Of a DNA stretch of 64,000 bases, positions 1 through 64,000 are shown piece by piece (position 1 is the first letter of the stretch; the number at the start of each line of letters is the position of its first letter). This stretch comes from an uncultured Verrucomicrobiae bacterium (lineage in GTDB: Bacteria; Verrucomicrobiota; Verrucomicrobiia; Chthoniobacterales; UBA10450). The position numbers and the translations under genes were made by a program. The DNA is taken from positions 64,001 through 128,000 of the forward strand of contig CAVYXA010000001.1 of the NCBI GenBank assembly GCA_963772365.1, given 5' to 3'. Below the pieces are notes generated by a model. It was given only the letters and a program-made list of their open reading frames with translations. It did no database searches and was not told where the DNA came from.

Positions 1-67
1 CACGAAAGAATGCCCGCGTCGCCTTCGCGTCGTCGGAATAAATCAAAGTATGAATTGAAGTGATCAT
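1..67 (-). CDS. VOC/glyoxalase-family protein, N-terminal part only (runs off window)
   Basis: Minus strand from ATG at 67 reads MITSIHTLIYSDDAKATRAFFR, a typical VOC-family N-terminus; lies downstream of arsM; not in ORF track. Confidence 0.6.
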   Translation of the reverse strand, partial: MITSIHTLIYSDDAKATRAFFR

Positions 68-117
68 GATGCGCTAATTTACATCAGCATCTGCCGTTTG
101 CCTCGCGCAGGGAGCCA

Positions 118-900
118 CTAGGGCTTTAGCGCTTCGATCGTGGCGGAGACGAGATAATCCTCGACTCGCCTGCCAGGAAGCCATTCGCGAATGAATGATC
201 GCGATGCGTCTTTTGGCGCGATCTTGATCTGTTCAAACCCGGCATCGCGCAGCATCGTTTCTAAATCGGTAACCTGCGATGCGCCGGCCATGCACCCGGT
301 GTAAGCAGACCAATCAGTTTTCACTTCGCCCGGTAATGGCGCGGTTGCCACAACGTCCGCTACGGCGAGGCGGCCGCCTAGTTTTAGCACGCGAAAGGCT
401 TCACGAAACACACGCGGTTTTTCCGGTGAAAGATTGATGACGCAGTTCGAGATAATCACATCCACGCTGTTATCCGCGACTGGTAATGCTTCGATCTCGC
501 CGAGACGAAACTCGACGTTGCCAAAGCCATTCTTGCGCGCGTTCTCGCGGGCCTTCGCCAGCATTTCGTGCGTCATGTCCACCCCAATCACGCGCCCGGT
601 CGCGCCGACCGCGCGCGCGGCGAGAAAACAATCGAACCCAGCACCCGAGCCAAGATCGAGAACCACTTGTCCTTCCTGCAAAGAAGCAATTGCAATCGGA
701 TTGCCGCAGCCGAGTCCCAAGTTCGCCGCTTCCGGCGCAGCGGCTTTATCTTCGTCCGAGTAGCCGAGCTCAGTCGCTGCTGTCGAACCGCAGCACTCAT
801 CGCCGCAGCTGGACGACTCACCACGCGCCGTCGCGCCGTAACGTTTACGGACTTCATCGCGGATCGTTTCAGATGAGGATTCAGTAAGGGACGTCTTCAT
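118..900 (-). CDS. arsM: Arsenite S-adenosylmethionine methyltransferase
   Basis: LGLGCGNP, VLDLGSGAGFDC SAM-binding motif, ISNCVINL, GCMAGA; Cys-rich N-terminus; divergent from arsR. Confidence 0.93.
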   Translation of the reverse strand: MKTSLTESSSETIRDEVRKRYGATARGESSSCGDECCGSTAATELGYSDEDKAAAPEAANLGLGCGNPIAIASLQEGQVVLDLGSGAGFDCFLAARAVGATGRVIGVDMTHEMLAKARENARKNGFGNVEFRLGEIEALPVADNSVDVIISNCVINLSPEKPRVFREAFRVLKLGGRLAVADVVATAPLPGEVKTDWSAYTGCMAGASQVTDLETMLRDAGFEQIKIAPKDASRSFIREWLPGRRVEDYLVSATIEALKP

Positions 901-904
901 AATA

Positions 905-943
905 GTGTTGCCTTATATTCCTCTTCAGGCATATAGTCAACAC
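905..943. promoter_or_regulatory. Imperfect inverted repeat between arsM and arsR, probable ArsR operator / divergent promoter
   Basis: gtgttgccttatat...atatagtcaacac fills the 45-bp divergent intergenic gap. Confidence 0.55.
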
Positions 944-945
944 GT

Positions 946-1302
946 TTGAAGCTCACTAAAATTTATCAGTGCTTCTGTGACCCGACACGCCTGCGGATTC
1001 TTCATCTGCTGACGAAAGGCCCGCTTTGCGTTTGCCACTTCCAGGAGATTCTCGGCGAGCCGCAGGTGAAAATTTCCAAGCACCTGGCGTATCTGCGTGT
1101 CCGCGAAATGGTCGTCGGCGAGCGCGAGCAAACCTGGATGATCTACTCGCTGCCAAAACAACGCGCCGCTGAACTGGAAGCGAACCTGAAATGCCTGCAC
1201 GACTGCGTGCAGACAGAACCGATTTTCAAACGCGATCTCCAGCAACTCGACAAGGTCGTCGCGAAGATCAAAGCGCCGGCAAAAGCATTCGCCCGCACGT
1301 GA
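946..1302 (+). CDS. arsR: ArsR/SmtB-family repressor
   Basis: DPTRLRILHLL, LCVCHF, ISKHLAYLR motifs. Confidence 0.9.
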   Translation: MKLTKIYQCFCDPTRLRILHLLTKGPLCVCHFQEILGEPQVKISKHLAYLRVREMVVGEREQTWMIYSLPKQRAAELEANLKCLHDCVQTEPIFKRDLQQLDKVVAKIKAPAKAFART

Positions 1303-1316
1303 GTATTCACGCAAAC

Positions 1317-1991
1317 ATGAAGAGATACGTCGCAGAAATGATCGGTACGTTTGCGCTCGTTTTCGCGGGCACCGGCGCAATCGTGATCAATGACGTTTCC
1401 GGTGGCGTCATCTCGCATATTGGCGTCGCGTTAAGCTTCGGCCTTGTCGTCATGGCCATGATCTATACCTTCGGTGATATCTCCGGCGCGCATCTCAACC
1501 CGGCGGTCACACTCGGCTTTGTTGCTGCGGGACGGATGTGCGCGAGCGAAGGTACACGCTATGTCGCCAGCCAGGTCACAGGAGCCGTCGTCGCCAGTAC
1601 TGTCTTGCGGCTGATGTTTCCTTCGCATCCCACGCTTGGCATGACCTTACCGGCCGGTTCTGCTCTGCAATCGTTCGCGCTCGAGCTTCTGCTTACTGCG
1701 ATCCTCATGCTGGTTATCCTTAGCATCTCAGTCGGCGCGAAAGAGAAAGGCATCACCGCAGGTATAGCAATCGGCGGCGTTATCGCGCTCGAAGCAATGT
1801 TTGCCGGACCGATCTGCGGCGCATCAATGAACCCCGCCCGCTCACTCGCGCCTGCACTCGTGACTGCGAATTTCCATTCACTCTGGATCTACCTTGTTGC
1901 GCCGATTGCCGGCGCGTCACTGGCAGTTCCGCTATGCATTTGCGTGCGCGAGGCGGGCTGCTGCGGCACTCTACACCTAACAAGCCAATGA
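1317..1991 (+). CDS. MIP/aquaporin channel (AqpS-like arsenite channel)
   Basis: SGAHLNPAV and [11 protein letters not shown] motifs; real start taken as ATG 1317 ([11 protein letters not shown]). Confidence 0.9.
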
Positions 1992-2434
1992 AACAAAAAG
2001 TGCTCTTCATCTGCATTCACAACAGCGCCCGCAGCCAAATGGCCGAAGCCTGGCTGAACTATGTCTGCGGAGATTGCTTCGAAGCACAGAGCGCCGGCCT
2101 CGAACCCGGAACACTCAATCCGCTCGCCGTTCGAGTGATGACGGAAGTCGGGATCGACATCTCAAAGAAGAAAACTCAATCAGTATTTGATGTGTTTAAG
2201 TCAGGCCAGCTCTTTGCATACGTCATCACCGTCTGCGATGAGAGCAGCGCCGAACGCTGCCCGATCTTTCCCGGTCCAAGCCAGCGACTCCACTGGAGCT
2301 TCGCCGATCCGTCCGCGGTCACCGGCAGCGAAGAAGAGACGCTGCTGAAAGTCCGCGCGACCCGCGACGAGATTCGCTGCAAAATCGAAGAGTGGTGCGA
2401 GCAAGTTTGCCCCGGTGCTTTCCTGCCTGTCTAG
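1988..2434 (+). CDS. arsC: Arsenate reductase, LMW-PTP/thioredoxin type
   Basis: [15 protein letters not shown]-loop, TVCD, CPIFPG, HWSFADP; ATG 1988 overlaps upstream stop. Confidence 0.92.
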
Positions 2435-2538
2435 CGCCTTCAAAAAACCGCGTCTGGAACTCGTGTGTCGTAGAACACCGTGCGTTTACCGCAAGACTGC
2501 ATTAGGCGCCGGAAGATCGCGCGAGAAGCGCCGCGTGA

Positions 2539-3341
<803 letters not shown>

Positions 3342-3369
3342 TAGCCTTTCTACTTCCTACTTTTCTTCC

Positions 3370-3425
3370 GTCTTCCGCCGCGTCGCCGGCGTCACGCCGA
3401 CGGAGTTTCGGAGTGCGCTCTATAG
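3370..3425 (+). repeat. AraC-family gene 3'-end remnant, copy 1
   Basis: Reads VFRRVAGVTPTEFRSAL; 3383-3411 is identical (29 bp) to 5196-5224. Confidence 0.75.
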
Positions 3426-3460
3426 TTGTCTCGCGACGTAATTACAGTTACCCTCGCTCC

Positions 3461-3664
3461 GTGAGCCTCACCGAAATCAAGAGCGCCGTGGACGCCCTTT
3501 CTCCTGAAGAGCTTGCGGACCTGGCCGCTTTTATTCGCGAGCGGGACCAAGCCGCGTGGGATCGACAGATCGACGCCGACTTTGCCGATGGCGGACGGCT
3601 GCAGCGGGTGGCGGAAGAGGTTCGGGCGGACATCCGTGCGGGCCGCTTGCAGGACCTGCCGTGA
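3461..3664 (+). CDS. Putative antitoxin (small helical protein)
   Basis: GTG start, SLTEIKSAVDALSPEEL..WDRQIDADF; stop overlaps the downstream RelE-like gene (GTGA). Confidence 0.7.
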   Translation: MSLTEIKSAVDALSPEELADLAAFIRERDQAAWDRQIDADFADGGRLQRVAEEVRADIRAGRLQDLP

Positions 3665-3918
3665 CCGGGCGGACGCACCGTCGGTTCTGGAAGCAGTTCG
3701 ATTCGCTCCCTCCAGCCATCCAGAAACTCGCACGGGAAAAATACGCGCTCTGGAAGGACGATCCGTATCATGTCTCTTTGCGTTTCGAGGAACGGCGCAA
3801 CGGAATTTGCGTCGTCCGCATCGGCGAGCATTATCGCGCCGTCGGAGTGCGGGAAGGCGACGTGATCGCGTGGTTCTGGATCGGCACGCACGAGGAATAC
3901 AACCGCTTCCGCTTCTGA
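3661..3918 (+). CDS. RelE/ParE-superfamily toxin-like protein
   Basis: RFWKQFDSLP..HVSLRF..VRIGEHYRAVG..WFWIGTHEEYN. Confidence 0.75.
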   Translation: MTGRTHRRFWKQFDSLPPAIQKLAREKYALWKDDPYHVSLRFEERRNGICVVRIGEHYRAVGVREGDVIAWFWIGTHEEYNRFRF

Positions 3919-3964
3919 TCGACTGCTCCCATTTCAGCTTCTCAGATTGTCAGCGTGTCAACTT

Positions 3965-4040
3965 TTTCCTTGGACCGGCCTCAGTCCGCTGCAATTCGTC
4001 ACCCGCGAACTATCACCCGCGCCCCAGCAGATGATGCGGG
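3965..4040 (+). pseudogene. AraC HTH internal fragment
   Basis: TGLSPLQFVTRE..QQMMR; 3986-4002 is identical to 5098-5114. Confidence 0.6.
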
Positions 4041-4118
4041 CTGTAACCCGTCAGGCAGCCAGACATCCCTCGAAATTCAAGGATCAACCTCCAGGATCGC
4101 ACCTGGCCAGGATTTCAG

Positions 4119-4934
4119 CTATGCTGCGCGCCCCGTCACCCAAAGAGCTAGCAGGAGGCTGGCAATTGTGCCCATGCTCTTGACTGCGATGTAAAGGATA
4201 CAGACGGCGAGCGCCTTCCCTGCGCTCTGCGCCCACCTTTGTTCATAAACACGGCGGACCGACAGGAATATGTAGGTGAGCGACCAAATCAGAATGAGCA
4301 AAGAGACGATCGTGAAGACGCGTGCAACTTGCATCCCGAAAATCGCGTAGATCGGCCAGAAGATAATTCCCATCAGATAGGTGAACGCCAAAATGTGCAG
4401 CGCGAAAATGAGATGCTCTACGTAAAACCGCCGGCGTCTCACATAGAGGAGGGCCAGTCCGGTTGCGAGGGCGACCGGGTAAACGATTTCGCTGAAATAG
4501 AGATACTTTTGCCAGCGTGCATTCACTTCGAAGAGCATCTGCTCTTCGGTGGCGTGTCGCTTCTGCGCGATCGCCGTGATTCTCTTATGCCAGCCCGAGT
4601 CCCGCGCCATAAAGGAACGGACATCGTAGAGCGCGGCCGGCCGGTAGATCGAATAGAGGAAAATACTTAACGCGAAAGCCGTGACGTAGAGTTTTACCGG
4701 CCCGAGGTATGGCTTGACCGCGCCACGGACAAACTCCGTCGTGAGGTAGCCGGGCCGCAGGAAGAGGAGGCGCAGAGTTCTGATCAGCTTCGAGTGTTCG
4801 AAGTCGGCGACCTCCTCGAAGGTGCGGTGGAGGAAGCTGGAGATCTTCAGCTGGGAACGGTCCGGCCGGCGTTCCCCGCATTGCGCGCAATAGGCACCGG
4901 AGAGCGGTGCTCCACAACTGACGCATCGGTCCAC
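4119..4934 (-). CDS. DUF3667-domain membrane protein
   Basis: CxxC..YCxxCG zinc ribbon followed by LxxLFLRPGYLTTEF; multiple TM segments. Confidence 0.8.
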   Translation of the reverse strand: MDRCVSCGAPLSGAYCAQCGERRPDRSQLKISSFLHRTFEEVADFEHSKLIRTLRLLFLRPGYLTTEFVRGAVKPYLGPVKLYVTAFALSIFLYSIYRPAALYDVRSFMARDSGWHKRITAIAQKRHATEEQMLFEVNARWQKYLYFSEIVYPVALATGLALLYVRRRRFYVEHLIFALHILAFTYLMGIIFWPIYAIFGMQVARVFTIVSLLILIWSLTYIFLSVRRVYEQRWAQSAGKALAVCILYIAVKSMGTIASLLLALWVTGRAA

Positions 4935-5079
4935 GCCCGAGAGAAGCGCAAAAAGTGAAAAAGAGGAAGGGCAAAGACCTTTCCGCGACCCGCCTGCGCA
5001 TCACCCGCGGAAGTTTATTTCAGCGTTCAGATTTTGAAAGCCCGGCCGTTCGCTTCGCGATCCGTTACGGCAGCGTTTC

Positions 5080-5236
5080 CCAGAGATCGGCCTTTCCCCG
5101 CTGCAATTCGTCACGCGCGAGCGCATCACGAATTCCTCCTTCTGCCTTCATACTTTCTTCTCGCCCGAGCGCCTTCGCGCAAGTCTTTTGCCGCATCGCC
5201 GGCGTCACGCCGACGGAGTTTCGGGGCGTGCTCTAG
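5080..5236 (+). pseudogene. AraC-family regulator C-terminal remnant, copy 2
   Basis: IGLSPLQFVTRERIT...PSAFAQVFCRIAGVTPTEFRGVL*. Confidence 0.7.
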
Positions 5237-5294
5237 GCTCGGCAAGAACCGACACCGCCCTAATCTTATTCGGCGCGGCTTCCGCGAAAGGATA

Positions 5295-6206
5295 TCACCT
5301 AGAATTTGTACTCGCTGGTTTCCCTGGCTTGTATAAGATCAGCTGCCGTTTCGAAACCGTATGAGCCGTGTGCATCCTCACGGTGCTGCAGTCGATGCCG
5401 GCAGCCTTTGCCTCACGCTGAACGACGTCTGAACGGTGATATGTGATAATTACCGGTCCCGAGAAACCTCGGATCGCTTTAAACAGCTTTTCACAACTAA
5501 CATCATGATAGCTGTATAGCCGGAGACCAGCTCCGCGACCGTTTGCCACATATGGAGGATCCACGAAGGCGACGGCATTTGGGGTATCACTATAAACTCT
5601 TAGCGCTTCTAACCCGTCGCCGCATGCGAAAGTGATCTTGCTTCGCAGCGCGTGGACGGCTTCCACTCTCCTAGCGAGCGTCTCTGGGTACCAACGCGAT
5701 TGAATACCGCGATTCCGCTCACCACGATTTAGCAACCCTGCTCCGGGCGCCATGATGCCACCACGGGAAATCCGGTTCAATAGAAGGCAACGGAAAGCCC
5801 GGGAAACTGAATCTCCGCTTCGGCTCTTCAACGTCGCTCGCGCCGTCGCAGTGTCCAACGTGAAGGTTCTAATTCGCTTGGCTAGATGTTTAGCCCCGCC
5901 ATTAAGGATTACTTCCCAGACTGCTGCGACGTCCGGATCGATCTCGACTAGCGTGACGTTATCTACGAGATCCAATTCGGCGACCGCAAGCCCAACACTG
6001 GAGCCGCCCGCGAAGGGTTCGACGAAATGCGACGGCCGATATCCAAGATTACGAATCCATTCAATTATTTTCGGCCGGAGGGCACTCTTTCCTCCGGGAT
6101 ATCGAAAGGGACTAAGCGTTGATGGTCCCCGATTAGGGCCCAACTGTGATTCTCGTTTGGCGCGCTTGGTCAACTTGGCAACCGGTACCCCCAGTGTTCC
6201 CTGCAA
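5295..6206 (-). CDS. Dam/D12-class N6-adenine DNA methyltransferase
   Basis: SPFRYPGGKS, FVEPFAGGSSV, FVDPPY motifs. Confidence 0.9.
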   Translation of the reverse strand: MQGTLGVPVAKLTKRAKRESQLGPNRGPSTLSPFRYPGGKSALRPKIIEWIRNLGYRPSHFVEPFAGGSSVGLAVAELDLVDNVTLVEIDPDVAAVWEVILNGGAKHLAKRIRTFTLDTATARATLKSRSGDSVSRAFRCLLLNRISRGGIMAPGAGLLNRGERNRGIQSRWYPETLARRVEAVHALRSKITFACGDGLEALRVYSDTPNAVAFVDPPYVANGRGAGLRLYSYHDVSCEKLFKAIRGFSGPVIITYHRSDVVQREAKAAGIDCSTVRMHTAHTVSKRQLILYKPGKPASTNSR

Positions 6207-7069
6207 GAACGGCGTAGATCCTTGAATATCTTTGTAGAAGCAGGTCTAGAATCACCTGCCGAATGCAGCGCCACCCTGCAACGATCAAAGAAAATCCCAC
6301 CTAATCGGGCGTTATGTTTCCAATACCCTGCTTCAGGTGTCCGGTGCGGAACGAAATACGATCTAATCAGCGGACTTATCGGAGCATCCGAAAGCCAATT
6401 GTCCCAGAAGCCTTCTCGTGGTTGAAGTTCAGAGAGCTTAGCGCCGTCCCAGTTCGCTCCGGCGGCGCATTGCCCGAATAACATCAATTGGCTCCCGCGG
6501 CGATCCGGAAAAGCTTTCCAAGCCACCAAATCGAGTTTCCCATCCTGAATCCGAACCCCTTTCAATTGCTTGTAGCTCTCACCCTCATTCAATTCTGTCG
6601 CAAGCCGGTCTACTTGTGCTCGAAAAACGGCTTTCGCTCCGACGCTTTTCCTGCTCGACGTTCCAAAGAGTAGCGCGTCTCCACCGACATAAACGCGTGC
6701 TGCGACGCAGCTGAGATGTTCGAAGAGCAACCAGGGATCGAACTTCGCATTCCTTTTTTTCTTCCAGCCATAGTATGACAGCATGAGGCAAAATAGGTAT
6801 GGCGCTGGATTCACGGGAAAACTAGCGCGGAGCGATACAACGGTGCCTTTGACCTCAAAAGGGTAGGCGCTCGCTGCCGCCCGCTGACGTAGATGAACTT
6901 CGTCAAATACCTGCGCCAAGGTATCTCCCAAGTCGCCCGTCGTTTGGATATTCAGCGCCCTTTCTAGATCGCCTGCGCTAGAGTCGCCGTCGTCGGCCTC
7001 AATAGCGGTTAGCTCGAGCCAGTCCGCTAGTCGTGCCACGTCTGTTGTGGAATTGGGAGCACCCGGCAT
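6170..7069 (-). CDS. Hypothetical protein, putative restriction-endonuclease-like (PD-(D/E)xK variant) fold
   Basis: FEHL..DGKLDLVAW..LFGQCAAG pattern resembles E..D..QxK-type nucleases; operonic between ParB-like and MTase genes. Confidence 0.5.
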   Translation of the reverse strand: MPGAPNSTTDVARLADWLELTAIEADDGDSSAGDLERALNIQTTGDLGDTLAQVFDEVHLRQRAAASAYPFEVKGTVVSLRASFPVNPAPYLFCLMLSYYGWKKKRNAKFDPWLLFEHLSCVAARVYVGGDALLFGTSSRKSVGAKAVFRAQVDRLATELNEGESYKQLKGVRIQDGKLDLVAWKAFPDRRGSQLMLFGQCAAGANWDGAKLSELQPREGFWDNWLSDAPISPLIRSYFVPHRTPEAGYWKHNARLGGIFFDRCRVALHSAGDSRPASTKIFKDLRRSCREHWGYRLPS

Positions 7070-7081
7070 GGAGACGGAAAC

Positions 7082-8194
7082 TTACTTCCTGCGTTCCGCG
7101 ATCTGTCGCATTTCGCTTAGAATCGCAGTTGTCAACTTATGAATTCCCTCCATTGAGCTCAGCGGCTGCTGATCGCCTTTGTAGCCGGTGGTGACAGTGC
7201 CCCTAACCTCCTGCAAAGCATCTTTCGCGTTGATTAAAGATTCTTCGAAGCGTCGGCTGTCGCCGAGGCTGATCGCATAAGAACGCTCCAGACTGATGCC
7301 CGATCGAAGGGCGTTCAGAGCCGATCGGTCAGCGATTACGTCGCGTAGCATTGAAAGATGAGGATTCTGCTTTCTAACGATTGGATCCTTGTCTCGTGCC
7401 TTGTCCCCAAATAGCCAAACCATCAATTCACCGAGCTGCGGGAAGTGGGATCGCTTCACCGGGTTTTCCACAAGGGAATTCTCTTCCGTAACGCCGAGGA
7501 ACTTTTGAATATCCGGATAGGCTACAGCCGTGTACAAGTGAGAGAAATGCAGTCGATTCCTGACTCTATTTTCACGATCGAACAGACCTTTGTTTTCTGC
7601 CTGCTCAAGTAAGACATAGCCTCTATAAAACCGCTTTACAGTGCTGTGCTGGTCTCCGATTTTCCGCGCAATCGTGTCGAGGTCTATCCCTAGATCTCTA
7701 CGCACCTGCGCGACGTAGGTAGCTTTGGCTAAGGCGTCCCATTCTTTTGGGCCGTTAACATGCCGGAATCCAAAATATTCCCACAGAGCTTCCCGATCGG
7801 GGTAGACAGCAACCGGCAAGTATTGAAGACGTCGACGCTGCGATACTGTCAGCTTGGGAAGATCTGTCGCTTTAACCTTCGCGCGGAGGCCGTCGTCCGT
7901 CAGCAAGAGCACCGCGGATAGCCGACGATTGCCCTCGACTACAATGTAATGGGGCTCTTTTTTTGAATATCCTTTGGCTGGAATCGCGAGAAGCGGTTCC
8001 TCCGGGAAGAAGCCGTTCTCCGCGATTGAGAGCGCGACTTCACTCACAGCCATTTCTTGCCACATGGCTTTGACGAGGCCTTCAGGTCCCTTCGAAACAT
8101 CAACATGCGCCAATCGCGGATTATCGGGATCGAGCAGAAGGCGCCCGATCGCGATCGGCTCAATTTTCATTGGCTCCGGAGTGTCAGTCGGCAT
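7082..8194 (-). CDS. ParB/Srx N-terminal domain protein
   Basis: LLLDPDNPRL, SIAENGF, YIVVEGNRRLSAV, RHVNGPKEW; start probably ATG 8194. Confidence 0.8.
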   Translation of the reverse strand: MPTDTPEPMKIEPIAIGRLLLDPDNPRLAHVDVSKGPEGLVKAMWQEMAVSEVALSIAENGFFPEEPLLAIPAKGYSKKEPHYIVVEGNRRLSAVLLLTDDGLRAKVKATDLPKLTVSQRRRLQYLPVAVYPDREALWEYFGFRHVNGPKEWDALAKATYVAQVRRDLGIDLDTIARKIGDQHSTVKRFYRGYVLLEQAENKGLFDRENRVRNRLHFSHLYTAVAYPDIQKFLGVTEENSLVENPVKRSHFPQLGELMVWLFGDKARDKDPIVRKQNPHLSMLRDVIADRSALNALRSGISLERSYAISLGDSRRFEESLINAKDALQEVRGTVTTGYKGDQQPLSSMEGIHKLTTAILSEMRQIAERRK

Positions 8195-8294
8195 TTTGGA
8201 ATCAGTCGGCACAAATACGTTTCCATCATTCGTGGGCAACACGCGAGCACGAATATGCGCGCGGTTTGCGAGACTGGCGAGATCAGCGTTTCGG

Positions 8295-8331
8295 CGCAAG
8301 AACACGACAGCCGCCGCACGATCGCGCGAGC
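8295..8331 (+). repeat. Duplicate of the AKR upstream (AraC-site-like) motif
   Basis: 31/37 identical to 8977-9013; both copies are followed 30 nt later by ATGCAA. Confidence 0.65.
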
Positions 8332-8392
8332 CGCGTAAAGTCGCTGCGCTCCACGCGGCTCATGCAATTATTTGAGCCGAGGTCGGTCGAGG

Positions 8393-8658
8393 TTAGTGAG
8401 GAAAGCGGTGGTCGAAATCTTTGTGCGTTCCGACCCAAATCCAGAGCCACTGGTCTCGATGCCGGAGAGCGACGGCGCGAACATCTCTCGTAACCCGAAC
8501 CGACCAGGCACGCGGGTCGAAGCGCAGACGCTCGAGCCGTAAACCGGGATGGGCGGGGTTTTGGCTGAATAGCTGATACGCTCGCCGGGTCGCTGCTCGA
8601 ATTTCGGGTGGTAGCTCCGGTAAAGCTGCCAAAACTCCGGAGCGGCGCGGGAGGTCAC
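8393..8658 (-). pseudogene. RelE/ParE-like toxin, single-base frameshift near 8617
   Basis: MTSRAAPEFWQLYR | ELPPEIR..HPGLRLERL..WSVRV..WIWVGTHKDFD in two frames. Confidence 0.75.
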
Positions 8659-8664
8659 GCGCGC

Positions 8665-8904
8665 TTAATCGAAATCGCTCTCCGCGACTTTGGGATACGA
8701 TTCTGGCTCGGCCGAAAGATCAACTTCGTAGCGATCAAGCAGCGTGGTGAAGCTCGGGCGTGGCTGGTCATCGCGCAGAATGCGCTCCCATTCGGGATCA
8801 ACGGTTAGCTCGGGGAAAAGCTGCGGAAGATGCTGGAGAAGTTTCTCACGTTCAGCCTTCCCCAAGGCGCGAATCGCTTCTTCGATCTGCTGCGCTGTGC
8901 TCAC
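8665..8904 (-). CDS. Putative antitoxin
   Basis: MSTAQQIEEAIRAL..EWERI, same type as 3461-3664; directly upstream of toxin. Confidence 0.65.
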   Translation of the reverse strand: MSTAQQIEEAIRALGKAEREKLLQHLPQLFPELTVDPEWERILRDDQPRPSFTTLLDRYEVDLSAEPESYPKVAESDFD

Positions 8905-8976
8905 ATGCAGAGCTTACAGACTACAGGCGGACATCGCAATCCGAGAGACCGACCCCGCGGACGTGTCAGACTTTCT

Positions 8977-9013
8977 CGCAAGAACGCGACAGGCCGCGCA
9001 AGATCGCGAGAGC
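8977..9013 (+). promoter_or_regulatory. Tandem CGCAAGA direct repeats (20-bp period) upstream of AKR, likely AraC-family site
   Basis: cgcaaga-N13-cgcaaga; related motifs at about 2490 (upstream of the other AKR), 5241 and 8295. Confidence 0.5.
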
Positions 9014-9043
9014 GGGCTGACTCTTCAGCTGCGATTCTTGGTT

Positions 9044-9911
<868 letters not shown>

Positions 9912-10225
9912 GCGGTGCAGCCGGGGAGTCCAAATAGGATCAGCGTCTGAATCTTGCAATTTAGCGCGACAAACTACTCCTTCTATGTCGCCGCCTTCGA
10001 GCGCTCAAGCTTTTACTGCAGAACCCGGAGCGGTCGGAGCAGCAAACGCCACGTAAAATCTTCGATCACGTGGCGGACTCATGTAGACTCTGCCATCAGG
10101 CAGCATGAATGTCATCGCGGTAGGCACCGGCGCAGCGAGCGAGTATTTTTGATCCGACGCGCACGTGCCTCTGGCTGGTGCACACGACGATTGTGTTACC
10201 GCTCAATTTTTCACACGATAGCCCA

Positions 10226-11023
10226 ATGCGGATCGCGAGTGTAGGTCAGGTGGTTTTTGCGGCGACCATGATAGCGCTTGGAATCGCGGGTCTATCCAGA
10301 GGCGATTTCACGGCGATATGGTTGCCGGTCCCGAAGGATGTGCCCGCGAGGGAGGCGTTGGGTTACCTCTGCGCCCTCATATCTCTGGCGTCCGGGGTTG
10401 GGCTGCTCTGGCAACGCAGCGCCACGATCGCAGCCCGCGTATTATTTCTTTGGTTTTTATTTTGGTTGCTGCTCTTGCGCCTGCCCGGTTTCTCCCGTGG
10501 ATTCAAAGTCGACGTTTACTGGCCCGCGTGTCAGACCGCGGTGATGCTGGCAGCGGCATGGGTGCTATACACCTGGCTTGCGACTGATTGGGACAAGAAA
10601 TGGTTCGGTTTCGCCGCCGGCGAGAACGGTCTGCGCATCGCGAGAGCGCTCTACGGGCTCGCCTTGATTCCGTTTGGTCTGGCTCATTTCACCTACTTAA
10701 AGCAGACGACGGTGCTCGTGCCCGGATGGCTGCCATGGCATGTGGCGTGGGCGTATTTTACCGGCGCGGCCTTCATCGCGGCGGGCACCGCGATTATCCT
10801 CGGCTTATGGGCGCGACTCGCGGCGGCACTGTCGACCTTGCAAATGGGATTGTTCCTGCTGCTGGTGTGGATACCGAAGATCGCGGAAGGTTCAATGACG
10901 ACATTTCAGTGGGGCGAGGCTGTGGTCACGTGGGCGCTAACGAGTGCCGGCTGGGTCGTGACCGATTCTTATCGCGGTGCACACTGGCTCGTCCTAAAGC
11001 CGCGACGGGTCCCGCCCCTTTAG
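10226..11023 (+). CDS. DoxX-like membrane protein
   Basis: Multi-TM; FGLAHF..VPGWLPW..WAYFTG. Confidence 0.7.
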   Translation: MRIASVGQVVFAATMIALGIAGLSRGDFTAIWLPVPKDVPAREALGYLCALISLASGVGLLWQRSATIAARVLFLWFLFWLLLLRLPGFSRGFKVDVYWPACQTAVMLAAAWVLYTWLATDWDKKWFGFAAGENGLRIARALYGLALIPFGLAHFTYLKQTTVLVPGWLPWHVAWAYFTGAAFIAAGTAIILGLWARLAAALSTLQMGLFLLLVWIPKIAEGSMTTFQWGEAVVTWALTSAGWVVTDSYRGAHWLVLKPRRVPPL

Positions 11024-11119
11024 AAGCTGCCGCTTTTGCTATAGAAATCGGGGCGGTCGAAGCAGCAACGCATCGCCTTCCGGTGCGGAGATAGTTAATC
11101 TTAGCCGTTTCAGAATTTC

Positions 11120-12562
11120 ATGACCACGGAATCGAGACAAACCAAACCGCAGCTGGTACGCGCGCTGAAACTGCGCGATCTTATCCTGTTTAATCTGGTC
11201 GCCGTTTTGGGTCTCAGGCATCTTGGGACAACGGCGAGATTCGGCCCGGGATCGCTGCTGATGTGGTTGATCGCCGCGGTGTTCTTCTTTATTCCACAAG
11301 GACTGGCTGTGATCGAGCTGTCGTCGCGGTTTCCGAAAGAGGGCGGCATTTATTTCTGGACGAAACGCGCGTTGGGCGAAGGTCATGGGTTTCTGTGCGG
11401 CTGGTGTTACTGGATCAACAATGTCCTCTATTATCCGAACCTGCTGATCTCAGCCGCCGTCATCGCGACCTTCGTCTTCGGGGAAGGCGGGAGCACGCTG
11501 AGTGACAATTGGGCCTATGTGTTGCCGGTAACACTCGGCATTCTGTGGATTGCGACAGTGATGAACATCGTCGGCATGGGCACAGGCAAATGGTTGCAAA
11601 ACGCCGGCGGCATCGGCACGTACATTCCCGGGCTCATTCTGATCTTGCTGGGCGTTTACGGCGTGATGACGGTTCCTTCGGCTAACGAATTCAGTTTGGC
11701 GACCTTGAAGCCCAATCTGAACAACCTCCCGGCTTTGAATCTGCTGGCTTCGATCGCGTTCGCATTCGCGGGGCTCGAGTTAGCATCGACAATGGGCGAC
11801 GAGATCGAAAATCCGCGGCGCAATCTGCCTCGTTCGATCTTCATCTCCGGGCCGTTGATTGCGATAGTCTATATTGTCGGGACGGCCGCGGTGTTGTGGC
11901 GCCTGCCGAATAAGAATGTCAGCGTAGTCTCAGGATTTCTGCAGGCGATCAAGGCCGGCGCCGATCACATTTCGCCGGGGCTCGCGTGGATCGCTCCGCT
12001 CTGTGCCGCGCTTTACACTATCGGCAATCTCGGCAGTGTGGGCGCCTGGCTGATCGGGCCTGCGCGGATGGCGTTCGTGATCGGGCTGGACCGATATTTT
12101 CCGAAAGCATTTGGCGTAGTGCATCCGCGCTGGCATACGCCGTATGTGGCGATTCTCGTTCAGGCGACGCTCGGGACAATATTCTTGTTGGCGTCGGTCC
12201 TGGGGAGGGGAACGAACGTTGAGGATGTTTATCTAATCCTGCTCGACACGCAGATTCTGATTTATTTCGTGCCCTACCTTTATCTGTTCATTATCTTTTT
12301 AATTCATCGCCGACGCGGCGAGAACGCCAGTGACGTCGTGCTCGCGCCTGGCGGATCGATTGGCGCCTGGCTCGCCGGCTTGAGCGGTGTGATCACGACC
12401 TTGTTCGCGATGATTATCGCGACGATTCCTCCGCCCGATCTGGGAGGAAGCGCTCTGGTATTTCGGGTAAAAGTTATTGGCGGGGCACTCGGATTCGTTC
12501 TGATCGGCGGATTGATCTATTGGTACGCTCGTTTGCAGGCAAAATTGCGTAGGCAGAGTTGA
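11120..12562 (+). CDS. APC-family amino acid permease
   Basis: 12-TM pattern, EGGIYFW, FAFAGLE, EIENPRRNLPRSI, HPRWHTPY. Confidence 0.9.
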   Translation: MTTESRQTKPQLVRALKLRDLILFNLVAVLGLRHLGTTARFGPGSLLMWLIAAVFFFIPQGLAVIELSSRFPKEGGIYFWTKRALGEGHGFLCGWCYWINNVLYYPNLLISAAVIATFVFGEGGSTLSDNWAYVLPVTLGILWIATVMNIVGMGTGKWLQNAGGIGTYIPGLILILLGVYGVMTVPSANEFSLATLKPNLNNLPALNLLASIAFAFAGLELASTMGDEIENPRRNLPRSIFISGPLIAIVYIVGTAAVLWRLPNKNVSVVSGFLQAIKAGADHISPGLAWIAPLCAALYTIGNLGSVGAWLIGPARMAFVIGLDRYFPKAFGVVHPRWHTPYVAILVQATLGTIFLLASVLGRGTNVEDVYLILLDTQILIYFVPYLYLFIIFLIHRRRGENASDVVLAPGGSIGAWLAGLSGVITTLFAMIIATIPPPDLGGSALVFRVKVIGGALGFVLIGGLIYWYARLQAKLRRQS

Positions 12563-12594
12563 ATTTTGCGGCATAGGCCTGAAAACAATTCAGT

Positions 12595-12990
12595 ATGAAA
12601 ATCATTAAAGCGGGATCGCAGCCATCCACCAAGGGACCAGCGGATTGGTTTACCGGTACGGTGCGCATCGATCCTTTATTCCAAACCGAAGCACCAGCTC
12701 GCGTTGCAGGCGCCAGTGTCACCTTCGAACCCGGCGCACGAACTGCGTGGCATACACATCCTCTCGGCCAGACGCTCATCATCACTGCAGGTTGCGGACG
12801 CGCGCAACGAGAGGGCGGACCGATCGAAGAGGTCCGTCCGGGCGATGTCGTCTGGTTTTCCCCTAACGAAAGGCATTGGCACGGCGCGGCACGCAAGATA
12901 GCGATGACGCACATCGCGATTCAAGAAGCGCTCGATGGCAAGGTCGTCGATTGGATGGAAAAGGTCACCGACGAACAGTACGAAGGATAG
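12595..12990 (+). CDS. Cupin-domain protein
   Basis: [31 protein letters not shown]. Confidence 0.9.
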
Positions 12991-13136
12991 AAACCGTGTG
13001 GGCTGGCAGGATATCTAACTCGTCGATCTCTGTCGGCCGGAGGAGTTTCGACTTAAAGCGGATCGAGGCTCTCTTAGTCTCCGGCGCAGCTGATTTCATA
13101 TTTAACGCATCACAACAATCCAGAGCGCGGTCGTCC

Positions 13137-13676
13137 TTATTTATTCACCTTAAAGCCGCCTTTTGCCATAAGATCGATGATGTGTTTGCGAACTGGTTTC
13201 AGTCCCTTTAGGAATGTCGCTGTGTCGTGATATTCTCGGATGGCATATTGCTGCGCCAGCAATCCTCCGCCGTCGCGTTTGGAATACTTAAAGACGTTAA
13301 ATTCGACAAATGACTGGTCGGAAGGCCAGGTGATAAAATCGACAATGACTTCTTTGGTTTTTGGATTTTCTACGACTGCGCTCGGTGCCTCAGGGTTCTG
13401 CTGCTTCAACATCTGAATGAGATTTGCCACTACGGCCTTCGGATCGTTGAGCTTTGGGTATTCGCGAATCGAGGCCAGCTTGGTCCACGATTTAAAATTT
13501 TCTCCGCTGAGAAGGAATTCCTTCACGCTCTCGCTGGCATTCCCGCTCTTCGACGCAAGAATGAGTGTTTGTCCGTCAAAATGAATGGTTTCTCTAGGGA
13601 CGGCGTTGTCTTCTGATCGGGCAATAGTTCCCGTGCAAAACATTACTGCCAATAACGTAGTTAAGTATTTCATCAT
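13137..13676 (-). CDS. Hypothetical secreted protein
   Basis: 179-aa ORF with signal peptide; visibly AT-richer than flanks. Confidence 0.65.
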   Translation of the reverse strand: MMKYLTTLLAVMFCTGTIARSEDNAVPRETIHFDGQTLILASKSGNASESVKEFLLSGENFKSWTKLASIREYPKLNDPKAVVANLIQMLKQQNPEAPSAVVENPKTKEVIVDFITWPSDQSFVEFNVFKYSKRDGGGLLAQQYAIREYHDTATFLKGLKPVRKHIIDLMAKGGFKVNK

Positions 13677-13773
13677 GGTTATTTAGCGTCTAATGGAGCC
13701 GCATCGGTTTACAAGAATGAGGAAACCGATAGCACTCTAACGTGCGATTTAGTTGCAAGCACGAGCGTTCTTT

Positions 13774-15234
13774 ATGGTCGGGAAACGTTTTGAATCGGTG
13801 ATTATTGCGGCGGCGTTCCTAGGGCTTTCGACGCTAAGCGTCATTGCACAACAGCCAACCGCTGCGCCAGCGGCCGCGCCGCCGACGTTGACCACGTTTG
13901 CGCCGGTGGTGGAGAAGGTAATGCCGAGTGTCGTGACCGTGTTTACCACGCAGCACATTAAGTCCCAGATCGGCCAATATCCGTTCTCGGATCAATTGCT
14001 GCGACGATTCTTCGGTTTGCCGACACCGCAGGGACATAGCGGCGGAGGTCAGACACTGCAAGGGCTCGGCTCCGGCGTAATTGTTAGCGCAGATGGATAC
14101 ATTCTGACGGCGAATCACGTAATCGCGAATGCTCAGGAGATCATGGTCGGACTGGGCACGGCTCTGCGGAGATACAAGGCCAAGAAGGTTGGGACCGATC
14201 CGGGCACAGACATTGGTCTGCTCAAGATCGACGAGAACAATCTTCCCGCGATTGAATTTGCTGATAGCGATAAGGCCCGCGCGGGCGATGTGGTATTGGC
14301 CATCGGCAATCCATTCGGATTGCGGCAAACCGTGACGATGGGAATCATCAGCGCAGTTGGACGTGGCGGCATGGGCATTGTCGATTACGAAAATTTTATT
14401 CAGACCGATGCCGCCATTAACATGGGCAACTCCGGCGGAGCGCTAGTGGATACGGAGGGAAGGCTGCTCGGAATCAACACCGCGATTTTCAGCCGGAGCG
14501 GTGGGAATCAGGGAATTGGCTTCGCCGTTCCATCGACGCTCGCTCGTCAGATCATGGAGAGCTTGAAGAGGACCGGCCGGGTGGTTCGCGGTTACATTGG
14601 TGTTTCGGTGCAAACGCTGACTCCTGATCTCGCAGACGCGATGAAGCTGGGGCAGAACGTGACGGGTGCATTGGTGGGAGAAGTCGTGGCGGATACTCCG
14701 GCGAAGAAAGCCGGGCTTAAGACAGGAGATGTGATCACGGCAGTAAACGGCAAGAATATTACCGATGCGCGGGAATTGCGGTTAATGGTCGGTTCGTTGC
14801 CGCCGGGCACGAAAGTGAAACTGGATGTGAACCGGGGGGGCGAAAAGAAAACGCTCGAAGTCGAGCTGGCGGAGATGCCGGCGAAAGAAGCCGCAGCACA
14901 ATCAATGATCTCGCCGCAACAAGGCACGCAACCAGGGGAATTGAGTGCTCTCAATGGAGTCACGGTGGGCGATCTGACTCACGACATTCGCGATTCCCTG
15001 AATATCCCGGCAAACGTTGAAGGAGCAGTCATCATGGAGGTCGAGTCCGGCTCAGCCGCTGCGCAGGCCGGATTGCGCGCCGGTGACGTGATCCAGGAAG
15101 TCAACAAACAACAAATCACGAGCGCGAATCAGCTCGTTAGCATCGACAAAGGATTGAAGCCGAATCAGAAAATTCTTCTGCGGGTGTGGAGTCATGGTCG
15201 GAGCGGTTACGTGGCGTTAAATCCGCAGCCGTAA
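13774..15234 (+). CDS. degP: DegP/Do-family serine protease with two PDZ domains
   Basis: GLGSGVI, TANHV, TDIG, IQTDAAINMGNSGG; tandem PDZ. Confidence 0.92.
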   Translation: MVGKRFESVIIAAAFLGLSTLSVIAQQPTAAPAAAPPTLTTFAPVVEKVMPSVVTVFTTQHIKSQIGQYPFSDQLLRRFFGLPTPQGHSGGGQTLQGLGSGVIVSADGYILTANHVIANAQEIMVGLGTALRRYKAKKVGTDPGTDIGLLKIDENNLPAIEFADSDKARAGDVVLAIGNPFGLRQTVTMGIISAVGRGGMGIVDYENFIQTDAAINMGNSGGALVDTEGRLLGINTAIFSRSGGNQGIGFAVPSTLARQIMESLKRTGRVVRGYIGVSVQTLTPDLADAMKLGQNVTGALVGEVVADTPAKKAGLKTGDVITAVNGKNITDARELRLMVGSLPPGTKVKLDVNRGGEKKTLEVELAEMPAKEAAAQSMISPQQGTQPGELSALNGVTVGDLTHDIRDSLNIPANVEGAVIMEVESGSAAAQAGLRAGDVIQEVNKQQITSANQLVSIDKGLKPNQKILLRVWSHGRSGYVALNPQP

Positions 15235-15253
15235 ACCTTGCCGGGGAGCCGTT

Positions 15254-15784
15254 ATGAAAATCATTTTTACCATTCTGGTAGTTCTCTTTATCGAAGCCGT
15301 CGCTTGGACCGCTTACGTCTGGAGCGGTGGCTACAACGTAAGCATGTCCAACCACGATAATGCTGTGATCAACTGGTACTTCGACAAAGGCACCACGCGT
15401 TCCCTCAAACAGCACGCCAGCGGGATCAAGGTCCCGCCGCTGGATAAGCTCGAAATGCTCCAGACCGGTGCGGCACATTTCCAGGAGATGTGCGCGCAAT
15501 GCCATGGCGCGCCTGGGAAAGAACCGGATGAAATTGCGAAGGGGCTTTGGCCGAAAGCGCCCGATCTGGGAAAAGCAGCTCCGCATTGGAGCGCTGCTCA
15601 ACTTTTCTGGATCACAAAACACGGGATTAAGTTCTCCGCCATGCCCGCGTGGGGACCAACGCACAGTGACGACAAAATCTGGGATATCATCGCGTTTTTA
15701 AGAAAACTGCCGAATCTTTCCCCGACGGAATATCAGCAGCTTCAGGCTAATGCGCCTCCTGAGCAGGAAGGTTCTGGCGAATAG
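15254..15784 (+). CDS. c-type cytochrome
   Basis: CAQCH heme motif, HGIKFSAMPAWG. Confidence 0.85.
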   Translation: MKIIFTILVVLFIEAVAWTAYVWSGGYNVSMSNHDNAVINWYFDKGTTRSLKQHASGIKVPPLDKLEMLQTGAAHFQEMCAQCHGAPGKEPDEIAKGLWPKAPDLGKAAPHWSAAQLFWITKHGIKFSAMPAWGPTHSDDKIWDIIAFLRKLPNLSPTEYQQLQANAPPEQEGSGE

Positions 15785-15998
15785 ACTGGCCCATGGGCTG
15801 AGTTGTTGCCGCGGCGGATTTTTTTGTCGCGAAAATAAGATGCGCATTCGCCACGCTTGATAAGTCGAGCGTCTTCAGATCATTCCGAAGGAACATTCCA
15901 TTGCTTCTGAATTGCGAGTGATCTTGCGGGCTTATCGCAGCTGTGGTGAAGAAAACCGAAGAGGTTTCCGGCTGCGATTTCATTGATAGGAGGTCGAT

Positions 15999-16595
15999 AT
16001 GCAAAAGCAATTAATCGACGAATACAATATCCTCCAGGAACATCGGAGCTGGGCAGAACGTGGGATCGAAGACCGCGACGTGTCGCAGTTGAAATTGATT
16101 CTGCAGGAAGCGCGGGATTTTCTGGATCGCTGGCAGGGAAAAAGTGGCGAGCCGCAAATTGAACAGAAGCTGATCGAACTGCGCGAAAACAACCGGCGGG
16201 TCGCCGCAGTCTTACAGGGCTGGTTTCTGGAAACGCTATACGATTTAATCGGCAAGCGGATCGACTGGCTCGTTCAGGAGGAGCGATTTCGGTTTAGTGT
16301 GGAGTTTATTCAAGTGACTGTGAACGCGCCATCCGATCTGCGACCAGAACTGGAAGACGTCTTTCAGGAAAGCGCAGGACGCGATTTCGATCCCGAACGG
16401 CTTTACCGGGAATCCGAAGCCGCCGCGGAATGTACCGAAAAAGAATTCAAGAAAGCTCTGGCTACACTGGAAGTGGATTGGCCAGAGCGCGTGAATGAGC
16501 GACTACATCGCCGTCTGAGCGCAACCGATCTGCGACAGCTCGAATCCTGGATGAACGGAATCAAAGAACACGCCACGCACTTGGGTCGAATCTGA
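15999..16595 (+). CDS. Hypothetical helical protein
   Basis: 198-aa ORF with AGGAGG RBS. Confidence 0.6.
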   Translation: MQKQLIDEYNILQEHRSWAERGIEDRDVSQLKLILQEARDFLDRWQGKSGEPQIEQKLIELRENNRRVAAVLQGWFLETLYDLIGKRIDWLVQEERFRFSVEFIQVTVNAPSDLRPELEDVFQESAGRDFDPERLYRESEAAAECTEKEFKKALATLEVDWPERVNERLHRRLSATDLRQLESWMNGIKEHATHLGRI

Positions 16596-16652
16596 TTCCG
16601 TGAGACGTGCTGCGTGAAATCGTGCGAGATTGTCGATGTTGCGCAGCGATTC

Positions 16653-16898
16653 TCATCGCTCCGCCGCCGCTGCCGGTCTCAGATAATCGAAATACTGAGT
16701 ATCGAATGAACGAAGCGCGTCCTCGATGCTTGCGCCGAAACCGGCAATTCCGCTTTTCAAATTTGGCCCGAGCAGCGCGACCCATGTCCGTCCCCGCTTT
16801 AGCAGACGCGGCCGCCGCACGGCAGCCGGGCTGCCGGGGTGAGATTCGCAATAACTCTCCAGTGATTGCAACGCCGCGATCTGTTGTGTGGTGCTCAT
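16653..16898 (-). CDS. Small hypothetical protein
   Basis: Protein-like composition (HPGSPAAVRRP..WVALLG..GIAGFG..ALRSFD). Confidence 0.55.
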   Translation of the reverse strand: MSTTQQIAALQSLESYCESHPGSPAAVRRPRLLKRGRTWVALLGPNLKSGIAGFGASIEDALRSFDTQYFDYLRPAAAAER

Positions 16899-17105
16899 TC
16901 GTCCGCAAACCTGCGCTCATCATGGCGTGCTGCGATTCCTGACACAATCGGTCGCGACTCTGATGGGAATGTAAGCGAAAACCGTATAGCGAAATGAAAT
17001 TGCCCGCTTTGTGGGCCTCTGTTTATGTGCTGTCGCGCGCGAGCTGCCTTGCAAGCGCTTGCTTGCAAAAGCGCAGGTTTCTCGCGAACGTTGTTAGCAG
17101 CACTT

Positions 17106-17474
17106 CTAGGCCGTGACGGGCTCTCTGGTGGTAGCAGCATTCGCCCAGGCAGTGATGATGATAATGATGCCTAGGATGACGTTGTTCCAGAGAGCGACCC
17201 CGTTGGCGAACGCCAGCACAAATGGCGAAATAATCAGCCAGATGCCTAAAAGCACGTTCATCCAACTCCAACCCGGTTGTTGAGGCGTGCCGGCACGGAT
17301 GATTGCCAGAATGCCAACGAGTGCGCCGGTAGCGACGTTATTCCACATCGCCCGCGGGAACTGAGCAAATGCCAGTACAAAGGGTGAAACAATTACCCAA
17401 ATGCCCAGCACAATGTTAATCCAGCTGGCTCCCCCGGAACTCTGTCGCGGCATGGTGCTTTGTCGAGGTTCCAT
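17106..17474 (-). CDS. SPW-repeat membrane protein
   Basis: Two W..LGIW..SPFVLAF repeats; strong RBS before ATG 17474. Confidence 0.8.
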   Translation of the reverse strand: MEPRQSTMPRQSSGGASWINIVLGIWVIVSPFVLAFAQFPRAMWNNVATGALVGILAIIRAGTPQQPGWSWMNVLLGIWLIISPFVLAFANGVALWNNVILGIIIIITAWANAATTREPVTA

Positions 17475-17696
17475 AGTCCTTTCCTCCTTCCCTAATTGCG
17501 CGAGAACGGAAATGTTCCCGCTCATATATACTTCGCACGAGGTGGGCTTTTTCGACCTATTTATTAACATCTGGCGGCTCATTCTTTACGGCCGCGAATG
17601 CAGCGCGTTCCACGATCGCTTCTCTCGTAGCGCTTCAGCTGTTACTCGTAACTATTTTCAATCCAAGGACCCCGCGGCACACGTTTATGGAGTACT

Positions 17697-18215
17697 ATGA
17701 AGACAACCCATTTTGCATTTATTGCTGCAGTTACCGCTTTATCTCTTTTTCTAATTCAACCCGCCTGCGCGGCAGAGAACAAGGCGGCTTCCAAAGATGC
17801 CAACTTCATCAAGAAGGTGGCGGACGCCAACATGACTGAGATCAAGCTGGCGAATCTGGCAAAGGACAACGGACAGAAACAAGAAGTTAAGGACTTTGCC
17901 GACCGGATGATCAAGGATCACACTAATGCCGGGGACCAGCTCAAGCCGATCGCGCAGAAGTTAAACGTGGATATTCCCGACACGGTGAGTGCGGAACATC
18001 AGCAGACCATTGACAAATTGTCGAAGTTGAAAGGCGACGAGTTCGACAAGGCCTACGCGAGCGCGATGGTGAAAGACCACAAAAAAGTTGTCTCAATGTT
18101 TGAGAAAAATAAGGACCAACTCCAAGACAAGGACCTGAAAGAATTTGACGAGCAAACGCTCCCAACTTTAAAGGAACACCTCGAGCTGGCGAAAAAATTG
18201 GAGCCGTCGAAGTAA
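17697..18215 (+). CDS. DUF4142-domain (ferritin-like) secreted protein
   Basis: VKDFADRMIKDH, FDKAY..MVKDH, TLPTLKEHLELAK. Confidence 0.85.
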   Translation: MKTTHFAFIAAVTALSLFLIQPACAAENKAASKDANFIKKVADANMTEIKLANLAKDNGQKQEVKDFADRMIKDHTNAGDQLKPIAQKLNVDIPDTVSAEHQQTIDKLSKLKGDEFDKAYASAMVKDHKKVVSMFEKNKDQLQDKDLKEFDEQTLPTLKEHLELAKKLEPSK

Positions 18216-18243
18216 ACTTCCAACGACGGAGGATAGGGATTGT

Positions 18244-18309
18244 AATTGTAGGGCGGGCGCGTCGCCTGCCCGCACTCGGACGGCAGGCGATGCGCCCTGC
18301 CCTACAATT
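18244..18309. repeat. GTAG-type REP doublet (REPIN-like) between convergent genes
   Basis: aattgtagggcgggcgcgtcgcctgcc...ggcaggcgatgcgccctgccctacaatt. Confidence 0.75.
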
Positions 18310-18346
18310 CGTTTCCCTGTTTCAGCGCGATCGTGGCGCATCCCCT

Positions 18347-19012
18347 TTAGGGTGAGGCCGACGGCGAAGGAATCTGGCTTGGTGTTGGTGAGGCCGAAGG
18401 TTCAGGGCTGGGTGTCGGCGTAGGTGCAGGTGTGAGCTCGCGTGGCTCGACGCGCGATAAGCTGGATGCCATTTGATCTGCTAATCGCCCTAACAGATCG
18501 CTCATTGTCGATGCTGTTGCATCCGCAGTCGCGGCAGCGGCGGCGCTGAACTTGAATTGGCGGTCTAATAGCGCGGTGTTTGTGCCCTGCTTGACCAAGC
18601 TCCAACCGCCACTGAGTCTCACGGTTCCGTCAGCCTTGGGTCCAAAATGTGTAATTGTGACGACCAGGGTAGCAGTATCGGGCGGAGCGGGCGATTCAGG
18701 GAGAATAACGCGGTCCTTTTCCAGACGGTTCATTAGATCTTGAGCGAGAACGTTGCGGGTCATTTCATCGAGAGCGGCAAGCCAGCGGTCCGTCTCACTG
18801 AGCTTGACTGTATTTTCACTGGTCATCCTGACCATTTGTTTTCTGTCGAGAGACGGAGGTAAATGGACGGCGACTAATTGCACCGGAAACGAAATGGAAC
18901 GCCGGCCGGTTTCACCCGCGGCGCTCAAGGTGTAGAAATGCGTCTTCGGGCTCGAGCCGCAACCGGTCAGGAGTAGGATCGACAAAAGCGCGATTTCCTT
19001 TTGCATAATCAA
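18347..19012 (-). CDS. pqiC: PqiC-family lipoprotein
   Basis: Lipobox LTGC, FYTL, LPPSLDR, DRWLAAL; third gene of pqi operon. Confidence 0.8.
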   Translation of the reverse strand: MIMQKEIALLSILLLTGCGSSPKTHFYTLSAAGETGRRSISFPVQLVAVHLPPSLDRKQMVRMTSENTVKLSETDRWLAALDEMTRNVLAQDLMNRLEKDRVILPESPAPPDTATLVVTITHFGPKADGTVRLSGGWSLVKQGTNTALLDRQFKFSAAAAATADATASTMSDLLGRLADQMASSLSRVEPRELTPAPTPTPSPEPSASPTPSQIPSPSASP

Positions 19013-20313
19013 TCTCCAGATCTGCCTTTTATCAGGGCTTCGGGGTGTCGATCGAGATAATCAGCCAGCGAACGGATCGAACGAGCGGCTTCCTTCACTT
19101 CTTGAAGTGTATCGTTCAATCCGGTCTGAGCAGGCGCACCGCCCAATACTTTGTCCGCGCCTTGAGCGGCTTGATCGAGTTGCGCGGCGGTATTGCGCAA
19201 ATCCGCCACGAGCTTGTCCACTTTGGGTGACACATCTTTGAGAAGCCCGTGGAGTTCCTCGAGCGAACCATCGAGCTGGACGACCGCGTCCTTCAAATGT
19301 CCGGACGAAACGATTTGATCGACATTTTTTGTGATATCCAAAAGGTTTTGCCCGATCTGCTTGAGCGGAATGCTTTTGACCCGATCCAGAATAGTGTCGA
19401 GACCGCCGCCCGGCGCGGTGGGAATTTCGGGCATGTTGTTAACAATTTTCAGAGTTGCGTGCGGTGCGCCGGGGATGACTTCGAGTGAGAGTTGATAAGC
19501 TCCGATCAATGATGGTTCGCGGGCCAGCCGTGCCCGCAGGCCTTCTTCAATCAACTGGTTCATCACCGCGCGCATCTCATCGGCTGCATTGGGGAGATTC
19601 GGATTGTCGATGTGAAGCAGCTTTGGATACAGCGCGAGCGTTATTGGCGTCAGGATCGCGCCGGTTTTCACGTCAAAATGAAACCCGATCTGTTTGATCT
19701 CCCCGACGGTGAAACCGCGCACCTTCACGGGATCGCCTTCGGATAAATCGCCGACGGCATCATCAAATGAAACCATAAACAAGACCGGCGTCCCGCGATC
19801 GACGGGAAGAGGTTTGTGCGTCACTCCCTGGAAATGCTTGGTCTCTTTGCCAGGGCCGGGCTGCATCTCAAGTTTCGGCCCGCCGAGGATCGAGCCGAGC
19901 GACGAGAGATTGCCCAGGCTTACATTTGTGCCCTTGAGCCAAAAGATCGTGCCTGTCTTAAGAAACTTGGAAGCACTATCGTTGATCGTGGCTTTTACGT
20001 CCACGCTGTTCCCATCTTTCGCGAGGGAGACGTCGCTCACTTTGCCGACGGTCATACCAAGATACATAATGTCGGTGTCTTTTGGATCGATCCCGTAAAC
20101 CTTCGGGAAGTTGATCGTGATATCAGTGCCGCCCTGAGTGAGGAACCGAACCAGGAGCCAAATTCCGATCCCCAGCGCAGCAATCGGCACCGCCCAAATC
20201 CAGCCCGGCCACCACGTCTTGCGTTTGGGCGCTTCCGAACCAGATGTCCGCTTCTGTTCGGCATTAGCCTCTTTCTTTTCCTGGTCGCCTTGCTGTTGAT
20301 CTTCGTCGCTCAC
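19009..20313 (-). CDS. pqiB: PqiB/MCE-domain protein
   Basis: WIWAVP, two MlaD/MCE domains, LADYLDRHPEALIKGR; GTG 20313 overlaps pqiA stop. Confidence 0.85.
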   Translation of the reverse strand: MSDEDQQQGDQEKKEANAEQKRTSGSEAPKRKTWWPGWIWAVPIAALGIGIWLLVRFLTQGGTDITINFPKVYGIDPKDTDIMYLGMTVGKVSDVSLAKDGNSVDVKATINDSASKFLKTGTIFWLKGTNVSLGNLSSLGSILGGPKLEMQPGPGKETKHFQGVTHKPLPVDRGTPVLFMVSFDDAVGDLSEGDPVKVRGFTVGEIKQIGFHFDVKTGAILTPITLALYPKLLHIDNPNLPNAADEMRAVMNQLIEEGLRARLAREPSLIGAYQLSLEVIPGAPHATLKIVNNMPEIPTAPGGGLDTILDRVKSIPLKQIGQNLLDITKNVDQIVSSGHLKDAVVQLDGSLEELHGLLKDVSPKVDKLVADLRNTAAQLDQAAQGADKVLGGAPAQTGLNDTLQEVKEAARSIRSLADYLDRHPEALIKGRSGD

Positions 20314-21518
20314 GATTTTCTCCTCTCGGCCGCATCCCACATCAAGCGCGGGTCGAACGACATTGATGCCAGGAGGGTGAGCACCACCACGAGAATGAAT
20401 GCGGTCGATCCCCAACCTGCTTTGGAAGACGCGAACGATCCAAAGGTCATCAGCGGTACAAAAACCACGATGATAAAGGGATCGACGTTGGACCATCGCC
20501 CGATCTCGTTGATGAAACGGTAAAACTTTGTCTTGGCGACCAGATGTTTGTCCGATTTTCGCCAGACCGAGCCAATGAACCAGGCCATGCCGAAAATCTT
20601 CACGGCCGGTATGCTAATGCTGGTGCAAAAAATAATCACGCCTAACGGCCAGAGTCCCGCCTTGAACAATTCGCGCACGCCCTGAAAAATCGTGTAATTC
20701 ACTGTGCTGCCCATCTGGAGCGTGGTATTCATCGGAAGAATGTTGGCCGGGAAAAAGAGAACGAACGCGGCTGCGGTGAGCGCAGTGGCCCGCATGAGGG
20801 CGAATGGTTTTCGCGTGTAGAGACGAGCGCGGCAGCGCGGGCAACGGTTCCCTTCGCAATCGATCGGTTGAATCAAATCGCACACGGTGCAGGAGAGCGT
20901 CTCGGTCTCTTCCGAAACATCCACTTCCGGCGCGATAGCCCGCCAGACCGAGCGCCTGTCGATGCATGCGCGAGTGATCATTGCCAGAAAGGCTGCCACC
21001 AGAAAAACGTAGCCGCCGGATCCGATCATCACCTTCATGTGCGGCGCATGAATTAACCGGAAATAGCCCACGAACGCGCCTAACAAAAACACATCCGGCA
21101 TTGCCCAGGTATCGAGCCAGAGCGACCAGCGATAACCTGTTCCGATCCAACGTGACTGATAACCAAATCGGATCGCCCCGAGAACAGCCGATAACAGTCC
21201 AAAGCGGAAAAACGGCAACACAACGGCGAAAGCCCAAACCAGCGCCGCCAGAAGAAGCCAACCGTTTCCCCAAAGTACCTTCGCGCCGGTCGAGAGCCGC
21301 GACTGATTATGCATTCCGAAAATGTGGACAGCCAGAAAGAGCAGGAGATTGGCGGGGAACAGGAGAAAAAATGTCCCGAGCGCACAGGCCAGCCCGGCCG
21401 TGAGACTCCGCCCGCTGGTCCTTTCCAAATAGGCGCCGCAGAGCCGGCATTCGGCGAAATCGCCCGGATGCAAAGATGGCAATTGTTCCATCAAACCGCA
21501 ATCCGGACAGGCAATCAT
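20310..21518 (-). CDS. pqiA: Paraquat-inducible protein A (tandem PqiA domains)
   Basis: CPDC..CRLC and CTVC..CPRC, WAMPDVF, RWSNVD, FDPRLMWD. Confidence 0.9.
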   Translation of the reverse strand: MIACPDCGLMEQLPSLHPGDFAECRLCGAYLERTSGRSLTAGLACALGTFFLLFPANLLLFLAVHIFGMHNQSRLSTGAKVLWGNGWLLLAALVWAFAVVLPFFRFGLLSAVLGAIRFGYQSRWIGTGYRWSLWLDTWAMPDVFLLGAFVGYFRLIHAPHMKVMIGSGGYVFLVAAFLAMITRACIDRRSVWRAIAPEVDVSEETETLSCTVCDLIQPIDCEGNRCPRCRARLYTRKPFALMRATALTAAAFVLFFPANILPMNTTLQMGSTVNYTIFQGVRELFKAGLWPLGVIIFCTSISIPAVKIFGMAWFIGSVWRKSDKHLVAKTKFYRFINEIGRWSNVDPFIIVVFVPLMTFGSFASSKAGWGSTAFILVVVLTLLASMSFDPRLMWDAAERRKS

Positions 21519-22034
21519 GGCCGTAATGCTGAGCTGATTAGAGCAGGGCTGGCCTTCATGAAGCTGCTTTGCGTGTGGAGCTTATCGTCATCCATACGCA
21601 AACAATTTCGCATGCCGAAGGCAGCCCGAGCGCCACATTGTGAAGGATGATTCTCGGCGGCGAGGTGGAACGGAATCTCCGCGCGCGTTGCTCACTTGTT
21701 TTTCAGTTCCATGGACTGGCGGGAGCATCTTCCGCCGGATCAATTTGCTTTTTCCCGACCGAGCCCCCGCCCCGACTTCATGGTGTTCTCCTCGCCATCG
21801 GATCTGCACTACCGTTCATGCAATTTTTTCCAACGCTGAGCTGCTTCCAAAACAGCACGACCACGAATTGTCGATCAGACGTTTCGCCGCGAAGAACCGA
21901 CTTGCTGTGGAATTCTATGATGTCGGGTTAGTCGCGATGTCCCAAAACGCGATCGAGCCGTTTCGAATCGGCGCCGAAAGGGAAAGTAATCGGGTTGTCT
22001 CCGAAAATTCGGGATTGGGAAAATTTCCCGAAGT

Positions 22035-23534
22035 CTATTCTTGCCGCCCCGCTTCGGTGACGCGGATATAGCGGCGGAAAACAATCAATCCAAGCGGCGC
22101 GACAGATGCGGCCAGTGCAAAGATTAACCACATGCCGGCCGGCCGACGCGGACCACGCTCCGGAACAAACGCTGCCAGCAGCCAGCCTCCCGTTCCCACC
22201 AGAAGTTTACCCACGAGAAATGGCAGATACGCGAGTGAACCATAGGAGGCTTCCTGTCCTTTTGGGGCAATTGCAGCAGCGTATTCGTACACACGTGGAG
22301 AATAGAAGGCTTCGCCGATCGAAAATACGGCCAGATAAAGCGCCGACATTATGTAGTACGGATGAATGGCGCCGGACAAGCCAAGGTAGCTGTGGCCGAG
22401 CCATTGTCCCGGAGCGCTGTCGGTGGCAGCGCGAAACCAGTCTGTTGGCAACGCCATTATAAAAACACTAGCCGCGCAGATAATGCTGCCGATCACGACC
22501 ATTCGATACGCTGCAAATTTTTGCGTCAACGCGCCGACGACCGGGACCAGAAATATAATTATGATCGCATTGATGTTTGCCAGTTTTCCCACGGGAGCAT
22601 AGAGGCCAAGCTCGCGAATTCCGAATTTCGGAAAGACATAATCCATTTGCAGAAAGATAGCTTTGAGAAAGCCGATGAAGAGGAAAAAGGTCAGCAATCG
22701 GTAAAAACCCGATTGACCAATCAACCGTCGGAAAAGATCGGCAGTATCAACCGCACTTTTCCGCACCGTTTCACTAACGCCGCTCCAAAACGGTGGGGCG
22801 ACCGTTGGCACCTTGTCGATCTTAACGCCCTTGTCCCTCCGTTCCGCGCCGCGGCGAAGAAAGTAAATCGTGGGAAACAGGAGGACCTCGAATGCGAGGC
22901 TGACCAGGAACAGTTGTTCATAGCTGCTTGGTTGAAATCCGAAAATGCTGAAACGCAGATGCAGTTGTCGGGTGTAATCGAAAATCCAACCGGCAGCGAC
23001 GTAGCCGACATTCATGATCATGTAGATGATCGAGAATGAGATCGAACGCTGCGCAGTTGTAGAATAACACCGCGTCGCCGCGAGTAGCACTGGAGTTCCC
23101 AGTGCTTCGCCTACGGCTAGTGGAAGGACGCCGCAGACGAGGGCGAGAGCCGGGATCGTCGTCGTGATCATCACGCTCCGAGCGACGGTGCAAATCGCCA
23201 CGCCGAGAAAAAAAGTGCGGCGTAAACCGATCGCATCCGTCAACGAACCGGCGACTAAGGTGAATACAGTCATGGCCGGCGCCCAAACCCAGCCGACGAG
23301 CGCGCCTGCCGCCTGGTCGCTGTAGCCGAGGTCTTTCGACAACCACAGCACCATTGTCTTGTTCGTGATCGAGTAAGCGGTGTAGATGAAGAACTTGATC
23401 AGGAACGTGAGCCACAGCTCGCGCTGCGCACCCTTGAGCACAGTGAACTTTTGGATGAACGCTCCAAAACCGCGCGGGGCGACCGGCGGAACGTTTTCCT
23501 CCGCTGGTACCGCACTTTTCGTGATCTCCGCCAC
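22035..23534 (-). CDS. MFS transporter (POT-like)
   Basis: GSLTDAIGLRR motif A, FSIGEAFYSPR..APKG. Confidence 0.85.
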   Translation of the reverse strand: MAEITKSAVPAEENVPPVAPRGFGAFIQKFTVLKGAQRELWLTFLIKFFIYTAYSITNKTMVLWLSKDLGYSDQAAGALVGWVWAPAMTVFTLVAGSLTDAIGLRRTFFLGVAICTVARSVMITTTIPALALVCGVLPLAVGEALGTPVLLAATRCYSTTAQRSISFSIIYMIMNVGYVAAGWIFDYTRQLHLRFSIFGFQPSSYEQLFLVSLAFEVLLFPTIYFLRRGAERRDKGVKIDKVPTVAPPFWSGVSETVRKSAVDTADLFRRLIGQSGFYRLLTFFLFIGFLKAIFLQMDYVFPKFGIRELGLYAPVGKLANINAIIIIFLVPVVGALTQKFAAYRMVVIGSIICAASVFIMALPTDWFRAATDSAPGQWLGHSYLGLSGAIHPYYIMSALYLAVFSIGEAFYSPRVYEYAAAIAPKGQEASYGSLAYLPFLVGKLLVGTGGWLLAAFVPERGPRRPAGMWLIFALAASVAPLGLIVFRRYIRVTEAGRQE

Positions 23535-23592
23535 AGGCGTGATCTTCAGCGAAAAGTTCGCCGCCGTCGAATAAGATGACGATTACGAGCTG

Positions 23593-23729
23593 AAGCGGAT
23601 CCGCCGAAACAAGAGCGGACAGTTCAAGAAAAAGGTGTAGGTTGGCCGGTCCTTGGCCTCGGATAGACGCACGAAGGCAAAACGAAAGTGGAAGAAGGGC
23701 AGGGCGATCGCGGCGACGTGTCGCGTTAG
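23593..23729 (+). pseudogene. Decayed small basic protein gene (RR..GQFK..VGRSLA.DRR..GQGDRGD type)
   Basis: KRIRRNKSGQFKKKV*VGRSLASDRRTKAK then GQGDRGD in a shifted frame. Confidence 0.5.
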
Positions 23730-23802
23730 CAGCGTGCGTTCTGTGAAAAGGACGCTCGAATGAATCCGAACTTTCCAGCTTGTCGAATCAGCGGAAAGTA
23801 AA

Positions 23803-23830
23803 AGAGCGGGAATTTTTCAATTCCCGCCCT
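23803..23830 (-). terminator. Rho-independent terminator
   Basis: gcgggaatt-tttc-aattcccgc hairpin followed by TCTTTT on minus strand. Confidence 0.6.
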
Positions 23831-23848
23831 TCCCTAACAGATGCGTTG

Positions 23849-24007
23849 CTATCGTCCGCTTTGCTGTTGACCGCCGCCGGGCTGGCCCCCACGCTCCTCG
23901 CGCCGTTCCTGTCCACCGCCCTGTTGCCCGCCACCTTGGCCGCCGCCAGCAGGCTTGGTTGGGTCATTTGGTTTGGTTGGATCATTTGGGTTGCGTTGTG
24001 TTTCCAT
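23849..24007 (-). CDS. 52-aa Gly/Gln-rich hydrophilic small protein
   Basis: METQRNPNDPTKPNDPTKPAGGGQGGGQQ..; purine-rich leader and downstream terminator; below ORF-track cutoff. Confidence 0.55.
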   Translation of the reverse strand: METQRNPNDPTKPNDPTKPAGGGQGGGQQGGGQERREERGGQPGGGQQQSGR

Positions 24008-24159
24008 TTTAGTCTCTTTCTTTAGGTTAGTTGGGTTAACGGATCGGTCGTGTTCAACCGTTCTCTATCCTAAATCGAACCTGGTGCGGCATGCGGTTTC
24101 ACAATTCAACGCGCGTCGTGTCCCGATTGCTTTTCGCGCGACTAACTTTTGGTCCGAGA

Positions 24160-25065
24160 CTAATCTTGCGCGTTCACCTGTTCTATCGTTGTGCCAAAGT
24201 CTTTCGCCGCGTATTCGCGAAATTTTTCTTCGAGCACAGCCAAGTTTGAGAAAGTCCCGGCATAACTGCGGGCGAACGCGATTTCGAATGCTTGATGATG
24301 ACCCATCAAATCGAGCAGCAGCAGGAAATCTCGTTTGTCTGTCTTCGCTAGAAATCGCACCAGCCGTTCCGATTCATTGTAGAAAAGCTCGACATCGTCA
24401 GAGGGAACCTGGGTCATGGCAACAAGCTTGGGAATAGGAATCATCTCGCCTGGCGCAATCGCCTCCGAATGTGGCTTCGCAATGTAACCGCGAGCCCGCT
24501 GATAACTCGCGTGCGCGGCTTTGGAAATGTACTGGGCCAGACCTTCATTCAGCCAAAGGGCGATTCCCTCGGGATAAAACCGGTGCACGACCAAATGCAC
24601 AATCTCGTGACCAAGGCTGTTGTCGCTAAATCGATAGGCCGGGTTGCGCTGGATAAAAAGGCTGCCCATGGAATGAATGCCGCCTGTCCACGGCTCCAGT
24701 TTCCCGAACGCCTGAAATTGTCGCCAATCTTCTGGACGCTCAAAGATGTAGATGTGCGATTTGATGTCGCCCGGCGGCTGGTCGCGTTCCAGTTCTTTGG
24801 CAATTACGCGATAATGAAATTCGGCCTCTACCGAAATCGGTGTGGCCACATAGCTGTGGACGAAATGATAGATGAAATGCTCGGTCTCAGCGTGTTTCCA
24901 TTCGTCCGGATGAATGGCCAGCGCTTTTTCCCCCAGCGGATTCGGGTCGCGCTGGCTCAACTGATCGAAGGCGATTTCCGGAAGTGAGTTTAATTGAGCA
25001 TCGACCGGATGGATCCATGCTGTCGCCGTCAGCACGCCGATGAATAGGATCTGAGCGACTCGCAT
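24160..25065 (-). CDS. Secreted zincin/peptidase MA-like protein
   Basis: Signal peptide from ATG 25065; HEIVH..WLNEGLAQY. Confidence 0.7.
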   Translation of the reverse strand: MRVAQILFIGVLTATAWIHPVDAQLNSLPEIAFDQLSQRDPNPLGEKALAIHPDEWKHAETEHFIYHFVHSYVATPISVEAEFHYRVIAKELERDQPPGDIKSHIYIFERPEDWRQFQAFGKLEPWTGGIHSMGSLFIQRNPAYRFSDNSLGHEIVHLVVHRFYPEGIALWLNEGLAQYISKAAHASYQRARGYIAKPHSEAIAPGEMIPIPKLVAMTQVPSDDVELFYNESERLVRFLAKTDKRDFLLLLDLMGHHQAFEIAFARSYAGTFSNLAVLEEKFREYAAKDFGTTIEQVNAQD

Positions 25066-25362
25066 CCAGTTGGAGACAGCGATTTCTGTGCGAGCTCTTC
25101 GGAAGTGACGATCCATCTTTTGTGTGCGAGTTTTGAACGTGCTGGCCGTGTCGCGCCGAACGTAATTAAGCGCGCTGGCAAACCAAAACGTCGCGAGGCG
25201 TTGAATTCGAAAGCGACGCGAGGACACGCCGCAGCCAAAGCGAAGGCGGGTCACATAGCTCTCCGGGGCTGGTGGCTCGGCAGCCTTCGAATTTCCACGC
25301 AGCCTCGCGCTCAAGCGGATCAGTCCCCTTGTCGCCCTTCCCGAGCCGTGTTTACATCGACA

Positions 25363-26340
25363 ATGCGATCCCGATGGAAACAGCTGCGTTACCGGTTGGA
25401 GCATGCTGCTCTGGTTCTGGCCACGAAGCTGGTTCCATTGCTGCCGCGCAAATGTTGTCTCATCCTGGCTCGCGTTTTCGGATGGCTGATGTCTATCCTG
25501 GACCGGCGCAGCTTTCGGGTCGCTGTCAGTAACCTCGAAGCGGCCTTCGGCGACCAGTATACCGAAAGCGAGCGCCGCAAAATCGCGCGCGAATCCTTCC
25601 AGCATTTCGCCCGCAGCGCCGTCGATCTCCTCTGGAGTCCGCGTCTGACGCGCCAGAATATTTCGCGATTTGTTGAGCTGGAAAATTTCGAGGAAATCGC
25701 ACGCAGCACCGGCCCGGAACGCAGCCTGATGATCGCCTGTTTTCACTACAGCAATTTCGAATGGCTTAGTCTGGCCTGCGCCTATTTTGGATTGGAGGGC
25801 GCGATCATTACGCAAGAATTCAAAAATTCATCGCTCGAGCCGGTCTTTAGACGAATCCGGGAACGTTCCGGACATAAAATGGTGCCGCGCGAACGTGGCA
25901 TCATGCAGCTTTACAAGATCGCCCGGCGCAAAGGTCGCATCGCGTTGCTTGTCGATCTTACGGTTCCGCCCCGGCGAGGAGGAGTGGCGATCGAATGCTT
26001 TGGCTTAAAGACGAGCGTGACTGCCGCCCATGTCTGGTTGCACGACAAAACAGGTATTCCTCTTGTTCCAGCCCATTGTGAACCGTTGCCCGACGGTCGA
26101 TATCGGATCGTCTTTCATCCAAAGATTGAGATCGCCCCGGGCCAGGCGCATGAACACGTGGCGCAGCTTTGCTGGAATTCATTCGAACCGTATGTCCGTA
26201 ACAATCCCGCGCCATGGCTCTGGATGTACAAACATTGGCGGTATCGCCCGGCCAAGGCGACAAGACCGTATCCGTTTTATTCGGGTTTTTCCTGGAAGTT
26301 TGAGGCGCTGTTGGGAAATACCAAACCGGCCGCCGGTTGA
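25363..26340 (+). CDS. Lipid A acyltransferase (LpxL/HtrB family)
   Basis: NLEAAFG, HYSNFE, ALLVD, PAPWLWMYKHWR. Confidence 0.85.
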   Translation: MRSRWKQLRYRLEHAALVLATKLVPLLPRKCCLILARVFGWLMSILDRRSFRVAVSNLEAAFGDQYTESERRKIARESFQHFARSAVDLLWSPRLTRQNISRFVELENFEEIARSTGPERSLMIACFHYSNFEWLSLACAYFGLEGAIITQEFKNSSLEPVFRRIRERSGHKMVPRERGIMQLYKIARRKGRIALLVDLTVPPRRGGVAIECFGLKTSVTAAHVWLHDKTGIPLVPAHCEPLPDGRYRIVFHPKIEIAPGQAHEHVAQLCWNSFEPYVRNNPAPWLWMYKHWRYRPAKATRPYPFYSGFSWKFEALLGNTKPAAG

Positions 26341-26374
26341 CAAAAGGCCGCGCGCCTCGAATGATTTTGGCGCT

Positions 26375-27034
26375 ATGAGAACCGTTCCCCAGCTTATCAC
26401 TATCGCCGCCGCGCTTGCTTTGTTCACCGGATGCCAGACCGGTGGCCTCGTTTCCCGAGGCGGACCCTACCACGTGACTGCTCTCCGGCCGCACGATCCA
26501 TCCGACGTCCGAGTAAAAGTTTCGCTGTCCAAGCAAAATATTTACGTCATGGAAGGCGACCGTTGTTTGATGGCGGTGGCCTGTTCTGTCGGAACTTCCG
26601 AGAAACCGACCCCGAAAGGCAATTTCAAAATTTACAGCAAGATTGAGCATAAGCGGTCGGGCTCATACGGATTCAGCGTGCACGGCAACACCGTTGTGCC
26701 GACGACCGCCGGCGGTGCGTCCGGTCGTTATGTCGGTTATCCAATGGGTTTCTGGTGCGAATTTGCGCCAGCCTACGGATTTCATCAGGGCTTCGTTCAT
26801 CCCACGCCGCGGACGCATGGTTGTATTCGGCTCAAGGGCGAAGCCGCGCCGAAATTTTATGCGCTGATGCGGATTGGAACGCCCGTCAATATCGCAACAA
26901 CTCAGCCCGAAGACGAAACGATCGGCCCGAAGGTGCAACGGGTGGATGACTCCAGACTTCCAGATCCCGATCCGCGCTTTATGATTTCCGACGCGGCGTT
27001 CCAAAAGCCGAGCGGCGAATTGCTGGAGCAGTAA
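26375..27034 (+). CDS. L,D-transpeptidase (YkuD) lipoprotein
   Basis: Lipobox FTGC; PTPKGNFKI; GFH..THGCIRL. Confidence 0.88.
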   Translation: MRTVPQLITIAAALALFTGCQTGGLVSRGGPYHVTALRPHDPSDVRVKVSLSKQNIYVMEGDRCLMAVACSVGTSEKPTPKGNFKIYSKIEHKRSGSYGFSVHGNTVVPTTAGGASGRYVGYPMGFWCEFAPAYGFHQGFVHPTPRTHGCIRLKGEAAPKFYALMRIGTPVNIATTQPEDETIGPKVQRVDDSRLPDPDPRFMISDAAFQKPSGELLEQ

Positions 27035-27069
27035 TCAGCAGGAGGATTATTGCCGCCAAGGCCTGGCCG

Positions 27070-27159
27070 TGTCATGTTGAGCGGAGCGAAACAATCTCCG
27101 GCTTTTCGAGTGCGGTGAGATAAAATGACGCGAGATTCTTCGCTTCGCTCAGAATGACA
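27070..27159. repeat. Palindromic intergenic element
   Basis: tgtcatgttgagcggagcgaaacaatctc...gagattcttcgcttcgctcagaatgaca inverted arms. Confidence 0.7.
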
Positions 27160-27172
27160 AACTGAGGAAATT

Positions 27173-28411
27173 ATGAGCACAAACCTGATCTCCAGCGGCA
27201 CGACGGCGCGCGAGAAAATTAATTTACGCACGCCGGACGTGATGGCGGCCGTGCAGGAACAGGTCGAATCCCATTATCGCAGCGACATCGTCGATAAAAT
27301 CCGGCGGGCCGGCGGAATTATTTCGGTAGGAAATACCACTGTGCGGCTGGCGAAACAATTCGGCTTTTGCTACGGCGTCGAGCGCGCCATCGATCTCGCC
27401 TATGCCGCGCGCAAGGTGTTCAAGGATCGCCGGCTCTTCATTGTCGGCGAAATCATTCACAATCCGGAAGTCAACCAGCAGATCGCCGCGCTCGGTATCA
27501 AGAATCTCACTGGAAAAAACAAAGAGGCTGATATCTCCGATCTCGGCCCAGATGATGTCGTCATCGTGCCGGCGTTCGGGACGGAGTTGGCGATCCAGCG
27601 ACAAATCAAAGATCGCGGCTGCCAGATTGTCGATACTACCTGCGGCGACGTGATGAGCGTCTGGAAACGGGTTCGCAAGTATGCCAGCGAATCGGCTACT
27701 TCCATCATTCACGGCAAAGCCGAACACGAAGAGACCAAAGCCACCAGCTCGCGCGCTCTCGGCGACGGCAATGGACATTATCTCGTCGTGCTCACTCTGG
27801 CCGAGACCGATTACGTTTGCGATTACATCCGGCACGGCGGGGATAAGCATGCGTTTCTGGAGAAATTCAAAGGCGCCTACTCGGCGGGATTCGATCCCGA
27901 TATCCACCTCCAAACTGTCGGCGTAGCCAATCAAACCACCATGTTGCGCGGCGAGACCGAGGAAGTGCAGCGAAGAGTCCGGAAAGCAGTTGTCGATCGT
28001 GACGGCCCCGAGCTAGCCCAAAAGAATTTCCGATTCTTCGACACCATCTGCGGCGCAACACAGGAACGTCAGGATGCGTTGCGCGAGCTTCTTAACGTGT
28101 CGATGGATTTGCTCCTGGTCGTCGGCGGTTACAACAGCTCCAACACATCGCATCTGGCCGAGATGGGCGAAGAGAAATTGCCCACCTATTTTGTACTCAA
28201 TGCCTCACGACTCGTTTCCGCGAACGAGATCAAGCATTACGATCTACACGAGAAACGCGAAGTCGTTTCCCATTTCTGGCTCCCGCCCGGCCCAGCCGTC
28301 ATTGGCATCACCGCCGGCGCATCCTGCCCGAACAATCTGATTGAAGAAACATTGATCCGCCTCTTCGAGCTACGCGGTATTTCGCGCGACCAACTTGATC
28401 TCGCCGCGTAA
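27173..28411 (+). CDS. ispH: 4-hydroxy-3-methylbut-2-enyl diphosphate reductase
   Basis: FGFCYGVERA, EIIHN, DTTC, NQTT, DTICGATQERQ, SSNT, GITAGASCP. Confidence 0.95.
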   Translation: MSTNLISSGTTAREKINLRTPDVMAAVQEQVESHYRSDIVDKIRRAGGIISVGNTTVRLAKQFGFCYGVERAIDLAYAARKVFKDRRLFIVGEIIHNPEVNQQIAALGIKNLTGKNKEADISDLGPDDVVIVPAFGTELAIQRQIKDRGCQIVDTTCGDVMSVWKRVRKYASESATSIIHGKAEHEETKATSSRALGDGNGHYLVVLTLAETDYVCDYIRHGGDKHAFLEKFKGAYSAGFDPDIHLQTVGVANQTTMLRGETEEVQRRVRKAVVDRDGPELAQKNFRFFDTICGATQERQDALRELLNVSMDLLLVVGGYNSSNTSHLAEMGEEKLPTYFVLNASRLVSANEIKHYDLHEKREVVSHFWLPPGPAVIGITAGASCPNNLIEETLIRLFELRGISRDQLDLAA

Positions 28412-28493
28412 AATCGCCTACAGCAGTTTATTTGAAGGATATTGGCATAAATCTGCGTTGCCGCGTTGATGTGCGCTGATTATTCTAAATGAC

Positions 28494-28697
28494 ATGAACT
28501 TGCGCTTGGTAGTGGAGCATGATCCGGAGAGCAAGCGCTGGGCGGCTTTCTTTCCGGAACTGCCTGGGTGCGCTTCGGCAGGTGATACCGAGCAAGAAGC
28601 GATCGACAACGCAAAGGAGGCGCTCGAACTCTGGTTTGAACCCACTCCGGCTGCGGTTCCTCCCGGCGCTAAGGTCGTGGAAGTTGCTCTTACGTGA
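28494..28697 (+). CDS. hicB: HicB-family antitoxin
   Basis: FPELPGCASAGDTEQEAIDNAKEALELW. Confidence 0.9.
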   Translation: MNLRLVVEHDPESKRWAAFFPELPGCASAGDTEQEAIDNAKEALELWFEPTPAAVPPGAKVVEVALT

Positions 28698-28912
28698 GCG
28701 AGCGGTTTCCAGTGCGCAGCGCTCGTGACGTGATTCGGGTGTTGCGCAAGCATGGTTTCGCAATGCTCCGCCAGCGCGGTAGCCATCAGAAATGGCGACA
28801 TCCCAACGGGCGGCAAGTAATCGTCGCCGTGCACGGCAACAAACCGATTCCGATCGGTACATTAAAAAGTATCATCGAAGGAAGCGGATTAACCGTGGAG
28901 CACTTTCGATAG
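28694..28912 (+). CDS. hicA: HicA-family mRNA interferase
   Basis: LRKHGF..RQRGSH..VAVH..IPIGTLKSI. Confidence 0.9.
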   Translation: MSERFPVRSARDVIRVLRKHGFAMLRQRGSHQKWRHPNGRQVIVAVHGNKPIPIGTLKSIIEGSGLTVEHFR

Positions 28913-28916
28913 AGGC

Positions 28917-29025
28917 GGCATGACCGCTGGCGCATCCTGTCCCGAATAACCTGATTGAAGAAACATTGATCCGCCTCTTCGAATTACGCGGCATTTCGCG
29001 CGAACAACTCGGACTCGCGGCGTAG
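28917..29025 (+). repeat. Diverged duplicate of ispH 3' end (28304-28411)
   Basis: 32-bp identical core ctgattgaagaaacattgatccgcctcttcga; other differences mostly at third codon positions. Confidence 0.9.
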
Positions 29026-29037
29026 GGATCATGCTTC

Positions 29038-29066
29038 AAAACCAAATTCGCGACGGCGAATTTGGT
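29038..29066 (-). terminator. Terminator at distal end of CRISPR array
   Basis: accaaattcgc-gacg-gcgaatttggt hairpin with T-run on minus strand. Confidence 0.7.
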
Positions 29067-29074
29067 CTTTCTTT

Positions 29075-29466
29075 GCGCCTCAGCATTTCTGAAATCGCGA
29101 TGACTGCGATAACGCTGCGGACGACGAGTATAACGAGAACGTATTCCCGCCTCAGCATTTCTGAAATCGCGATGACTGCGATTTTGCCCTTGGACGGCGC
29201 TGGCGAGCACTCTCTGCCGCCTCAGCATTTCTGAAATCGCGATGACTGCGATTGCTGCCGCGCCTGCTACCTGGCCGATACTACTTATCCGCCTCAGCAT
29301 TTCTGAAATCGCGATGACTGCGATGATACTTCCAAGATCGATAACGATCAATGGCATGTCCGCCTCAGCATTTCTGAAATCGCGATGACTGCGATCCGGC
29401 AGCCAAACAGTGGGCTACAACGATTTCGCGCCGCCTCAGCATTTCTGAAATCGCGATGACTGCGAT
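29075..29466 (-). CRISPR. CRISPR array, 6 x 36-bp repeats and 5 spacers (34-36 bp); repeat 5'-ATCGCAGTCATCGCGATTTCAGAAATGCTGAGGCGG-3'
   Basis: Repeats start at 29075, 29147, 29217, 29289, 29360, 29431; the 29075 copy has a terminal mismatch and an adjacent terminator, so transcription is inferred on minus. Confidence 0.97.
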
Positions 29467-29596
29467 CCACCCTGTCAATAACCGGCAACTTCCCGTGGTG
29501 TCGTTAGGCGAATATCGAGCGCACTCTCGAAATGCGATGGCCTATCGCGGTCAAAAGTCATTTGCGAGTCGGAGGACGCAACGAATTTCAGAGGTA

Positions 29597-29760
29597 ATCG
29601 CAGCCGCGCGAGCGCTGCCGCAGTAGCGCCACAGCAATCTCGCGCTCGCTAGTCTCGTTTATCGCGATTTCAAAGAGCTGCTTCTCCAATGGCGGAAGAG
29701 AAGTGGTCGGTGGCAGAGGCCTTTCGGCTTTGTTTGCCAAGCTAATTAAAGAGCGCGTTA
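29597..29760 (-). ncRNA. Predicted tracrRNA (boundaries approximate)
   Basis: Anti-repeat at 29661-29680 (12-bp perfect plus GCUG), CCGCC at 29691-29695 in a stem-loop, and a 9-nt match at 29597-29605. Confidence 0.75.
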
Positions 29761-29804
29761 GAACGATTGGCAAATTCGAAATCAACTCCGAAAGCTTTCG
29801 CGAG

Positions 29805-30095
29805 CTAGATCACAGTGACGCGCGTTCTGACTGTGTAAGGTAAACCCATCGCTTCGATGATCAGGCTTGCGTCATTTGAGCTTGGTCCAAGCGAGACGAA
29901 CAAAACCTGGTCTTCATCATGATTCAAGATTGGGTGAAGAGATGTTTTCAGATTTGCCATCCTCAGATCGTCGAGCGGACATTCGAAAACAGAGTACTGC
30001 AAGCGCACGCCAAAGCCTTCGAGGACACGCGCGACCTGTCGCAAACGTTTCGGGTTGCAAATATCGTAACTGACGAGATAGCGGAGCCGGCTCAT
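29805..30095 (-). CDS. cas2: CRISPR-associated Cas2
   Basis: YLVSYDI..KRLRQV..GVRLQYSVFEC; ATG 30095 overlaps cas1 stop. Confidence 0.95.
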   Translation of the reverse strand: MSRLRYLVSYDICNPKRLRQVARVLEGFGVRLQYSVFECPLDDLRMANLKTSLHPILNHDEDQVLFVSLGPSSNDASLIIEAMGLPYTVRTRVTVI

Positions 30096-31903
30096 CGCGT
30101 TGTGAAACCGTGGTAAGCGATAGCCTCGCCGCGCACGAAGCGCCAAAGTTGTCGCGCCTGCACTTCGAGCATTCGTCGATAAGCCATCTTGTAGACGAAC
30201 TGCGGATGACTTACTTCCGCGTCGAGCCGGCGGAACCATGCCTCCCAAAATGCTTTTCGACCTCGCTCGTTTAGAAAAGTGCCGCTGGCGCTGCGAATGA
30301 AATCGTCTGCGCCGACTTCGCCGCGATTCACGAGTGAGATGGCGACGCTGTCTGCGATGAGGGGACGAAATTCTTCCATCAAATCCAGCGCGAGCGCGGG
30401 CCGGCCGTAGCGCGGCTGATGCATGAAGCCGAGAAACGGATCGAGTCCCACTGCGTCGCAGACGCCGGTGAGTTCTTTGGCCAGCATGGAGTAGCCTAAC
30501 GAGAGCAACGCGTTCGCGGGATCGCGAGGCGGACGGCGATTGCGTCCACGCCAGTCGAATTTCCACGATTCTTTCAACATCGATTCGAACTGTTCGAAGT
30601 AGAGCGCGGCGGCCGTGCCTTCGATGCCGAGCAATTCCGTCATGTCATGGGCCGACTCCGTGGCGTCGCGAAAACCGGCAAGCAATTGCAAGACGCGATC
30701 AGGCACATCGCCATTGCGCATGAGCATGGTGCGTTGATTGTGAATTTTCGCGCGCACCACTTCACGCGCGAGTTGCAGACGCACGCCGGGGAGTTCGAAG
30801 AGACGATATTGTCCGCGGCGCGCGTCCACGCCACTCACCGGCAAGGCGCGCAACGTCCCGAGAAAACGCCCCGCTGGGCTAAAGTAAGCGACGTCGATTC
30901 CGAGCTCGAGGCACGTCTCGATCGCCTGCGCGGTTAATTGAATCGCGCCATAACAGTAAATCGCGCGTAGTTGATGCCCAGGCAGCTTGCGCGCTTCCGC
31001 GCCCTTCACCGAGACGACAAACTGATCGCCGCGCTGTCCAATTTGCGCTCCCGGAGTTTGCACCACCAACACTTCGCCGTCGTCGTGCTCCGGGCGCGGC
31101 GGCTGTAGAGTATGGGCCTTCTTTCCAGATTCGGCTGCGAATTCGAGCGCTTCGAAAATCTGCTCGCGCACATGATCCTCCGCTGGCGCGCTGAACCCGA
31201 AGCGAAGTTGATCATCCGGCTTCGCGGCTTTGCCCGCTCGCGCCCACCACCAGGACTCGTTAGGCAAACAGATCGGATACGCCGAACAATACAGACATCG
31301 CGGATCGTTTTTCAGCGGAGGCGGGCACTTGCCACTCGCCGCGACTGCGCGCGTTTGCTCGATGGTAGTTAGAACTTTCGCAAACAACTCTTCACTCAAT
31401 TCCAGTGGCACACGCCGCTTCTCCGCTGCGTAATAAATTGCGGCGCGCGTGGCGTTGATACCGATCTCGCGCAGCAAGAGCGCATGCGCGGCTACCTGAA
31501 TGGCATCGGGCTCTTTCGCAACACGCTCGCCGTTGTTATCGCGTCGCGCCGACCCTTTTTTGTAATCGACAATCTCCGCGCCGTCCGGACCGCCCTCGAT
31601 GAGATCGACGACGCTAATCAATCCCAGCGACGCGCTTTCCAACCGCAAACTTCGCAGCGTCGCGCCTTCAGGAAGATTTTCGCCGAGCGCTTTCAGTTTC
31701 TCTTCATCGACACGCGAGGCGCGATCGACATTGCGATGCGCATGCGACCCTTCGATCGTATCGGCGTTCTCCTGAAAAATATTCTCGACCCACTGATAAT
31801 AAAAAAGCCGCGGGCAATAGATGAAATTATGCAACCGCCGCACCGGCATCGGCGGCTGCGATTCAAGCCCGCCTTGCGTTTGCACCGGCGCATCGATTGA
31901 CAT
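30092..31903 (-). CDS. cas1: Cas4-Cas1 fusion
   Basis: YCPR..VDYKKG..CLYCS..ICLP (Cas4) plus GIEG, RNRRPPRDPAN, GLDPFLGFMH, LDLMEEFRP (Cas1). Confidence 0.95.
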   Translation of the reverse strand: MSIDAPVQTQGGLESQPPMPVRRLHNFIYCPRLFYYQWVENIFQENADTIEGSHAHRNVDRASRVDEEKLKALGENLPEGATLRSLRLESASLGLISVVDLIEGGPDGAEIVDYKKGSARRDNNGERVAKEPDAIQVAAHALLLREIGINATRAAIYYAAEKRRVPLELSEELFAKVLTTIEQTRAVAASGKCPPPLKNDPRCLYCSAYPICLPNESWWWARAGKAAKPDDQLRFGFSAPAEDHVREQIFEALEFAAESGKKAHTLQPPRPEHDDGEVLVVQTPGAQIGQRGDQFVVSVKGAEARKLPGHQLRAIYCYGAIQLTAQAIETCLELGIDVAYFSPAGRFLGTLRALPVSGVDARRGQYRLFELPGVRLQLAREVVRAKIHNQRTMLMRNGDVPDRVLQLLAGFRDATESAHDMTELLGIEGTAAALYFEQFESMLKESWKFDWRGRNRRPPRDPANALLSLGYSMLAKELTGVCDAVGLDPFLGFMHQPRYGRPALALDLMEEFRPLIADSVAISLVNRGEVGADDFIRSASGTFLNERGRKAFWEAWFRRLDAEVSHPQFVYKMAYRRMLEVQARQLWRFVRGEAIAYHGFTTR

Positions 31904-31941
31904 AGCTAACTATCTTAGCTAATCTCGTCGCTGTGACGCAA
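31897..31941. promoter_or_regulatory. Overlapping divergent promoters with palindromic operator
   Basis: Plus strand TTGACA(31897)-17-TAATCT; minus strand TTGCGT-18-TAAGAT; TAGCTAA-N5-TTAGCTA at 31903-31921. Confidence 0.7.
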
Positions 31942-32202
31942 GCGACCATTCATCAGGCAAAGACGCACCTCTCCAAACTCATTCGCAAAGCGCTCGACGG
32001 CGAAGAAGTGATTATCGCCAACCGCGACAAGCCACTTGTTCGGCTGGAAGCCGTAGCAGGTGGATCAAGCTCCCGCCGCATCGGCGGTCTTAAGCGCTGG
32101 GCGAAGCGACGCCCGCTGGAGTTGAATGATCCTAAAGCAAACCGGAGGATCGAGCGCGACTTTGCCCGAACTGACCGGCGCGATCCGCTGTTGTGGAAGT
32201 AA
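31933..32202 (+). CDS. Phd/YefM antitoxin
   Basis: TIHQAKTHLSKLI..GEEVIIA..KPLVRL. Confidence 0.9.
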   Translation: MTQATIHQAKTHLSKLIRKALDGEEVIIANRDKPLVRLEAVAGGSSSRRIGGLKRWAKRRPLELNDPKANRRIERDFARTDRRDPLLWK

Positions 32203-32208
32203 GAGCAA

Positions 32209-32598
32209 ATGCTGCTCGATACCCACGCGCTCTTGTGGATGGTGCTGGATGACCCGCGGTTGTCCCGCCGCGCTCGCTCTGAAATCGAGAAAGCTGAGGG
32301 CCTTGCTTATTCAATTGCGAGTTTCTGGGAAATTGCGCTCAAGTTGAGCATTCCGAGATATCAAAAGAAGCTGGCCTTGCCCGAAGCATGGCATCAAGAC
32401 TTGTTAGGGGAGATGCGCGCGATTGGCGCCGAGCGGCTCGAAATTCAACCGCAACACTGTCGCCATTTGCAGGACCTGCCCTGGCATCATAAGGATCCAT
32501 TCGATCGCATGTTGATCGCCCAGGCACAGGTCGAGCGATTGCCGATCCTAAGTGCCGATCGACGTTTCAAAAAGTATGGAATCAAAATAGTCTGGTAA
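32209..32598 (+). CDS. vapC: VapC/PIN-domain toxin
   Basis: LLDTHALLW, SIASFWEI, HHKDPFDRMLIAQA, LSAD. Confidence 0.92.
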   Translation: MLLDTHALLWMVLDDPRLSRRARSEIEKAEGLAYSIASFWEIALKLSIPRYQKKLALPEAWHQDLLGEMRAIGAERLEIQPQHCRHLQDLPWHHKDPFDRMLIAQAQVERLPILSADRRFKKYGIKIVW

Positions 32599-32621
32599 GA
32601 TGCGTCAACTGCGCACCGACC

Positions 32622-32766
32622 CTCGCCGAGGGCTCCTGGCTTTCTTCATCGACACGCAGCGAGGCGCGATCGGGATTGTAATGCGCATGAAATTATGCAA
32701 CCGCCGCGCCGGCATCGGCGGTTGCTGCTCAAGGCCGCCTTGCGTTTGAACGGGGGCATCGCTCAT
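32622..32766 (-). pseudogene. Displaced, decayed copy of cas4-cas1 5' end
   Basis: MSDAPVQTQGGLEQQPPMPARRLHNF vs intact MSIDAPVQTQGGLESQPPMPVRRLHNF; internal deletion, then DRAS..RVDEE remnant. Confidence 0.9.
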
Positions 32767-32781
32767 GCTCGATGTGCGCTT

Positions 32782-33285
32782 TTAGGAATGAAAACCGATT
32801 CGGCGCTCCGGCTTTTCCGGCGGCGGCAGCAAGAGCGGACGCAGTTTTTGATACAAATCGCGCAGCGCGGCGTCGTGCGTGAGCAAAGTTTTATCAATTT
32901 CATTCAAGCGCCCTTCCAAAGTCGCGTCGGCCAGCAACTCGCGTCGCATTTTAACAAAGGCGCGCACGACATAAACGCTCATGGCAATGGCCTGCGGGCT
33001 GTTCAGAAGCGTCGCGGCCATGATCGCCCCATGCTCGGTGAATACCCTCGGCAACTTGCGACGTCCGCCCCGGCCTTTTGATGTTCCAATTTGGAATATC
33101 AAATCGGCAAACTCCTTGCGTGTAAGCATGAACGAAAAGTCGGGAGGAAAGCGGTGCTCGTTTCGATTGATTGCCTTGTTGAAGTTCCCGGTCGTAACCC
33201 CGTAAAGCAGCGCCAGATCGCTATCGAGAACAACTGGCTGGTCGCGAACTGTGAAGATGCGTGGAAGGAGGGGATCAGCTTTCAA
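32782..33285 (-). CDS. ORF6N-domain DNA-binding protein
   Basis: VVLDSDLALLYGV..RN..RFPPDF..FTEHGAIMAATLLNS..VVRAFV. Confidence 0.88.
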   Translation of the reverse strand: MKADPLLPRIFTVRDQPVVLDSDLALLYGVTTGNFNKAINRNEHRFPPDFSFMLTRKEFADLIFQIGTSKGRGGRRKLPRVFTEHGAIMAATLLNSPQAIAMSVYVVRAFVKMRRELLADATLEGRLNEIDKTLLTHDAALRDLYQKLRPLLLPPPEKPERRIGFHS

Positions 33286-33299
33286 ATTATCCTATCCGA

Positions 33300-35355
33300 T
33301 CACGACAAAGTGTCGGCTGCTGCCGCTTTATTCATGCGAGCAGCTAATCTCGCTCGATTGATCTGCATGCAACGAGCCCATTGAAGGCTCTTCAATCCAA
33401 GAAAGAGTGCCTTGCTACTGAGCAATTGGATCTGCTCCTCGCCGCGGACGGCATCGGGCACACGCGCGATGTCGTTCTTCGCAAATTCACGCGCGAAGCG
33501 CAGCAGCTTCAGGCTCTTTTCGTCAATGGGCTCTTCAACATTCCAAAGCAAGCGCGCGATACCGGCGAAATCGCGGAAGTAATTCGGCTGCCTTGTCTCG
33601 CGCGAGACGCTGCCGCTTGGGATTTCATCAAAAATTAATTGCGGCGGCTTGTCGCCATACTTGCGCTTCTCACGCGCGCGCAAATCGATCGGCGCGTCTC
33701 CTGCGCCATCAGATGCTTTCGTCTTGCGGCCTTTTCGACCTTTGTAGCGAACTTCTCCGGAAATCCGTTCGGTGCGCAGACGCGGGAAAAATTCCCACAT
33801 CCGTGGGTCGGCGACGGCACGCAAACCGATGTTGATGGCGGCGTTTAAATCCGCATCGACGATCTTCGCAGCGAGACGGTTTTGCTGCGCTGGAACAGCG
33901 GCGATTGGAACAAAGATTTGCCCGCCTTGCTTCGGCAAAAGGAGTGTCAGTTTGGGTGCGGATAAGCCCTCGTGTTTTTTCTGCCACTCCGTTTCGAGAA
34001 GTTGTTGTGCGTTGCGCAAATCGATTGCGAGCTGTCGCATTTGCTGCTGTTCTGTTGTTTCTTCCTCTCCATCTTTGATACGCAACCGAAAACACCACGG
34101 CATGCGCTCTTCGAATCCCGCCGTCACTTCCTCAGCGCGGAACCCAACAATTCCGCTGCGGGAGCAGAACTGCGAAGAATACGCCGCCGGCACATCGAGC
34201 ACGGGAATGCCGAATGGCTCACAGAGCTCGCGTACTTTGTCGCGAATCGCGCGGTGGCACCATTTCATCAGCCGTCCGTTTTCCTGCGGCGATCTGCCTT
34301 GGGTTGCGCGGTAACGCGAGAGGTCTTCAATCGCCACGAAATCCACCGGCTTATCGCGGAATTTCTCGTAGACGCCATGCTGGTCCCGCTCATGCCAAAG
34401 CTGCGCCTTATTCGGCGGCGGCTTCGTCAACCTGACGCCGAGTGCCTGCGCCAGAATCATATGCGCCGATTGATTCACGCGTTGCGTTTTTAACTCGTCG
34501 AGTTTATCCACGAGACCGGGACACGGATCGCTGAAATCGCGGCGAATCCATCTTTTCACCTGCGCCTCGATCCATTCGCCTTTTTCCAATTGCTCGAAGG
34601 CGAAATATCTGCGCTCCGCCTGATTCAAGGACTGAAAGCGGCGGCGGAGCTCCTCAACTTGCTCGATGCGCATGAGCGAAAGGCCGCGCTGGCCAGCAAG
34701 CAATGGTTTGTGTTCTTCGTCTTGAGTCTGTGTCTGTGCCAAGCCGTGCAGTCGTCCTTCCTTTTCGCGGTCTTGCACACGCTCCCAACTCCATCGGCGT
34801 TTTCGCAGCGGCAGAACGCGGTCGGCAATATTCAACAGCAGCGTCGGTAGTTCGGAAATCAAACGCGAGTGCTCGTCACGAAGGGCCATCTGCAATTGCG
34901 TCCAATTCTTTTCGCCTGCTGTGTCACGAATTGTTTTTGGAATCCACTGTTCGCCCGGCGCTTCGCCATTCGGTTTCTGCGCTGGCGCGTTCCCCTTCTC
35001 ATCCTCAAATCCGCACGTTTGCCGCAATTCTTTCAGCATTCCGTCCCGTCGCGCACCGTCATTCATGCCCACGCGCCAGCGCGCTATCCTTGCCAGTCGC
35101 GATTGCGCGCGGCGAGCGACGACAATCAGCTTGTCGTTTTGCTCAGGGAAAGAGAACTCGCGCAAGATCGCGTCGATTTGAGAGCGCCAGTTTTCCGGAG
35201 GCGCTTCATTCGAATGAAGAACAAATTCCCACGCCCATCGATCGCCAAGGAGCGCGCACATCAGGTTCCGGCATTCAGCCGTTTCGCTTTCAGAAGCCGA
35301 ACGCCCGCGGTCGCCATACAGTTCTTCGCGCCAGGCGAACTCACTCTTTTGGTCA
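33300..35355 (-). CDS. cas12b: Cas12b C-terminal part (RuvC-II, RuvC-III), after frameshift
   Basis: GQRGLSLMRIEQ, IEDLSRY, AYSSQFC, ADLNAAINIG. Confidence 0.85.
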
Positions 35356-37968
35356 CGGGTCGAGCTTCGACCGCGCTCTCCACACCATTGTGTCGCTACC
35401 AGGCAACCGAAGTTTTCGCAGCTCGCGCAACGCCACGCGCCATGGTGCTTCCTCACCCGTGGTAATCGCGCGCGAAACGATCGTGTGGTTACTGTTGCCG
35501 CTTTCAAACACACCATCCAGCCTTGCCTCCTGCATCGCCCACGAGTCAGCGTGGAGACCAAAATCCACGCTACCGAAGGTGAAACGCTGCACGAGTTGCT
35601 CTAGTGCGGGCGGCGGATCTTTCGGTTGCTCGAACGAGTGCAAGAGGTAGAAGAAACGTTGTTCGGAGCCTTTTCCGAAACTACGGAACTGTTTGCTCCA
35701 GACGTGCGCCTTACCGATCTGCGCGATTAATTTCTCCGGCTGAATTTCAACAGGAAATGTGAGCTGCGCGCCGTAGCGCTCAATGCCGTCTTTATCTTCG
35801 CGCGCTCTGGGTTGAAGTGTGATCCGGCAATTGCCGAAGTCCTGGAGTGGCGGCTCGTGTAGCTTGAGCGCGTCGATCATGGGCGGCAACCACGGTGCAG
35901 CATCGAGACTCTCTTCGCCATCGCGCCGGACCTGATCACGACGCAAACGTGGCGCCGAATAGCTGATGCGCGTCATGACAGGTTTCCATTTTGCTCCATC
36001 GCGAACCGCAACGCCGGCGGTGAAGGAAAGCGCCCCGGGCTTGTCAGCCGCGCCACGCGCATTCGCACTGAGACTGCGCTCGTGTGTCGATCCCCACTTT
36101 CCGCCCGCGGCAGATTTTTTTGGAAAGATAAAATAGCGCGGCGACTTCGTTGGATGCGCGGGCGTGAAATGAATCGGCCGCTCTTTGTCGCGCAGTTCGC
36201 GACGGGTCTCAGTGTATTGCGCCCACGCTTCAACTGGATCACCCGCGTGAAACTCCTTACTGCCTTTCTCTTTCCAAATGCCGTGATTCGCGGGTTTCGT
36301 CAGCTCCTCGTAGAAATGCGCACTCCCGAAATCCAGCCGGTGCTCGCCCTGCTCTTTCTTTACGATTTCCCATAAGTCATCTTCCGTCGGCTCACTTTTT
36401 GCCGCGAGATCGCGCCAGGCATCGCGCACTGCATGCCATCCGCGCAGCGTCCGTTCGCGCAGTGTGTATTCGCGCAAATGATCAGGAAGCTGAACGTCCG
36501 CGCGCGCAATCGCCTCAGTAATGAACGGTCGCGCAAGCCAATCATCATCCGGCGAATCAACCTCACCCAAGTGGCCGAGATCGCTGAACAACACCGAGAC
36601 CAGTCGATCGATCCGCGCATCGTCGCGGAATCCCGGGAGACTCGGCTTCGCGGCCATTCCTTCCTCGGCGCTGCCGGCACGGCCTTCGCTTTCCATTGCC
36701 TGCAAATCTTCGCGCAGTGCGGCTGCCTCAGCCTCGCGCCTAATCGTGTCCTGGTAGTAGCGATGCGGCGAAGTAATCGCTGCGACAAATGCTGCATGGT
36801 CAAACTCCTTCCATGGCGCTTGTTGTGCCTCGTCATCGTTCTCGAATACAAGACGTGTGAAATATGGAAAGTGAGGTGTGTCGTCGACGCGCGATGCGGC
36901 AATGCTGTCCTCGACTGGTTGCTTGTCTTTCGCGTCACATAATGCAGCGCTGGCTGCACGAAAAGCCGCTAACGTCTCGGCGCAAGGAATGTGTCGAAAC
37001 AACGCTGCCGCTGGATAGACGCCACTCGGCCGACGTCCAGGCGCCGGGATGCACAAGGCATCGCTGGGTTGAGTGATCGAATCGTGAGAGCGACTTTTTC
37101 GATCAGGCCCGTGAGCAATCATCTCCAATTGCGCGGAAGCGCCCATGAGCGAAGGGAATTGCTTGCTGACCTCATCCCAATATTTGCGCAGTAACTTGGC
37201 TGCCTTAGTGCCGGTGAGTTTTTCTTTAGGCGGAGTTGTTAGAAACAAGCCGAGGTCGATCTCGGCGGCGCGGGATATTGCTTCATCGTCTGGCATCGAC
37301 CGAAACTCCCGCACGAGACGTTGACGCTTTATTTCTTGAAGCGACGCCATGTCTTTTGGCGTTTTGTCGTGCCTGCCTTTCGGATTGCAGAAAAATCCCA
37401 GTCGATCATTTGCGAGCCAACTGAGATCGCTCTTGTCTGCTTCCTCCAAGAGTTGAAGCAGTGCCGCCGCTCGTTGCGTATCGCTCGCGCGGCTTGACGC
37501 GAGAACTGTAGATATGCAGCGCGCGAACGCGTCCTTTGACTTTTGCGTCGGATCTATCACTACTCCGACTGCGGGCGCAAGCGTCTTGCACCAACCTTCG
37601 AATGATTTCCCTCGACGTTCTGCGGTGACCGCTGTGTTGCTGACTGCATCGCGCCAGGATTTGATCGCTCGGATCATTGCTCGTGCGGTTTGAGCTGCTT
37701 CGGCGATTGCTTTAACGCGCGCTGCCTCTGTTTTGTGCTTGGGATTTCTTCGCGCGGAATCCGCCGCCACTTTCAGCGCGATTGCTTCAAACGCCGCATC
37801 ATCCATTCCACGAGACAACGCCGAGAGCGCAAGCGTGTAATAATTCACTGCGTCCTGAAACAGCTCGTGATGATGCCAAAGGACTTCCAGCGGCAGTTCG
37901 CCAGTGACGTTCCCTTTGCGATCAACGGTTTCGACTTTCGCAACGCGCCCTTGGTAAATGCGGTTCAT
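35353..37968 (-). CDS. cas12b: Cas12b (type V-B effector) N-terminal part through RuvC-I
   Basis: MNRIYQGRV..LWHHHELFQDAVNYY N-terminus typical of verrucomicrobial/planctomycete Cas12b; FTPAHP..SPR, APRLRRD, SVDFG, LRLPG; locus has cas4-cas1, cas2, tracrRNA and 36-bp repeats. Confidence 0.88.
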   Translation of the reverse strand: MNRIYQGRVAKVETVDRKGNVTGELPLEVLWHHHELFQDAVNYYTLALSALSRGMDDAAFEAIALKVAADSARRNPKHKTEAARVKAIAEAAQTARAMIRAIKSWRDAVSNTAVTAERRGKSFEGWCKTLAPAVGVVIDPTQKSKDAFARCISTVLASSRASDTQRAAALLQLLEEADKSDLSWLANDRLGFFCNPKGRHDKTPKDMASLQEIKRQRLVREFRSMPDDEAISRAAEIDLGLFLTTPPKEKLTGTKAAKLLRKYWDEVSKQFPSLMGASAQLEMIAHGPDRKSRSHDSITQPSDALCIPAPGRRPSGVYPAAALFRHIPCAETLAAFRAASAALCDAKDKQPVEDSIAASRVDDTPHFPYFTRLVFENDDEAQQAPWKEFDHAAFVAAITSPHRYYQDTIRREAEAAALREDLQAMESEGRAGSAEEGMAAKPSLPGFRDDARIDRLVSVLFSDLGHLGEVDSPDDDWLARPFITEAIARADVQLPDHLREYTLRERTLRGWHAVRDAWRDLAAKSEPTEDDLWEIVKKEQGEHRLDFGSAHFYEELTKPANHGIWKEKGSKEFHAGDPVEAWAQYTETRRELRDKERPIHFTPAHPTKSPRYFIFPKKSAAGGKWGSTHERSLSANARGAADKPGALSFTAGVAVRDGAKWKPVMTRISYSAPRLRRDQVRRDGEESLDAAPWLPPMIDALKLHEPPLQDFGNCRITLQPRAREDKDGIERYGAQLTFPVEIQPEKLIAQIGKAHVWSKQFRSFGKGSEQRFFYLLHSFEQPKDPPPALEQLVQRFTFGSVDFGLHADSWAMQEARLDGVFESGNSNHTIVSRAITTGEEAPWRVALRELRKLRLPGSDTMVWRARSKLDP

Positions 37969-38182
37969 TCTTTAGAGAAGCTACTCGTTGATGCCGGTTA
38001 GCAGTCAGCGGAAACAGTAATGTTTGTTTACCAAAGGAGCGGAGATTTGTCTCCGCTTTTTTGTTGGGCGCGCAAACTAATGAGTCTCGGTAGAAGTTCG
38101 CGATGACGTGGCCGCGCACGCGGAGGGCGCCCACGTTAGCCTCACACGCAACTTGTGTCTCTCGTGCGAAACTAGTTTGGAT

Positions 38183-39052
38183 ATGGCACGGGCAATTTGG
38201 AAAGGCGGAATCAGTTTTGGGCTGGTTAATATTCCAATCGCGCTTTATCCGGCGACACGGCGCGAAGAGCTGAAGTTTCGGTTGCTTCGTAAGAGCGATT
38301 TGAGTCCGGTGAATTACAAACGGGTGGCGGAAAAGGACGGCAAGGAAGTTCCCTGGAACGAGATCGTCAAAGGTTACGAGTACCAGACGGGAAAATATGT
38401 TGTCCTGAAGGAGGAAGATTTTGAGCGGGTCGATATCGAGGCGACCCAGACGGTGGATATTCAGGATTTTGTCGATCTTGACGACATCGATCCGATGTAT
38501 TTTTACAAACCGTACTATCTGGAGCCGCAAAAGGGCGGCGATAAAGCTTACGCGCTGTTGCGCGATTCGCTGGAGGAAAGCAAAAAGGTCGGGATCGCCA
38601 AGGTGGTGATCAAGACCCGGCAATATCTGGCCGGCGTAAAACCGGAGGATGGCGCGCTCGTTTTGGAGCTGATGCATTTCGCCGATGAACTTCGGGACAC
38701 GAGCACGCTCCACATTCCAAAAAAGACCGAAGTGGGTAAGCGCGAAATGAATATGGCCAAATCGCTCATCGATAACATGAGTGCGAAATGGGACCCGGAA
38801 AAATATAAAGACGAATATAAGGAAGCGCTGATGGAAGTGATTGAGGAAAAAGTTGAAGCTGGCGGGAAAGAGATCGAAGAAAAACCGAAGAAAGCGCCGA
38901 AGCCGACCAAGGTGATCGATCTGGTGTCGGTCCTACAAAAGAGCGTTGAAGAAAGCGGCGGTGCGAGCCGCACGGGCACAGCGAGCCGCACTGGCAGAAA
39001 GAAGGCAACAAAATCTCGAAAACACCCGCAGCGTCACAAAAAGGCGGCGTGA
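38183..39052 (+). CDS. ku: NHEJ Ku protein
   Basis: RAIWKGGISFGLVNIP, IVKGYE, PYYLEP, KAYALL, VIDL; basic tail. Confidence 0.95.
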   Translation: MARAIWKGGISFGLVNIPIALYPATRREELKFRLLRKSDLSPVNYKRVAEKDGKEVPWNEIVKGYEYQTGKYVVLKEEDFERVDIEATQTVDIQDFVDLDDIDPMYFYKPYYLEPQKGGDKAYALLRDSLEESKKVGIAKVVIKTRQYLAGVKPEDGALVLELMHFADELRDTSTLHIPKKTEVGKREMNMAKSLIDNMSAKWDPEKYKDEYKEALMEVIEEKVEAGGKEIEEKPKKAPKPTKVIDLVSVLQKSVEESGGASRTGTASRTGRKKATKSRKHPQRHKKAA

Positions 39053-39118
39053 TCGGCCCGGGCGGCAGAGCCTTCCGCCCGACCAAGCTAGGTGCGGGAA
39101 CCGTAGCAGGAGTGGGGA

Positions 39119-40408
39119 ATGAAAACAGTCGAGCAGGAAGAAGAGGAGGAAAACAAAGAAGAGCTCGACGATGTCGATCTTTATTCGCCCGAGGGCGAGA
39201 AGCTGGCGCCGGAAGGAAAAACAAAACGCAAGAAGCCGTTTTTTAAACGCAAGCCGGTGATCATCACCGCGGCGGCGCTTTTGATCGCGGCGATAATCTG
39301 GATCGCGTGGATCGTGCTCAATTCGTTAACGCACGAAAGCACCGACGACGCTTTCATCGACGCGCACATCGTTTCGGTCGCGCCGAAGATCGCCGGGCGC
39401 GTGGCCAGGGTGCTGGTGAGAGATAATCAGCAGGTTAAGAGAGGCGATCTCCTGGTCGAAATTGATCCGCGCGATGCGGAAGCTGCATTGGCACAGAAAA
39501 AAGCCGCAGTGGAAATGTCGCGGGCGAAGGAACGGACTGCGCAGCTTTCAGCCGAACAAGCCGAGGCCCACGTGCGGACATTGAAAGCGATCTACGCGTC
39601 AGCCGCTGCGAGTGCCGAGGCCACGGCGGCGGATGCAAAAAAGCAAGAATCGGATTTGCAACGGAACCAGGAATTGGTCGCGAAGGGCGCAATTTCCGCG
39701 CAGGACTACGAACATTCGCGAACCGATACCACGGCGGCCGAAGCAAACCTCGCTTCGAAAAAGAAACAGTTGAATGCGGCAGCCGCATATCAGGAGGAAG
39801 CACAGAAACAGGCGGATTCCTCGGCTGCGCAATACCAGGCTGCTGCGGCCGAAGTGAAACAGTCAGAGGCGGCGTTACAACAACAGCAGCTTCAGGTCTC
39901 GTACGCGAACATTACCGCGCCGGAAGCAGGTCGCATCACGAACAAGTCGGTTGCGCCGGGCGATTATGTTCAGGCCGGTCAACTCCTGCTCGCCCTTGTG
40001 CCGGAGAATCTCTGGGTCACGGCGAATTTTAAAGAAACCCAGTTGACGAATATGCGAGCCGGGCAACCGGCTACGATCGAGGTGGACGCGTATCCGGATC
40101 ACGGTCTGGCCGGTCATGTGGACAGCATTCAGGCGGGAAGCGGCGCGCGGTTCAGTTTGTTGCCGCCGGAGAACGCGACCGGCAACTACGTCAAAGTAGT
40201 GCAGCGGGTACCGGTGAAAATTGTTTTCGACCATCAAACGAATGTGCAGCGCGTGCTGGGCCCGGGCATGTCGGTCGTGCCGACGGTCAAAGTGAAATCG
40301 ATTCTTTCCGTGATCGTGCCGGTAGTGCTCGGAACAGTGATTGCGATTGTTCTGGTGGGTTTGGGGACATTGCTATGGCTGGCCAAAACGCAGAGGGAAC
40401 TGGAGTAA
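39119..40408 (+). CDS. EmrA/HlyD membrane fusion protein
   Basis: ESTDDAFI, ANFKETQL, FSLLPPENATGNYVKVVQRVPV. Confidence 0.92.
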   Translation: MKTVEQEEEEENKEELDDVDLYSPEGEKLAPEGKTKRKKPFFKRKPVIITAAALLIAAIIWIAWIVLNSLTHESTDDAFIDAHIVSVAPKIAGRVARVLVRDNQQVKRGDLLVEIDPRDAEAALAQKKAAVEMSRAKERTAQLSAEQAEAHVRTLKAIYASAAASAEATAADAKKQESDLQRNQELVAKGAISAQDYEHSRTDTTAAEANLASKKKQLNAAAAYQEEAQKQADSSAAQYQAAAAEVKQSEAALQQQQLQVSYANITAPEAGRITNKSVAPGDYVQAGQLLLALVPENLWVTANFKETQLTNMRAGQPATIEVDAYPDHGLAGHVDSIQAGSGARFSLLPPENATGNYVKVVQRVPVKIVFDHQTNVQRVLGPGMSVVPTVKVKSILSVIVPVVLGTVIAIVLVGLGTLLWLAKTQRELE

Positions 40409-41960
40409 GCGGACAGTGGCGACCAAGTCACAATCCATGGGCCATCGCGATGGCCGTGATGCTCGCTACGTTCATGGAAGTGCTCGACACATCCGTGGCA
40501 AACGTGTCGCTCCAGCACATCGCTGGAACTCTCTCGGCGACTACAGACGAAGCGACGTGGGTCCTCACCAGTTACTTGATGGCTAACGCCATTATTCTAC
40601 CGGCTACAAACTGGTTGGGTCAGCTGTTTGGACGAAAATGTTTTCTGCTCACTTGCATCATTCTTTTTTCGGTCGCGTCAGCGCTCTGCGGAATGGCGAC
40701 GAGTCTCGGTTTTCTAATCGTTGCGCGAGTTTTGCAAGGAGCCAGCGGCGGCGCGTTGCAGCCGATCTCGCAGGCGATTTTGCTGGAGAGTTTTCCTCCG
40801 CAAAAGCGCGGCATGGCAATGGGAGTATTTGCCATGGGCGTCGTGGTCGCGCCGATTCTCGGGCCGACGCTTGGCGGTTGGATCACGCAGAACTATTCCT
40901 GGCGCTGGATTTTTTACATTAATCTCCCGATTGGTTTGTTGGCCGTGATCCTGGGTCATGCATTGATCGAAGATCCGCCCTACTTGAAACGAATCTCGGC
41001 CGCGAATATCGATTACATAGGATTGGGTCTGCTCAGCGTCTGGCTGGCGACGCTGCAATATATCCTCGACAAAGGACAGGAGCTCGACTGGTTCAGCTCA
41101 CACACCATCCTCTGGTGCGCGATGATTTCGGCAGCCGCGTTCCTCTGGTTCGTAGTTCACGAATTGACTACGCCGCATCCGATTGTCGATCTTCGCGTCC
41201 TGAAAAATCGCAACTTCGCCATCGGTGCTTCGATGATTCTGTTACTGGGCGCGTTACTTTATGGAACGATCGCCGTGCTCCCGCTGTTTATGCAAAATCT
41301 TCTCGGTTACACCGCGCTCGATGCGGGGATTGCCATGAGCCCGCGCGGTGTTGGCGCGTTTCTCACCACCGTGATTGTCGGCCGACTCGTTGGGAAAATC
41401 AGCAACCGGATTTTGATCGGCGCCGGTTTTCTGCTGCTGGCGTATTCCTCCCTCATGCTTGGTGCCATTAATCTTCAGATCAGTATGTGGAGCATCATCA
41501 CGCCGATTGTTATCAGCGGGGCGGCGATCGCCATGGTTTTTATTCCGCTGACGACGGTAACGATGGGCACCTTACCTCAGGAGCAAATAGGCAATGCGAG
41601 CGGCATCTTTAATTTAATGCGCAACGTGGGAGGCAGCATCGGGATCGCGACGATCACCACAATTGTTGCCCGTGGAACCCAAACAACGCAGGCCCTGCTT
41701 TCAGTGCACACGTCGAAATTCAATGCTGTTTTTCAACATCAACTCGCTGCGATTCAGACCAGTCTCGCCCACAAGCTCGGCGATTGGCAGGCGATGAAAG
41801 TTGCGCCTCACGTTCTGTTTAATTTACTGCACCAGCAATCGGCTCTCGTCAGTTACGTGAATAACTTTCGATTGCTCGCAATGGTCTGCTTTGTCAGTGC
41901 CCGCTCGTTCTGTTATTGAAGCGTGTCCGTCAGCAGGGAGCGCCCATAGCTGCTCATTGA
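40375..41960 (+). CDS. EmrB/DHA2 MFS efflux subunit; probable 1-bp frameshift near 41899 (start uncertain)
   Basis: FMEVLDTSVANV, WRWIFYINLP, FNLMRNVGGSIG; shifted frame gives PLVLLLKRVRQQGAPIAAH*. Confidence 0.88.
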
Positions 41961-42002
41961 TTTGCTTGACAGGCGGCGGCAAGGGAAGCCAGCCTCAGCG
42001 CC

Positions 42003-42437
42003 ATGAACTCTTTAAATCGTTTCGCTGATCCGGTGTATTGCATCATGCGTTTGATTATCGGGTTGATGTTCGCCTGTCATGGAGGCCAAAAGCTTATCGG
42101 TTTCCCCGGTGGTCACGGCGGTGCGGAAGGTTTGATGCTGGTGGGGGGAATCATCGAGCTCGTGTGTGGACTGCTGATCGCCGTAGGATTGTTGACACGG
42201 ATTGCGGCGTTCATCGCCAGTGGCGAAATGGCGGTTGCCTACTTCATGGTGCACGCGGCGGGAAAAACACTCGGGCACGCGCCCAGCCCGGCCGAGCAAT
42301 TCTTCCCCATCCTGAACAAGGGCGAATTGGCCGTGATTCTTTGCTGGGTATTTTTGTTTATGTTCTTCTACGGCGCGGGACGCTGGAGTATCGATGGCTT
42401 AATCAAGGGGAATGCGCGACCGGCAGGAGTAAATTAA
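42003..42437 (+). CDS. DoxX-family protein
   Basis: HGGQKL, GLLTRIAAF, GEMAVAYF, GAGRWSID. Confidence 0.88.
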   Translation: MNSLNRFADPVYCIMRLIIGLMFACHGGQKLIGFPGGHGGAEGLMLVGGIIELVCGLLIAVGLLTRIAAFIASGEMAVAYFMVHAAGKTLGHAPSPAEQFFPILNKGELAVILCWVFLFMFFYGAGRWSIDGLIKGNARPAGVN

Positions 42438-42450
42438 ATTTTCGGTTTCG

Positions 42451-43242
42451 ATGAAGCGCGCTGTTTCAGTCGTCGGTGCCATTCTCATGGCGCAATCGCT
42501 GTCGGCGCAGGAATTCAAAGATTTCGGCAAGGGGCGTTTGAACGGTTCGCCGCGACACGGCGAATGGGTCGACATCAAATCGGGCGAGCGCACCATTAAG
42601 GCGTTTGTTGTATATCCCGAGCGCAAAGAGAAAACGCCGGCTGTTCTTGTCATTCACGAGATCTTTGGTCTGACCGATTGGGTGCGCAGTTTGTGCGATG
42701 AACTGGCGGAGAATGGAGTAATTGCAATTGCGCCCGATTTGCTCAGCGGCCAGAAATTTGAAGATGTCGATGGTGCCCGCAAGGCGATTTCGGCTTTGCC
42801 GAAGGAGCAGGTAAAATCCGATCTCGATGCGACGGCGGATTACGCGCTGAAGATTCCCGCTTGCAGTGGAACTTTGGCCGTTTGCGGTTTTTGCTGGGGC
42901 GGAGGAGTAACTTTCATGTATGCGAACGAAAATCCAAAGCTCAAGGCGGCTTATTCATTTTACGGAACCGCGCCGGATGAAGCGTCGAAGGTCGCGAACA
43001 TTTCGTGTCCGGTTTACGGATTTTACGGCGAGAAGGACGAACGCGTGGATGCGACGATCCCAAAAGCGGAAGAGTTAATGAAAGCTGCCGGCAAGAAGTA
43101 TGAGCCGGTAATTTACGAGGACGCCGGGCATGGTTTCATGCGCTCAGGCGATCCGTCAAATCCCAACGTGCGCGAGACCGACAGAAAAGCGCATGACGAA
43201 GCCTGGGCCCGCTGGAAGAAACTGCTCAAGCAATTGCCGTAG
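42451..43242 (+). CDS. Dienelactone hydrolase family protein
   Basis: IHEIFGL, GFCWGG, AGHGFM. Confidence 0.9.
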   Translation: MKRAVSVVGAILMAQSLSAQEFKDFGKGRLNGSPRHGEWVDIKSGERTIKAFVVYPERKEKTPAVLVIHEIFGLTDWVRSLCDELAENGVIAIAPDLLSGQKFEDVDGARKAISALPKEQVKSDLDATADYALKIPACSGTLAVCGFCWGGGVTFMYANENPKLKAAYSFYGTAPDEASKVANISCPVYGFYGEKDERVDATIPKAEELMKAAGKKYEPVIYEDAGHGFMRSGDPSNPNVRETDRKAHDEAWARWKKLLKQLP

Positions 43243-43259
43243 CCAGGAACATCAGCCAG

Positions 43260-43284
43260 GTAGGGCGATTGACCTCAATCGCCC
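43260..43284 (+). repeat. GTAG REP left of RAYT
   Basis: GTAG followed by GGCGATTG-acct-CAATCGCC hairpin. Confidence 0.75.
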
Positions 43285-43294
43285 GTCACCGCTA

Positions 43295-43777
43295 GTGAAA
43301 CGCGACTTGAAGAGGTTGCCGGTCCGAAAACAACTCGACCATTCAATCCATTTTCAGGCGCGATTTGGCGCCACCTATTTCATCACACTTTGTTGTCAGA
43401 TGCGTTGCAAAAACCAACTGTGTAACACTCGGGTAGCATCTATTATTTTCGAGACCGCGTGCAGATATCATGCGTCGCGACGATTCCATCTGAAGTTGCT
43501 TCTTCTGATGCCCGATCATTTGCATCTCCTTGTCGCCCTGGCCGGTGATAGTGAACTATCGGGTTTGATCCGCGACTTTAAACGAATCACAGCGCGAATG
43601 GCGAAAATCGTTTGGCAGCGAAATTTCTTTGATCATCGATTGCGCCACGATGAAAGCGAGATCGAGAAAGCAGAATACATTCGGCGAAACCCCATCCGTG
43701 CGGGCTTGATCGACGCAGGGGTCACATGGCCATACATGATTGAGATTGACGAGATTGAAGCGCGAGCGGGTTATTAG
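43295..43777 (+). mobile_element. REP-associated tyrosine (HUH/Y1) transposase
   Basis: YFITLC, MPDHLH, WQRNFFDHRLR, YIRRNPIRAGL; flanked by inverted REPs. Confidence 0.88.
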
Positions 43778-43791
43778 TCACCGTCGCGGAC

Positions 43792-43817
43792 GGGCGGTTC
43801 GGGTGAACCGCCCCTAC
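43792..43817 (-). repeat. GTAG REP right of RAYT
   Basis: Reverse complement GTAG-GGGCGGTTC-accc-GAACCGCCC. Confidence 0.75.
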
Positions 43818-43838
43818 CTAAGCCCAAATTGAGTTGTC

Positions 43839-44528
43839 ATGATTCTTTCCCACAAGCACAAGTTCATCTTCATCAAAACGGTGAAGACTGCGGGAACGAG
43901 CATCGAGGTTTTTCTCTCTCAGCATTGCGGACCGAATGATGTCCTGACGCCGATTCGTCCGCCGGTGGAAGGACATCAGGCGCAGAATTATGAAGGATAC
44001 GTGTCTTCGATTGTCGATGTTTTCAGCCAGCCGTTCGGTCCGGTTTCAGATTTGCGGCATCCATTTCGGAAGCGAGAAAAGTTTTACAATCACATGCCCG
44101 GTTGGCAGATCGAAAAGCAAGTCGGCCCCGAGATTTGGAACAGCTATTTCAAATTTTGTGTCGACCGAAATCCCTGGGACAAAGTTCTCTCTCATTATCA
44201 CATGAATGCTGCTCGAGCCGGCGGCGCACTCACGCTCGACGAGTACTTGGCGAAAGGGAAATTGCCGCTGAATTATCCACGATACACCGATCGATCCGGC
44301 GAAAGGATCATCGTCGATCAGGTGGTTCGATATGAAAATCTGATGGATCAGCTCGGCGAAATTTTCGCGCGTCTGAATGTTCCTTTTGAAGGCGTGCTCG
44401 GGGTAACCGCCAAATCAGAATACCGAAGCGACCGGACACCGTACAGAACGGTGCTCAACGATGAGCAGTGCCGGAAGATCGAGCGCATTTTTGCCCGAGA
44501 GATCGAATTGCACGGCTACAGCTTTTGA
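43839..44528 (+). CDS. Sulfotransferase family 2 protein
   Basis: FIFIKTVKTAGTS (5'-PSB) and RNPWDKVLS (3'-PB). Confidence 0.8.
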   Translation: MILSHKHKFIFIKTVKTAGTSIEVFLSQHCGPNDVLTPIRPPVEGHQAQNYEGYVSSIVDVFSQPFGPVSDLRHPFRKREKFYNHMPGWQIEKQVGPEIWNSYFKFCVDRNPWDKVLSHYHMNAARAGGALTLDEYLAKGKLPLNYPRYTDRSGERIIVDQVVRYENLMDQLGEIFARLNVPFEGVLGVTAKSEYRSDRTPYRTVLNDEQCRKIERIFAREIELHGYSF

Positions 44529-44579
44529 TCGACTCGATTGGGCTTTCCGTTTTCTTTTCGTTCATTTAATTTCGCAGCC

Positions 44580-45593
44580 ATGGATTCGTTTTACCTTATT
44601 GGCCTTGCCGTTCTCGCGCTCGTCGTTTTCGTTCTCGCGATCGTTATTTCGCGTTATTTCATGACGTGGTTGCGCGCGAGAATTGCAGGCGCTCCGGTTA
44701 GCATAGGCAAGATGATCGGGATGAGTCTGCGAAAAGTGCCGGTTGGGTTGATTGTCGATAATCGGATCACTGCAGTGAAAGCGGGCATCGACGTAGCGAG
44801 CGATCCGTTGGAAGCGCATTATCTCGCCGGTGGCGATGTTAGCCATGTAATCTTGGCACTGATCGCAGCCGATAAAGCAGGTATTTCTCTGCCGTTTAAT
44901 CGGGCGTGCGCGATCGATCTTGCCACAAAAGGCACGGGCAAGACGGTGCTGGAAGCGGTGAGGACCAGCATTAATCCCAAAGTAATTGATGCGCCAAACC
45001 CGGCGATGGGAAGAGCGACCATCGATGGAGTCGCGCAGGATGGGATCGGCGTAAAGGTCAAGGCGCGCGTGACCGTGCGCTCGCATCTGGATCGGTTCGT
45101 CGGTGGCGCGACTGAGGAAACAATCATCGCCCGCGTAGGCGAGGGGATTGTCAGCGCGATCGGTTCGGCCAGTTCTTACAAGGAAGTTCTGGAAAATCCC
45201 GACCGGATCTCAAAAACCGTGCTCGCCAAAGGACTCGACAGCAACACCGCGTTCGAGATTCTCTCGATCGATATTGCCGATGTCGATGTTGGCGATAACA
45301 TCGGCGCGAAATTGCAGACCGAACAAGCAGATGCGGACAAGCGCGTCGCGCAGGCGAAAGCCGAAGTGCGTCGCGCGGCAGCGGTAGCCGTCGAACAGGA
45401 AATGCGAGCCAGGACGCAGGAGATGCGAGCCAAAGTGGTCGAGGCCGAAGCCCTCGTTCCGCAGGCAATGGCCGAAGCGTTTCGCGCCGGCAACCTCGGA
45501 ATCATGGATTATTACCGAATGAAAAATGTCCAGGCCGACACGACAATGCGCGAATCAATCGCCGGCAGCGATAGGCCGGCCAAGGGCACCTGA
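44580..45593 (+). CDS. floA: Flotillin-like protein FloA (YqfA)
   Basis: [47 protein letters not shown]. Confidence 0.92.
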
Positions 45594-45615
45594 TTTTTTT
45601 GAATTGGTCGTGGTG

Positions 45616-45786
45616 TTAGCCGGGCGCTTTCTCGAAGACGCCGTGACTGTAACTTTTTTCGTCAAAATAGTTGGTTGCTTGCGCCTGTTCGAGCCACAGG
45701 TTCCAATACGCGATCAATTCCTCCTCCGATAAGTTGCGCAAATCGAGATCCTCTTCGCTGAGAAATTCGTCGCCCACGGGTTCCAT
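45616..45786 (-). CDS. 56-aa acidic small protein
   Basis: MEPVGDEFLSEEDLDLRNLSEEELIAYWNLWLEQAQATN..YSHGVF; starts just after the restored stop of the upstream gene. Confidence 0.55.
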   Translation of the reverse strand: MEPVGDEFLSEEDLDLRNLSEEELIAYWNLWLEQAQATNYFDEKSYSHGVFEKAPG

Positions 45787-45796
45787 ACAAATCAGT

Positions 45797-46578
45797 TTAC
45801 GGCGTAATCGGAAGCAATTCCAACGCGCGCGCTACGACGATCTCATGAGCCGATTTGAGCGCCAGCCGGCTGATTTCCTTTTCGATGCTCGGCCACGCCG
45901 CGCCCCAAGCTTGGGCAGCTTCGCGGTAACGCGTGAGCCTCGTTCATTCGCGTGAATGAGGTCTCTGCGCTCAGAATCGAGTGCTTCCTCCAGCCGCGCC
46001 AGGCCAGCTGCTGCGGCAACCCGAAGAAGGGGACGACAGGCGGCAAGCTCGTTGGCCAACTCCGGGTTACCTTGCGTCAACTGCAATAGATCGCGAGCGC
46101 TTCTGGAAAAAAGCATTTGTTCACGGGGGCTCTCCATCAAACGCGCCAACTCGCCGATAACGGCGTAGTCTTTCTCCCGATTGGTTTTCTTGATCTCGGC
46201 AAGGTCGGTAACGCCGAGCACGGGCGTTTTCAATTCACCTTTCCAGAGTCGGTCCAGCGATTCGGCGCCTAATCGCGGTGGCCGTGTCACGAAATCCGTG
46301 CGGACGCGCAATTCCGGTGTGCGGAACTCAAAATGCGCGCTCCACCCACCACTGAGCCATCGCACATCTAAAGGCGCGCCAAATCGGTAGCGAGCGCCGC
46401 GATTGGTCAAAACGTCCAGAACATGTGCCATGGTCCCGTTCTCCTCGCGCAATATCCAATCGCCATCTTTGCTCATGATCGCGAGCCGGTGCAACACCAC
46501 AGCCTGACCCGAACTGATAATGGCCCGAAGCCGGCCGGCGTTAAGTTGCTCTGTCAGGTCGAGGTAAATATTGGCCAC
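45797..46578 (-). CDS. Putative nucleotidyltransferase-fold protein, 1-bp frameshift near 45941
   Basis: IISSGQAVVLH..SKDGDW (GxxA..DxD-like), IKKT.R.KD; shifted frame gives RLTRYREAAQAW..ELLP*. Confidence 0.6.
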
Positions 46579-46714
46579 GCTTGGCGAGAATAAGGCCAGA
46601 CACCGGGGTGGCAAAATTAATCAGCCGCGGGGGCGCGAAGAATTGAAGGGTTGCAGGGTTGAAGCGAGCAAACCGATCACTGATCTCTGACCTGTGAAAT
46701 CTGATCTCTAGAAC

Positions 46715-46795
46715 TGCTCGGGGCGGGACTTGAACCCGCATGCCTTTCGGCATACGCCCCTCAAACGTACGTGTCTGCCATTCCACCACCCGAGC
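46715..46795 (-). tRNA. tRNA-Leu (anticodon GAG), CCA not encoded
   Basis: GCTCGGG/CCCGAGC acceptor stem, TACGT-TTGAGGG-GCGTA anticodon arm, long variable arm, GGTTCAAGTC T-loop. Confidence 0.95.
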
Positions 46796-46854
46796 GTGTG
46801 AACGCGTTTAGCGCGCGAAATCTTCCTTAATCTGCGCGTCCTGGCAAGTCTGTC

Positions 46855-47000
46855 CTCCTCTTTCTCCTGCTCCTGGTCTTGCTCATGATCGAATTGGCCC
46901 CGGCCTTGCTTTTCCATCGGTGAAATCCGCGGCAGACGCGGTAAGTTCGATGACGAGCACGATTACGAACATGAGCGTGAGCAGGAGTAAGAGTAAGAGC
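46855..47000. repeat. Inverted degenerate hexamer tracts
   Basis: ctcctgctcctggtcttgctcatgatcgaa vs ttcgatgacgagcacgattacgaacatgagcgtgagcaggagtaagag. Confidence 0.55.
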
Positions 47001-47786
47001 GAAGATTGGATCAAAATCGATCTGCACATTCACACTCTCGATGATCCAAAGGACGCTCTCGATTATTCCGCTCATCAATTGCTCGAGCGCGCTCATCAGC
47101 TCGGCTTTCAGGTGCTGGCCATCACATTGCACGATGCCGTTTTTGATCGGCCGGAAGTTTTCGCCGATGCGGCGGCGTTGGGAATCCTGCTGATTCCGGC
47201 GGCTGAAGTCCGCTTGGAGGGTGCCGACGTTATTGTCCTCAATATTACGAGCGATGAAGTTGCGCGTCTGAAAAGTTTCGACGACCTGCGGCAACTGCGC
47301 GCCCGGCGTGGGATGTCGATCTTCACCATCGCACCGCATCCGTTTTATATGTTGGGCGGATCCATCGGCCCCCGCCTTATGAAAGAGATCGACTGCTTCG
47401 ATGCGATTGAGGTCTGCCATTTTCACAAGGGACTGTTCAATCCGAATCGCCGCGCCGCCAGGGTCGCGGCGCGTTTCGGCAAACCACTCATCGCCACGTC
47501 CGATGCCCACCGGCTGCAGGCGTTTGGGCGGCACTACACCAGTATCCCGCGTCCTTCCCACCTAATGACGGAGCATGTCTTTTCGGCACTGCGCAACGGG
47601 CCCCTGCGATTGACGACTCCGCCGGCGTCTCTCGCCGATTTCGTGAGCGCGATTTATTTCGTTTTCCTGGCGCATCCACTCCGTCGACACCGGAAAGAAA
47701 CTGGAGCGAGAACTCGAAAGTGTTCGCTAGCCCGGCCGCAGGCCGTTCTCGCCCGGGGGACAAGTCCGTCCGAACGGCGGACTTGA
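46971..47786 (+). CDS. PHP-domain phosphoesterase (start uncertain)
   Basis: IDLHIHT, AITLHD, APHPF, DAIEV, TSDAH. Confidence 0.85.
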   Translation: MSVSRSKSKSEDWIKIDLHIHTLDDPKDALDYSAHQLLERAHQLGFQVLAITLHDAVFDRPEVFADAAALGILLIPAAEVRLEGADVIVLNITSDEVARLKSFDDLRQLRARRGMSIFTIAPHPFYMLGGSIGPRLMKEIDCFDAIEVCHFHKGLFNPNRRAARVAARFGKPLIATSDAHRLQAFGRHYTSIPRPSHLMTEHVFSALRNGPLRLTTPPASLADFVSAIYFVFLAHPLRRHRKETGARTRKCSLARPQAVLARGTSPSERRT

Positions 47787-47817
47787 ATCCAAATCGCAAA
47801 CATGACACATCTGTAGC

Positions 47818-48300
47818 GTGTCAAAGATCATTGTCTCAATAATATTGGTCGCCGCAGTCGTGTTGACCGGCTGTAAGTCTCCAGAAAGAAAAGAGAAGGA
47901 AAAGCAAGCGGCGCTTAGCAAGAAAACCAAGGCGAAGCTGCGGGAAGAGACGAGCGATGTGGATTTTCAAGCGTTTGTCGGGCGGTTACGAAAAGCGGTG
48001 GCCACGCGCGACATCGAGATGCTCAAATCGATGATGACGCCGAATTTCGGGTACAAATTAGAGCCGAAAATGGAAGGATTGGAGGCTGGTCCCGAAGGCC
48101 CCGGAGTATTTCAATACTGGAACGATCAGGGGCTCTGGACGGAATTAGATGGAATTTTATCAGAAAAGTTTTTGAAGAAGGGCAACTACATGGTCGCGCC
48201 GCCCCAATTTGCTGACGAATCGCTCAGTTACGATGGCTATCGCGCAGGCATCACGCGCGTGAACGGAAGCTGGAAATTCGCCTACTTTGTGAACGGCTGA
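47818..48300 (+). CDS. Hypothetical lipoprotein
   Basis: Lipobox LTGC. Confidence 0.7.
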   Translation: MSKIIVSIILVAAVVLTGCKSPERKEKEKQAALSKKTKAKLREETSDVDFQAFVGRLRKAVATRDIEMLKSMMTPNFGYKLEPKMEGLEAGPEGPGVFQYWNDQGLWTELDGILSEKFLKKGNYMVAPPQFADESLSYDGYRAGITRVNGSWKFAYFVNG

Positions 48301-48304
48301 CCGG

Positions 48305-50290
48305 TCACTTGCCAATCGATTCCAGATCGTAAATCGCGCCCCAGCCAGGACCGGATTTGATTGGCGGGGAAATTTTTTCCCACGGCCGTGTGCTCGAGGA
48401 ATAGTTCGCATCTTCCTCGCGTCCCCAAAAAATGTAGCGAACACCGAAATGCCGGGCGATTTCGCGCCAATCCCGGCCGCCCAGCATCAGATCGCGTAAT
48501 TGGTTTTGCACTTCAGCGTAATCGGCAAAGCCTTGTGTCCACAGATGCCCGGGATAACCCATCACAAGTTTCCGGCCCTGGAGCAGAAGTGGATGATTGT
48601 ATGTGGGAAATGCCGCGAAGCGCGCTTCGACTGGGAGTTGTCGAACAGCGTCGCCTACCAAGGCCAGCTCGCTGCGCTTGGCAAATTCAAAACCCGGGGT
48701 GCCGGCCGCAAGGCCGCCAAACAGACTAACGAAGCCGGACCCAAATAGTATCGCGCAGGCGGCGACCCTGGGCGCAACGGGCCATTCCAGAATCAGATCG
48801 CGCCAGAGAAACGGAAGAATGATGAAATAACCCCAGAACATCAGCTTGAGGTTGTCCCAGGTCCACGGAGCCAGACGGACGAAGTATCCGATCAGAAAAA
48901 TGACGACTGCCGGGATAAGAAAAGCAACTGTGTCCGGCTTTTCTTTTATCATCCCAGTCTTCCAAACTCGCAATGCAATTATACCGACGAAAGTGAGAAC
49001 CAGAGGAAACCAGACCCCGAAATTGCCGAACCAAAAGTTGATGAAAGAACCGCGTGCCAGCTCCTCATTGGGTTCGGATCGGATCCAACCCGGCTGCCAG
49101 GCCAGAATCGACCCGGCATGAAAGTGATCGGTTGTGAGCCACACAAAAAAAGTGGCGGGGATTAGCGCACAACCAACAAGCATCACCAGATGCCTGCTCA
49201 TTTTCATGTTGCTCAGGAGATTGATCCATCGGAGAGGCCGCTCGCGGTGTTCCGTGCGCATAAGATCGACAAGAGACGTGGAGCACTCAAAGAGAACAAG
49301 ACAAAGCGCCACGATGCTAAGCGCCAGGAACGTGTGGAAATGAAATAGCGGCATCGAGGCGTAAAGCGAAAGCTCGACCCAAAATGGCAGCGGACTGTAG
49401 TCGCGGGCGGTGACCGCGGCGGGTCTTTCGTTCGCAGATCCGTGGTCTGCGCCCGCCCTCAGGAAAAATCTTTCACGCCAGTTCCAGAGAAGTATCAAAC
49501 CTGCGGGAATGGCGTAGAGCAGGCCGCGCTGAGTCACGAACATCGTCAGCGGGATACTTTTCCAGGCAATGGTTTTATCGCCCTCATAATCCAGCCACTG
49601 GTGCGTCTTCAGAATTTCGAAGCTAGCAATCCCGCCATTGAACAGGAACGCAGCGATTCCAAACGCGCCGCCCCAGCGGAAAAAAGCATAAAACGTCGCG
49701 ACAGAAGCGAGCAAGCCCACCCAGATGAGACCGCGAATCAGATCGACATCGACGGAGGAAAGCAGCGCGTTAAAGAGATCGATCCCCGCCGGGTAACGCA
49801 GTTTGCTGAAGACGTAGATTGGATTGTCGGGCCAGAACGCAACGCCGCTCGCCAGGTTTTTGATGTAAGTGATATGCAACGCCAGATCGCCCAGATTGTA
49901 GGGTGATTGGATGCGAAGGTGATCGCCATCGATGTAGAGCAGCCAGCAAAACGAACGCGCAGCGAATATGGCAAAACAGATACCGAGCAACCAGATCCAA
50001 ATGTTTGTGTAGCGCGGACCGGATGGCTCGACCGATTCCATTGCTTTTTTTCTGAGCCGGTGCTGCGCTCGTTTCGACAGATTCGGCTTGGGCTGTATCT
50101 GTTGAACGGAACGGGCCTTTACCGAGTAGCGGTCGCGCGTTGTGAAGTAAGCCGCAATCGCCATCAAACCTCCAGCGATAAGCGCAGCCGCCGCAGTGGG
50201 TGGATTCAAACCGTTGCCAACTAAACCGAGCAAGACTGCGAAAATGGTGGAGAGATTTACAAATGTTAAACCGGCAGAAAGCCATTTCAT
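48305..50290 (-). CDS. Large polytopic membrane protein, possibly GT-C glycosyltransferase-like
   Basis: 661 aa, many TM segments, NLGDLALH, YPGHLW, VRYIFWG.EE; coupled to 50287-52239. Confidence 0.65.
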   Translation of the reverse strand: MKWLSAGLTFVNLSTIFAVLLGLVGNGLNPPTAAAALIAGGLMAIAAYFTTRDRYSVKARSVQQIQPKPNLSKRAQHRLRKKAMESVEPSGPRYTNIWIWLLGICFAIFAARSFCWLLYIDGDHLRIQSPYNLGDLALHITYIKNLASGVAFWPDNPIYVFSKLRYPAGIDLFNALLSSVDVDLIRGLIWVGLLASVATFYAFFRWGGAFGIAAFLFNGGIASFEILKTHQWLDYEGDKTIAWKSIPLTMFVTQRGLLYAIPAGLILLWNWRERFFLRAGADHGSANERPAAVTARDYSPLPFWVELSLYASMPLFHFHTFLALSIVALCLVLFECSTSLVDLMRTEHRERPLRWINLLSNMKMSRHLVMLVGCALIPATFFVWLTTDHFHAGSILAWQPGWIRSEPNEELARGSFINFWFGNFGVWFPLVLTFVGIIALRVWKTGMIKEKPDTVAFLIPAVVIFLIGYFVRLAPWTWDNLKLMFWGYFIILPFLWRDLILEWPVAPRVAACAILFGSGFVSLFGGLAAGTPGFEFAKRSELALVGDAVRQLPVEARFAAFPTYNHPLLLQGRKLVMGYPGHLWTQGFADYAEVQNQLRDLMLGGRDWREIARHFGVRYIFWGREEDANYSSSTRPWEKISPPIKSGPGWGAIYDLESIGK

Positions 50291-52239
50291 TGCTGCGCGC
50301 TTTTGTTAGCCGGATTCTTGCTGTTGAACTCAGGTTCGCGATTCGGAAACAGAGGCTTGAAAATTTTCGCCCGAAAATATGCCTTCGAAGTATCCTGATA
50401 AGCGCGAATTTTTAATGTCTCCGTGTAATAGGAGCCTTGGAGTTTCGATTCCACCTGGCTGATCCTGTCTTCTTCGACCAGAAGAAAATCTGCAACCAGC
50501 GTGCCTGGCATGTTCTCGTGTTCGTAGTAACCAATCGCTGAAAAATCCCCTAACATCCACGGAAGCGGGTAGGGGCTGGGACGCAAGATCAAGCCTTTCA
50601 AGTGGTAGGCAGCGGGGTCTCGGGAGGCCAGCTCAAGTAATGGATCGGTGAACTTGTAGATATCGTTGTAAGTCTGCACATACACATACGGTTCCGTATC
50701 CGTCGTACAACGAAAATAATTGAGCCAGATTGCCATCTCTAATGAAAATAAGAGCGCGATCGCAGCCGTGACGCGTTGGACGGCCTGCATCAGACGCTCA
50801 CTGGTTCTTGCAGACTGGCCGAGCCATAAACCGAGACCACTGCCAGCGAGCGCCGAAACAATGGCGCAGCCGTAAAGGGTTCCGCCCATTTGCCCGCAAA
50901 GGCCGCTTGTACTGCCCGCGGTCAGGGTAAGCTTGATCGCTTCATTGAGATAGATCCCCATTGAGCAGGTTTGTGGAGCCGAAGCGGCTTGAATGAAATA
51001 ACTGATCACGCCGCCGAGGCCGAAACCGAGAACAGCTCCGCCGACCGCGTAAAACGCTTTGCGCGGGATTTTAAGGGCGGCCGTTCCGGCAGCAAAAACA
51101 AAGAGGAACGGCCAGGCAATGCTAATAATAATCCACGGCGTCTTGTAATGGATGATGCTGTAAGCCGCTAAAATACCCACGCCATAGATCGCGAAGTAGC
51201 GGATGACAAGGTTGTTGAAAAACTGACATGCGAGGCAAAGCGTCAGTCCGATAAAGACCGGCCATTCATAGCGTAGTACCAGTTCCAGCCAGTAAAGCCA
51301 TGGCTTTTCGTGTCCGTGACCTTCGCTACCCGTGCTGAACCACGGCGCGAATGCCCGATATAACCCCTTCACACCGCTCCAGTGGAAAAATGTTCCGGAA
51401 TAAAAGAAAACAATCGCACCGACGCCGACCGCGCAGAGCATGATAAGATCGACAGCAGTCCAAGTCTGCCGGACGGGCTTTGAGTCAGGAACAGGATTCA
51501 GCGCGTTTGAGATCATCAACATCGGAATAGCGATCAGCGCGCAGCCGATATGGATGATGTAGGTTTCCTTGGTCAGGATCATCCCGGCCACTCCAATGCC
51601 CGCGGACCAGAGATAATTTGCTTTTCCGAATTTCCACAGTCCGAGCAGGCCGAGAATGAACATCATCGAGAAGAGAACGAGCCACGCTTCGTGAATCGAA
51701 TAACGGCCGTAAAAAATAAAGCCCGGGGAAACTGCCATTGCCAGTGCAGCGATGCGGCTCGCGTTCCGTCCTACGAACGGCTCAAATTTTAAACAAAGCC
51801 AAACGCAAGCAATGCTTCCGAGCACCACCGGCAGCCGCAAAGCCCAGACGTTGCGCCCAAATAGCGCCTCCGAGAGAAACAAAACATAGAAATGCAATGG
51901 TCCGTGATAATTGGTCGGATCGTATTTGTAGTACCCGTCCTTGACCATCTCATCGACAAACCAACCGTTGATGCCCTCATCGAAATGCGGCGGTTTGATC
52001 CCGAGCAGAAATAACCGAAGAAAGATGGCGACCGCCAGAATGACCCATGGTACCCAACCCACTTCCACGAGCCGCGCGCGCCAGGTATCGAGTTGATCGC
52101 GTAACGTCGGGAAATCCGCCGGCGCGATTTCTTTGGGATTAATCTCAGTCGTTTCTCTCACAACGGGCACAAAGGTTCGCGAAGGGGACAAGACGAGGGG
52201 TTGCGGGGTACGCGATTCGCGATTTGCAAGATCGCGCAT
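50287..52239 (-). CDS. GT39/PMT-like membrane glycosyltransferase (TIGR03663/Agl23-like)
   Basis: PPHFDEG..YKYDPTNYHGPL, LTKET, YKTPW, YVYVQT, YPLPW. Confidence 0.75.
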   Translation of the reverse strand: MRDLANRESRTPQPLVLSPSRTFVPVVRETTEINPKEIAPADFPTLRDQLDTWRARLVEVGWVPWVILAVAIFLRLFLLGIKPPHFDEGINGWFVDEMVKDGYYKYDPTNYHGPLHFYVLFLSEALFGRNVWALRLPVVLGSIACVWLCLKFEPFVGRNASRIAALAMAVSPGFIFYGRYSIHEAWLVLFSMMFILGLLGLWKFGKANYLWSAGIGVAGMILTKETYIIHIGCALIAIPMLMISNALNPVPDSKPVRQTWTAVDLIMLCAVGVGAIVFFYSGTFFHWSGVKGLYRAFAPWFSTGSEGHGHEKPWLYWLELVLRYEWPVFIGLTLCLACQFFNNLVIRYFAIYGVGILAAYSIIHYKTPWIIISIAWPFLFVFAAGTAALKIPRKAFYAVGGAVLGFGLGGVISYFIQAASAPQTCSMGIYLNEAIKLTLTAGSTSGLCGQMGGTLYGCAIVSALAGSGLGLWLGQSARTSERLMQAVQRVTAAIALLFSLEMAIWLNYFRCTTDTEPYVYVQTYNDIYKFTDPLLELASRDPAAYHLKGLILRPSPYPLPWMLGDFSAIGYYEHENMPGTLVADFLLVEEDRISQVESKLQGSYYTETLKIRAYQDTSKAYFRAKIFKPLFPNREPEFNSKNPANKSAQQ

Positions 52240-52289
52240 CCCCCCATGCGCGGCGCTTGACGCGTGCCATCTCGCTGCTATCTGGCGCT

Positions 52290-53279
52290 GTGCGCATTTT
52301 GGTGACCGGTGGCTGCGGATTCATCGGAAGCAACTTTGTTCGATACATTCTGCAACATTACAAACCCGCGTTTGTGACCAACGTCGATGTGCTCACCTAC
52401 GCCGGGAACCTCGCCAATCTCGCTGGCGTGGTCGAGGAACATGGCGAGCGTTACGAATTTTTCAAAGCCGATATCGCCAACGCTGACGAAATGGACGCGC
52501 TCATGACCGAGCACCAGTTCTATTCCATCATAAATTTCGCAGCCGAATCGCATGTCGACCGCAGCATCGATTCGCCGCTTAATTTCATTCACACCAACGT
52601 GGTCGGGACTGGCGTCCTGCTCGATTGCGCGCGCCGGCATGGCGTTCAGCGTTTCATTCAGGTTTCCACTGATGAAGTTTACGGATCGCTCGGCAAAACG
52701 GGAAAGTTTACCGAGCAAAGTCCGCTCGATCCGAGTTCGCCATACTCAGCGAGCAAAGCGGGGGCGGATCTGCTTGCACTCGGTTATTACAAAACATACG
52801 GCCAGGATGTGATCGTCACCCGCTGCTCCAACAACTACGGTCCTTATCAATTTCCCGAAAAACTGATCCCGCTCATGATCATCAAGGCGATCCGGGACGA
52901 GCCGCTGCCGGTTTATGGGGATGGCGGGAACGTGCGGGATTGGATTCATGTGAATGACCATTGCGCCGGGATCGTCTCTGCGTTGTTCGAAGGAAAACCG
53001 GGCGCGGTTTACAACTTCGGCGGCAACAGTGAGATGGTGAATCTCGATGTCGTGAAAATGATTCTGAAAAAGCTCGGAAAACCGGAAAACCTCATCTCAT
53101 TTGTCGAAGATCGACTCGGGCACGATCGACGTTACGCCATCGATTCGTCATTCGCCCAGCGGGAATTGAAGTGGAAACCGCGAAAAGATTTCCCGGAAGG
53201 TTTGGAAGAAACGATCCAGTGGTACATCGACAATCCATCCTGGTGGCAACCGCTGCTCGAACGCGCGGGCAGATATTAG
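52290..53279 (+). CDS. rfbB: dTDP-glucose 4,6-dehydratase
   Basis: GGCGFIGSN, LTYAGN, AAESHVDRSI, STDEVYG, YSASK, NNYGPYQFPEK. Confidence 0.95.
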   Translation: MRILVTGGCGFIGSNFVRYILQHYKPAFVTNVDVLTYAGNLANLAGVVEEHGERYEFFKADIANADEMDALMTEHQFYSIINFAAESHVDRSIDSPLNFIHTNVVGTGVLLDCARRHGVQRFIQVSTDEVYGSLGKTGKFTEQSPLDPSSPYSASKAGADLLALGYYKTYGQDVIVTRCSNNYGPYQFPEKLIPLMIIKAIRDEPLPVYGDGGNVRDWIHVNDHCAGIVSALFEGKPGAVYNFGGNSEMVNLDVVKMILKKLGKPENLISFVEDRLGHDRRYAIDSSFAQRELKWKPRKDFPEGLEETIQWYIDNPSWWQPLLERAGRY

Positions 53280-53391
53280 AGGCCAAATTTGCCGCCGGTT
53301 TGCGCTTGTCTGCCAGTCGTGAAGTTGATTAGATTTTCGCTGAACGAGAGGTCGACGCTGGAATCGATACAAACTCCTTCGTTAACCAGGA

Positions 53392-55413
53392 ATGTTTCGC
53401 GAAACCATTGCCTTGTTGTTTTTCACCGTCGCTGGTGTGATGTCGATCTGCGCGGTTGCTCCGTCATTGGCACCCAGTTCGGTAAAGGCAGCGCCAGAAT
53501 CTTTGGATAAGATCGCTCCCTGGGTACTTGAGCATACGGGAGGCGGTAAGGAAGCTGAGTTTTTCGTTGTGCTGGCGGATCAAGCGGATCTCACGGGTGC
53601 CGCTGGGTTCCAGTCGAAAAACGAAAAAGGCCGATTTGTCCGACGAGCCCTGTGGAAAACGGCCCGCTCAACTCAAGGGCCGCTTCTGAAATGGCTGAGT
53701 GATCGAAACATCGAGCATCGCTCCTATTACATCGTGAATATGATCTGGGTAAAAGGAGGACTGGAGTTGGCGCGCGCGTTATCCGCGCGACCCGACGTCC
53801 GGCGGATCGAAGGCAATCCGATGATTCAGAATATTTCCAATTCAATCGCTCCACTTGAGCAAACTATTTTGCGCCGGGGACCCGGAATAGTGTCGCTCGT
53901 CGAACCGGGCATTACTTACACCCGCGCACCGGAGGTATGGGCTGTCGGTTACGTTGGGCAGGGGATCGTCGTCGGGGGAGCTGGAACTGGTTACCGGTGG
54001 ACGCACACGGCGTTAAAAAATCAGTATCGCGGCTGGGACGGCACGAACGCGAACCACAATTACAACTGGCACGACAGCATTCATTCCGGCGGCGGAAGTT
54101 GCGGCGCCGATTCTCTCCAGCCGTGCGATGACAACGGCCTTGGCACGCACACATTGGGCACGGCGATCGGTGACGATGGTAGCGGCAATCAGATTGGGAT
54201 GGCGCCGGATGCAAAATGGATCGGATGCCGCAACATGGATCAGGGAGTTGGCACGCCGGCTACTTACCTGGAATGTCTCGAATTTTTTCTCGCGCCCTAT
54301 CCGGTAGGCGGAGATCCATCCCAAGGTGATCCGACCAAGGCCCCACATGTAACGGTCAATTCCTGGAGCTGTCCCGCATCGGAAGGTTGTTCCGTGGCAA
54401 CTTTGCAGTCAGCGCTCGAAGCCCAACGCGCGGCCGGAATCGTTACTGTGGCTGGCGTTGGGGCTGGAGGTCCGGCGTGTTCAACTGTATCGGATCCACC
54501 CGCGATTTATGATGCTGTTTATTCCGCCGGAGCGTTAGGTACGGGCACGGATGTCATCACTTCTTTCAGTAGCCGCGGTCCGGTAACGGTCGATGGCAGC
54601 ATGCGGCTGAAGCCAGATATAACGGCGCCGAGCACGAGTATTCGTTCGACTTATCTAACCAGCGACACTGCGTACGCCACTTTTAGCGGCACCTCCATGG
54701 CGGGTGCTCACATTGCGGGTGCGGTCGCGTTGCTCTTGTCCGCCCGGCCGGAGTTGATCGGTGATGTGTCGATGATGCGAAGCGTTTTGAACCAGTCTGC
54801 GGTGCATATTTTAAATAGTACATGTGACGGCGGGGGGCCGGGCATTTCGCCTAACAACACCTATGGTTATGGGCGCGTGGACGTGAAATCCGCGGTCGGC
54901 TTTCTGCTTACCGCAGCAGTGTCGCGGAAAACCCACGGAGCTGCCGGCGCATTCGATGTCGATCTTCCACTTGCCGCTGATCACGGGGTCGAATGCCGCA
55001 GCAGCGAGGGCAATCACACGTTGGTATTTATCTTTACAAATCCGGTAATCGGCGGCGATGTCAGTATTGAAAGCGGCATGGGCAATATTTCCGGGCCGCC
55101 TGTGTTCTCCGGCAACACGATGACAGTGAACCTGACTGGCGTCGCTAACCGGCAAACGCTCACCGTCCGGTTGAGCAGCGTCACGGACGATTCAGATCAC
55201 GTTTTGCCAGATACGCTAGTGAGCATGGAGCTGTTGATTGGCGACACCAACGGCAACGGGATCGTGAACGCAAGCGACATTGCGCAGGCGAAATCTCGGA
55301 TCGGTCAACCCGTAACCAGTAACAATTTTCGCACGGACATTAACGTTAACGGCACAATCAACGCATCCGATGTGTCGATTGTGAAATCGCAAGTCGGCGC
55401 GTCGTTGCCCTGA
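53392..55413 (+). CDS. S8 subtilase homolog with C-terminal dockerin-like domain; catalytic Asp and His substituted
   Basis: GMAPDAKWI, SFSSRGP, KPDITAP, SGTSMA; GDTNGNGIVN/DINVNGTIN repeats. Confidence 0.85.
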   Translation: MFRETIALLFFTVAGVMSICAVAPSLAPSSVKAAPESLDKIAPWVLEHTGGGKEAEFFVVLADQADLTGAAGFQSKNEKGRFVRRALWKTARSTQGPLLKWLSDRNIEHRSYYIVNMIWVKGGLELARALSARPDVRRIEGNPMIQNISNSIAPLEQTILRRGPGIVSLVEPGITYTRAPEVWAVGYVGQGIVVGGAGTGYRWTHTALKNQYRGWDGTNANHNYNWHDSIHSGGGSCGADSLQPCDDNGLGTHTLGTAIGDDGSGNQIGMAPDAKWIGCRNMDQGVGTPATYLECLEFFLAPYPVGGDPSQGDPTKAPHVTVNSWSCPASEGCSVATLQSALEAQRAAGIVTVAGVGAGGPACSTVSDPPAIYDAVYSAGALGTGTDVITSFSSRGPVTVDGSMRLKPDITAPSTSIRSTYLTSDTAYATFSGTSMAGAHIAGAVALLLSARPELIGDVSMMRSVLNQSAVHILNSTCDGGGPGISPNNTYGYGRVDVKSAVGFLLTAAVSRKTHGAAGAFDVDLPLAADHGVECRSSEGNHTLVFIFTNPVIGGDVSIESGMGNISGPPVFSGNTMTVNLTGVANRQTLTVRLSSVTDDSDHVLPDTLVSMELLIGDTNGNGIVNASDIAQAKSRIGQPVTSNNFRTDINVNGTINASDVSIVKSQVGASLP

Positions 55414-55456
55414 CTGCAGTCGTGTACCGCCGAGCAGGAAAGCTTCCCAGCAGCTG

Positions 55457-55486
55457 TTGACATTCTGGTCATCGTATGACCATCCT
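55457..55486 (+). promoter_or_regulatory. TA promoter with palindromic operator
   Basis: TTGACA at 55457 followed by TGGTCAT-CGT-ATGACCA (55466-55482). Confidence 0.65.
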
Positions 55487-55492
55487 GTGGCC

Positions 55493-55742
55493 ATGGAATC
55501 GGTAAGTGTTGCTAAATTGAAAAGTAATCTCAGCCGCTATCTGAACTCGGTAAGAAAAGGCTCCGAGATCATGGTCACTTCTCATCGCCATTCGATTGCC
55601 CGCATTGTTCCATCGCTAGGTCGGCGGATAATTTGAAGATCATTCCTGCGCGCAAACCGGTCTCGTCTTTGAAAAAATCAAGGGACTCAACCTGGATGTG
55701 GATCTGGTCGCCGACCTTTTAACCGACCGGCGACGTCGATGA
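55493..55742 (+). pseudogene. Phd/YefM antitoxin, two frameshifts
   Basis: MESVSVAKLKSNLSRYL..IARIVP; C-terminus ..DLLTDRRRR* in another frame overlaps vapC ATG. Confidence 0.75.
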
Positions 55743-56155
55743 ACGTTTACCTCGATTCTTCCGTCGTGCTACAACGGTTACAGGGCAAGCAACGCGTGAT
55801 CGCCGATTGGGGAAATTGGCAGCATGCTTACAGCAGCGAATTACTTCGTGCCGAAGTCTTACGCAGCATCGATCGCAATCGGTTGCGGGGCGCGCTGGAG
55901 GATGATGACGTGGCTGAGCTTGTCACGAACGCGCACACCATCTTTGATGCGATCGAGTTCGTCGCTCTAAATGCCGCAATTTTGAGGAGAGCTTCGCAAT
56001 CGTTTTTAACGCCGCTCGGCACGCTGGACGCACTGCATCTGGCTGCGGCCTTGCACCTGGTCGACATCGCTCGAATCGATCTGGTTCTTCTTACTCATGA
56101 CAGCGCCTTAGCGATTGCGGCTCGGAGCGCGAACTTTCGGGTCGCGGGTGTCTAA
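55739..56155 (+). CDS. vapC: VapC/PIN-domain toxin
   Basis: VYLDSSVV, SSELLRAE, LGTLDALHLA, LTHD. Confidence 0.88.
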   Translation: MNVYLDSSVVLQRLQGKQRVIADWGNWQHAYSSELLRAEVLRSIDRNRLRGALEDDDVAELVTNAHTIFDAIEFVALNAAILRRASQSFLTPLGTLDALHLAAALHLVDIARIDLVLLTHDSALAIAARSANFRVAGV

Positions 56156-56184
56156 CCGGGCATGCTGGTTGTGGCCATCTATTC

Positions 56185-57105
56185 ATGAAAATAGTGGTGA
56201 TAGGTGCGGGTGGTCGTCTGGGGGCGGCCCTCACGCGCGTGTATCGGGGAAAACATCACGTCATCGGTTTCGATCATCGCGCTGTCGATCTTTGCCATGA
56301 ACGGCAGATTCGCGAAAAAATCGGTCCGCTCGACTTTGAAGTGCTCATCAACACGGCAGCGCTTACCAATGTCGATTATTGCGAAAGCCATCGGGAGGAA
56401 GCATTCGCCATCAACGCGGAAGCTCCGCGCGTGCTGGCCCAGATTTGCCGGGACAAACAAGCGAAGCTGATCCACATCAGCACCGATTACGTTTTCGACG
56501 GCGAAAAACGCGAGCCCTACCGCGAGGAGGACGAAGCGCGACCGATCAGTGTTTACGGTGAATCAAAACGGGCCGGCGAGGAAAATGTTCTCAATGTTGA
56601 GGAAGCCCATTTAATCGTACGCGTGTCGTGGGTTTTTGGTCCGGACCGGCCGAGCTTTGTCGATGGTGTAATCAAACGGGCATCGGAAAGCGACTATGTC
56701 GATGCAATCGCGGACAAATTCGCCACGCCCACGTACACGCTCGATACCGCAGAAATGCTTCCGCAATTCTTTGGCCCTGGAACGAGAGCCAATCCCGAAG
56801 CCGCGGTCGGCGGCCGCGCCGATAGTGCCGGTGTGGGTGGGATTATGCATTTCGCGAATGCTGGCGAGTGCAGTTGGCAGGAATATGGTCAATGGGCGCT
56901 CGATTGCTGCCGCGACGCAGGATTGCCTCTGAAGGCGACCGCAGTTGGGCCGCTTCAATTGCGCGACATGAAAAATTTCGTTGCGCGGCGCCCGGTTTAT
57001 TCCGTGCTTTCCACGGCCAAATACCAGGCTATAACCGGTCGCGCACCGCGCACTTGGCGAGAGGCCGTCTCTGATTATATTAAGCGCTCTTATTCAAAAA
57101 TATGA
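56185..57105 (+). CDS. rfbD: dTDP-4-dehydrorhamnose reductase
   Basis: GAGGRLG, HISTDYVFDG, VYGESKRAGE, TPTY. Confidence 0.93.
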   Translation: MKIVVIGAGGRLGAALTRVYRGKHHVIGFDHRAVDLCHERQIREKIGPLDFEVLINTAALTNVDYCESHREEAFAINAEAPRVLAQICRDKQAKLIHISTDYVFDGEKREPYREEDEARPISVYGESKRAGEENVLNVEEAHLIVRVSWVFGPDRPSFVDGVIKRASESDYVDAIADKFATPTYTLDTAEMLPQFFGPGTRANPEAAVGGRADSAGVGGIMHFANAGECSWQEYGQWALDCCRDAGLPLKATAVGPLQLRDMKNFVARRPVYSVLSTAKYQAITGRAPRTWREAVSDYIKRSYSKI

Positions 57106-57974
57106 AAACTCATCGCCTGATTCTCGCATCCACCCTGTCGATCTTCCTGTCCGCAACCGCGCGAGCGGATTTGAAATGGGACCAGACCGCGGTCGAACTC
57201 CATCCTTCGATTACCGACAAGCAAGCAATCGGTCATTTTAAATACGAAAACACGGGCAAAGAGCCGGTGCATTTCAAGTCGGTCCACGCCTCCTGCGGCT
57301 GCACCACAGCGCAGACCCAGAAAGAAGAAGTGAAGCCCGGCGAGAAAGGCGAGATCACAGCCACATTCAACATTGGCGATCGCACCGGCACACAGGTCAA
57401 AACCATCACCGTGCAGACCGATAACCCAGATCCGACAAAAGCGACGACGATGCTTAAGCTCACGGCGGTAATTCCGCAGGCGCTCGAGATCACGCCCACT
57501 TTTCTTTTCTGGCAGGACAAAGAGCCCGCGAAAGCGAAGTCAATCATGGTGAAAGCAAACAAGGATTTTCCCGTGAAAGGGATCAAGGCCACCACACCGA
57601 CCAAGGAGTTTGACGTCAAGGTGAACAAGATTGGGAAAGGTGAATACAAGATTGACGTGACGCCGCAGGACATGTCGCACATGTCGGCCGCAACGATCAC
57701 GATTCAGCCCGAGGATACGAATAAGATGTATTATGCCAACGTACGGATAATGGGACCACCAATGTCCCCAGCGCCAATGGGGAATGTCGGGGTGCCGACG
57801 CCTGCAAGTGCGCCCGTTAAAAACGGGACGCCGCCCATGCCCGCTACCAATTCCGGAGCCAACGGTGCCGCACCGCCGCCGACGCCAGTAAATTCGTCGA
57901 ATAACTCCGCCCCGCCGACTCCAGTCCAAAATTCGGCCGGTTCGACATCACCCGCGCCGACGCCGCAACAATAA
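57102..57974 (+). CDS. DUF1573-domain secreted protein with Pro-rich tail
   Basis: ASCGCT motif, signal peptide. Confidence 0.8.
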   Translation: MKTHRLILASTLSIFLSATARADLKWDQTAVELHPSITDKQAIGHFKYENTGKEPVHFKSVHASCGCTTAQTQKEEVKPGEKGEITATFNIGDRTGTQVKTITVQTDNPDPTKATTMLKLTAVIPQALEITPTFLFWQDKEPAKAKSIMVKANKDFPVKGIKATTPTKEFDVKVNKIGKGEYKIDVTPQDMSHMSAATITIQPEDTNKMYYANVRIMGPPMSPAPMGNVGVPTPASAPVKNGTPPMPATNSGANGAAPPPTPVNSSNNSAPPTPVQNSAGSTSPAPTPQQ

Positions 57975-57993
57975 GAAGTCGCATCGCGATCTC

Positions 57994-58440
57994 GTGAGAG
58001 CGCACTGGTTTCGGCAGGCCACCGTGGTCGTTTGTCTTGCCATTCTACCGGCGCTGGCAGAAGCGGTTTATTTTCGCGGCAAGATTTCGTGGCGATCGCC
58101 CATAGCCGCTTCGGAAATGGTGAATGTCGATCAGGCCCAAGCCTGGGGACAAAACGCGATTTGGGTCGATGCCCGTCCCAATGATGAATACGAGAGCGAT
58201 CATGTTCCCGGCGCGATTCTGCTGAACGAAGATCATTGGAACGAATTGTTGCCGCAATTTCTATCGACCTGGTCGCCGGCGAAAAAGGTTGTCGTTTACT
58301 GCAGCAGTCTCAGTTGCAACGCCAGTCGCGATGTCGCCCGGCGGTTGCGAAACGAAGTGCAATTGAAAGACAGCGAAGGAAAAAATTGCGTGTTCGTCCT
58401 CGATGGCGGCTGGGAAGCGTGGCTCAAGAAGAAGAAATGA
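57994..58440 (+). CDS. Rhodanese-like protein
   Basis: WVDAR, HVPGA, VVVYC, VLDGGWEAW. Confidence 0.85.
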   Translation: MRAHWFRQATVVVCLAILPALAEAVYFRGKISWRSPIAASEMVNVDQAQAWGQNAIWVDARPNDEYESDHVPGAILLNEDHWNELLPQFLSTWSPAKKVVVYCSSLSCNASRDVARRLRNEVQLKDSEGKNCVFVLDGGWEAWLKKKK

Positions 58441-58555
58441 GTGATGAGTTCCAAGTGAGTGAAGAGTCGATCCTCACCGGCGCTTCGCGTCCGCCTCTCC
58501 CTGGCCAGGGAGAGGATCGAGGTGAGGGGCAATAGTTAACCGCTAAATCATTAAA

Positions 58556-58975
58556 ATGGGAAAGATCCTCTGGCGAATTGTCGATCTTATCATCGGCGGT
58601 GTTTTCATTTACGCCGGCGTGATCAAGATGCTCGGTCCGGTTCAGTTCGCCTACGACATCGATAATTACAAAATTCTGCCGTGGACGGCTGGTGTCGGGC
58701 TTGCGTTTTATCTGCCGTGGCTGGAAATATTTTGCGGCCTCGCGTTGGTCTTCCGGATTCTCTATCGGGGCGCATTGTCGATCCTGGCCGCGCTCATCAC
58801 GATCTTCATTGCCACCACCGTTGCCGCAAAAGTTCGCGGACTCGACATCACCTGCGGCTGTTTCGGTCACGCCAGTCAGCACTGGAATTTCCCCGCTCAC
58901 ATGGCGGTGGATCTGGCTCTGCTTGCTATCGTGGTTTTGCTGTTCTGGGCTACCCAGAAGGGTAGAAAAGAATAG
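58556..58975 (+). CDS. MauE/DoxX-family membrane protein
   Basis: FIYAG..K, LPWLEI, GLDITCGCFG. Confidence 0.85.
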   Translation: MGKILWRIVDLIIGGVFIYAGVIKMLGPVQFAYDIDNYKILPWTAGVGLAFYLPWLEIFCGLALVFRILYRGALSILAALITIFIATTVAAKVRGLDITCGCFGHASQHWNFPAHMAVDLALLAIVVLLFWATQKGRKE

Positions 58976-58978
58976 AAA

Positions 58979-59058
58979 GGGGTCAGGTAAAATGAAAACG
59001 GCTTCCTTTCTTCTCCAAGCCTACGCTCTGGAACGCTGCTTTCATTCTACCTGACCCC
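58979..59058. repeat. 80-bp element with 19-bp terminal inverted repeats
   Basis: ggggtcaggtaaaatgaaa / tttcattctacctgacccc (18/19). Confidence 0.7.
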
Positions 59059-59218
59059 TGTTAGTGACCCATCGCAAACGCTTTCGCATGTCATTGAGAA
59101 AGCAGGGCAACGCGGGGAAGCAGCTCTTCCCCGAAGGCGGTCCGAACAGTTCAAATCCAGAGGAGCCGCCTCGCTTTCAGCCTACGTCGGCGCGCGTCCT
59201 TCGATTAATCAGCAGCAA

Positions 59219-59893
59219 CTAAGCGCGGCGCGCTCGCCGCTTTGCACGGGCCCAAAGGAGAAGACAGGCGCCGCCACCGAGTAAGACCCACGACTGGGGT
59301 TCGGGTACGGCCGAGATATCGAAGCTGCCTCCCGGAAGCCCGGTAAAGCCAGTGAGCGTCGAAGTTGGAAATGTTAAGACCGTCGGGCCGTTAATGAATC
59401 GAAGTTCATCATACGCAATCCCTGGAGCCGTGCTGCTGGAAGTCCAATTGATCGCCTGCAAATCCGGGCTCCCGACGAAGAATAAAGCGCCCACGACATA
59501 GTTGGTTCCGGCCGGCAAAAAGAGCGGCATCGACAATTGGACCTCGCGAAATACACCGCTGCTATCGAGCGGTGCAACCGTTCCCGCCGGTACCGTCACC
59601 GATGCGAGCAGAATGCCGTTTGAATCCCAAAGTCCAACCTCATGGGACTCAGCCAGACCGTTGCCTAAATCATCATAAACCGTCAATCCAGTAACCAAAA
59701 CTCCGCCCACCGCGGAGACATCGAAAGAGTAGCCGCGCGTGCTGTTGGCCCCGGTCCCGTTCCCGCTCTGGCCTTGAAACGTCAGCGCGGGCAACTCCTG
59801 GCCGCGGGCACTGGTCAAAAAGAGGCAGACGGCAAATAACGAAACGGCGAAAAGGCACGCCGACGAGGTGAAACTTCGAACTCTTGTTTTCAT
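59219..59893 (-). CDS. PEP-CTERM surface protein
   Basis: Signal peptide; C-terminal VPEPQSWVLL + TM + basic tail. Confidence 0.88.
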   Translation of the reverse strand: MKTRVRSFTSSACLFAVSLFAVCLFLTSARGQELPALTFQGQSGNGTGANSTRGYSFDVSAVGGVLVTGLTVYDDLGNGLAESHEVGLWDSNGILLASVTVPAGTVAPLDSSGVFREVQLSMPLFLPAGTNYVVGALFFVGSPDLQAINWTSSSTAPGIAYDELRFINGPTVLTFPTSTLTGFTGLPGGSFDISAVPEPQSWVLLGGGACLLLWARAKRRARRA

Positions 59894-60101
59894 GAGGCCG
59901 ATTCTTTATTTTTCGGGCACGTTGTCAATCAAATTCCTTTCGCGAAATGCGATCCAGTCGCGGGCTGATCGGGATCGTAACGGGGTCGCATCTGTAATAT
60001 TTTTCAGTTCAACGATCAGTTAGTCGCATATTCGGCGACGCGGCTGGCGCCTAGCGAGAGAGATTTCTTCGTTACCGCTCAGTGATGTCTCCGAGACGTA
60101 C

Positions 60102-60434
60102 TTATTCCTTTGTGATTTTTCCGCCCCACGAGAGAATCTTGGCTTTGGTGCCGGCGGCTTCGGCTTGTTTGATGTCGCCCGCGCGATTGTAGAACAACGA
60201 CAAACTCGTCCACGCGATTTGATCGTTGGGCCGAAGCTCGGTTGCCTTTTTGCCGGCTTCAATCGCTTCGTTAAACCGTCCGAGCTTCATCAATGCCATG
60301 CCGAGCGCGTGCCAGCCGTCGAAGAAATCGGGATCGATCTCGACACAGCGCCGGTATTTTCCGACCGCGCTTTCCAGGTCGCCTACAGCCAGATCGCCGT
60401 TAGCGTCGTCGAAAATATCATCGCGCGTTTCCAA
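60102..60434 (-). CDS. TPR protein
   Basis: GWHALGMAL..EAI..P repeats. Confidence 0.8.
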   Translation of the reverse strand: METRDDIFDDANGDLAVGDLESAVGKYRRCVEIDPDFFDGWHALGMALMKLGRFNEAIEAGKKATELRPNDQIAWTSLSLFYNRAGDIKQAEAAGTKAKILSWGGKITKE

Positions 60435-60449
60435 TTGCGAAATCCGAGA

Positions 60450-61982
60450 TTAGCTCTTGCCGGTCGGGGCCGCGGCGGTGACAAGTCCCGCATCCTGCTG
60501 GCGGTCGTGCAGCCACTCGTAAAAGACAATTTGCTGTTTGCTGTTTAAATAGCGTTGATCGAACTCCGCTTTTTTTGCTGCGTACTTCGCCGCGTCGGGC
60601 GGCTCGCGTTTTTCCAGATAGACGATGAACCCTCCATCCTCCCACGGCGTGTAGTTGCTCACACTGCCGGGCTGGAGAGATGAAGCGATATTTTTGATCA
60701 TAAATAGATCGGGAGCTTGTTTCGCCTGATCGGCGGCACTCGTATTCGCTTCATCGATCGGCGCGAATGGCGGAATCTTTTCCACTTTTACGCCGGCCTT
60801 TTGCGCCGCAGCTTCGAACGATTGACCCGACTTGAGCGCGTCTTGCAATTCGTTCACCACGTCGAGCCCTTTCTTCTTCACGATTTCCTGGCCGCGGGCG
60901 CGCTTCAGTGCTTCGACAACTTTTGGTTTCGCCTCTTCCAGGGTCAATGGACGCGAAGCAACGACGTCATCGAGGTGTAGAATATAGAATCCATCAACAA
61001 CCTGGACCGGATCGCCGTTGGGTGCCGCGCGCGTTAGCTTGAACGCGGCGTCGCTCAGTTCAGGAGAAGCCGCTTTCAATTTCGGATCGGGCGCAGCCAT
61101 AGTAAATTCGCCGGTCGTTTGCATGGGTAATTGAAATTTCACTGCCACTTGTTTGAAGTCAGCGCCCTTTTCCAGCAAGCCTTGCGAAAAATCGTTGGCC
61201 CGGTCGGCCAGTTTTTGCAGCGCGTCGATTCGCGGTTTGCCAGTGAGTTTCTTCTGGTCGCCGGTCAGCGCAAGCTCCACGTAATCGACTTTACGTTTCT
61301 CCTCCGTCTTAAATTCCCCTTTATGTTCATCGAAATATTTTTGAACATCTTCGTCGCTAATTTTGATCTCCTTTGCGGCATCGGCTCCTTGGAACCGAAT
61401 CACGCTGACATGTAGCGTTCCGTAGGCTTCGTCGAAGTTGGTCTTACTGAGCGATTCCGAAAGAGTGACTCCGGTATCCAGAAGCTGCTTGATTTGCTTA
61501 AGCGAAAGTTCGTCGCGAACAAGCTCTTCCAGGTCGGCTTCTCCCATCCCGCGCGGCGAAAGAGCGTTCTGGATGAACTCGTCATATTTCTTTAAATCGA
61601 ATCCCGACGCGCTGCGAAACGCCGGGAGATCGTGCACAGTTTCGACCACCTGCGCTTGCGTAGGCTGAATCCCGAGCCGATCGGCTTCATGGCGCAAAAT
61701 CATCAGGTTCAGGACGAATTCCGGATACGCTTCGTTCTCCTCTTTTGCACCGACGGTTAAATCCTGCGGCAAATCAGACATTCCGAGGGCCCGAGCCAGA
61801 TCGAGCAGGCGAGCGTACTTTCGAGCTTCGACAATGGAAATGTTGCGATCGTAGATCCGGGCAAAGGAATCGGAGTGGATCTGGCCGAGATCGCTTTTGA
61901 CGAAATAGAAAATGAACGGGATCGACAGAATAGCGACCACGATCATGAGCCAGGTCCGATGCTTTCGAAGTAACTTCATCAT
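60450..61982 (-). CDS. SurA/PpiD-like periplasmic chaperone
   Basis: N-terminal TM, SurA_N-like region, EKRKVDYV, GFYILH, PLTLEEAK. Confidence 0.8.
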   Translation of the reverse strand: MMKLLRKHRTWLMIVVAILSIPFIFYFVKSDLGQIHSDSFARIYDRNISIVEARKYARLLDLARALGMSDLPQDLTVGAKEENEAYPEFVLNLMILRHEADRLGIQPTQAQVVETVHDLPAFRSASGFDLKKYDEFIQNALSPRGMGEADLEELVRDELSLKQIKQLLDTGVTLSESLSKTNFDEAYGTLHVSVIRFQGADAAKEIKISDEDVQKYFDEHKGEFKTEEKRKVDYVELALTGDQKKLTGKPRIDALQKLADRANDFSQGLLEKGADFKQVAVKFQLPMQTTGEFTMAAPDPKLKAASPELSDAAFKLTRAAPNGDPVQVVDGFYILHLDDVVASRPLTLEEAKPKVVEALKRARGQEIVKKKGLDVVNELQDALKSGQSFEAAAQKAGVKVEKIPPFAPIDEANTSAADQAKQAPDLFMIKNIASSLQPGSVSNYTPWEDGGFIVYLEKREPPDAAKYAAKKAEFDQRYLNSKQQIVFYEWLHDRQQDAGLVTAAAPTGKS

Positions 61983-62293
61983 AATTTGGGAGGCAACAGT
62001 AGCGGCAGCGGGGTTGGCTCGCAAATAAGTTGCCTTGGACGGCGTCTACGCTGTCGGCGTCCAAAATTTGAATCGTCGAGTCAGGCGCCGCGATCTCAAT
62101 TACACCGCGGCTTCGGTCCGATGTCTCTCTCTCTTATGCCCGTGAGAGCATAGCGCAGCGAAGTAAAATAATAATGAAGGGCTTTTGCGGCAAGGACCAG
62201 TGACAGGCACGCCCGCCCACGGCGGCAGTCCATTTGAAAGACCAGCGCCGTCCTAGATGCAAAAACGACTAATTGACGTTGCGGCTTGAACCG

Positions 62294-62560
62294 CTATCCA
62301 CCTACCGCTTTTCGGGTGATCAAGCTTTTCGCCATTGCGATTCCAAGCAAGCCAACACCGAGGAACATCACAGTCGAGCCGGTCTCGGGAACCCCGGTCG
62401 GCTGATCGCCGACGAAAAGGCGAATCGACGAAAGACCGCCGAACCCGTTTGGACCCAATCCCGTTGCCGGGAAGGTATAGTTGCCAGTCATGCCATTGAG
62501 GTCGTAGAAGACAATGCCACGACCCTGGCCGGTCTCGACGATTCCTCTCCCCGAGCTTAG
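62294..62560 (-). pseudogene. VPDSG/PEP-CTERM protein C-terminal fragment
   Basis: GQGRGIVFYDLNGMTG..VPETGSTVMFLGVGLLG; in-frame stop upstream, no signal peptide. Confidence 0.6.
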
Positions 62561-62727
62561 GCTCTAGACCGGCCCCGGTAGAGCCTCATCACCGGGGAAC
62601 CGAATTCAGTAGGCTCGAGGGATAAAATCCACGGGTCGGGCTTGATTACGCCCGGCGGATCGTTGCAAGATCGGCATTTGTGAGAAACCACCTGGAATTC
62701 TTGTTCCGGGATTTAAATGCTCGGGCC

Positions 62728-64000
62728 ATGGCCAAGCCCTCGCGCATCATCACTCTGAATCTCGGGTCCCAGAGCATCGAACTGGCGGAGTTCCAAATTC
62801 AACCGCGCGGCGGGTTGATCTTGTGTAGCTATCGTTCTCGCGAAGTCTTTGCCGATCCTGCGACGGAAACAGCGCGTCAGACTCATATTGCCGCTGCTGT
62901 GCGCGAGATGATGAACGAGTTGGGAATCAAGCGAGGACCTGTGAACTACACCGTCGCAGAGGAATCGGTGTTCACCCGCTTCGTGAAATTGCCAGCGTTG
63001 GAGGAGGAAAAGATTGAGCGAATTATTTCATTCGAGGCGCAGCAAAACGTGCCATTCCCGATCGATGAAGTGGTGTGGGATTATCAATTGGTCGGGGCTG
63101 GAGTGGATCAACAAATCCAGGTCGTGCTGGTGGCGATCAAGACCGATCTTCTTGAGCAGATTAACGAGTTAGTTGAAGGCGCCGGTTTGCGGACAAGAAT
63201 TGTCGACCTTGCTCCGATGGCAATCTACAATGCGTTCCGCTACAGCTATAATGATTTCACCGATTGCACGTTGCTCGTCGATATCGGCGCGCGCACGACC
63301 AACCTGCTTTTCGTCGAGCCCGGCAAGTTTTTTTCGCGCAGCGTACCCATCGGCGGCGCTTCGATAACGGCCGCGATTGCCAAGGAATTCGGCGAGTCCT
63401 TGGCAGCGGCTGAAGCACGCAAGAAGCGGAATGGATTTGTAAGCCCGGGCGGCACGTTTGCGCAAGCGGAAGCCTCAGATGCGGATGTTGAGCGCGTCTT
63501 AAACATTGCGCGCACGACCATGGCACGACTCTACGCTGAGGTGATGCGGTCGATCAGTCATTATCGCACGCAGCAACAGGGAAGCCCACCGCAACGGCTG
63601 CTGCTTTGTGGCGGGAGCGCGAGTATGCCCCTCGTGCACGAGTTTTTTGAGGAGAAACTACAAGTCCCGGTCGAATCTTTTAATCCGCTCCGGAATATCG
63701 CAGTGATGGAACTTGCGCTGCCAGGTGAACTCAGGAGTTCAGCTCATCTGCTGGGTGAACTTGTCGGTCTCGCCCTTCGGTCAGTGGCAAGATGTCCGAT
63801 GGAGTTAAACTTGAGGCCGGCGAGTGTCGTGCAGCGACATGAGATGGAAAAAAAGCAGCCATTCCTCGTGGCGGCGGCAGTTTGTTTCATCCTTATCTTG
63901 CTTGGCTGGACCTTCTACTACCTGCGTGCGACGCAGATAGCGAAGCAATGCGCAGAAAGGATCCAACCTAAAGTTGCCCTGATGCGGGCAGCCGACAAAA
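62728..64000 (+). CDS. pilM: Type IV pilus assembly PilM-like protein (with PilN-like extension), truncated by window end
   Basis: LNLGSQ, FTRFVKLP, FEAQQNVPFPIDEVVWDY, DIGARTT, LCGGSA, FNPL. Confidence 0.88.
   Translation, partial: MAKPSRIITLNLGSQSIELAEFQIQPRGGLILCSYRSREVFADPATETARQTHIAAAVREMMNELGIKRGPVNYTVAEESVFTRFVKLPALEEEKIERIISFEAQQNVPFPIDEVVWDYQLVGAGVDQQIQVVLVAIKTDLLEQINELVEGAGLRTRIVDLAPMAIYNAFRYSYNDFTDCTLLVDIGARTTNLLFVEPGKFFSRSVPIGGASITAAIAKEFGESLAAAEARKKRNGFVSPGGTFAQAEASDADVERVLNIARTTMARLYAEVMRSISHYRTQQQGSPPQRLLLCGGSASMPLVHEFFEEKLQVPVESFNPLRNIAVMELALPGELRSSAHLLGELVGLALRSVARCPMELNLRPASVVQRHEMEKKQPFLVAAAVCFILILLGWTFYYLRATQIAKQCAERIQPKVALMRAADK

Follow-up and report, generated by a model that had tools for sequence, protein, structure and literature searches.

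The window, a 64,000-nucleotide stretch of the genome of an uncultured Verrucomicrobiae bacterium, carries three loci at which small toxin-antitoxin (TA) or defence cassettes lie among duplicated gene ends. At locus (a), a hicBA pair is enclosed by two 3' ends of ispH, as the original prediction described.

27173 to 28411, plus strand: intact ispH (LytB), host gene of the locus (Pfam PF02401)
28304 to 28410, plus strand: duplicated ispH 3' end, copy on the intact side
28494 to 28697, plus strand: hicB antitoxin (PF15919)
28694 to 28912, plus strand: hicA toxin (PF07927)
28917 to 29024, plus strand: ispH 3' scar, 108 nt, 88% identical to the intact end
29076 to 29466, no strand assigned: CRISPR array of 6 repeats, directly 3' of the ispH scar
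38108 to 39052, plus strand: ku (PF02735)

The scar begins 4 nt past the hicA stop codon and carries one extra base in comparison with the intact end. The copies had been said to differ mainly at synonymous sites, and this holds: 10 of the 12 mismatches fall at third positions and, by codon, 8 are synonymous and 3 non-synonymous. The empty site is seen as a single C-terminal match in each of 57 other ispH-matching genomes, at genus-to-order distance, and among the 21 relatives listed at least 8 have ku close behind ispH.

At locus (b) a phd-vapC pair lies, again as claimed, between two 5' ends of the cas4-cas1 fusion gene.

29805 to 30095: cas2 (PF09827)
30092 to 31903, minus strand: intact cas4-cas1 fusion, host gene of the locus (PF01867, PF01930)
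31680 to 31895, minus strand: duplicated cas4-cas1 5' segments, intact side (31821-31895 and 31680-31744)
31933 to 32202, plus strand: phd/yefM antitoxin (PF02604)
32209 to 32598, plus strand: vapC (PIN) toxin (PF01850)
32623 to 32761, minus strand: cas4-cas1 5' scar in two pieces (32623-32689 and 32687-32761)
33300 to 37968, minus strand: cas12b, in two overlapping ORFs (35353-37968 and 33300-35561)

Here 31821-31895 pairs with 32687-32761 (88%) and 31680-31744 with 32623-32689 (79%), about 76 nt having been lost from the scar between its two pieces. In most relatives cas12b adjoins cas4-cas1, which is the empty state of this junction; Cas12b lies at most 400 nt from cas4-cas1 in 44 of 55 cas4-cas1 loci of genus-to-order relatives. 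Cargo at the junction with a scar (L129, L187 and, faintly, L119) is rarer than cargo with no visible scar (L117, L120, L136, L143, L191 and L192).

Locus (c) is an array of several cargoes.

2490 to 2530, plus strand: operator/promoter motif ahead of the first aldo-keto reductase (AKR)
2566 to 3344: first AKR gene, frameshifted
3370 to 3422, plus strand: orphan araC 3' tail, copy 1
3461 to 3918, plus strand: small antitoxin-like gene (no Pfam match) and ParE-like toxin (PF24732)
3973 to 4035 (approximate), plus strand: inner araC piece, frameshifted, orphan copy 2
4119 to 4934, minus strand: DUF3667 cargo gene
5071 to 5235, plus strand: orphan araC 3' end, copy 3, split by a pyrimidine-rich insert
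5295 to 8242, minus strand: three-gene defence cassette
8295 to 8335, plus strand: displaced AKR operator/promoter copy with no AKR gene behind it (5'-type scar)
8396 to 8904, minus strand: ParE-like toxin and small partner
8977 to 9911, plus strand: operator and broken second AKR gene (start 9044)
9174 to 9509, minus strand: four-helix-bundle gene interrupting the second AKR gene

The outer genes of the defence cassette match PD-Lambda-5 B (adenine methyltransferase) and PD-Lambda-5 A. The original prediction stands here in part. The repeated araC tails are present, copies 3370-3422 and 5183-5235 (53 nt, 89%) encoding the AraC C-terminus, and so are the motif copies at 2490, 8295 and 8977. 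However, blastn and blastp searches of this genome gave no intact parent araC, so restoration of the host gene cannot be seen at this locus. The copy at 2490, moreover, may be a regulon operator of the ordinary kind, since in 9 of 17 loci from relatives the motif trails araC by about 15-40 nt. The araC tails are also stacked in G026 (4 copies), and across 151 family genomes orphan tails were found in 14, versus one long-frame copy; viral contigs gave no match to the araC-tail pattern. The empty araC-operator-AKR arrangement is present in L378, L383 and L384, genus-to-order relatives, so that empty alleles, whose comparison had been proposed, exist at that distance for ispH, cas4-cas1 and araC-operator-AKR alike; an empty and an occupied allele from one and the same species were not found.

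The architecture is real and genome-wide. Local gene-end duplicates enclose 11 of the 27 TA marker matches in this genome, while any direct repeat encloses 45 of 1,055 other small genes (Fisher p=1.8e-8), and the enrichment that had been predicted is thereby found. Two further TA markers had counted as enclosed (13 in all) and were removed: at C5:31192 both copies lie within neighbouring large genes, and C2:46190 is flanked by a dispersed repeat of 10 copies. The other 16 of the 27 markers have no gene-end duplicate, and several enclosed TAs appear broken. Set against four-helix-bundle genes, enclosed in 2 of 12 cases, the TA excess is not significant (p=0.27), which gives no support here for addiction as the cause. 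The cargo is mainly type II TA, with restriction-modification (RM)-like genes in some arrays (thiC, locus c), and transposases and integrases are absent from the Pfam matches of the enclosed cargo genes. Aligned repeats measure 58-182 nt across 12 loci, with inserts of 0.45-1.1 kb. Chance is excluded as their origin, since a downstream 3' copy of at least 41 bits was found for 19 hosts, in comparison with none in the shuffled-tile control and 2 inverted matches. Terminal copies lie outside the intact gene in 27 of 31 cases (19 3'-downstream and 8 5'-upstream; p=3e-5); this count leaves out 7 transposase and paralogue-array hosts, the undropped counts being 19, 8, 5 and 7.

It is this polarity, together with mostly third-position differences, that makes the intact and displaced copies look allelic. 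Across 12 TA or TA-like loci the mismatches at codon positions 1/2/3 number 31/28/115 (66% at third positions; p=2.6e-5 against 50%), with 3 gaps in 1,268 aligned nt, and across 22 loci they number 78/63/240, which supports the allele-like divergence that had been proposed. Copy identity ranges from 72 to 95%. Allele-like differences are also what two mixed strains would look like, and the frameshifts of cas12b and AKR in this metagenome-assembled genome may be sequencing errors. A strain-chimera or mis-assembly artefact is nevertheless very improbable: the scars hold deletions, extra bases and inserted elements unknown in any functional allele, many independent assemblies show this layout again at the same genes, and the polarity of the copies is strong.

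A fresh duplication of the target at insertion, of the break-repair type, would start from identical copies, which would drift apart while purifying selection constrained the gene, the scar decayed and gene conversion occasionally intervened. In line with it, the cas4-cas1 scars track their own host, being nearest their own intact copy in 6 of 6 loci (95, 91, 83, 88, 85 and 86%, versus 94, 78, 77, 81, 71 and 83% for the best other); indels and small inserts occur in scars, and published intraspecies RM repeats are identical at 44-47 of 46-47 nt (passages of PMC2853133). Relatives are also slightly nearer the intact copy than the scar on average, both for ispH (19 versus 5) and for thrS (23 versus 3), as plain decay would predict as well. 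Among 28 relatives the base found in the scar outnumbers that of the intact copy at 5 of the 12 ispH differences and at 7 of the 18 thrS differences. However, neutral decay combined with synonymous drift would yield, by our estimate, about 45-50% third-position mismatches, well below the observed share, and gaps are too few. The thrS pair is, moreover, a mosaic, with an 87-nt identical patch followed by 15 differences in the final 37 nt (p<0.001), and 16 of 21 thiC scars are nearer to other genomes' alleles, only 5 of 21 being nearest their own gene. Fresh duplication is therefore regarded as unlikely. The longest identical run is clearly above expectation for thrS and the ECF gene only. In its own right, the mosaic thrS pair is suggestive of homology-facilitated illegitimate recombination (HFIR), for which neither a donor nor a conspecific allele was found.

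The absence of a cognate integrase, part of the original claim, was confirmed within the range covered, and no shared att core was seen. No integrase occurs among the 50 ORFs between 1 and 38 kb of the window, the 8 tyrosine-recombinase matches of the genome all lie more than 230 kb off or on other contigs, and this genome, 90% complete, has no resolvase-family match. Terminal inverted repeats, also said to be missing, enclose none of the 27 TA markers or 67 hicA loci. In 27 pairs no common junction motif or hairpin was seen by eye or by DNA folding, and the repeat arms are locus-specific, with 2-3 copies. Junctions vary at thrS, where scars start at nt 119, 148, 182 and 215 of a 300-nt query, at thiC, and at cas4, where scars stop near codons 33, 46, 52 and 75. 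The exception is one register, 6 nt past the hicA stop, common to four cas4-cas1 loci for whose hicBA a single clade is rejected (p-AU 0.0007). This recurring register, the two hicBA loci within 56-59-nt tRNA-His 3' duplicates and the 8 recombinase matches would suit minimal islets or eroded integrative elements served by an integrase in trans, with the duplicates as attL/attR carrying a replacement gene end. Such an origin is improbable, given more than 10 unrelated targets within a single genome and no core common to them, the variable junctions, targets at 5' as well as 3' ends, and the lack of a resolvase match or of any recombinase near the window's loci.

Relatives show where these cassettes go. 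Among 67 loci with hicA homologues in other genomes, 21 are enclosed by direct repeats, formed by the ends of different genes; homologues of the ispH-linked hicBA are bracketed by cas4-cas1, tRNA-His, ComM-type ATPase, NrpR, MFS and ABC gene ends, and ispH occurs in 0 of 80 loci of hicBA homologues. TA units thus have no fixed target, and the idea of a constant piece of the target gene travelling with each unit was rejected. Among PIN loci sampled in relatives, about one in four is likewise enclosed by direct repeats. Nor is the architecture specific to TA: thrS scars of three relatives bracket non-TA-looking genes, and one cas4-cas1 scar brackets a four-helix-bundle gene. Hot spots are family-wide at thiC, thrS and cas4-cas1 (the cas12b|cas4-cas1 junction). 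At thiC, stacked scars occur in 14 of 37 fetched genomes, with no consistent near-to-far age gradient. A conserved motif ahead of the thiC scars was traced to a distinct insert, about 80 nt long, lying within scars.

These distributions bear on a TA-specific cycle in which a TA circle, bearing its own target arm, would excise, spread and enter again by a single crossover. The units are compact: of 23 repeat-enclosed loci, 9 have their nearest right-hand copy starting at most 13 nt from the computed hicA stop or overlapping it; the ParE-like pair of locus (c) with its flanking motif copies (8313-9008) is shared with other genera (G094, 75% over 701 nt, and G026), and two genera have similar Phd-ParE pairs at the thiC end. 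Yet homologous hicBA bear many different arms, the same scars surround non-TA cargo, and the sole hicA homologue on viral contigs has no repeat, so that this cycle is quite improbable.

The reading we favour, and hold to be moderately probable, is that the duplicates are scars of integrase-free, homology-anchored insertion by host recombination, each scar being later reused as a second arm. Incoming DNA from a relative would carry a gene end next to a small cassette, and host recombination would anchor that gene end in the resident one, the other side being joined illegitimately or the donor having first closed into a circle. The gene would come out complete, accompanied by the cassette and by a diverged, displaced second copy of its end. 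To judge from the polarity, a spare copy outside the gene would leave the gene whole and let the insertion survive, and, with the scar as second arm, ordinary recombination could remove the cassette, stack it or hand it on to any gene-bearing relative. TA modules are over-represented, probably owing to their small size, their mobility and the penalty that their loss brings. The genome contains comEC, dprA, ku and ligD; comEC and dprA also match in 10 and 11 of 14 control genomes, so their presence does not by itself indicate competence.

More tentatively, and as a possibility only, gene-end-flanked TA and defence cassettes might be minimal enzyme-free mobile units, the scar acting as a portable arm refreshed at each transfer and permitting entry into any gene-bearing relative regardless of synteny. 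Scars could then persist as landing pads after loss of the parent, as with the orphan araC tails, and build integron-like arrays through host recombination alone. The distribution of chromosomal TA pairs is patchy, and they are often found outside recognisable mobile elements; if true, such units would explain the spread of solitary pairs without mobile elements. Direct repeats, many of them gene ends, surround about 40% of TA markers in this genome and about 30% of the loci with hicA homologues, and the bracketing duplicates offer a countable footprint of integrase-free gene gain, with named hot spots.

Integrative elements regenerate a tRNA or protein-gene end at attL/attR, and they share with the present loci the order of intact gene, cargo and displaced, diverged gene end. 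The present loci differ: the cargo has no integrase inside it or alongside, there is no common core, junctions vary, 5' ends are targets along with 3' ends, and the inserts span 0.5-1 kb. Unlike a transposon or MITE, the loci show no terminal inverted repeats around the cargo. For the 3'-displacement arrays of Rhs, CDI and T6SS, a one-sided homologous anchor with an illegitimate join has been proposed, and HFIR, in the passages devoted to it, is called rare, with target duplication not described there (PMC5361080, PMC2884548). There too a module is added, the old end is pushed downstream and arrays then move by ordinary recombination. The displaced piece, however, belongs to a toxin/immunity family in those arrays, and here to unrelated housekeeping, regulatory and cas genes.

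Nobusato et al., in 2000, are reportedly cited for insertion with long target duplication of RM genes. This insertion was described by Furuta, Abe and Kobayashi (2010; PMC2853133), who propose a cycle of invasion, amplification and release, in which release and reinfection are, by their account, without experimental evidence; this step of the 'virus-like cycle' becomes testable with cassettes of 0.5-1 kb. The original prediction left open whether the architecture had been described; it has been, for RM genes. No paper was found for the TA version in a search with subscription journals outside its range: 'toxin-antitoxin' occurs 0 times in the main text of PMC2853133, whose supplements may list TA-bearing inserts; two TA reviews (PMC2654758, PMC3874152) name 'insertion with long target duplication' in the reference list only; and a preprint on HicA context (10.1101/2023.12.08.570793) has 0 occurrences of 'duplicat', 'direct repeat', 'integrase' and 'recombination'. 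As set out in passages of PMC2853133, the RM cases, mostly from competent species, resemble the present ones in cargo below 20 kb, direct repeats above 30 bp of variable length, an insert with no other mobile element, repeats that often run across a start or stop codon without disrupting the gene, and addictive cargo. Unlike those cases, the cargo here consists of type II TA pairs, along with further genes for defence or accessory functions, instead of an RM system, the copies are diverged and synonymous-rich where RM repeats are near-identical, and there are hot spots, stacked scars and parentless orphan scars. The pattern known for RM genes is thus likely extended here to TA and defence cassettes.

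The gene-end duplicates noted around hicBA (two ispH 3' ends) and around phd-vapC (two cas4-cas1 5' ends) were both located, and each borders part of a type V-B CRISPR locus that is situated between ispH and ku. The displaced, diverged copy is called the scar here. Gene starts are approximate, because genes were called with a purpose-made hexamer model.

28304-28410, ispH 3' end, with second copy at 28917-29024, bracketing hicB-hicA
32623-32761, cas4-cas1 start, second copy in two pieces, bracketing phd-vapC
32782-33285, ORF6N gene, between Cas12b and the cas4 scar
33300-37968, minus strand, Cas12b, two ORFs overlapping by ~200 nt (either a true frameshift or a long-read error)

The genome (G000; 3.35 Mb, six contigs, 90% complete) is alone among 58 genomes with an ispH C-terminal match in having a second one, and ku lies closely 3' of ispH in at least 8 of the 21 relatives listed. 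Cas12b within 400 nt of the cas4-cas1 start, found in 44 of 55 distinct metagenomic loci with enough upstream DNA, is the empty state. The best relatives of the hicA gene are mostly from Verrucomicrobiota. Near relatives of the window hicBA occur at the cas4-cas1 start of other type V-B loci (L034, L038, L045, L074, L120, L187), five of which form one supported 11-row clade with it, whereas the window hicBA is found across the CRISPR array from that start. The cas12b/cas4-cas1 junction also holds nucleotidyltransferase-HEPN, AbiEii-type and four-helix-bundle cargo.

The third locus was upheld in part.

3370-3422, ~3973-4035 and 5071-5235, araC 3'-end pieces

Interspersed among these pieces are a ParE-like pair, DUF3667 and a PD-Lambda-5-like cassette, and another ParE-like pair is bracketed by two copies of an aldo-keto reductase (AKR) operator motif, as predicted; an intact araC host was not found in G000. 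The order araC, operator, AKR, present in L378, L383 and L384, is ancestral. In the family, 15 of 151 genomes carry the tail (20 copies, only one with an open frame above 190 aa), and long-frame araC parents are common in sister families. The cassette at 8313-9008, with its flanking motif copies, is common to G000 and two other genomes (G094, G026). Nearby, a second AKR gene (9044-9911) is interrupted by a four-helix-bundle (23S rRNA IVP) gene at 9174-9509, its middle missing, and a 37-nt direct repeat (81%; 10009-10045 and 11032-11068) surrounds a 265-aa gene with no Pfam match. A Y1-transposase-like fragment (43508-43777) and a tRNA-Leu (46715-46795) adjoin none of the three loci.

Across G000 the gene-end-duplicate footprint is real and frequent. 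At a cut-off of at least 41 bits, host genes had 3' copies downstream in 19 cases, 5' copies upstream in 8, 3' copies upstream in 5 and 5' copies downstream in 7, against 0, 0, 0 and 1 in a shuffled-tile control. When 7 hosts belonging to paralogue arrays or representing transposase copies are left out, 27 of 31 copies lay outside the intact gene (p=3e-5). The hosts include thrS, thiC, glf, aldehyde dehydrogenase, isocitrate/isopropylmalate dehydrogenase, an ABC permease, a DinG-like helicase and an ECF sigma factor. Toxin-antitoxin (TA) markers, chosen independently by Pfam family (13 PIN, 5 HicA, 4 ParE, 5 DUF2283), were enclosed within 2 kb by direct repeats in 13 of 27 cases and by inverted repeats in none. 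Once two whose repeats were not gene ends are removed, 11 of 27 remain (two being the window's own loci, and two having only orphan copies nearby), compared with 45 of 1,055 other small genes (odds ratio 15, p=1.8e-8). The predicted TA enrichment thus holds over average small genes; of the 12 four-helix-bundle genes, 2 are enclosed (p=0.27 versus TA). A TA-rich array at G000:C1:570939-573864 (L224) contains three copies of the apparent start of a 5'-3' exonuclease gene and a 42-nt thiC tail 140 kb from thiC; in relatives, an exonuclease gene adjoins thiC scars.

In other genomes the targets vary. Of the 67 hicA homologue loci flanked on both sides by 1 kb or more, 21 were enclosed by direct and none by inverted repeats. 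Ten had nameable arms: cas4-cas1 5' (2), tRNA-His 3' (2), PQQ-repeat gene 5', MFS 3', ComM-type ATPase 3', ABC ATPase 5', NrpR 3' and the 3' end of a 168-aa gene; the other 11 were nameless or dispersed-repeat-like. With these varied arms, and ispH in 0 of 80 hicA homologue loci, a TA unit carrying a fixed piece of its target is not supported. In two Acidobacteriota (L059, L108; 2169-2776) hicBA sits in tRNA-His between 56-59-nt 3' duplicates, the scar abutting the hicA end. Of the relatives' best PIN loci, 6 of 25 were enclosed, and inverted-repeat enclosure occurred once; this tally takes in three unpublished genomes, G003 (positive), G008 and G014, the second of which was also counted for ispH and thrS/thiC. 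Many PIN genes of fragmented relatives lie less than a few hundred bases from a contig start (G050:C148:180, G047:C254:21, G038:C404:166); short-read assemblies may break at repeat-flanked cassettes, which would then be under-counted. Four of 58 genomes have a local thrS scar; no two of these scars start at one position, and the cargo in the three relatives does not look like TA. Scars of thiC, often stacked, occurred in 14 of 37 fetched genomes, picked partly for showing a second match, near ParE-Phd, PemK, DUF4258, DUF433 and restriction-type cargo. A conserved ~80-nt element, resembling a small REP- or MITE-like element, is inserted after GAA at three different positions in the thiC scars of six genomes (G000:C1 ~710700 in L226, the one clear copy in G000; L304, L305, L306, L308, L323), and a related element lies inside an araC scar (L361).

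The copies are allele-like, as predicted. Over 12 loci whose cargo is TA or TA-like (Pfam-confirmed toxin in 9), mismatches at codon positions 1/2/3 numbered 31/28/115; codon changes were synonymous in 94 cases and non-synonymous in 50, and the 1,268 nt contained 3 gaps. The wider set of 22 loci gave 78/63/240. By our own estimate, a fresh duplicate decaying beside a drifting intact gene should have about half of its mismatches at third positions, and the observed share exceeds 50% (p=2.6e-5). The scar has the base commoner among 28 relatives at 5 of 12 ispH and 7 of 18 thrS differences, but a few scar bases are absent from all relatives compared, and most relatives are slightly nearer to the intact copy. 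From the mismatch pattern and the relatives' bases, scars are therefore best read as alleles that were once functional and have since decayed somewhat. In the thrS pair, a mosaic, 87 identical nt are followed by 15 differences in 37 nt.

Junctions also vary, and no common motif or hairpin was seen over 27 pairs. At four loci, however, a scar or short remnant begins at codon 33 of cas4, exactly 6 nt 3' of the hicA stop. The hicBA genes of these loci are 70-80% alike, and one clade, a group named beforehand in a 52-row tree, was rejected (p-AU 0.0007). The register fits an old junction with arms and cargo refreshed by recombination; a weak site preference may also play a part. At six cas4-cas1 loci every scar is nearest to its own intact copy (hosts 63-87% alike over the stretch), unlike thiC scars, of which only 5 of 21 have their own allele as the nearest. 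Cargo with no visible scar outnumbers scarred cargo at the cas4 site; therefore scars mark only some insertions, or erode.

No recombinase was found near the loci, in line with the expected lack of an integrase. Incoming DNA would probably be anchored by homologous recombination at a gene end, its other end being joined illegitimately or via a circle, and the survivors would be products that leave the gene whole. The route may have been linear with one arm, linear with two arms, or circular. The scar would then act as a second arm for cassette loss, stacking or transfer. The genes comEC, dprA, ku and ligD, common in general, are present in G000. That addiction causes the TA excess is plausible but unproven, and it is a rather doubtful possibility that scars are portable homology arms, letting TA or defence cassettes enter any relative carrying the gene.

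When tested, the layout did not qualify as an integrative element or as a transposon. It corresponds to the "insertion with long target duplication" described for restriction-modification genes, where too the repeats can cover a start or stop codon and a release-and-reinfect cycle is unproven (PMC2853133). The proposed mechanism would work like homology-facilitated illegitimate recombination, which has been invoked to explain displacement arrays of T6SS and Rhs loci (PMC5361080, PMC2884548). No description of such insertions for type II TA modules was found in the open literature searched. Beyond these known systems, the analysis adds a measured TA enrichment, arms of allelic character, family-wide hot spots and scar arrays that lack a parent gene.

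Follow-up and report, generated by a model that had tools for sequence, protein, structure and literature searches.

A backward phd-vapC insertion as a possible source of the start codon and promoter of cas4-cas1 in a type V-B CRISPR-Cas locus

Introduction

Type V-B CRISPR-Cas systems are laid out as Cas12b, a Cas4-Cas1 fusion and Cas2. The operator of the toxin-antitoxin (TA) genes phd-doc of P1 consists of two 8-bp palindromes 13 bp apart (PMC1802561). A spacing of 29 bp between divergent start sites is enriched in E. coli (bioRxiv 10.1101/2020.01.31.928960), and at the bidirectional promoter PacrA/acrR, the autorepressor AcrR represses both genes (PMC12825309). Operons can be non-contiguous, with genes of the opposite strand inside them (PMC7154746), and restriction-modification genes have been described as inserting with long target duplication (PMC2853133). 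The CreTA/CreR systems use Cas proteins guided by crRNA-like RNAs to repress the toxin or the cas promoter (reviewed in PMC12737573).

Here we describe a type V-B operon in which phd-vapC lies backwards at the cas12b/cas4-cas1 junction. The initial annotation of this DNA had proposed that a TA operator controls overlapping divergent promoters for phd-vapC and the spacer-acquisition genes, coupling dormancy to adaptation. Our main reading, to which we assign a probability of about 0.5, is that the backward phd-vapC module supplies the ATG of cas4-cas1, that leaderless transcription of this gene likely starts from the reverse face of the module's promoter, and that repression by Phd (or Phd-VapC) is a likely by-product.

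Results

Gene order and the phd-vapC module

The window, by which we mean the whole 64,000-nt stretch analysed, contains the type V-B gene set (cas12b, a cas4-cas1 fusion, cas2 and an array). Along the minus strand, cas12b is followed by ORF6N, a 5' remnant of cas4, vapC-phd (on the opposite strand), cas4-cas1, cas2, an anti-repeat and the array:

29076..29467, minus strand: CRISPR array of 5 spacers between 6 repeats; the repeat has no other copy in the assembly
29661..29672, minus strand: 12-nt anti-repeat between cas2 and the array, a tracrRNA candidate picked by eye
29805..30095, minus strand: cas2, 96 aa, intact (PF09827, TIGR01573)
30092..31903, minus strand: cas4-cas1 fusion, 603 aa, intact (NF049935, 595 bits against a cut-off of 560)
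31933..32202, plus strand: phd/yefM-family antitoxin, 89 aa (PF02604, 31.6 bits against a cut-off of 29.8; TIGR01552)
32209..32598, plus strand: vapC PIN toxin, 129 aa (PF01850, above the Pfam cut-off)
32623..32766, minus strand: copy of the cas4-cas1 5' end, stranded there (a 75-nt block 88% identical to 31821-31895, plus a second block)
32782..33285, minus strand: ORF6N-domain gene between cas12b and the remnant (PF10543; equal position in locus L003)
33300..37968, minus strand: cas12b as two overlapping frames, 37968-35353 and 35561-33300 (NF033949 positions 1-705 and 702-1252)

The profile matches bear out the identities first given to phd, vapC, cas4-cas1 and cas2. The antitoxin gene directly precedes vapC with a 6-nt gap, the gene order of type II Phd/YefM-VapC pairs, and these two genes are the only ones inside the insert, which holds no mobility gene. 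Residues D4, E41, D96 and D117 of VapC, presumably the catalytic acidic residues of the PIN active site, are invariant in all six aligned sequences. In structure prediction, the Phd-VapC complex model scored 0.42 and the best of three controls 0.00, a result that lends weak support to binding between antitoxin and toxin and may reflect likeness to solved TA pairs; runs agreed in at least 93% of contacts, and partner pLDDT was at least 59. Of 78 solved complexes, 51 attained the mark applied to such models, as did 2 of 108 mismatches. One caveat is that passing scores of 0.60 or less came from only 5 of the 78 solved complexes but included all 4 passing mismatches of 180. A search by sequence yielded no relative of solved structure for VapC, and for Phd a single match at chance level.

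At the search threshold, no copy of the CRISPR repeat was seen outside the array. Nor did any spacer show a self-targeting match outside the array (more than 16 nt exact, or 17/18), and an Rfam scan of 28400-38200 gave no match. The module does not fit a CreTA-type RNA toxin with a crRNA-like antitoxin, as both of its parts are proteins and no repeat copy was seen outside the array at that threshold.

The CRISPR island (28412-38100) has ispH on one side and Ku on the other, two genes that lie next to each other in genome G192 of the same family; in the same-genus genome G301, ispH is followed by neither the island nor Ku. At the island edge is another TA pair:

28494..28912, plus strand: hicB-hicA, between the 3' end of ispH and an 88% ispH copy (28917-29024)

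Together with both flanking ispH copies, this pair spans 28304-29024 of the window. Pairs of this hicBA family lie backwards at the cas12b/cas4 junction of loci L011, L057 and L199; the window pair is 72% identical in DNA to those of L011 and L057. At 43130-43777, the window also contains an IS200-like Y1 transposase (RAYT-like) gene (PF01797).

Insertion at the cas12b/cas4 junction

Working cas4-cas1 begins ATG TCA ATC GAT, whereas ATG AGC GAY opens the gene in most close relatives and also the remnant. This difference indicates that the first codons of the working gene derive from the -35 region of the TA module:

31895..31903, minus strand: opening codons of cas4-cas1 (ATG TCA ATC), borrowed from the TA module as its -35 context in reverse complement

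The stranded copy occupies the native operon position, 15 nt past the ORF6N stop. Its 144 nt carry a 79-nt deletion and two small indels, and its frame stops after 53 codons. The first block is 88% identical to the working copy, compared to 74-81% for five close relatives. Over codons 3-26, the two copies differ by six synonymous and two nonsynonymous changes. Such a predominance of synonymous differences suggests that they first diverged as working alleles, with the indels of the remnant arising later. The remnant may have arrived already damaged. Read from these sequences, phd-vapC was inserted here, which left the old cas4 start stranded, and is flanked by a direct repeat (88%) of the 5' end of cas4. 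This origin, recorded in a decayed repeat upstream, was missed in the initial annotation.

We compiled 149 loci (68 and 80 from two sets, plus L139), of which 110 include both the end of cas12b and the start of cas4; at 95% identity, these group into 84 junction clusters. Named relatives in the first set are mostly Verrucomicrobiota, and the host probably belongs there as well. The gap between cas12b and cas4 is at most 120 nt in 49 clusters (same-family G192 among them), 120-300 nt in 8 and more than 300 nt in 27, while a gap of more than 300 nt between cas1 and cas2 is seen in only 3 of 80. The insert thus has the features of a long target duplication, with a direct repeat of more than 30 bp, an empty site in relatives (49 of 84 clusters) and no mobility gene. 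Such arrangements are frequent in this genome: we counted 131 near-tandem repeat pairs, of which 44 passed a size filter, and in 6 of 20 hand-picked regions the repeats enclose a TA toxin family. At L069, L070, L071 and L072, all in this genome, TA pairs lie between the 3' end of a gene and its 81-94% copy.

A putative Phd operator

The perfect palindrome TAGCTAA-N5-TTAGCTA (31903-31921) occurs once in the 3.35-Mb genome, based on an assembly-wide search. It is better read as two 8-bp palindromic sites, 13 bp apart centre to centre:

31902..31909: putative Phd operator site 1, ATAGCTAA, with variants at the equivalent place in close homologs
31915..31922: putative Phd operator site 2, TTAGCTAA, a perfect palindrome found in 15 of 15 close phd promoters, including that of the window

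Site 1 overlaps the last base of the phd -35 box as well as bases 1 and 2 of the cas4-cas1 ATG, site 2 is the source of the first three bases (TAA) of both -10 boxes, and jointly they span both predicted -10 boxes and the cas +1. The palindrome covers the cas -10 box, as had been noted; it does not merely abut the phd -10 box but overlaps it by 2 nt, and it takes in the first base of the cas ATG.

Palindromes with 7-bp arms are not rare by chance (83 in the window, 7 of them AT-rich), and we count this one as real because it is conserved upstream of phd homologs rather than because of its arms. Fourteen close phd homologs, from the same family and 58-80% identical, have no cas gene within 1.5 kb on either side; in every one, TTAGCTAA and TTGAC precede the predicted leaderless start. 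Across 42 phd loci, the sites track antitoxin position 7, two places before the conserved AK: His goes with TTAG/CTAA sites (31/31) and Gln with CTGG/CCAG sites (9/10, one tie), while one locus has Thr; as these loci are related by kinship and are not independent, the tracking may reflect few evolutionary switches. The correspondence between N-terminal His or Gln and operator runs through phd promoters L089-L118 and L249-L260, raising the possibility of a one-residue specificity switch. Conservation in 14 of 14 close homologs, the P1 phd-doc geometry and the tracking of an antitoxin residue make it very likely that the palindrome is a Phd operator. The TA operator first proposed is thus supported, with binding by Phd predicted.

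Overlapping divergent promoters

Two predicted promoters overlap in the interval between the start codons:

31897..31933, plus strand: predicted leaderless phd-vapC promoter, TTGACA-17-TAATCT-7-GTG, a layout common to cas-free homologs
31903..31941, minus strand: predicted reverse leaderless cas4-cas1-cas2 promoter, TTGCGT-18-TAAGAT-8-ATG

On the plus strand, TTGACA (31897-31902) is followed after 17 nt by TAATCT (31920-31925) and, another 7 nt on, by GTG (31933). On the minus strand, TTGCGT (31941-31936), which corresponds to phd codons 2-3 read backwards, is followed after 18 nt by TAAGAT (31917-31912) and 8 nt later by ATG (31903). The start codons are separated by 29 bases, an interval with no SD-like motif. 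The initial description of this interval proved accurate, with each promoter element where it had been placed. The 16S tail of this genome has a normal anti-SD.

The two -10 boxes, TAATCT and TAAGAT, are reciprocal and have the key T, A and T positions on each strand. With an 18-nt spacer and an 8-nt gap, the reverse promoter lies at the edge of the usual range. A scan for E. coli-type consensus promoters called neither the phd nor the cas4-cas1 promoter, because TAATCT and TTGCGT each match the consensus at three of six positions. A first genome-wide start profile was too noisy for judging SD versus leaderless starts and was superseded by a comparison of in-frame with out-of-frame starts. In this genome, the pattern TTG-16..18-TAnnnT-5..9-RTG was found at 59 of 4361 in-frame candidate starts, compared to 3 of 4437 out-of-frame ones. 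TTGCGN is the -35 element in 13 of 60 hits, cas4 counted among them, and the reverse promoter of cas4-cas1 fits the pattern. The 29-bp distance between the two predicted starts also matches a divergent spacing enriched in E. coli (bioRxiv 10.1101/2020.01.31.928960).

Parts of the reverse promoter are also present in the 14 cas-free homologs. TTGACAT provides a reverse ATG in 10 of them, opening frames of only 7-39 codons, and TAnnnT lies 8-9 nt upstream of the reverse ATG in 7. The full TTG-18-TAnnnT-8-ATG is present in 3, with frames of 9-39 codons and no divergent gene, and in 0 of 29 members of a more distant phd set. The reverse -10/ATG appearance is largely built into the TA promoter, wherever that promoter sits. 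Because 3 of the 14 cas-free homologs carry the complete pattern, its presence alone is no proof of use. We nonetheless think the reverse promoter is probably in use, based on the leaderless pattern, the intact cas4-cas1-cas2 genes and the contrast with the inserts described next.

Bridge frames and read-through from cas12b

In an alternative that resembles a non-contiguous operon, transcription of the adaptation genes would still start at the cas12b promoter and cross vapC-phd in antisense, and translation would begin without an SD, either at the borrowed ATG or at Met19. In that case, derepression of phd-vapC would lower cas4-cas1 expression (through polymerase collision and antisense pairing), an effect opposite in sign to the one first proposed. 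A scan with 7 terminator-like sites versus 8.0 expected showed no convincing terminator between cas12b and cas4-cas1, and the antisense stretch, with 196 C and 189 G, is not rich in C. Read-through from cas12b may therefore occur. The cas4-cas1 gene of relatives lies inside the operon and has neither an SD nor a -10, and the arrangement fits the non-contiguous operon described in PMC7154746.

Four other backward TA inserts with a cas4 remnant (L011, L199, L028 and L057, the last with no cas12b in view) also retain cas4-cas1 in the upstream operon. Each has a stop-free frame that leads from the remnant over the TA genes and terminates at a TGA overlapping the new cas4 start:

L011, 6995-7639: bridge frame
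L199, 3995-4534: bridge frame
L057, 6486-6998: bridge frame
L028, 6444-7004: bridge frame

None of these four inserts shows a cas-direction promoter. The three hicBA inserts (L011, L057 and L199) share one left junction and may represent a single event; their spacers (121, 46 and 106 nt) and a 90-nt deletion all preserve the bridge frame. When codons were resampled synonymously with the right frame given, the frame stayed open in 21-100% of trials (L011, L057 and L028). Openness of the antisense frame is therefore likely by chance, and the signal is the frame match at both ends.

In the window, a bridge frame is ruled out by 7-9 stops in every frame. The locus is thus the converse of the four inserts, with the promoter pattern present and the bridge frame absent. 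A transcript from cas12b would have to cross ∼700 nt that is untranslated, with stops in all frames, in a genome that has two Rho-like genes (one at 509 bits against a cut-off of 509.45). In such an RNA, the palindrome would fold over the first base of the AUG. As relatives with a backward insert all keep the bridge frame, we regard read-through as unlikely here.

Condition of the CRISPR-Cas genes

Another view is that the adaptation genes are effectively silent, in a decaying island where the promoter overlap has no consequence. The frame of cas12b switches once, near 35,358, leaving no intact single-effector frame, and the split suggests that the system may be decaying. No frame switch was seen in 25,679 bases of other genes of this genome, so the break may be real; however, split genes in other family assemblies (ispH in G491, Ku in G301) mean that it could be an assembly error. 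The array has 5 spacers, compared to ∼30 repeats in G192. Against decay, cas4-cas1 and cas2 extend over 2.1 kb without a stop or frame break, versus three indels in the 144-nt remnant. The dN/dS of cas4-cas1 relative to seven relatives is 0.05-0.10, a value that covers the whole branch and not only the time since insertion. The gene has 33 private synonymous codons versus 8 private amino-acid changes, the latter at columns where the seven relatives agree. These data make silence of the adaptation genes improbable.

TA genes at the junction across type V-B loci

TA-family ORFs (hand-picked, E 0.01 or better) were found in 18 of the 27 filled clusters, or 18 of 84 overall, and belong to the HicAB, MNT-HEPN, Fic, PemK, ParE-like, PIN and AbiEii families. 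Most junction inserts are co-oriented. In a Cas4 tree of 23 rows, many of whose forks are weakly supported, filled loci are scattered among empty ones; the row nearest the window across these weak forks, L169 (89% over Cas4-Cas1), has a co-oriented MNT-HEPN pair instead. A backward or divergent phd-vapC was seen in 0 of 84 other junction clusters, and phd is paired with cas4 in 0 of 14 close phd homologs. Conservation of the arrangement, proposed initially as a check, is hence not found, and the arrangement looks like an accident of one lineage and not a conserved design.

These counts bear on the circuit originally envisaged, in which antitoxin loss under stress or infection frees VapC and switches on spacer acquisition. 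The geometry permits such a circuit, TA-type genes are common at the junction, and the second TA pair lies at the island edge. Yet the pairing recurs in none of the clusters or close homologs, co-orientation is seen in the nearest relative and in most other inserts, the TA promoter already carried the reverse elements, and free VapC would likely hinder translation of cas mRNA. The 0/84 count, together with reverse elements built into the promoter, does not support an evolved dormancy-adaptation circuit. We reject an evolved and conserved TA-cas4 circuit on the basis of the cas-free homologs with the same promoter and of the 84 clusters, and consider a selected stress circuit slightly less probable than silence.

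Two other features of these loci were observed. A conserved motif lies ∼33 nt before cas4-cas1 in L025-L027, L030-L032, L034, L036, L037, L039, L043 and L066, and consists of TTGACA, a GC-rich arm, a TTATAGT-like loop and a complementary arm ending at ATG. With just 8 nt from TTGACA to the -10-like hexamer, this is not a normal promoter. A small gene starting MKLRLDLL, overlapped by a 210-aa frame, recurs at the cas12b/cas4 junction:

L007, 6331-6998: MKLRLDLL gene
L034, 6334-6969: MKLRLDLL gene
L045, L050, L051 and L053: further copies

The copies in L007, L034 and L053 gave no useful Pfam family.

Discussion

Our favoured reading, in which the inserted module supplies the start codon and promoter of cas4-cas1, can be laid out as a series of steps. 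phd-vapC inserted backwards between cas12b and cas4-cas1, stranding the old cas4 start, and cas4-cas1 took its new ATG-TCA-ATC from the -35 box of the module, read backwards. The reverse face of the symmetric TA promoter would then fire, producing a leaderless cas4-cas1-cas2 mRNA. Phd dimers on the two sites would block both directions. Loss of antitoxin would lift both together, and increased transcription of the adaptation genes would be a side effect of the insertion. To this extent we keep the earlier idea that antitoxin loss raises the adaptation genes, as a proposal; the evolved coupling of dormancy to adaptation is set aside, given its absence from 84 clusters and the pre-existing elements. 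Because the TA promoter contains the reverse elements at every site it occupies, the wiring would be an accident of insertion, that is, promoter capture. It was likely kept because the adaptation genes stayed expressible, and not built to tie dormancy to spacer uptake.

A bolder version is doubtful. It holds that a type II antitoxin directly represses spacer acquisition, with Cas4-Cas1-Cas2 made when Phd is lost, and that this is a real advantage in the lineage. More widely, the V-B cas12b/cas4 junction would be a slot for TA addiction modules, in which backward inserts are kept only if cas4-cas1 is re-wired, either through a bridge frame or through capture of a promoter.

Should the reverse promoter prove real, a stretch of 45 bp puts the CRISPR adaptation module under a new repressor in one step, with promoter and start codon both taken from an inserted selfish element. 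The comparison of loci adds that TA-type genes turn over at one V-B junction (18/84 clusters), with backward inserts keeping the frame open. The pairing itself is known from one genome, in which the effector gene is split, and this limits its significance. In titles, abstract openings and the available parts of PMC12737573 and PMC11951105, a search outside subscription papers and supplements, we found no type II antitoxin that represses cas genes via a shared operator. TA inserts at the cas12b/cas4 junction were likewise not found in titles and abstract openings, and subscription papers or supplementary locus tables could hold such inserts.

Every part of the arrangement has precedent, in Phd operators, autorepressed bidirectional promoters, TA genes in cas loci and non-contiguous operons. 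The locus resembles other type V-B loci in its genes and their order, its array and its anti-repeat, and differs in its split cas12b and in having ORF6N, a cas4 remnant and a backward TA pair between cas12b and cas4-cas1. As in P1 phd-doc and E. coli yefM-yoeB, an antitoxin of the Phd/YefM family is associated with two short palindromes over the promoter, and their 13-bp centre-to-centre spacing is that of phd-doc (PMC1802561). Unlike those operators, the one here has an AGCT core (not GTAC), a PIN/VapC toxin and a predicted leaderless transcript, and a second gene begins inside it.

Like the restriction-modification insertions of PMC2853133, the insert is a selfish module with direct repeats of more than 30 bp, no mobility gene and an empty site in relatives. 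Here, however, the cargo is a type II TA pair and the duplicated piece is a gene start. Moreover, the repeats differ mostly at synonymous sites, which points to recombination between alleles. The locus shares with the non-contiguous operon of PMC7154746 the presence of opposite-strand genes within an operon, but the interspersed genes are a TA pair, and relatives bridge them with a stop-free frame.

Known bidirectional promoters also have reciprocal -10 boxes that arise by symmetry, and a single repressor over both directions; the predicted starts here are 29-30 nt apart (bioRxiv 10.1101/2020.01.31.928960; PMC12825309). At our locus, in contrast, the symmetry would come from the TA operator and the second gene would have been captured by insertion, its start codon taken from the -35 box, in a promoter predicted from sequence alone. 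Finally, CreTA and CreR likewise involve a TA nested in a cas locus and a transcriptional link between TA and CRISPR-Cas (PMC12737573). The published CRISPR-TA links that we found run the opposite way, with Cas repressing the toxin, whereas in the locus described here a protein antitoxin would repress cas genes.
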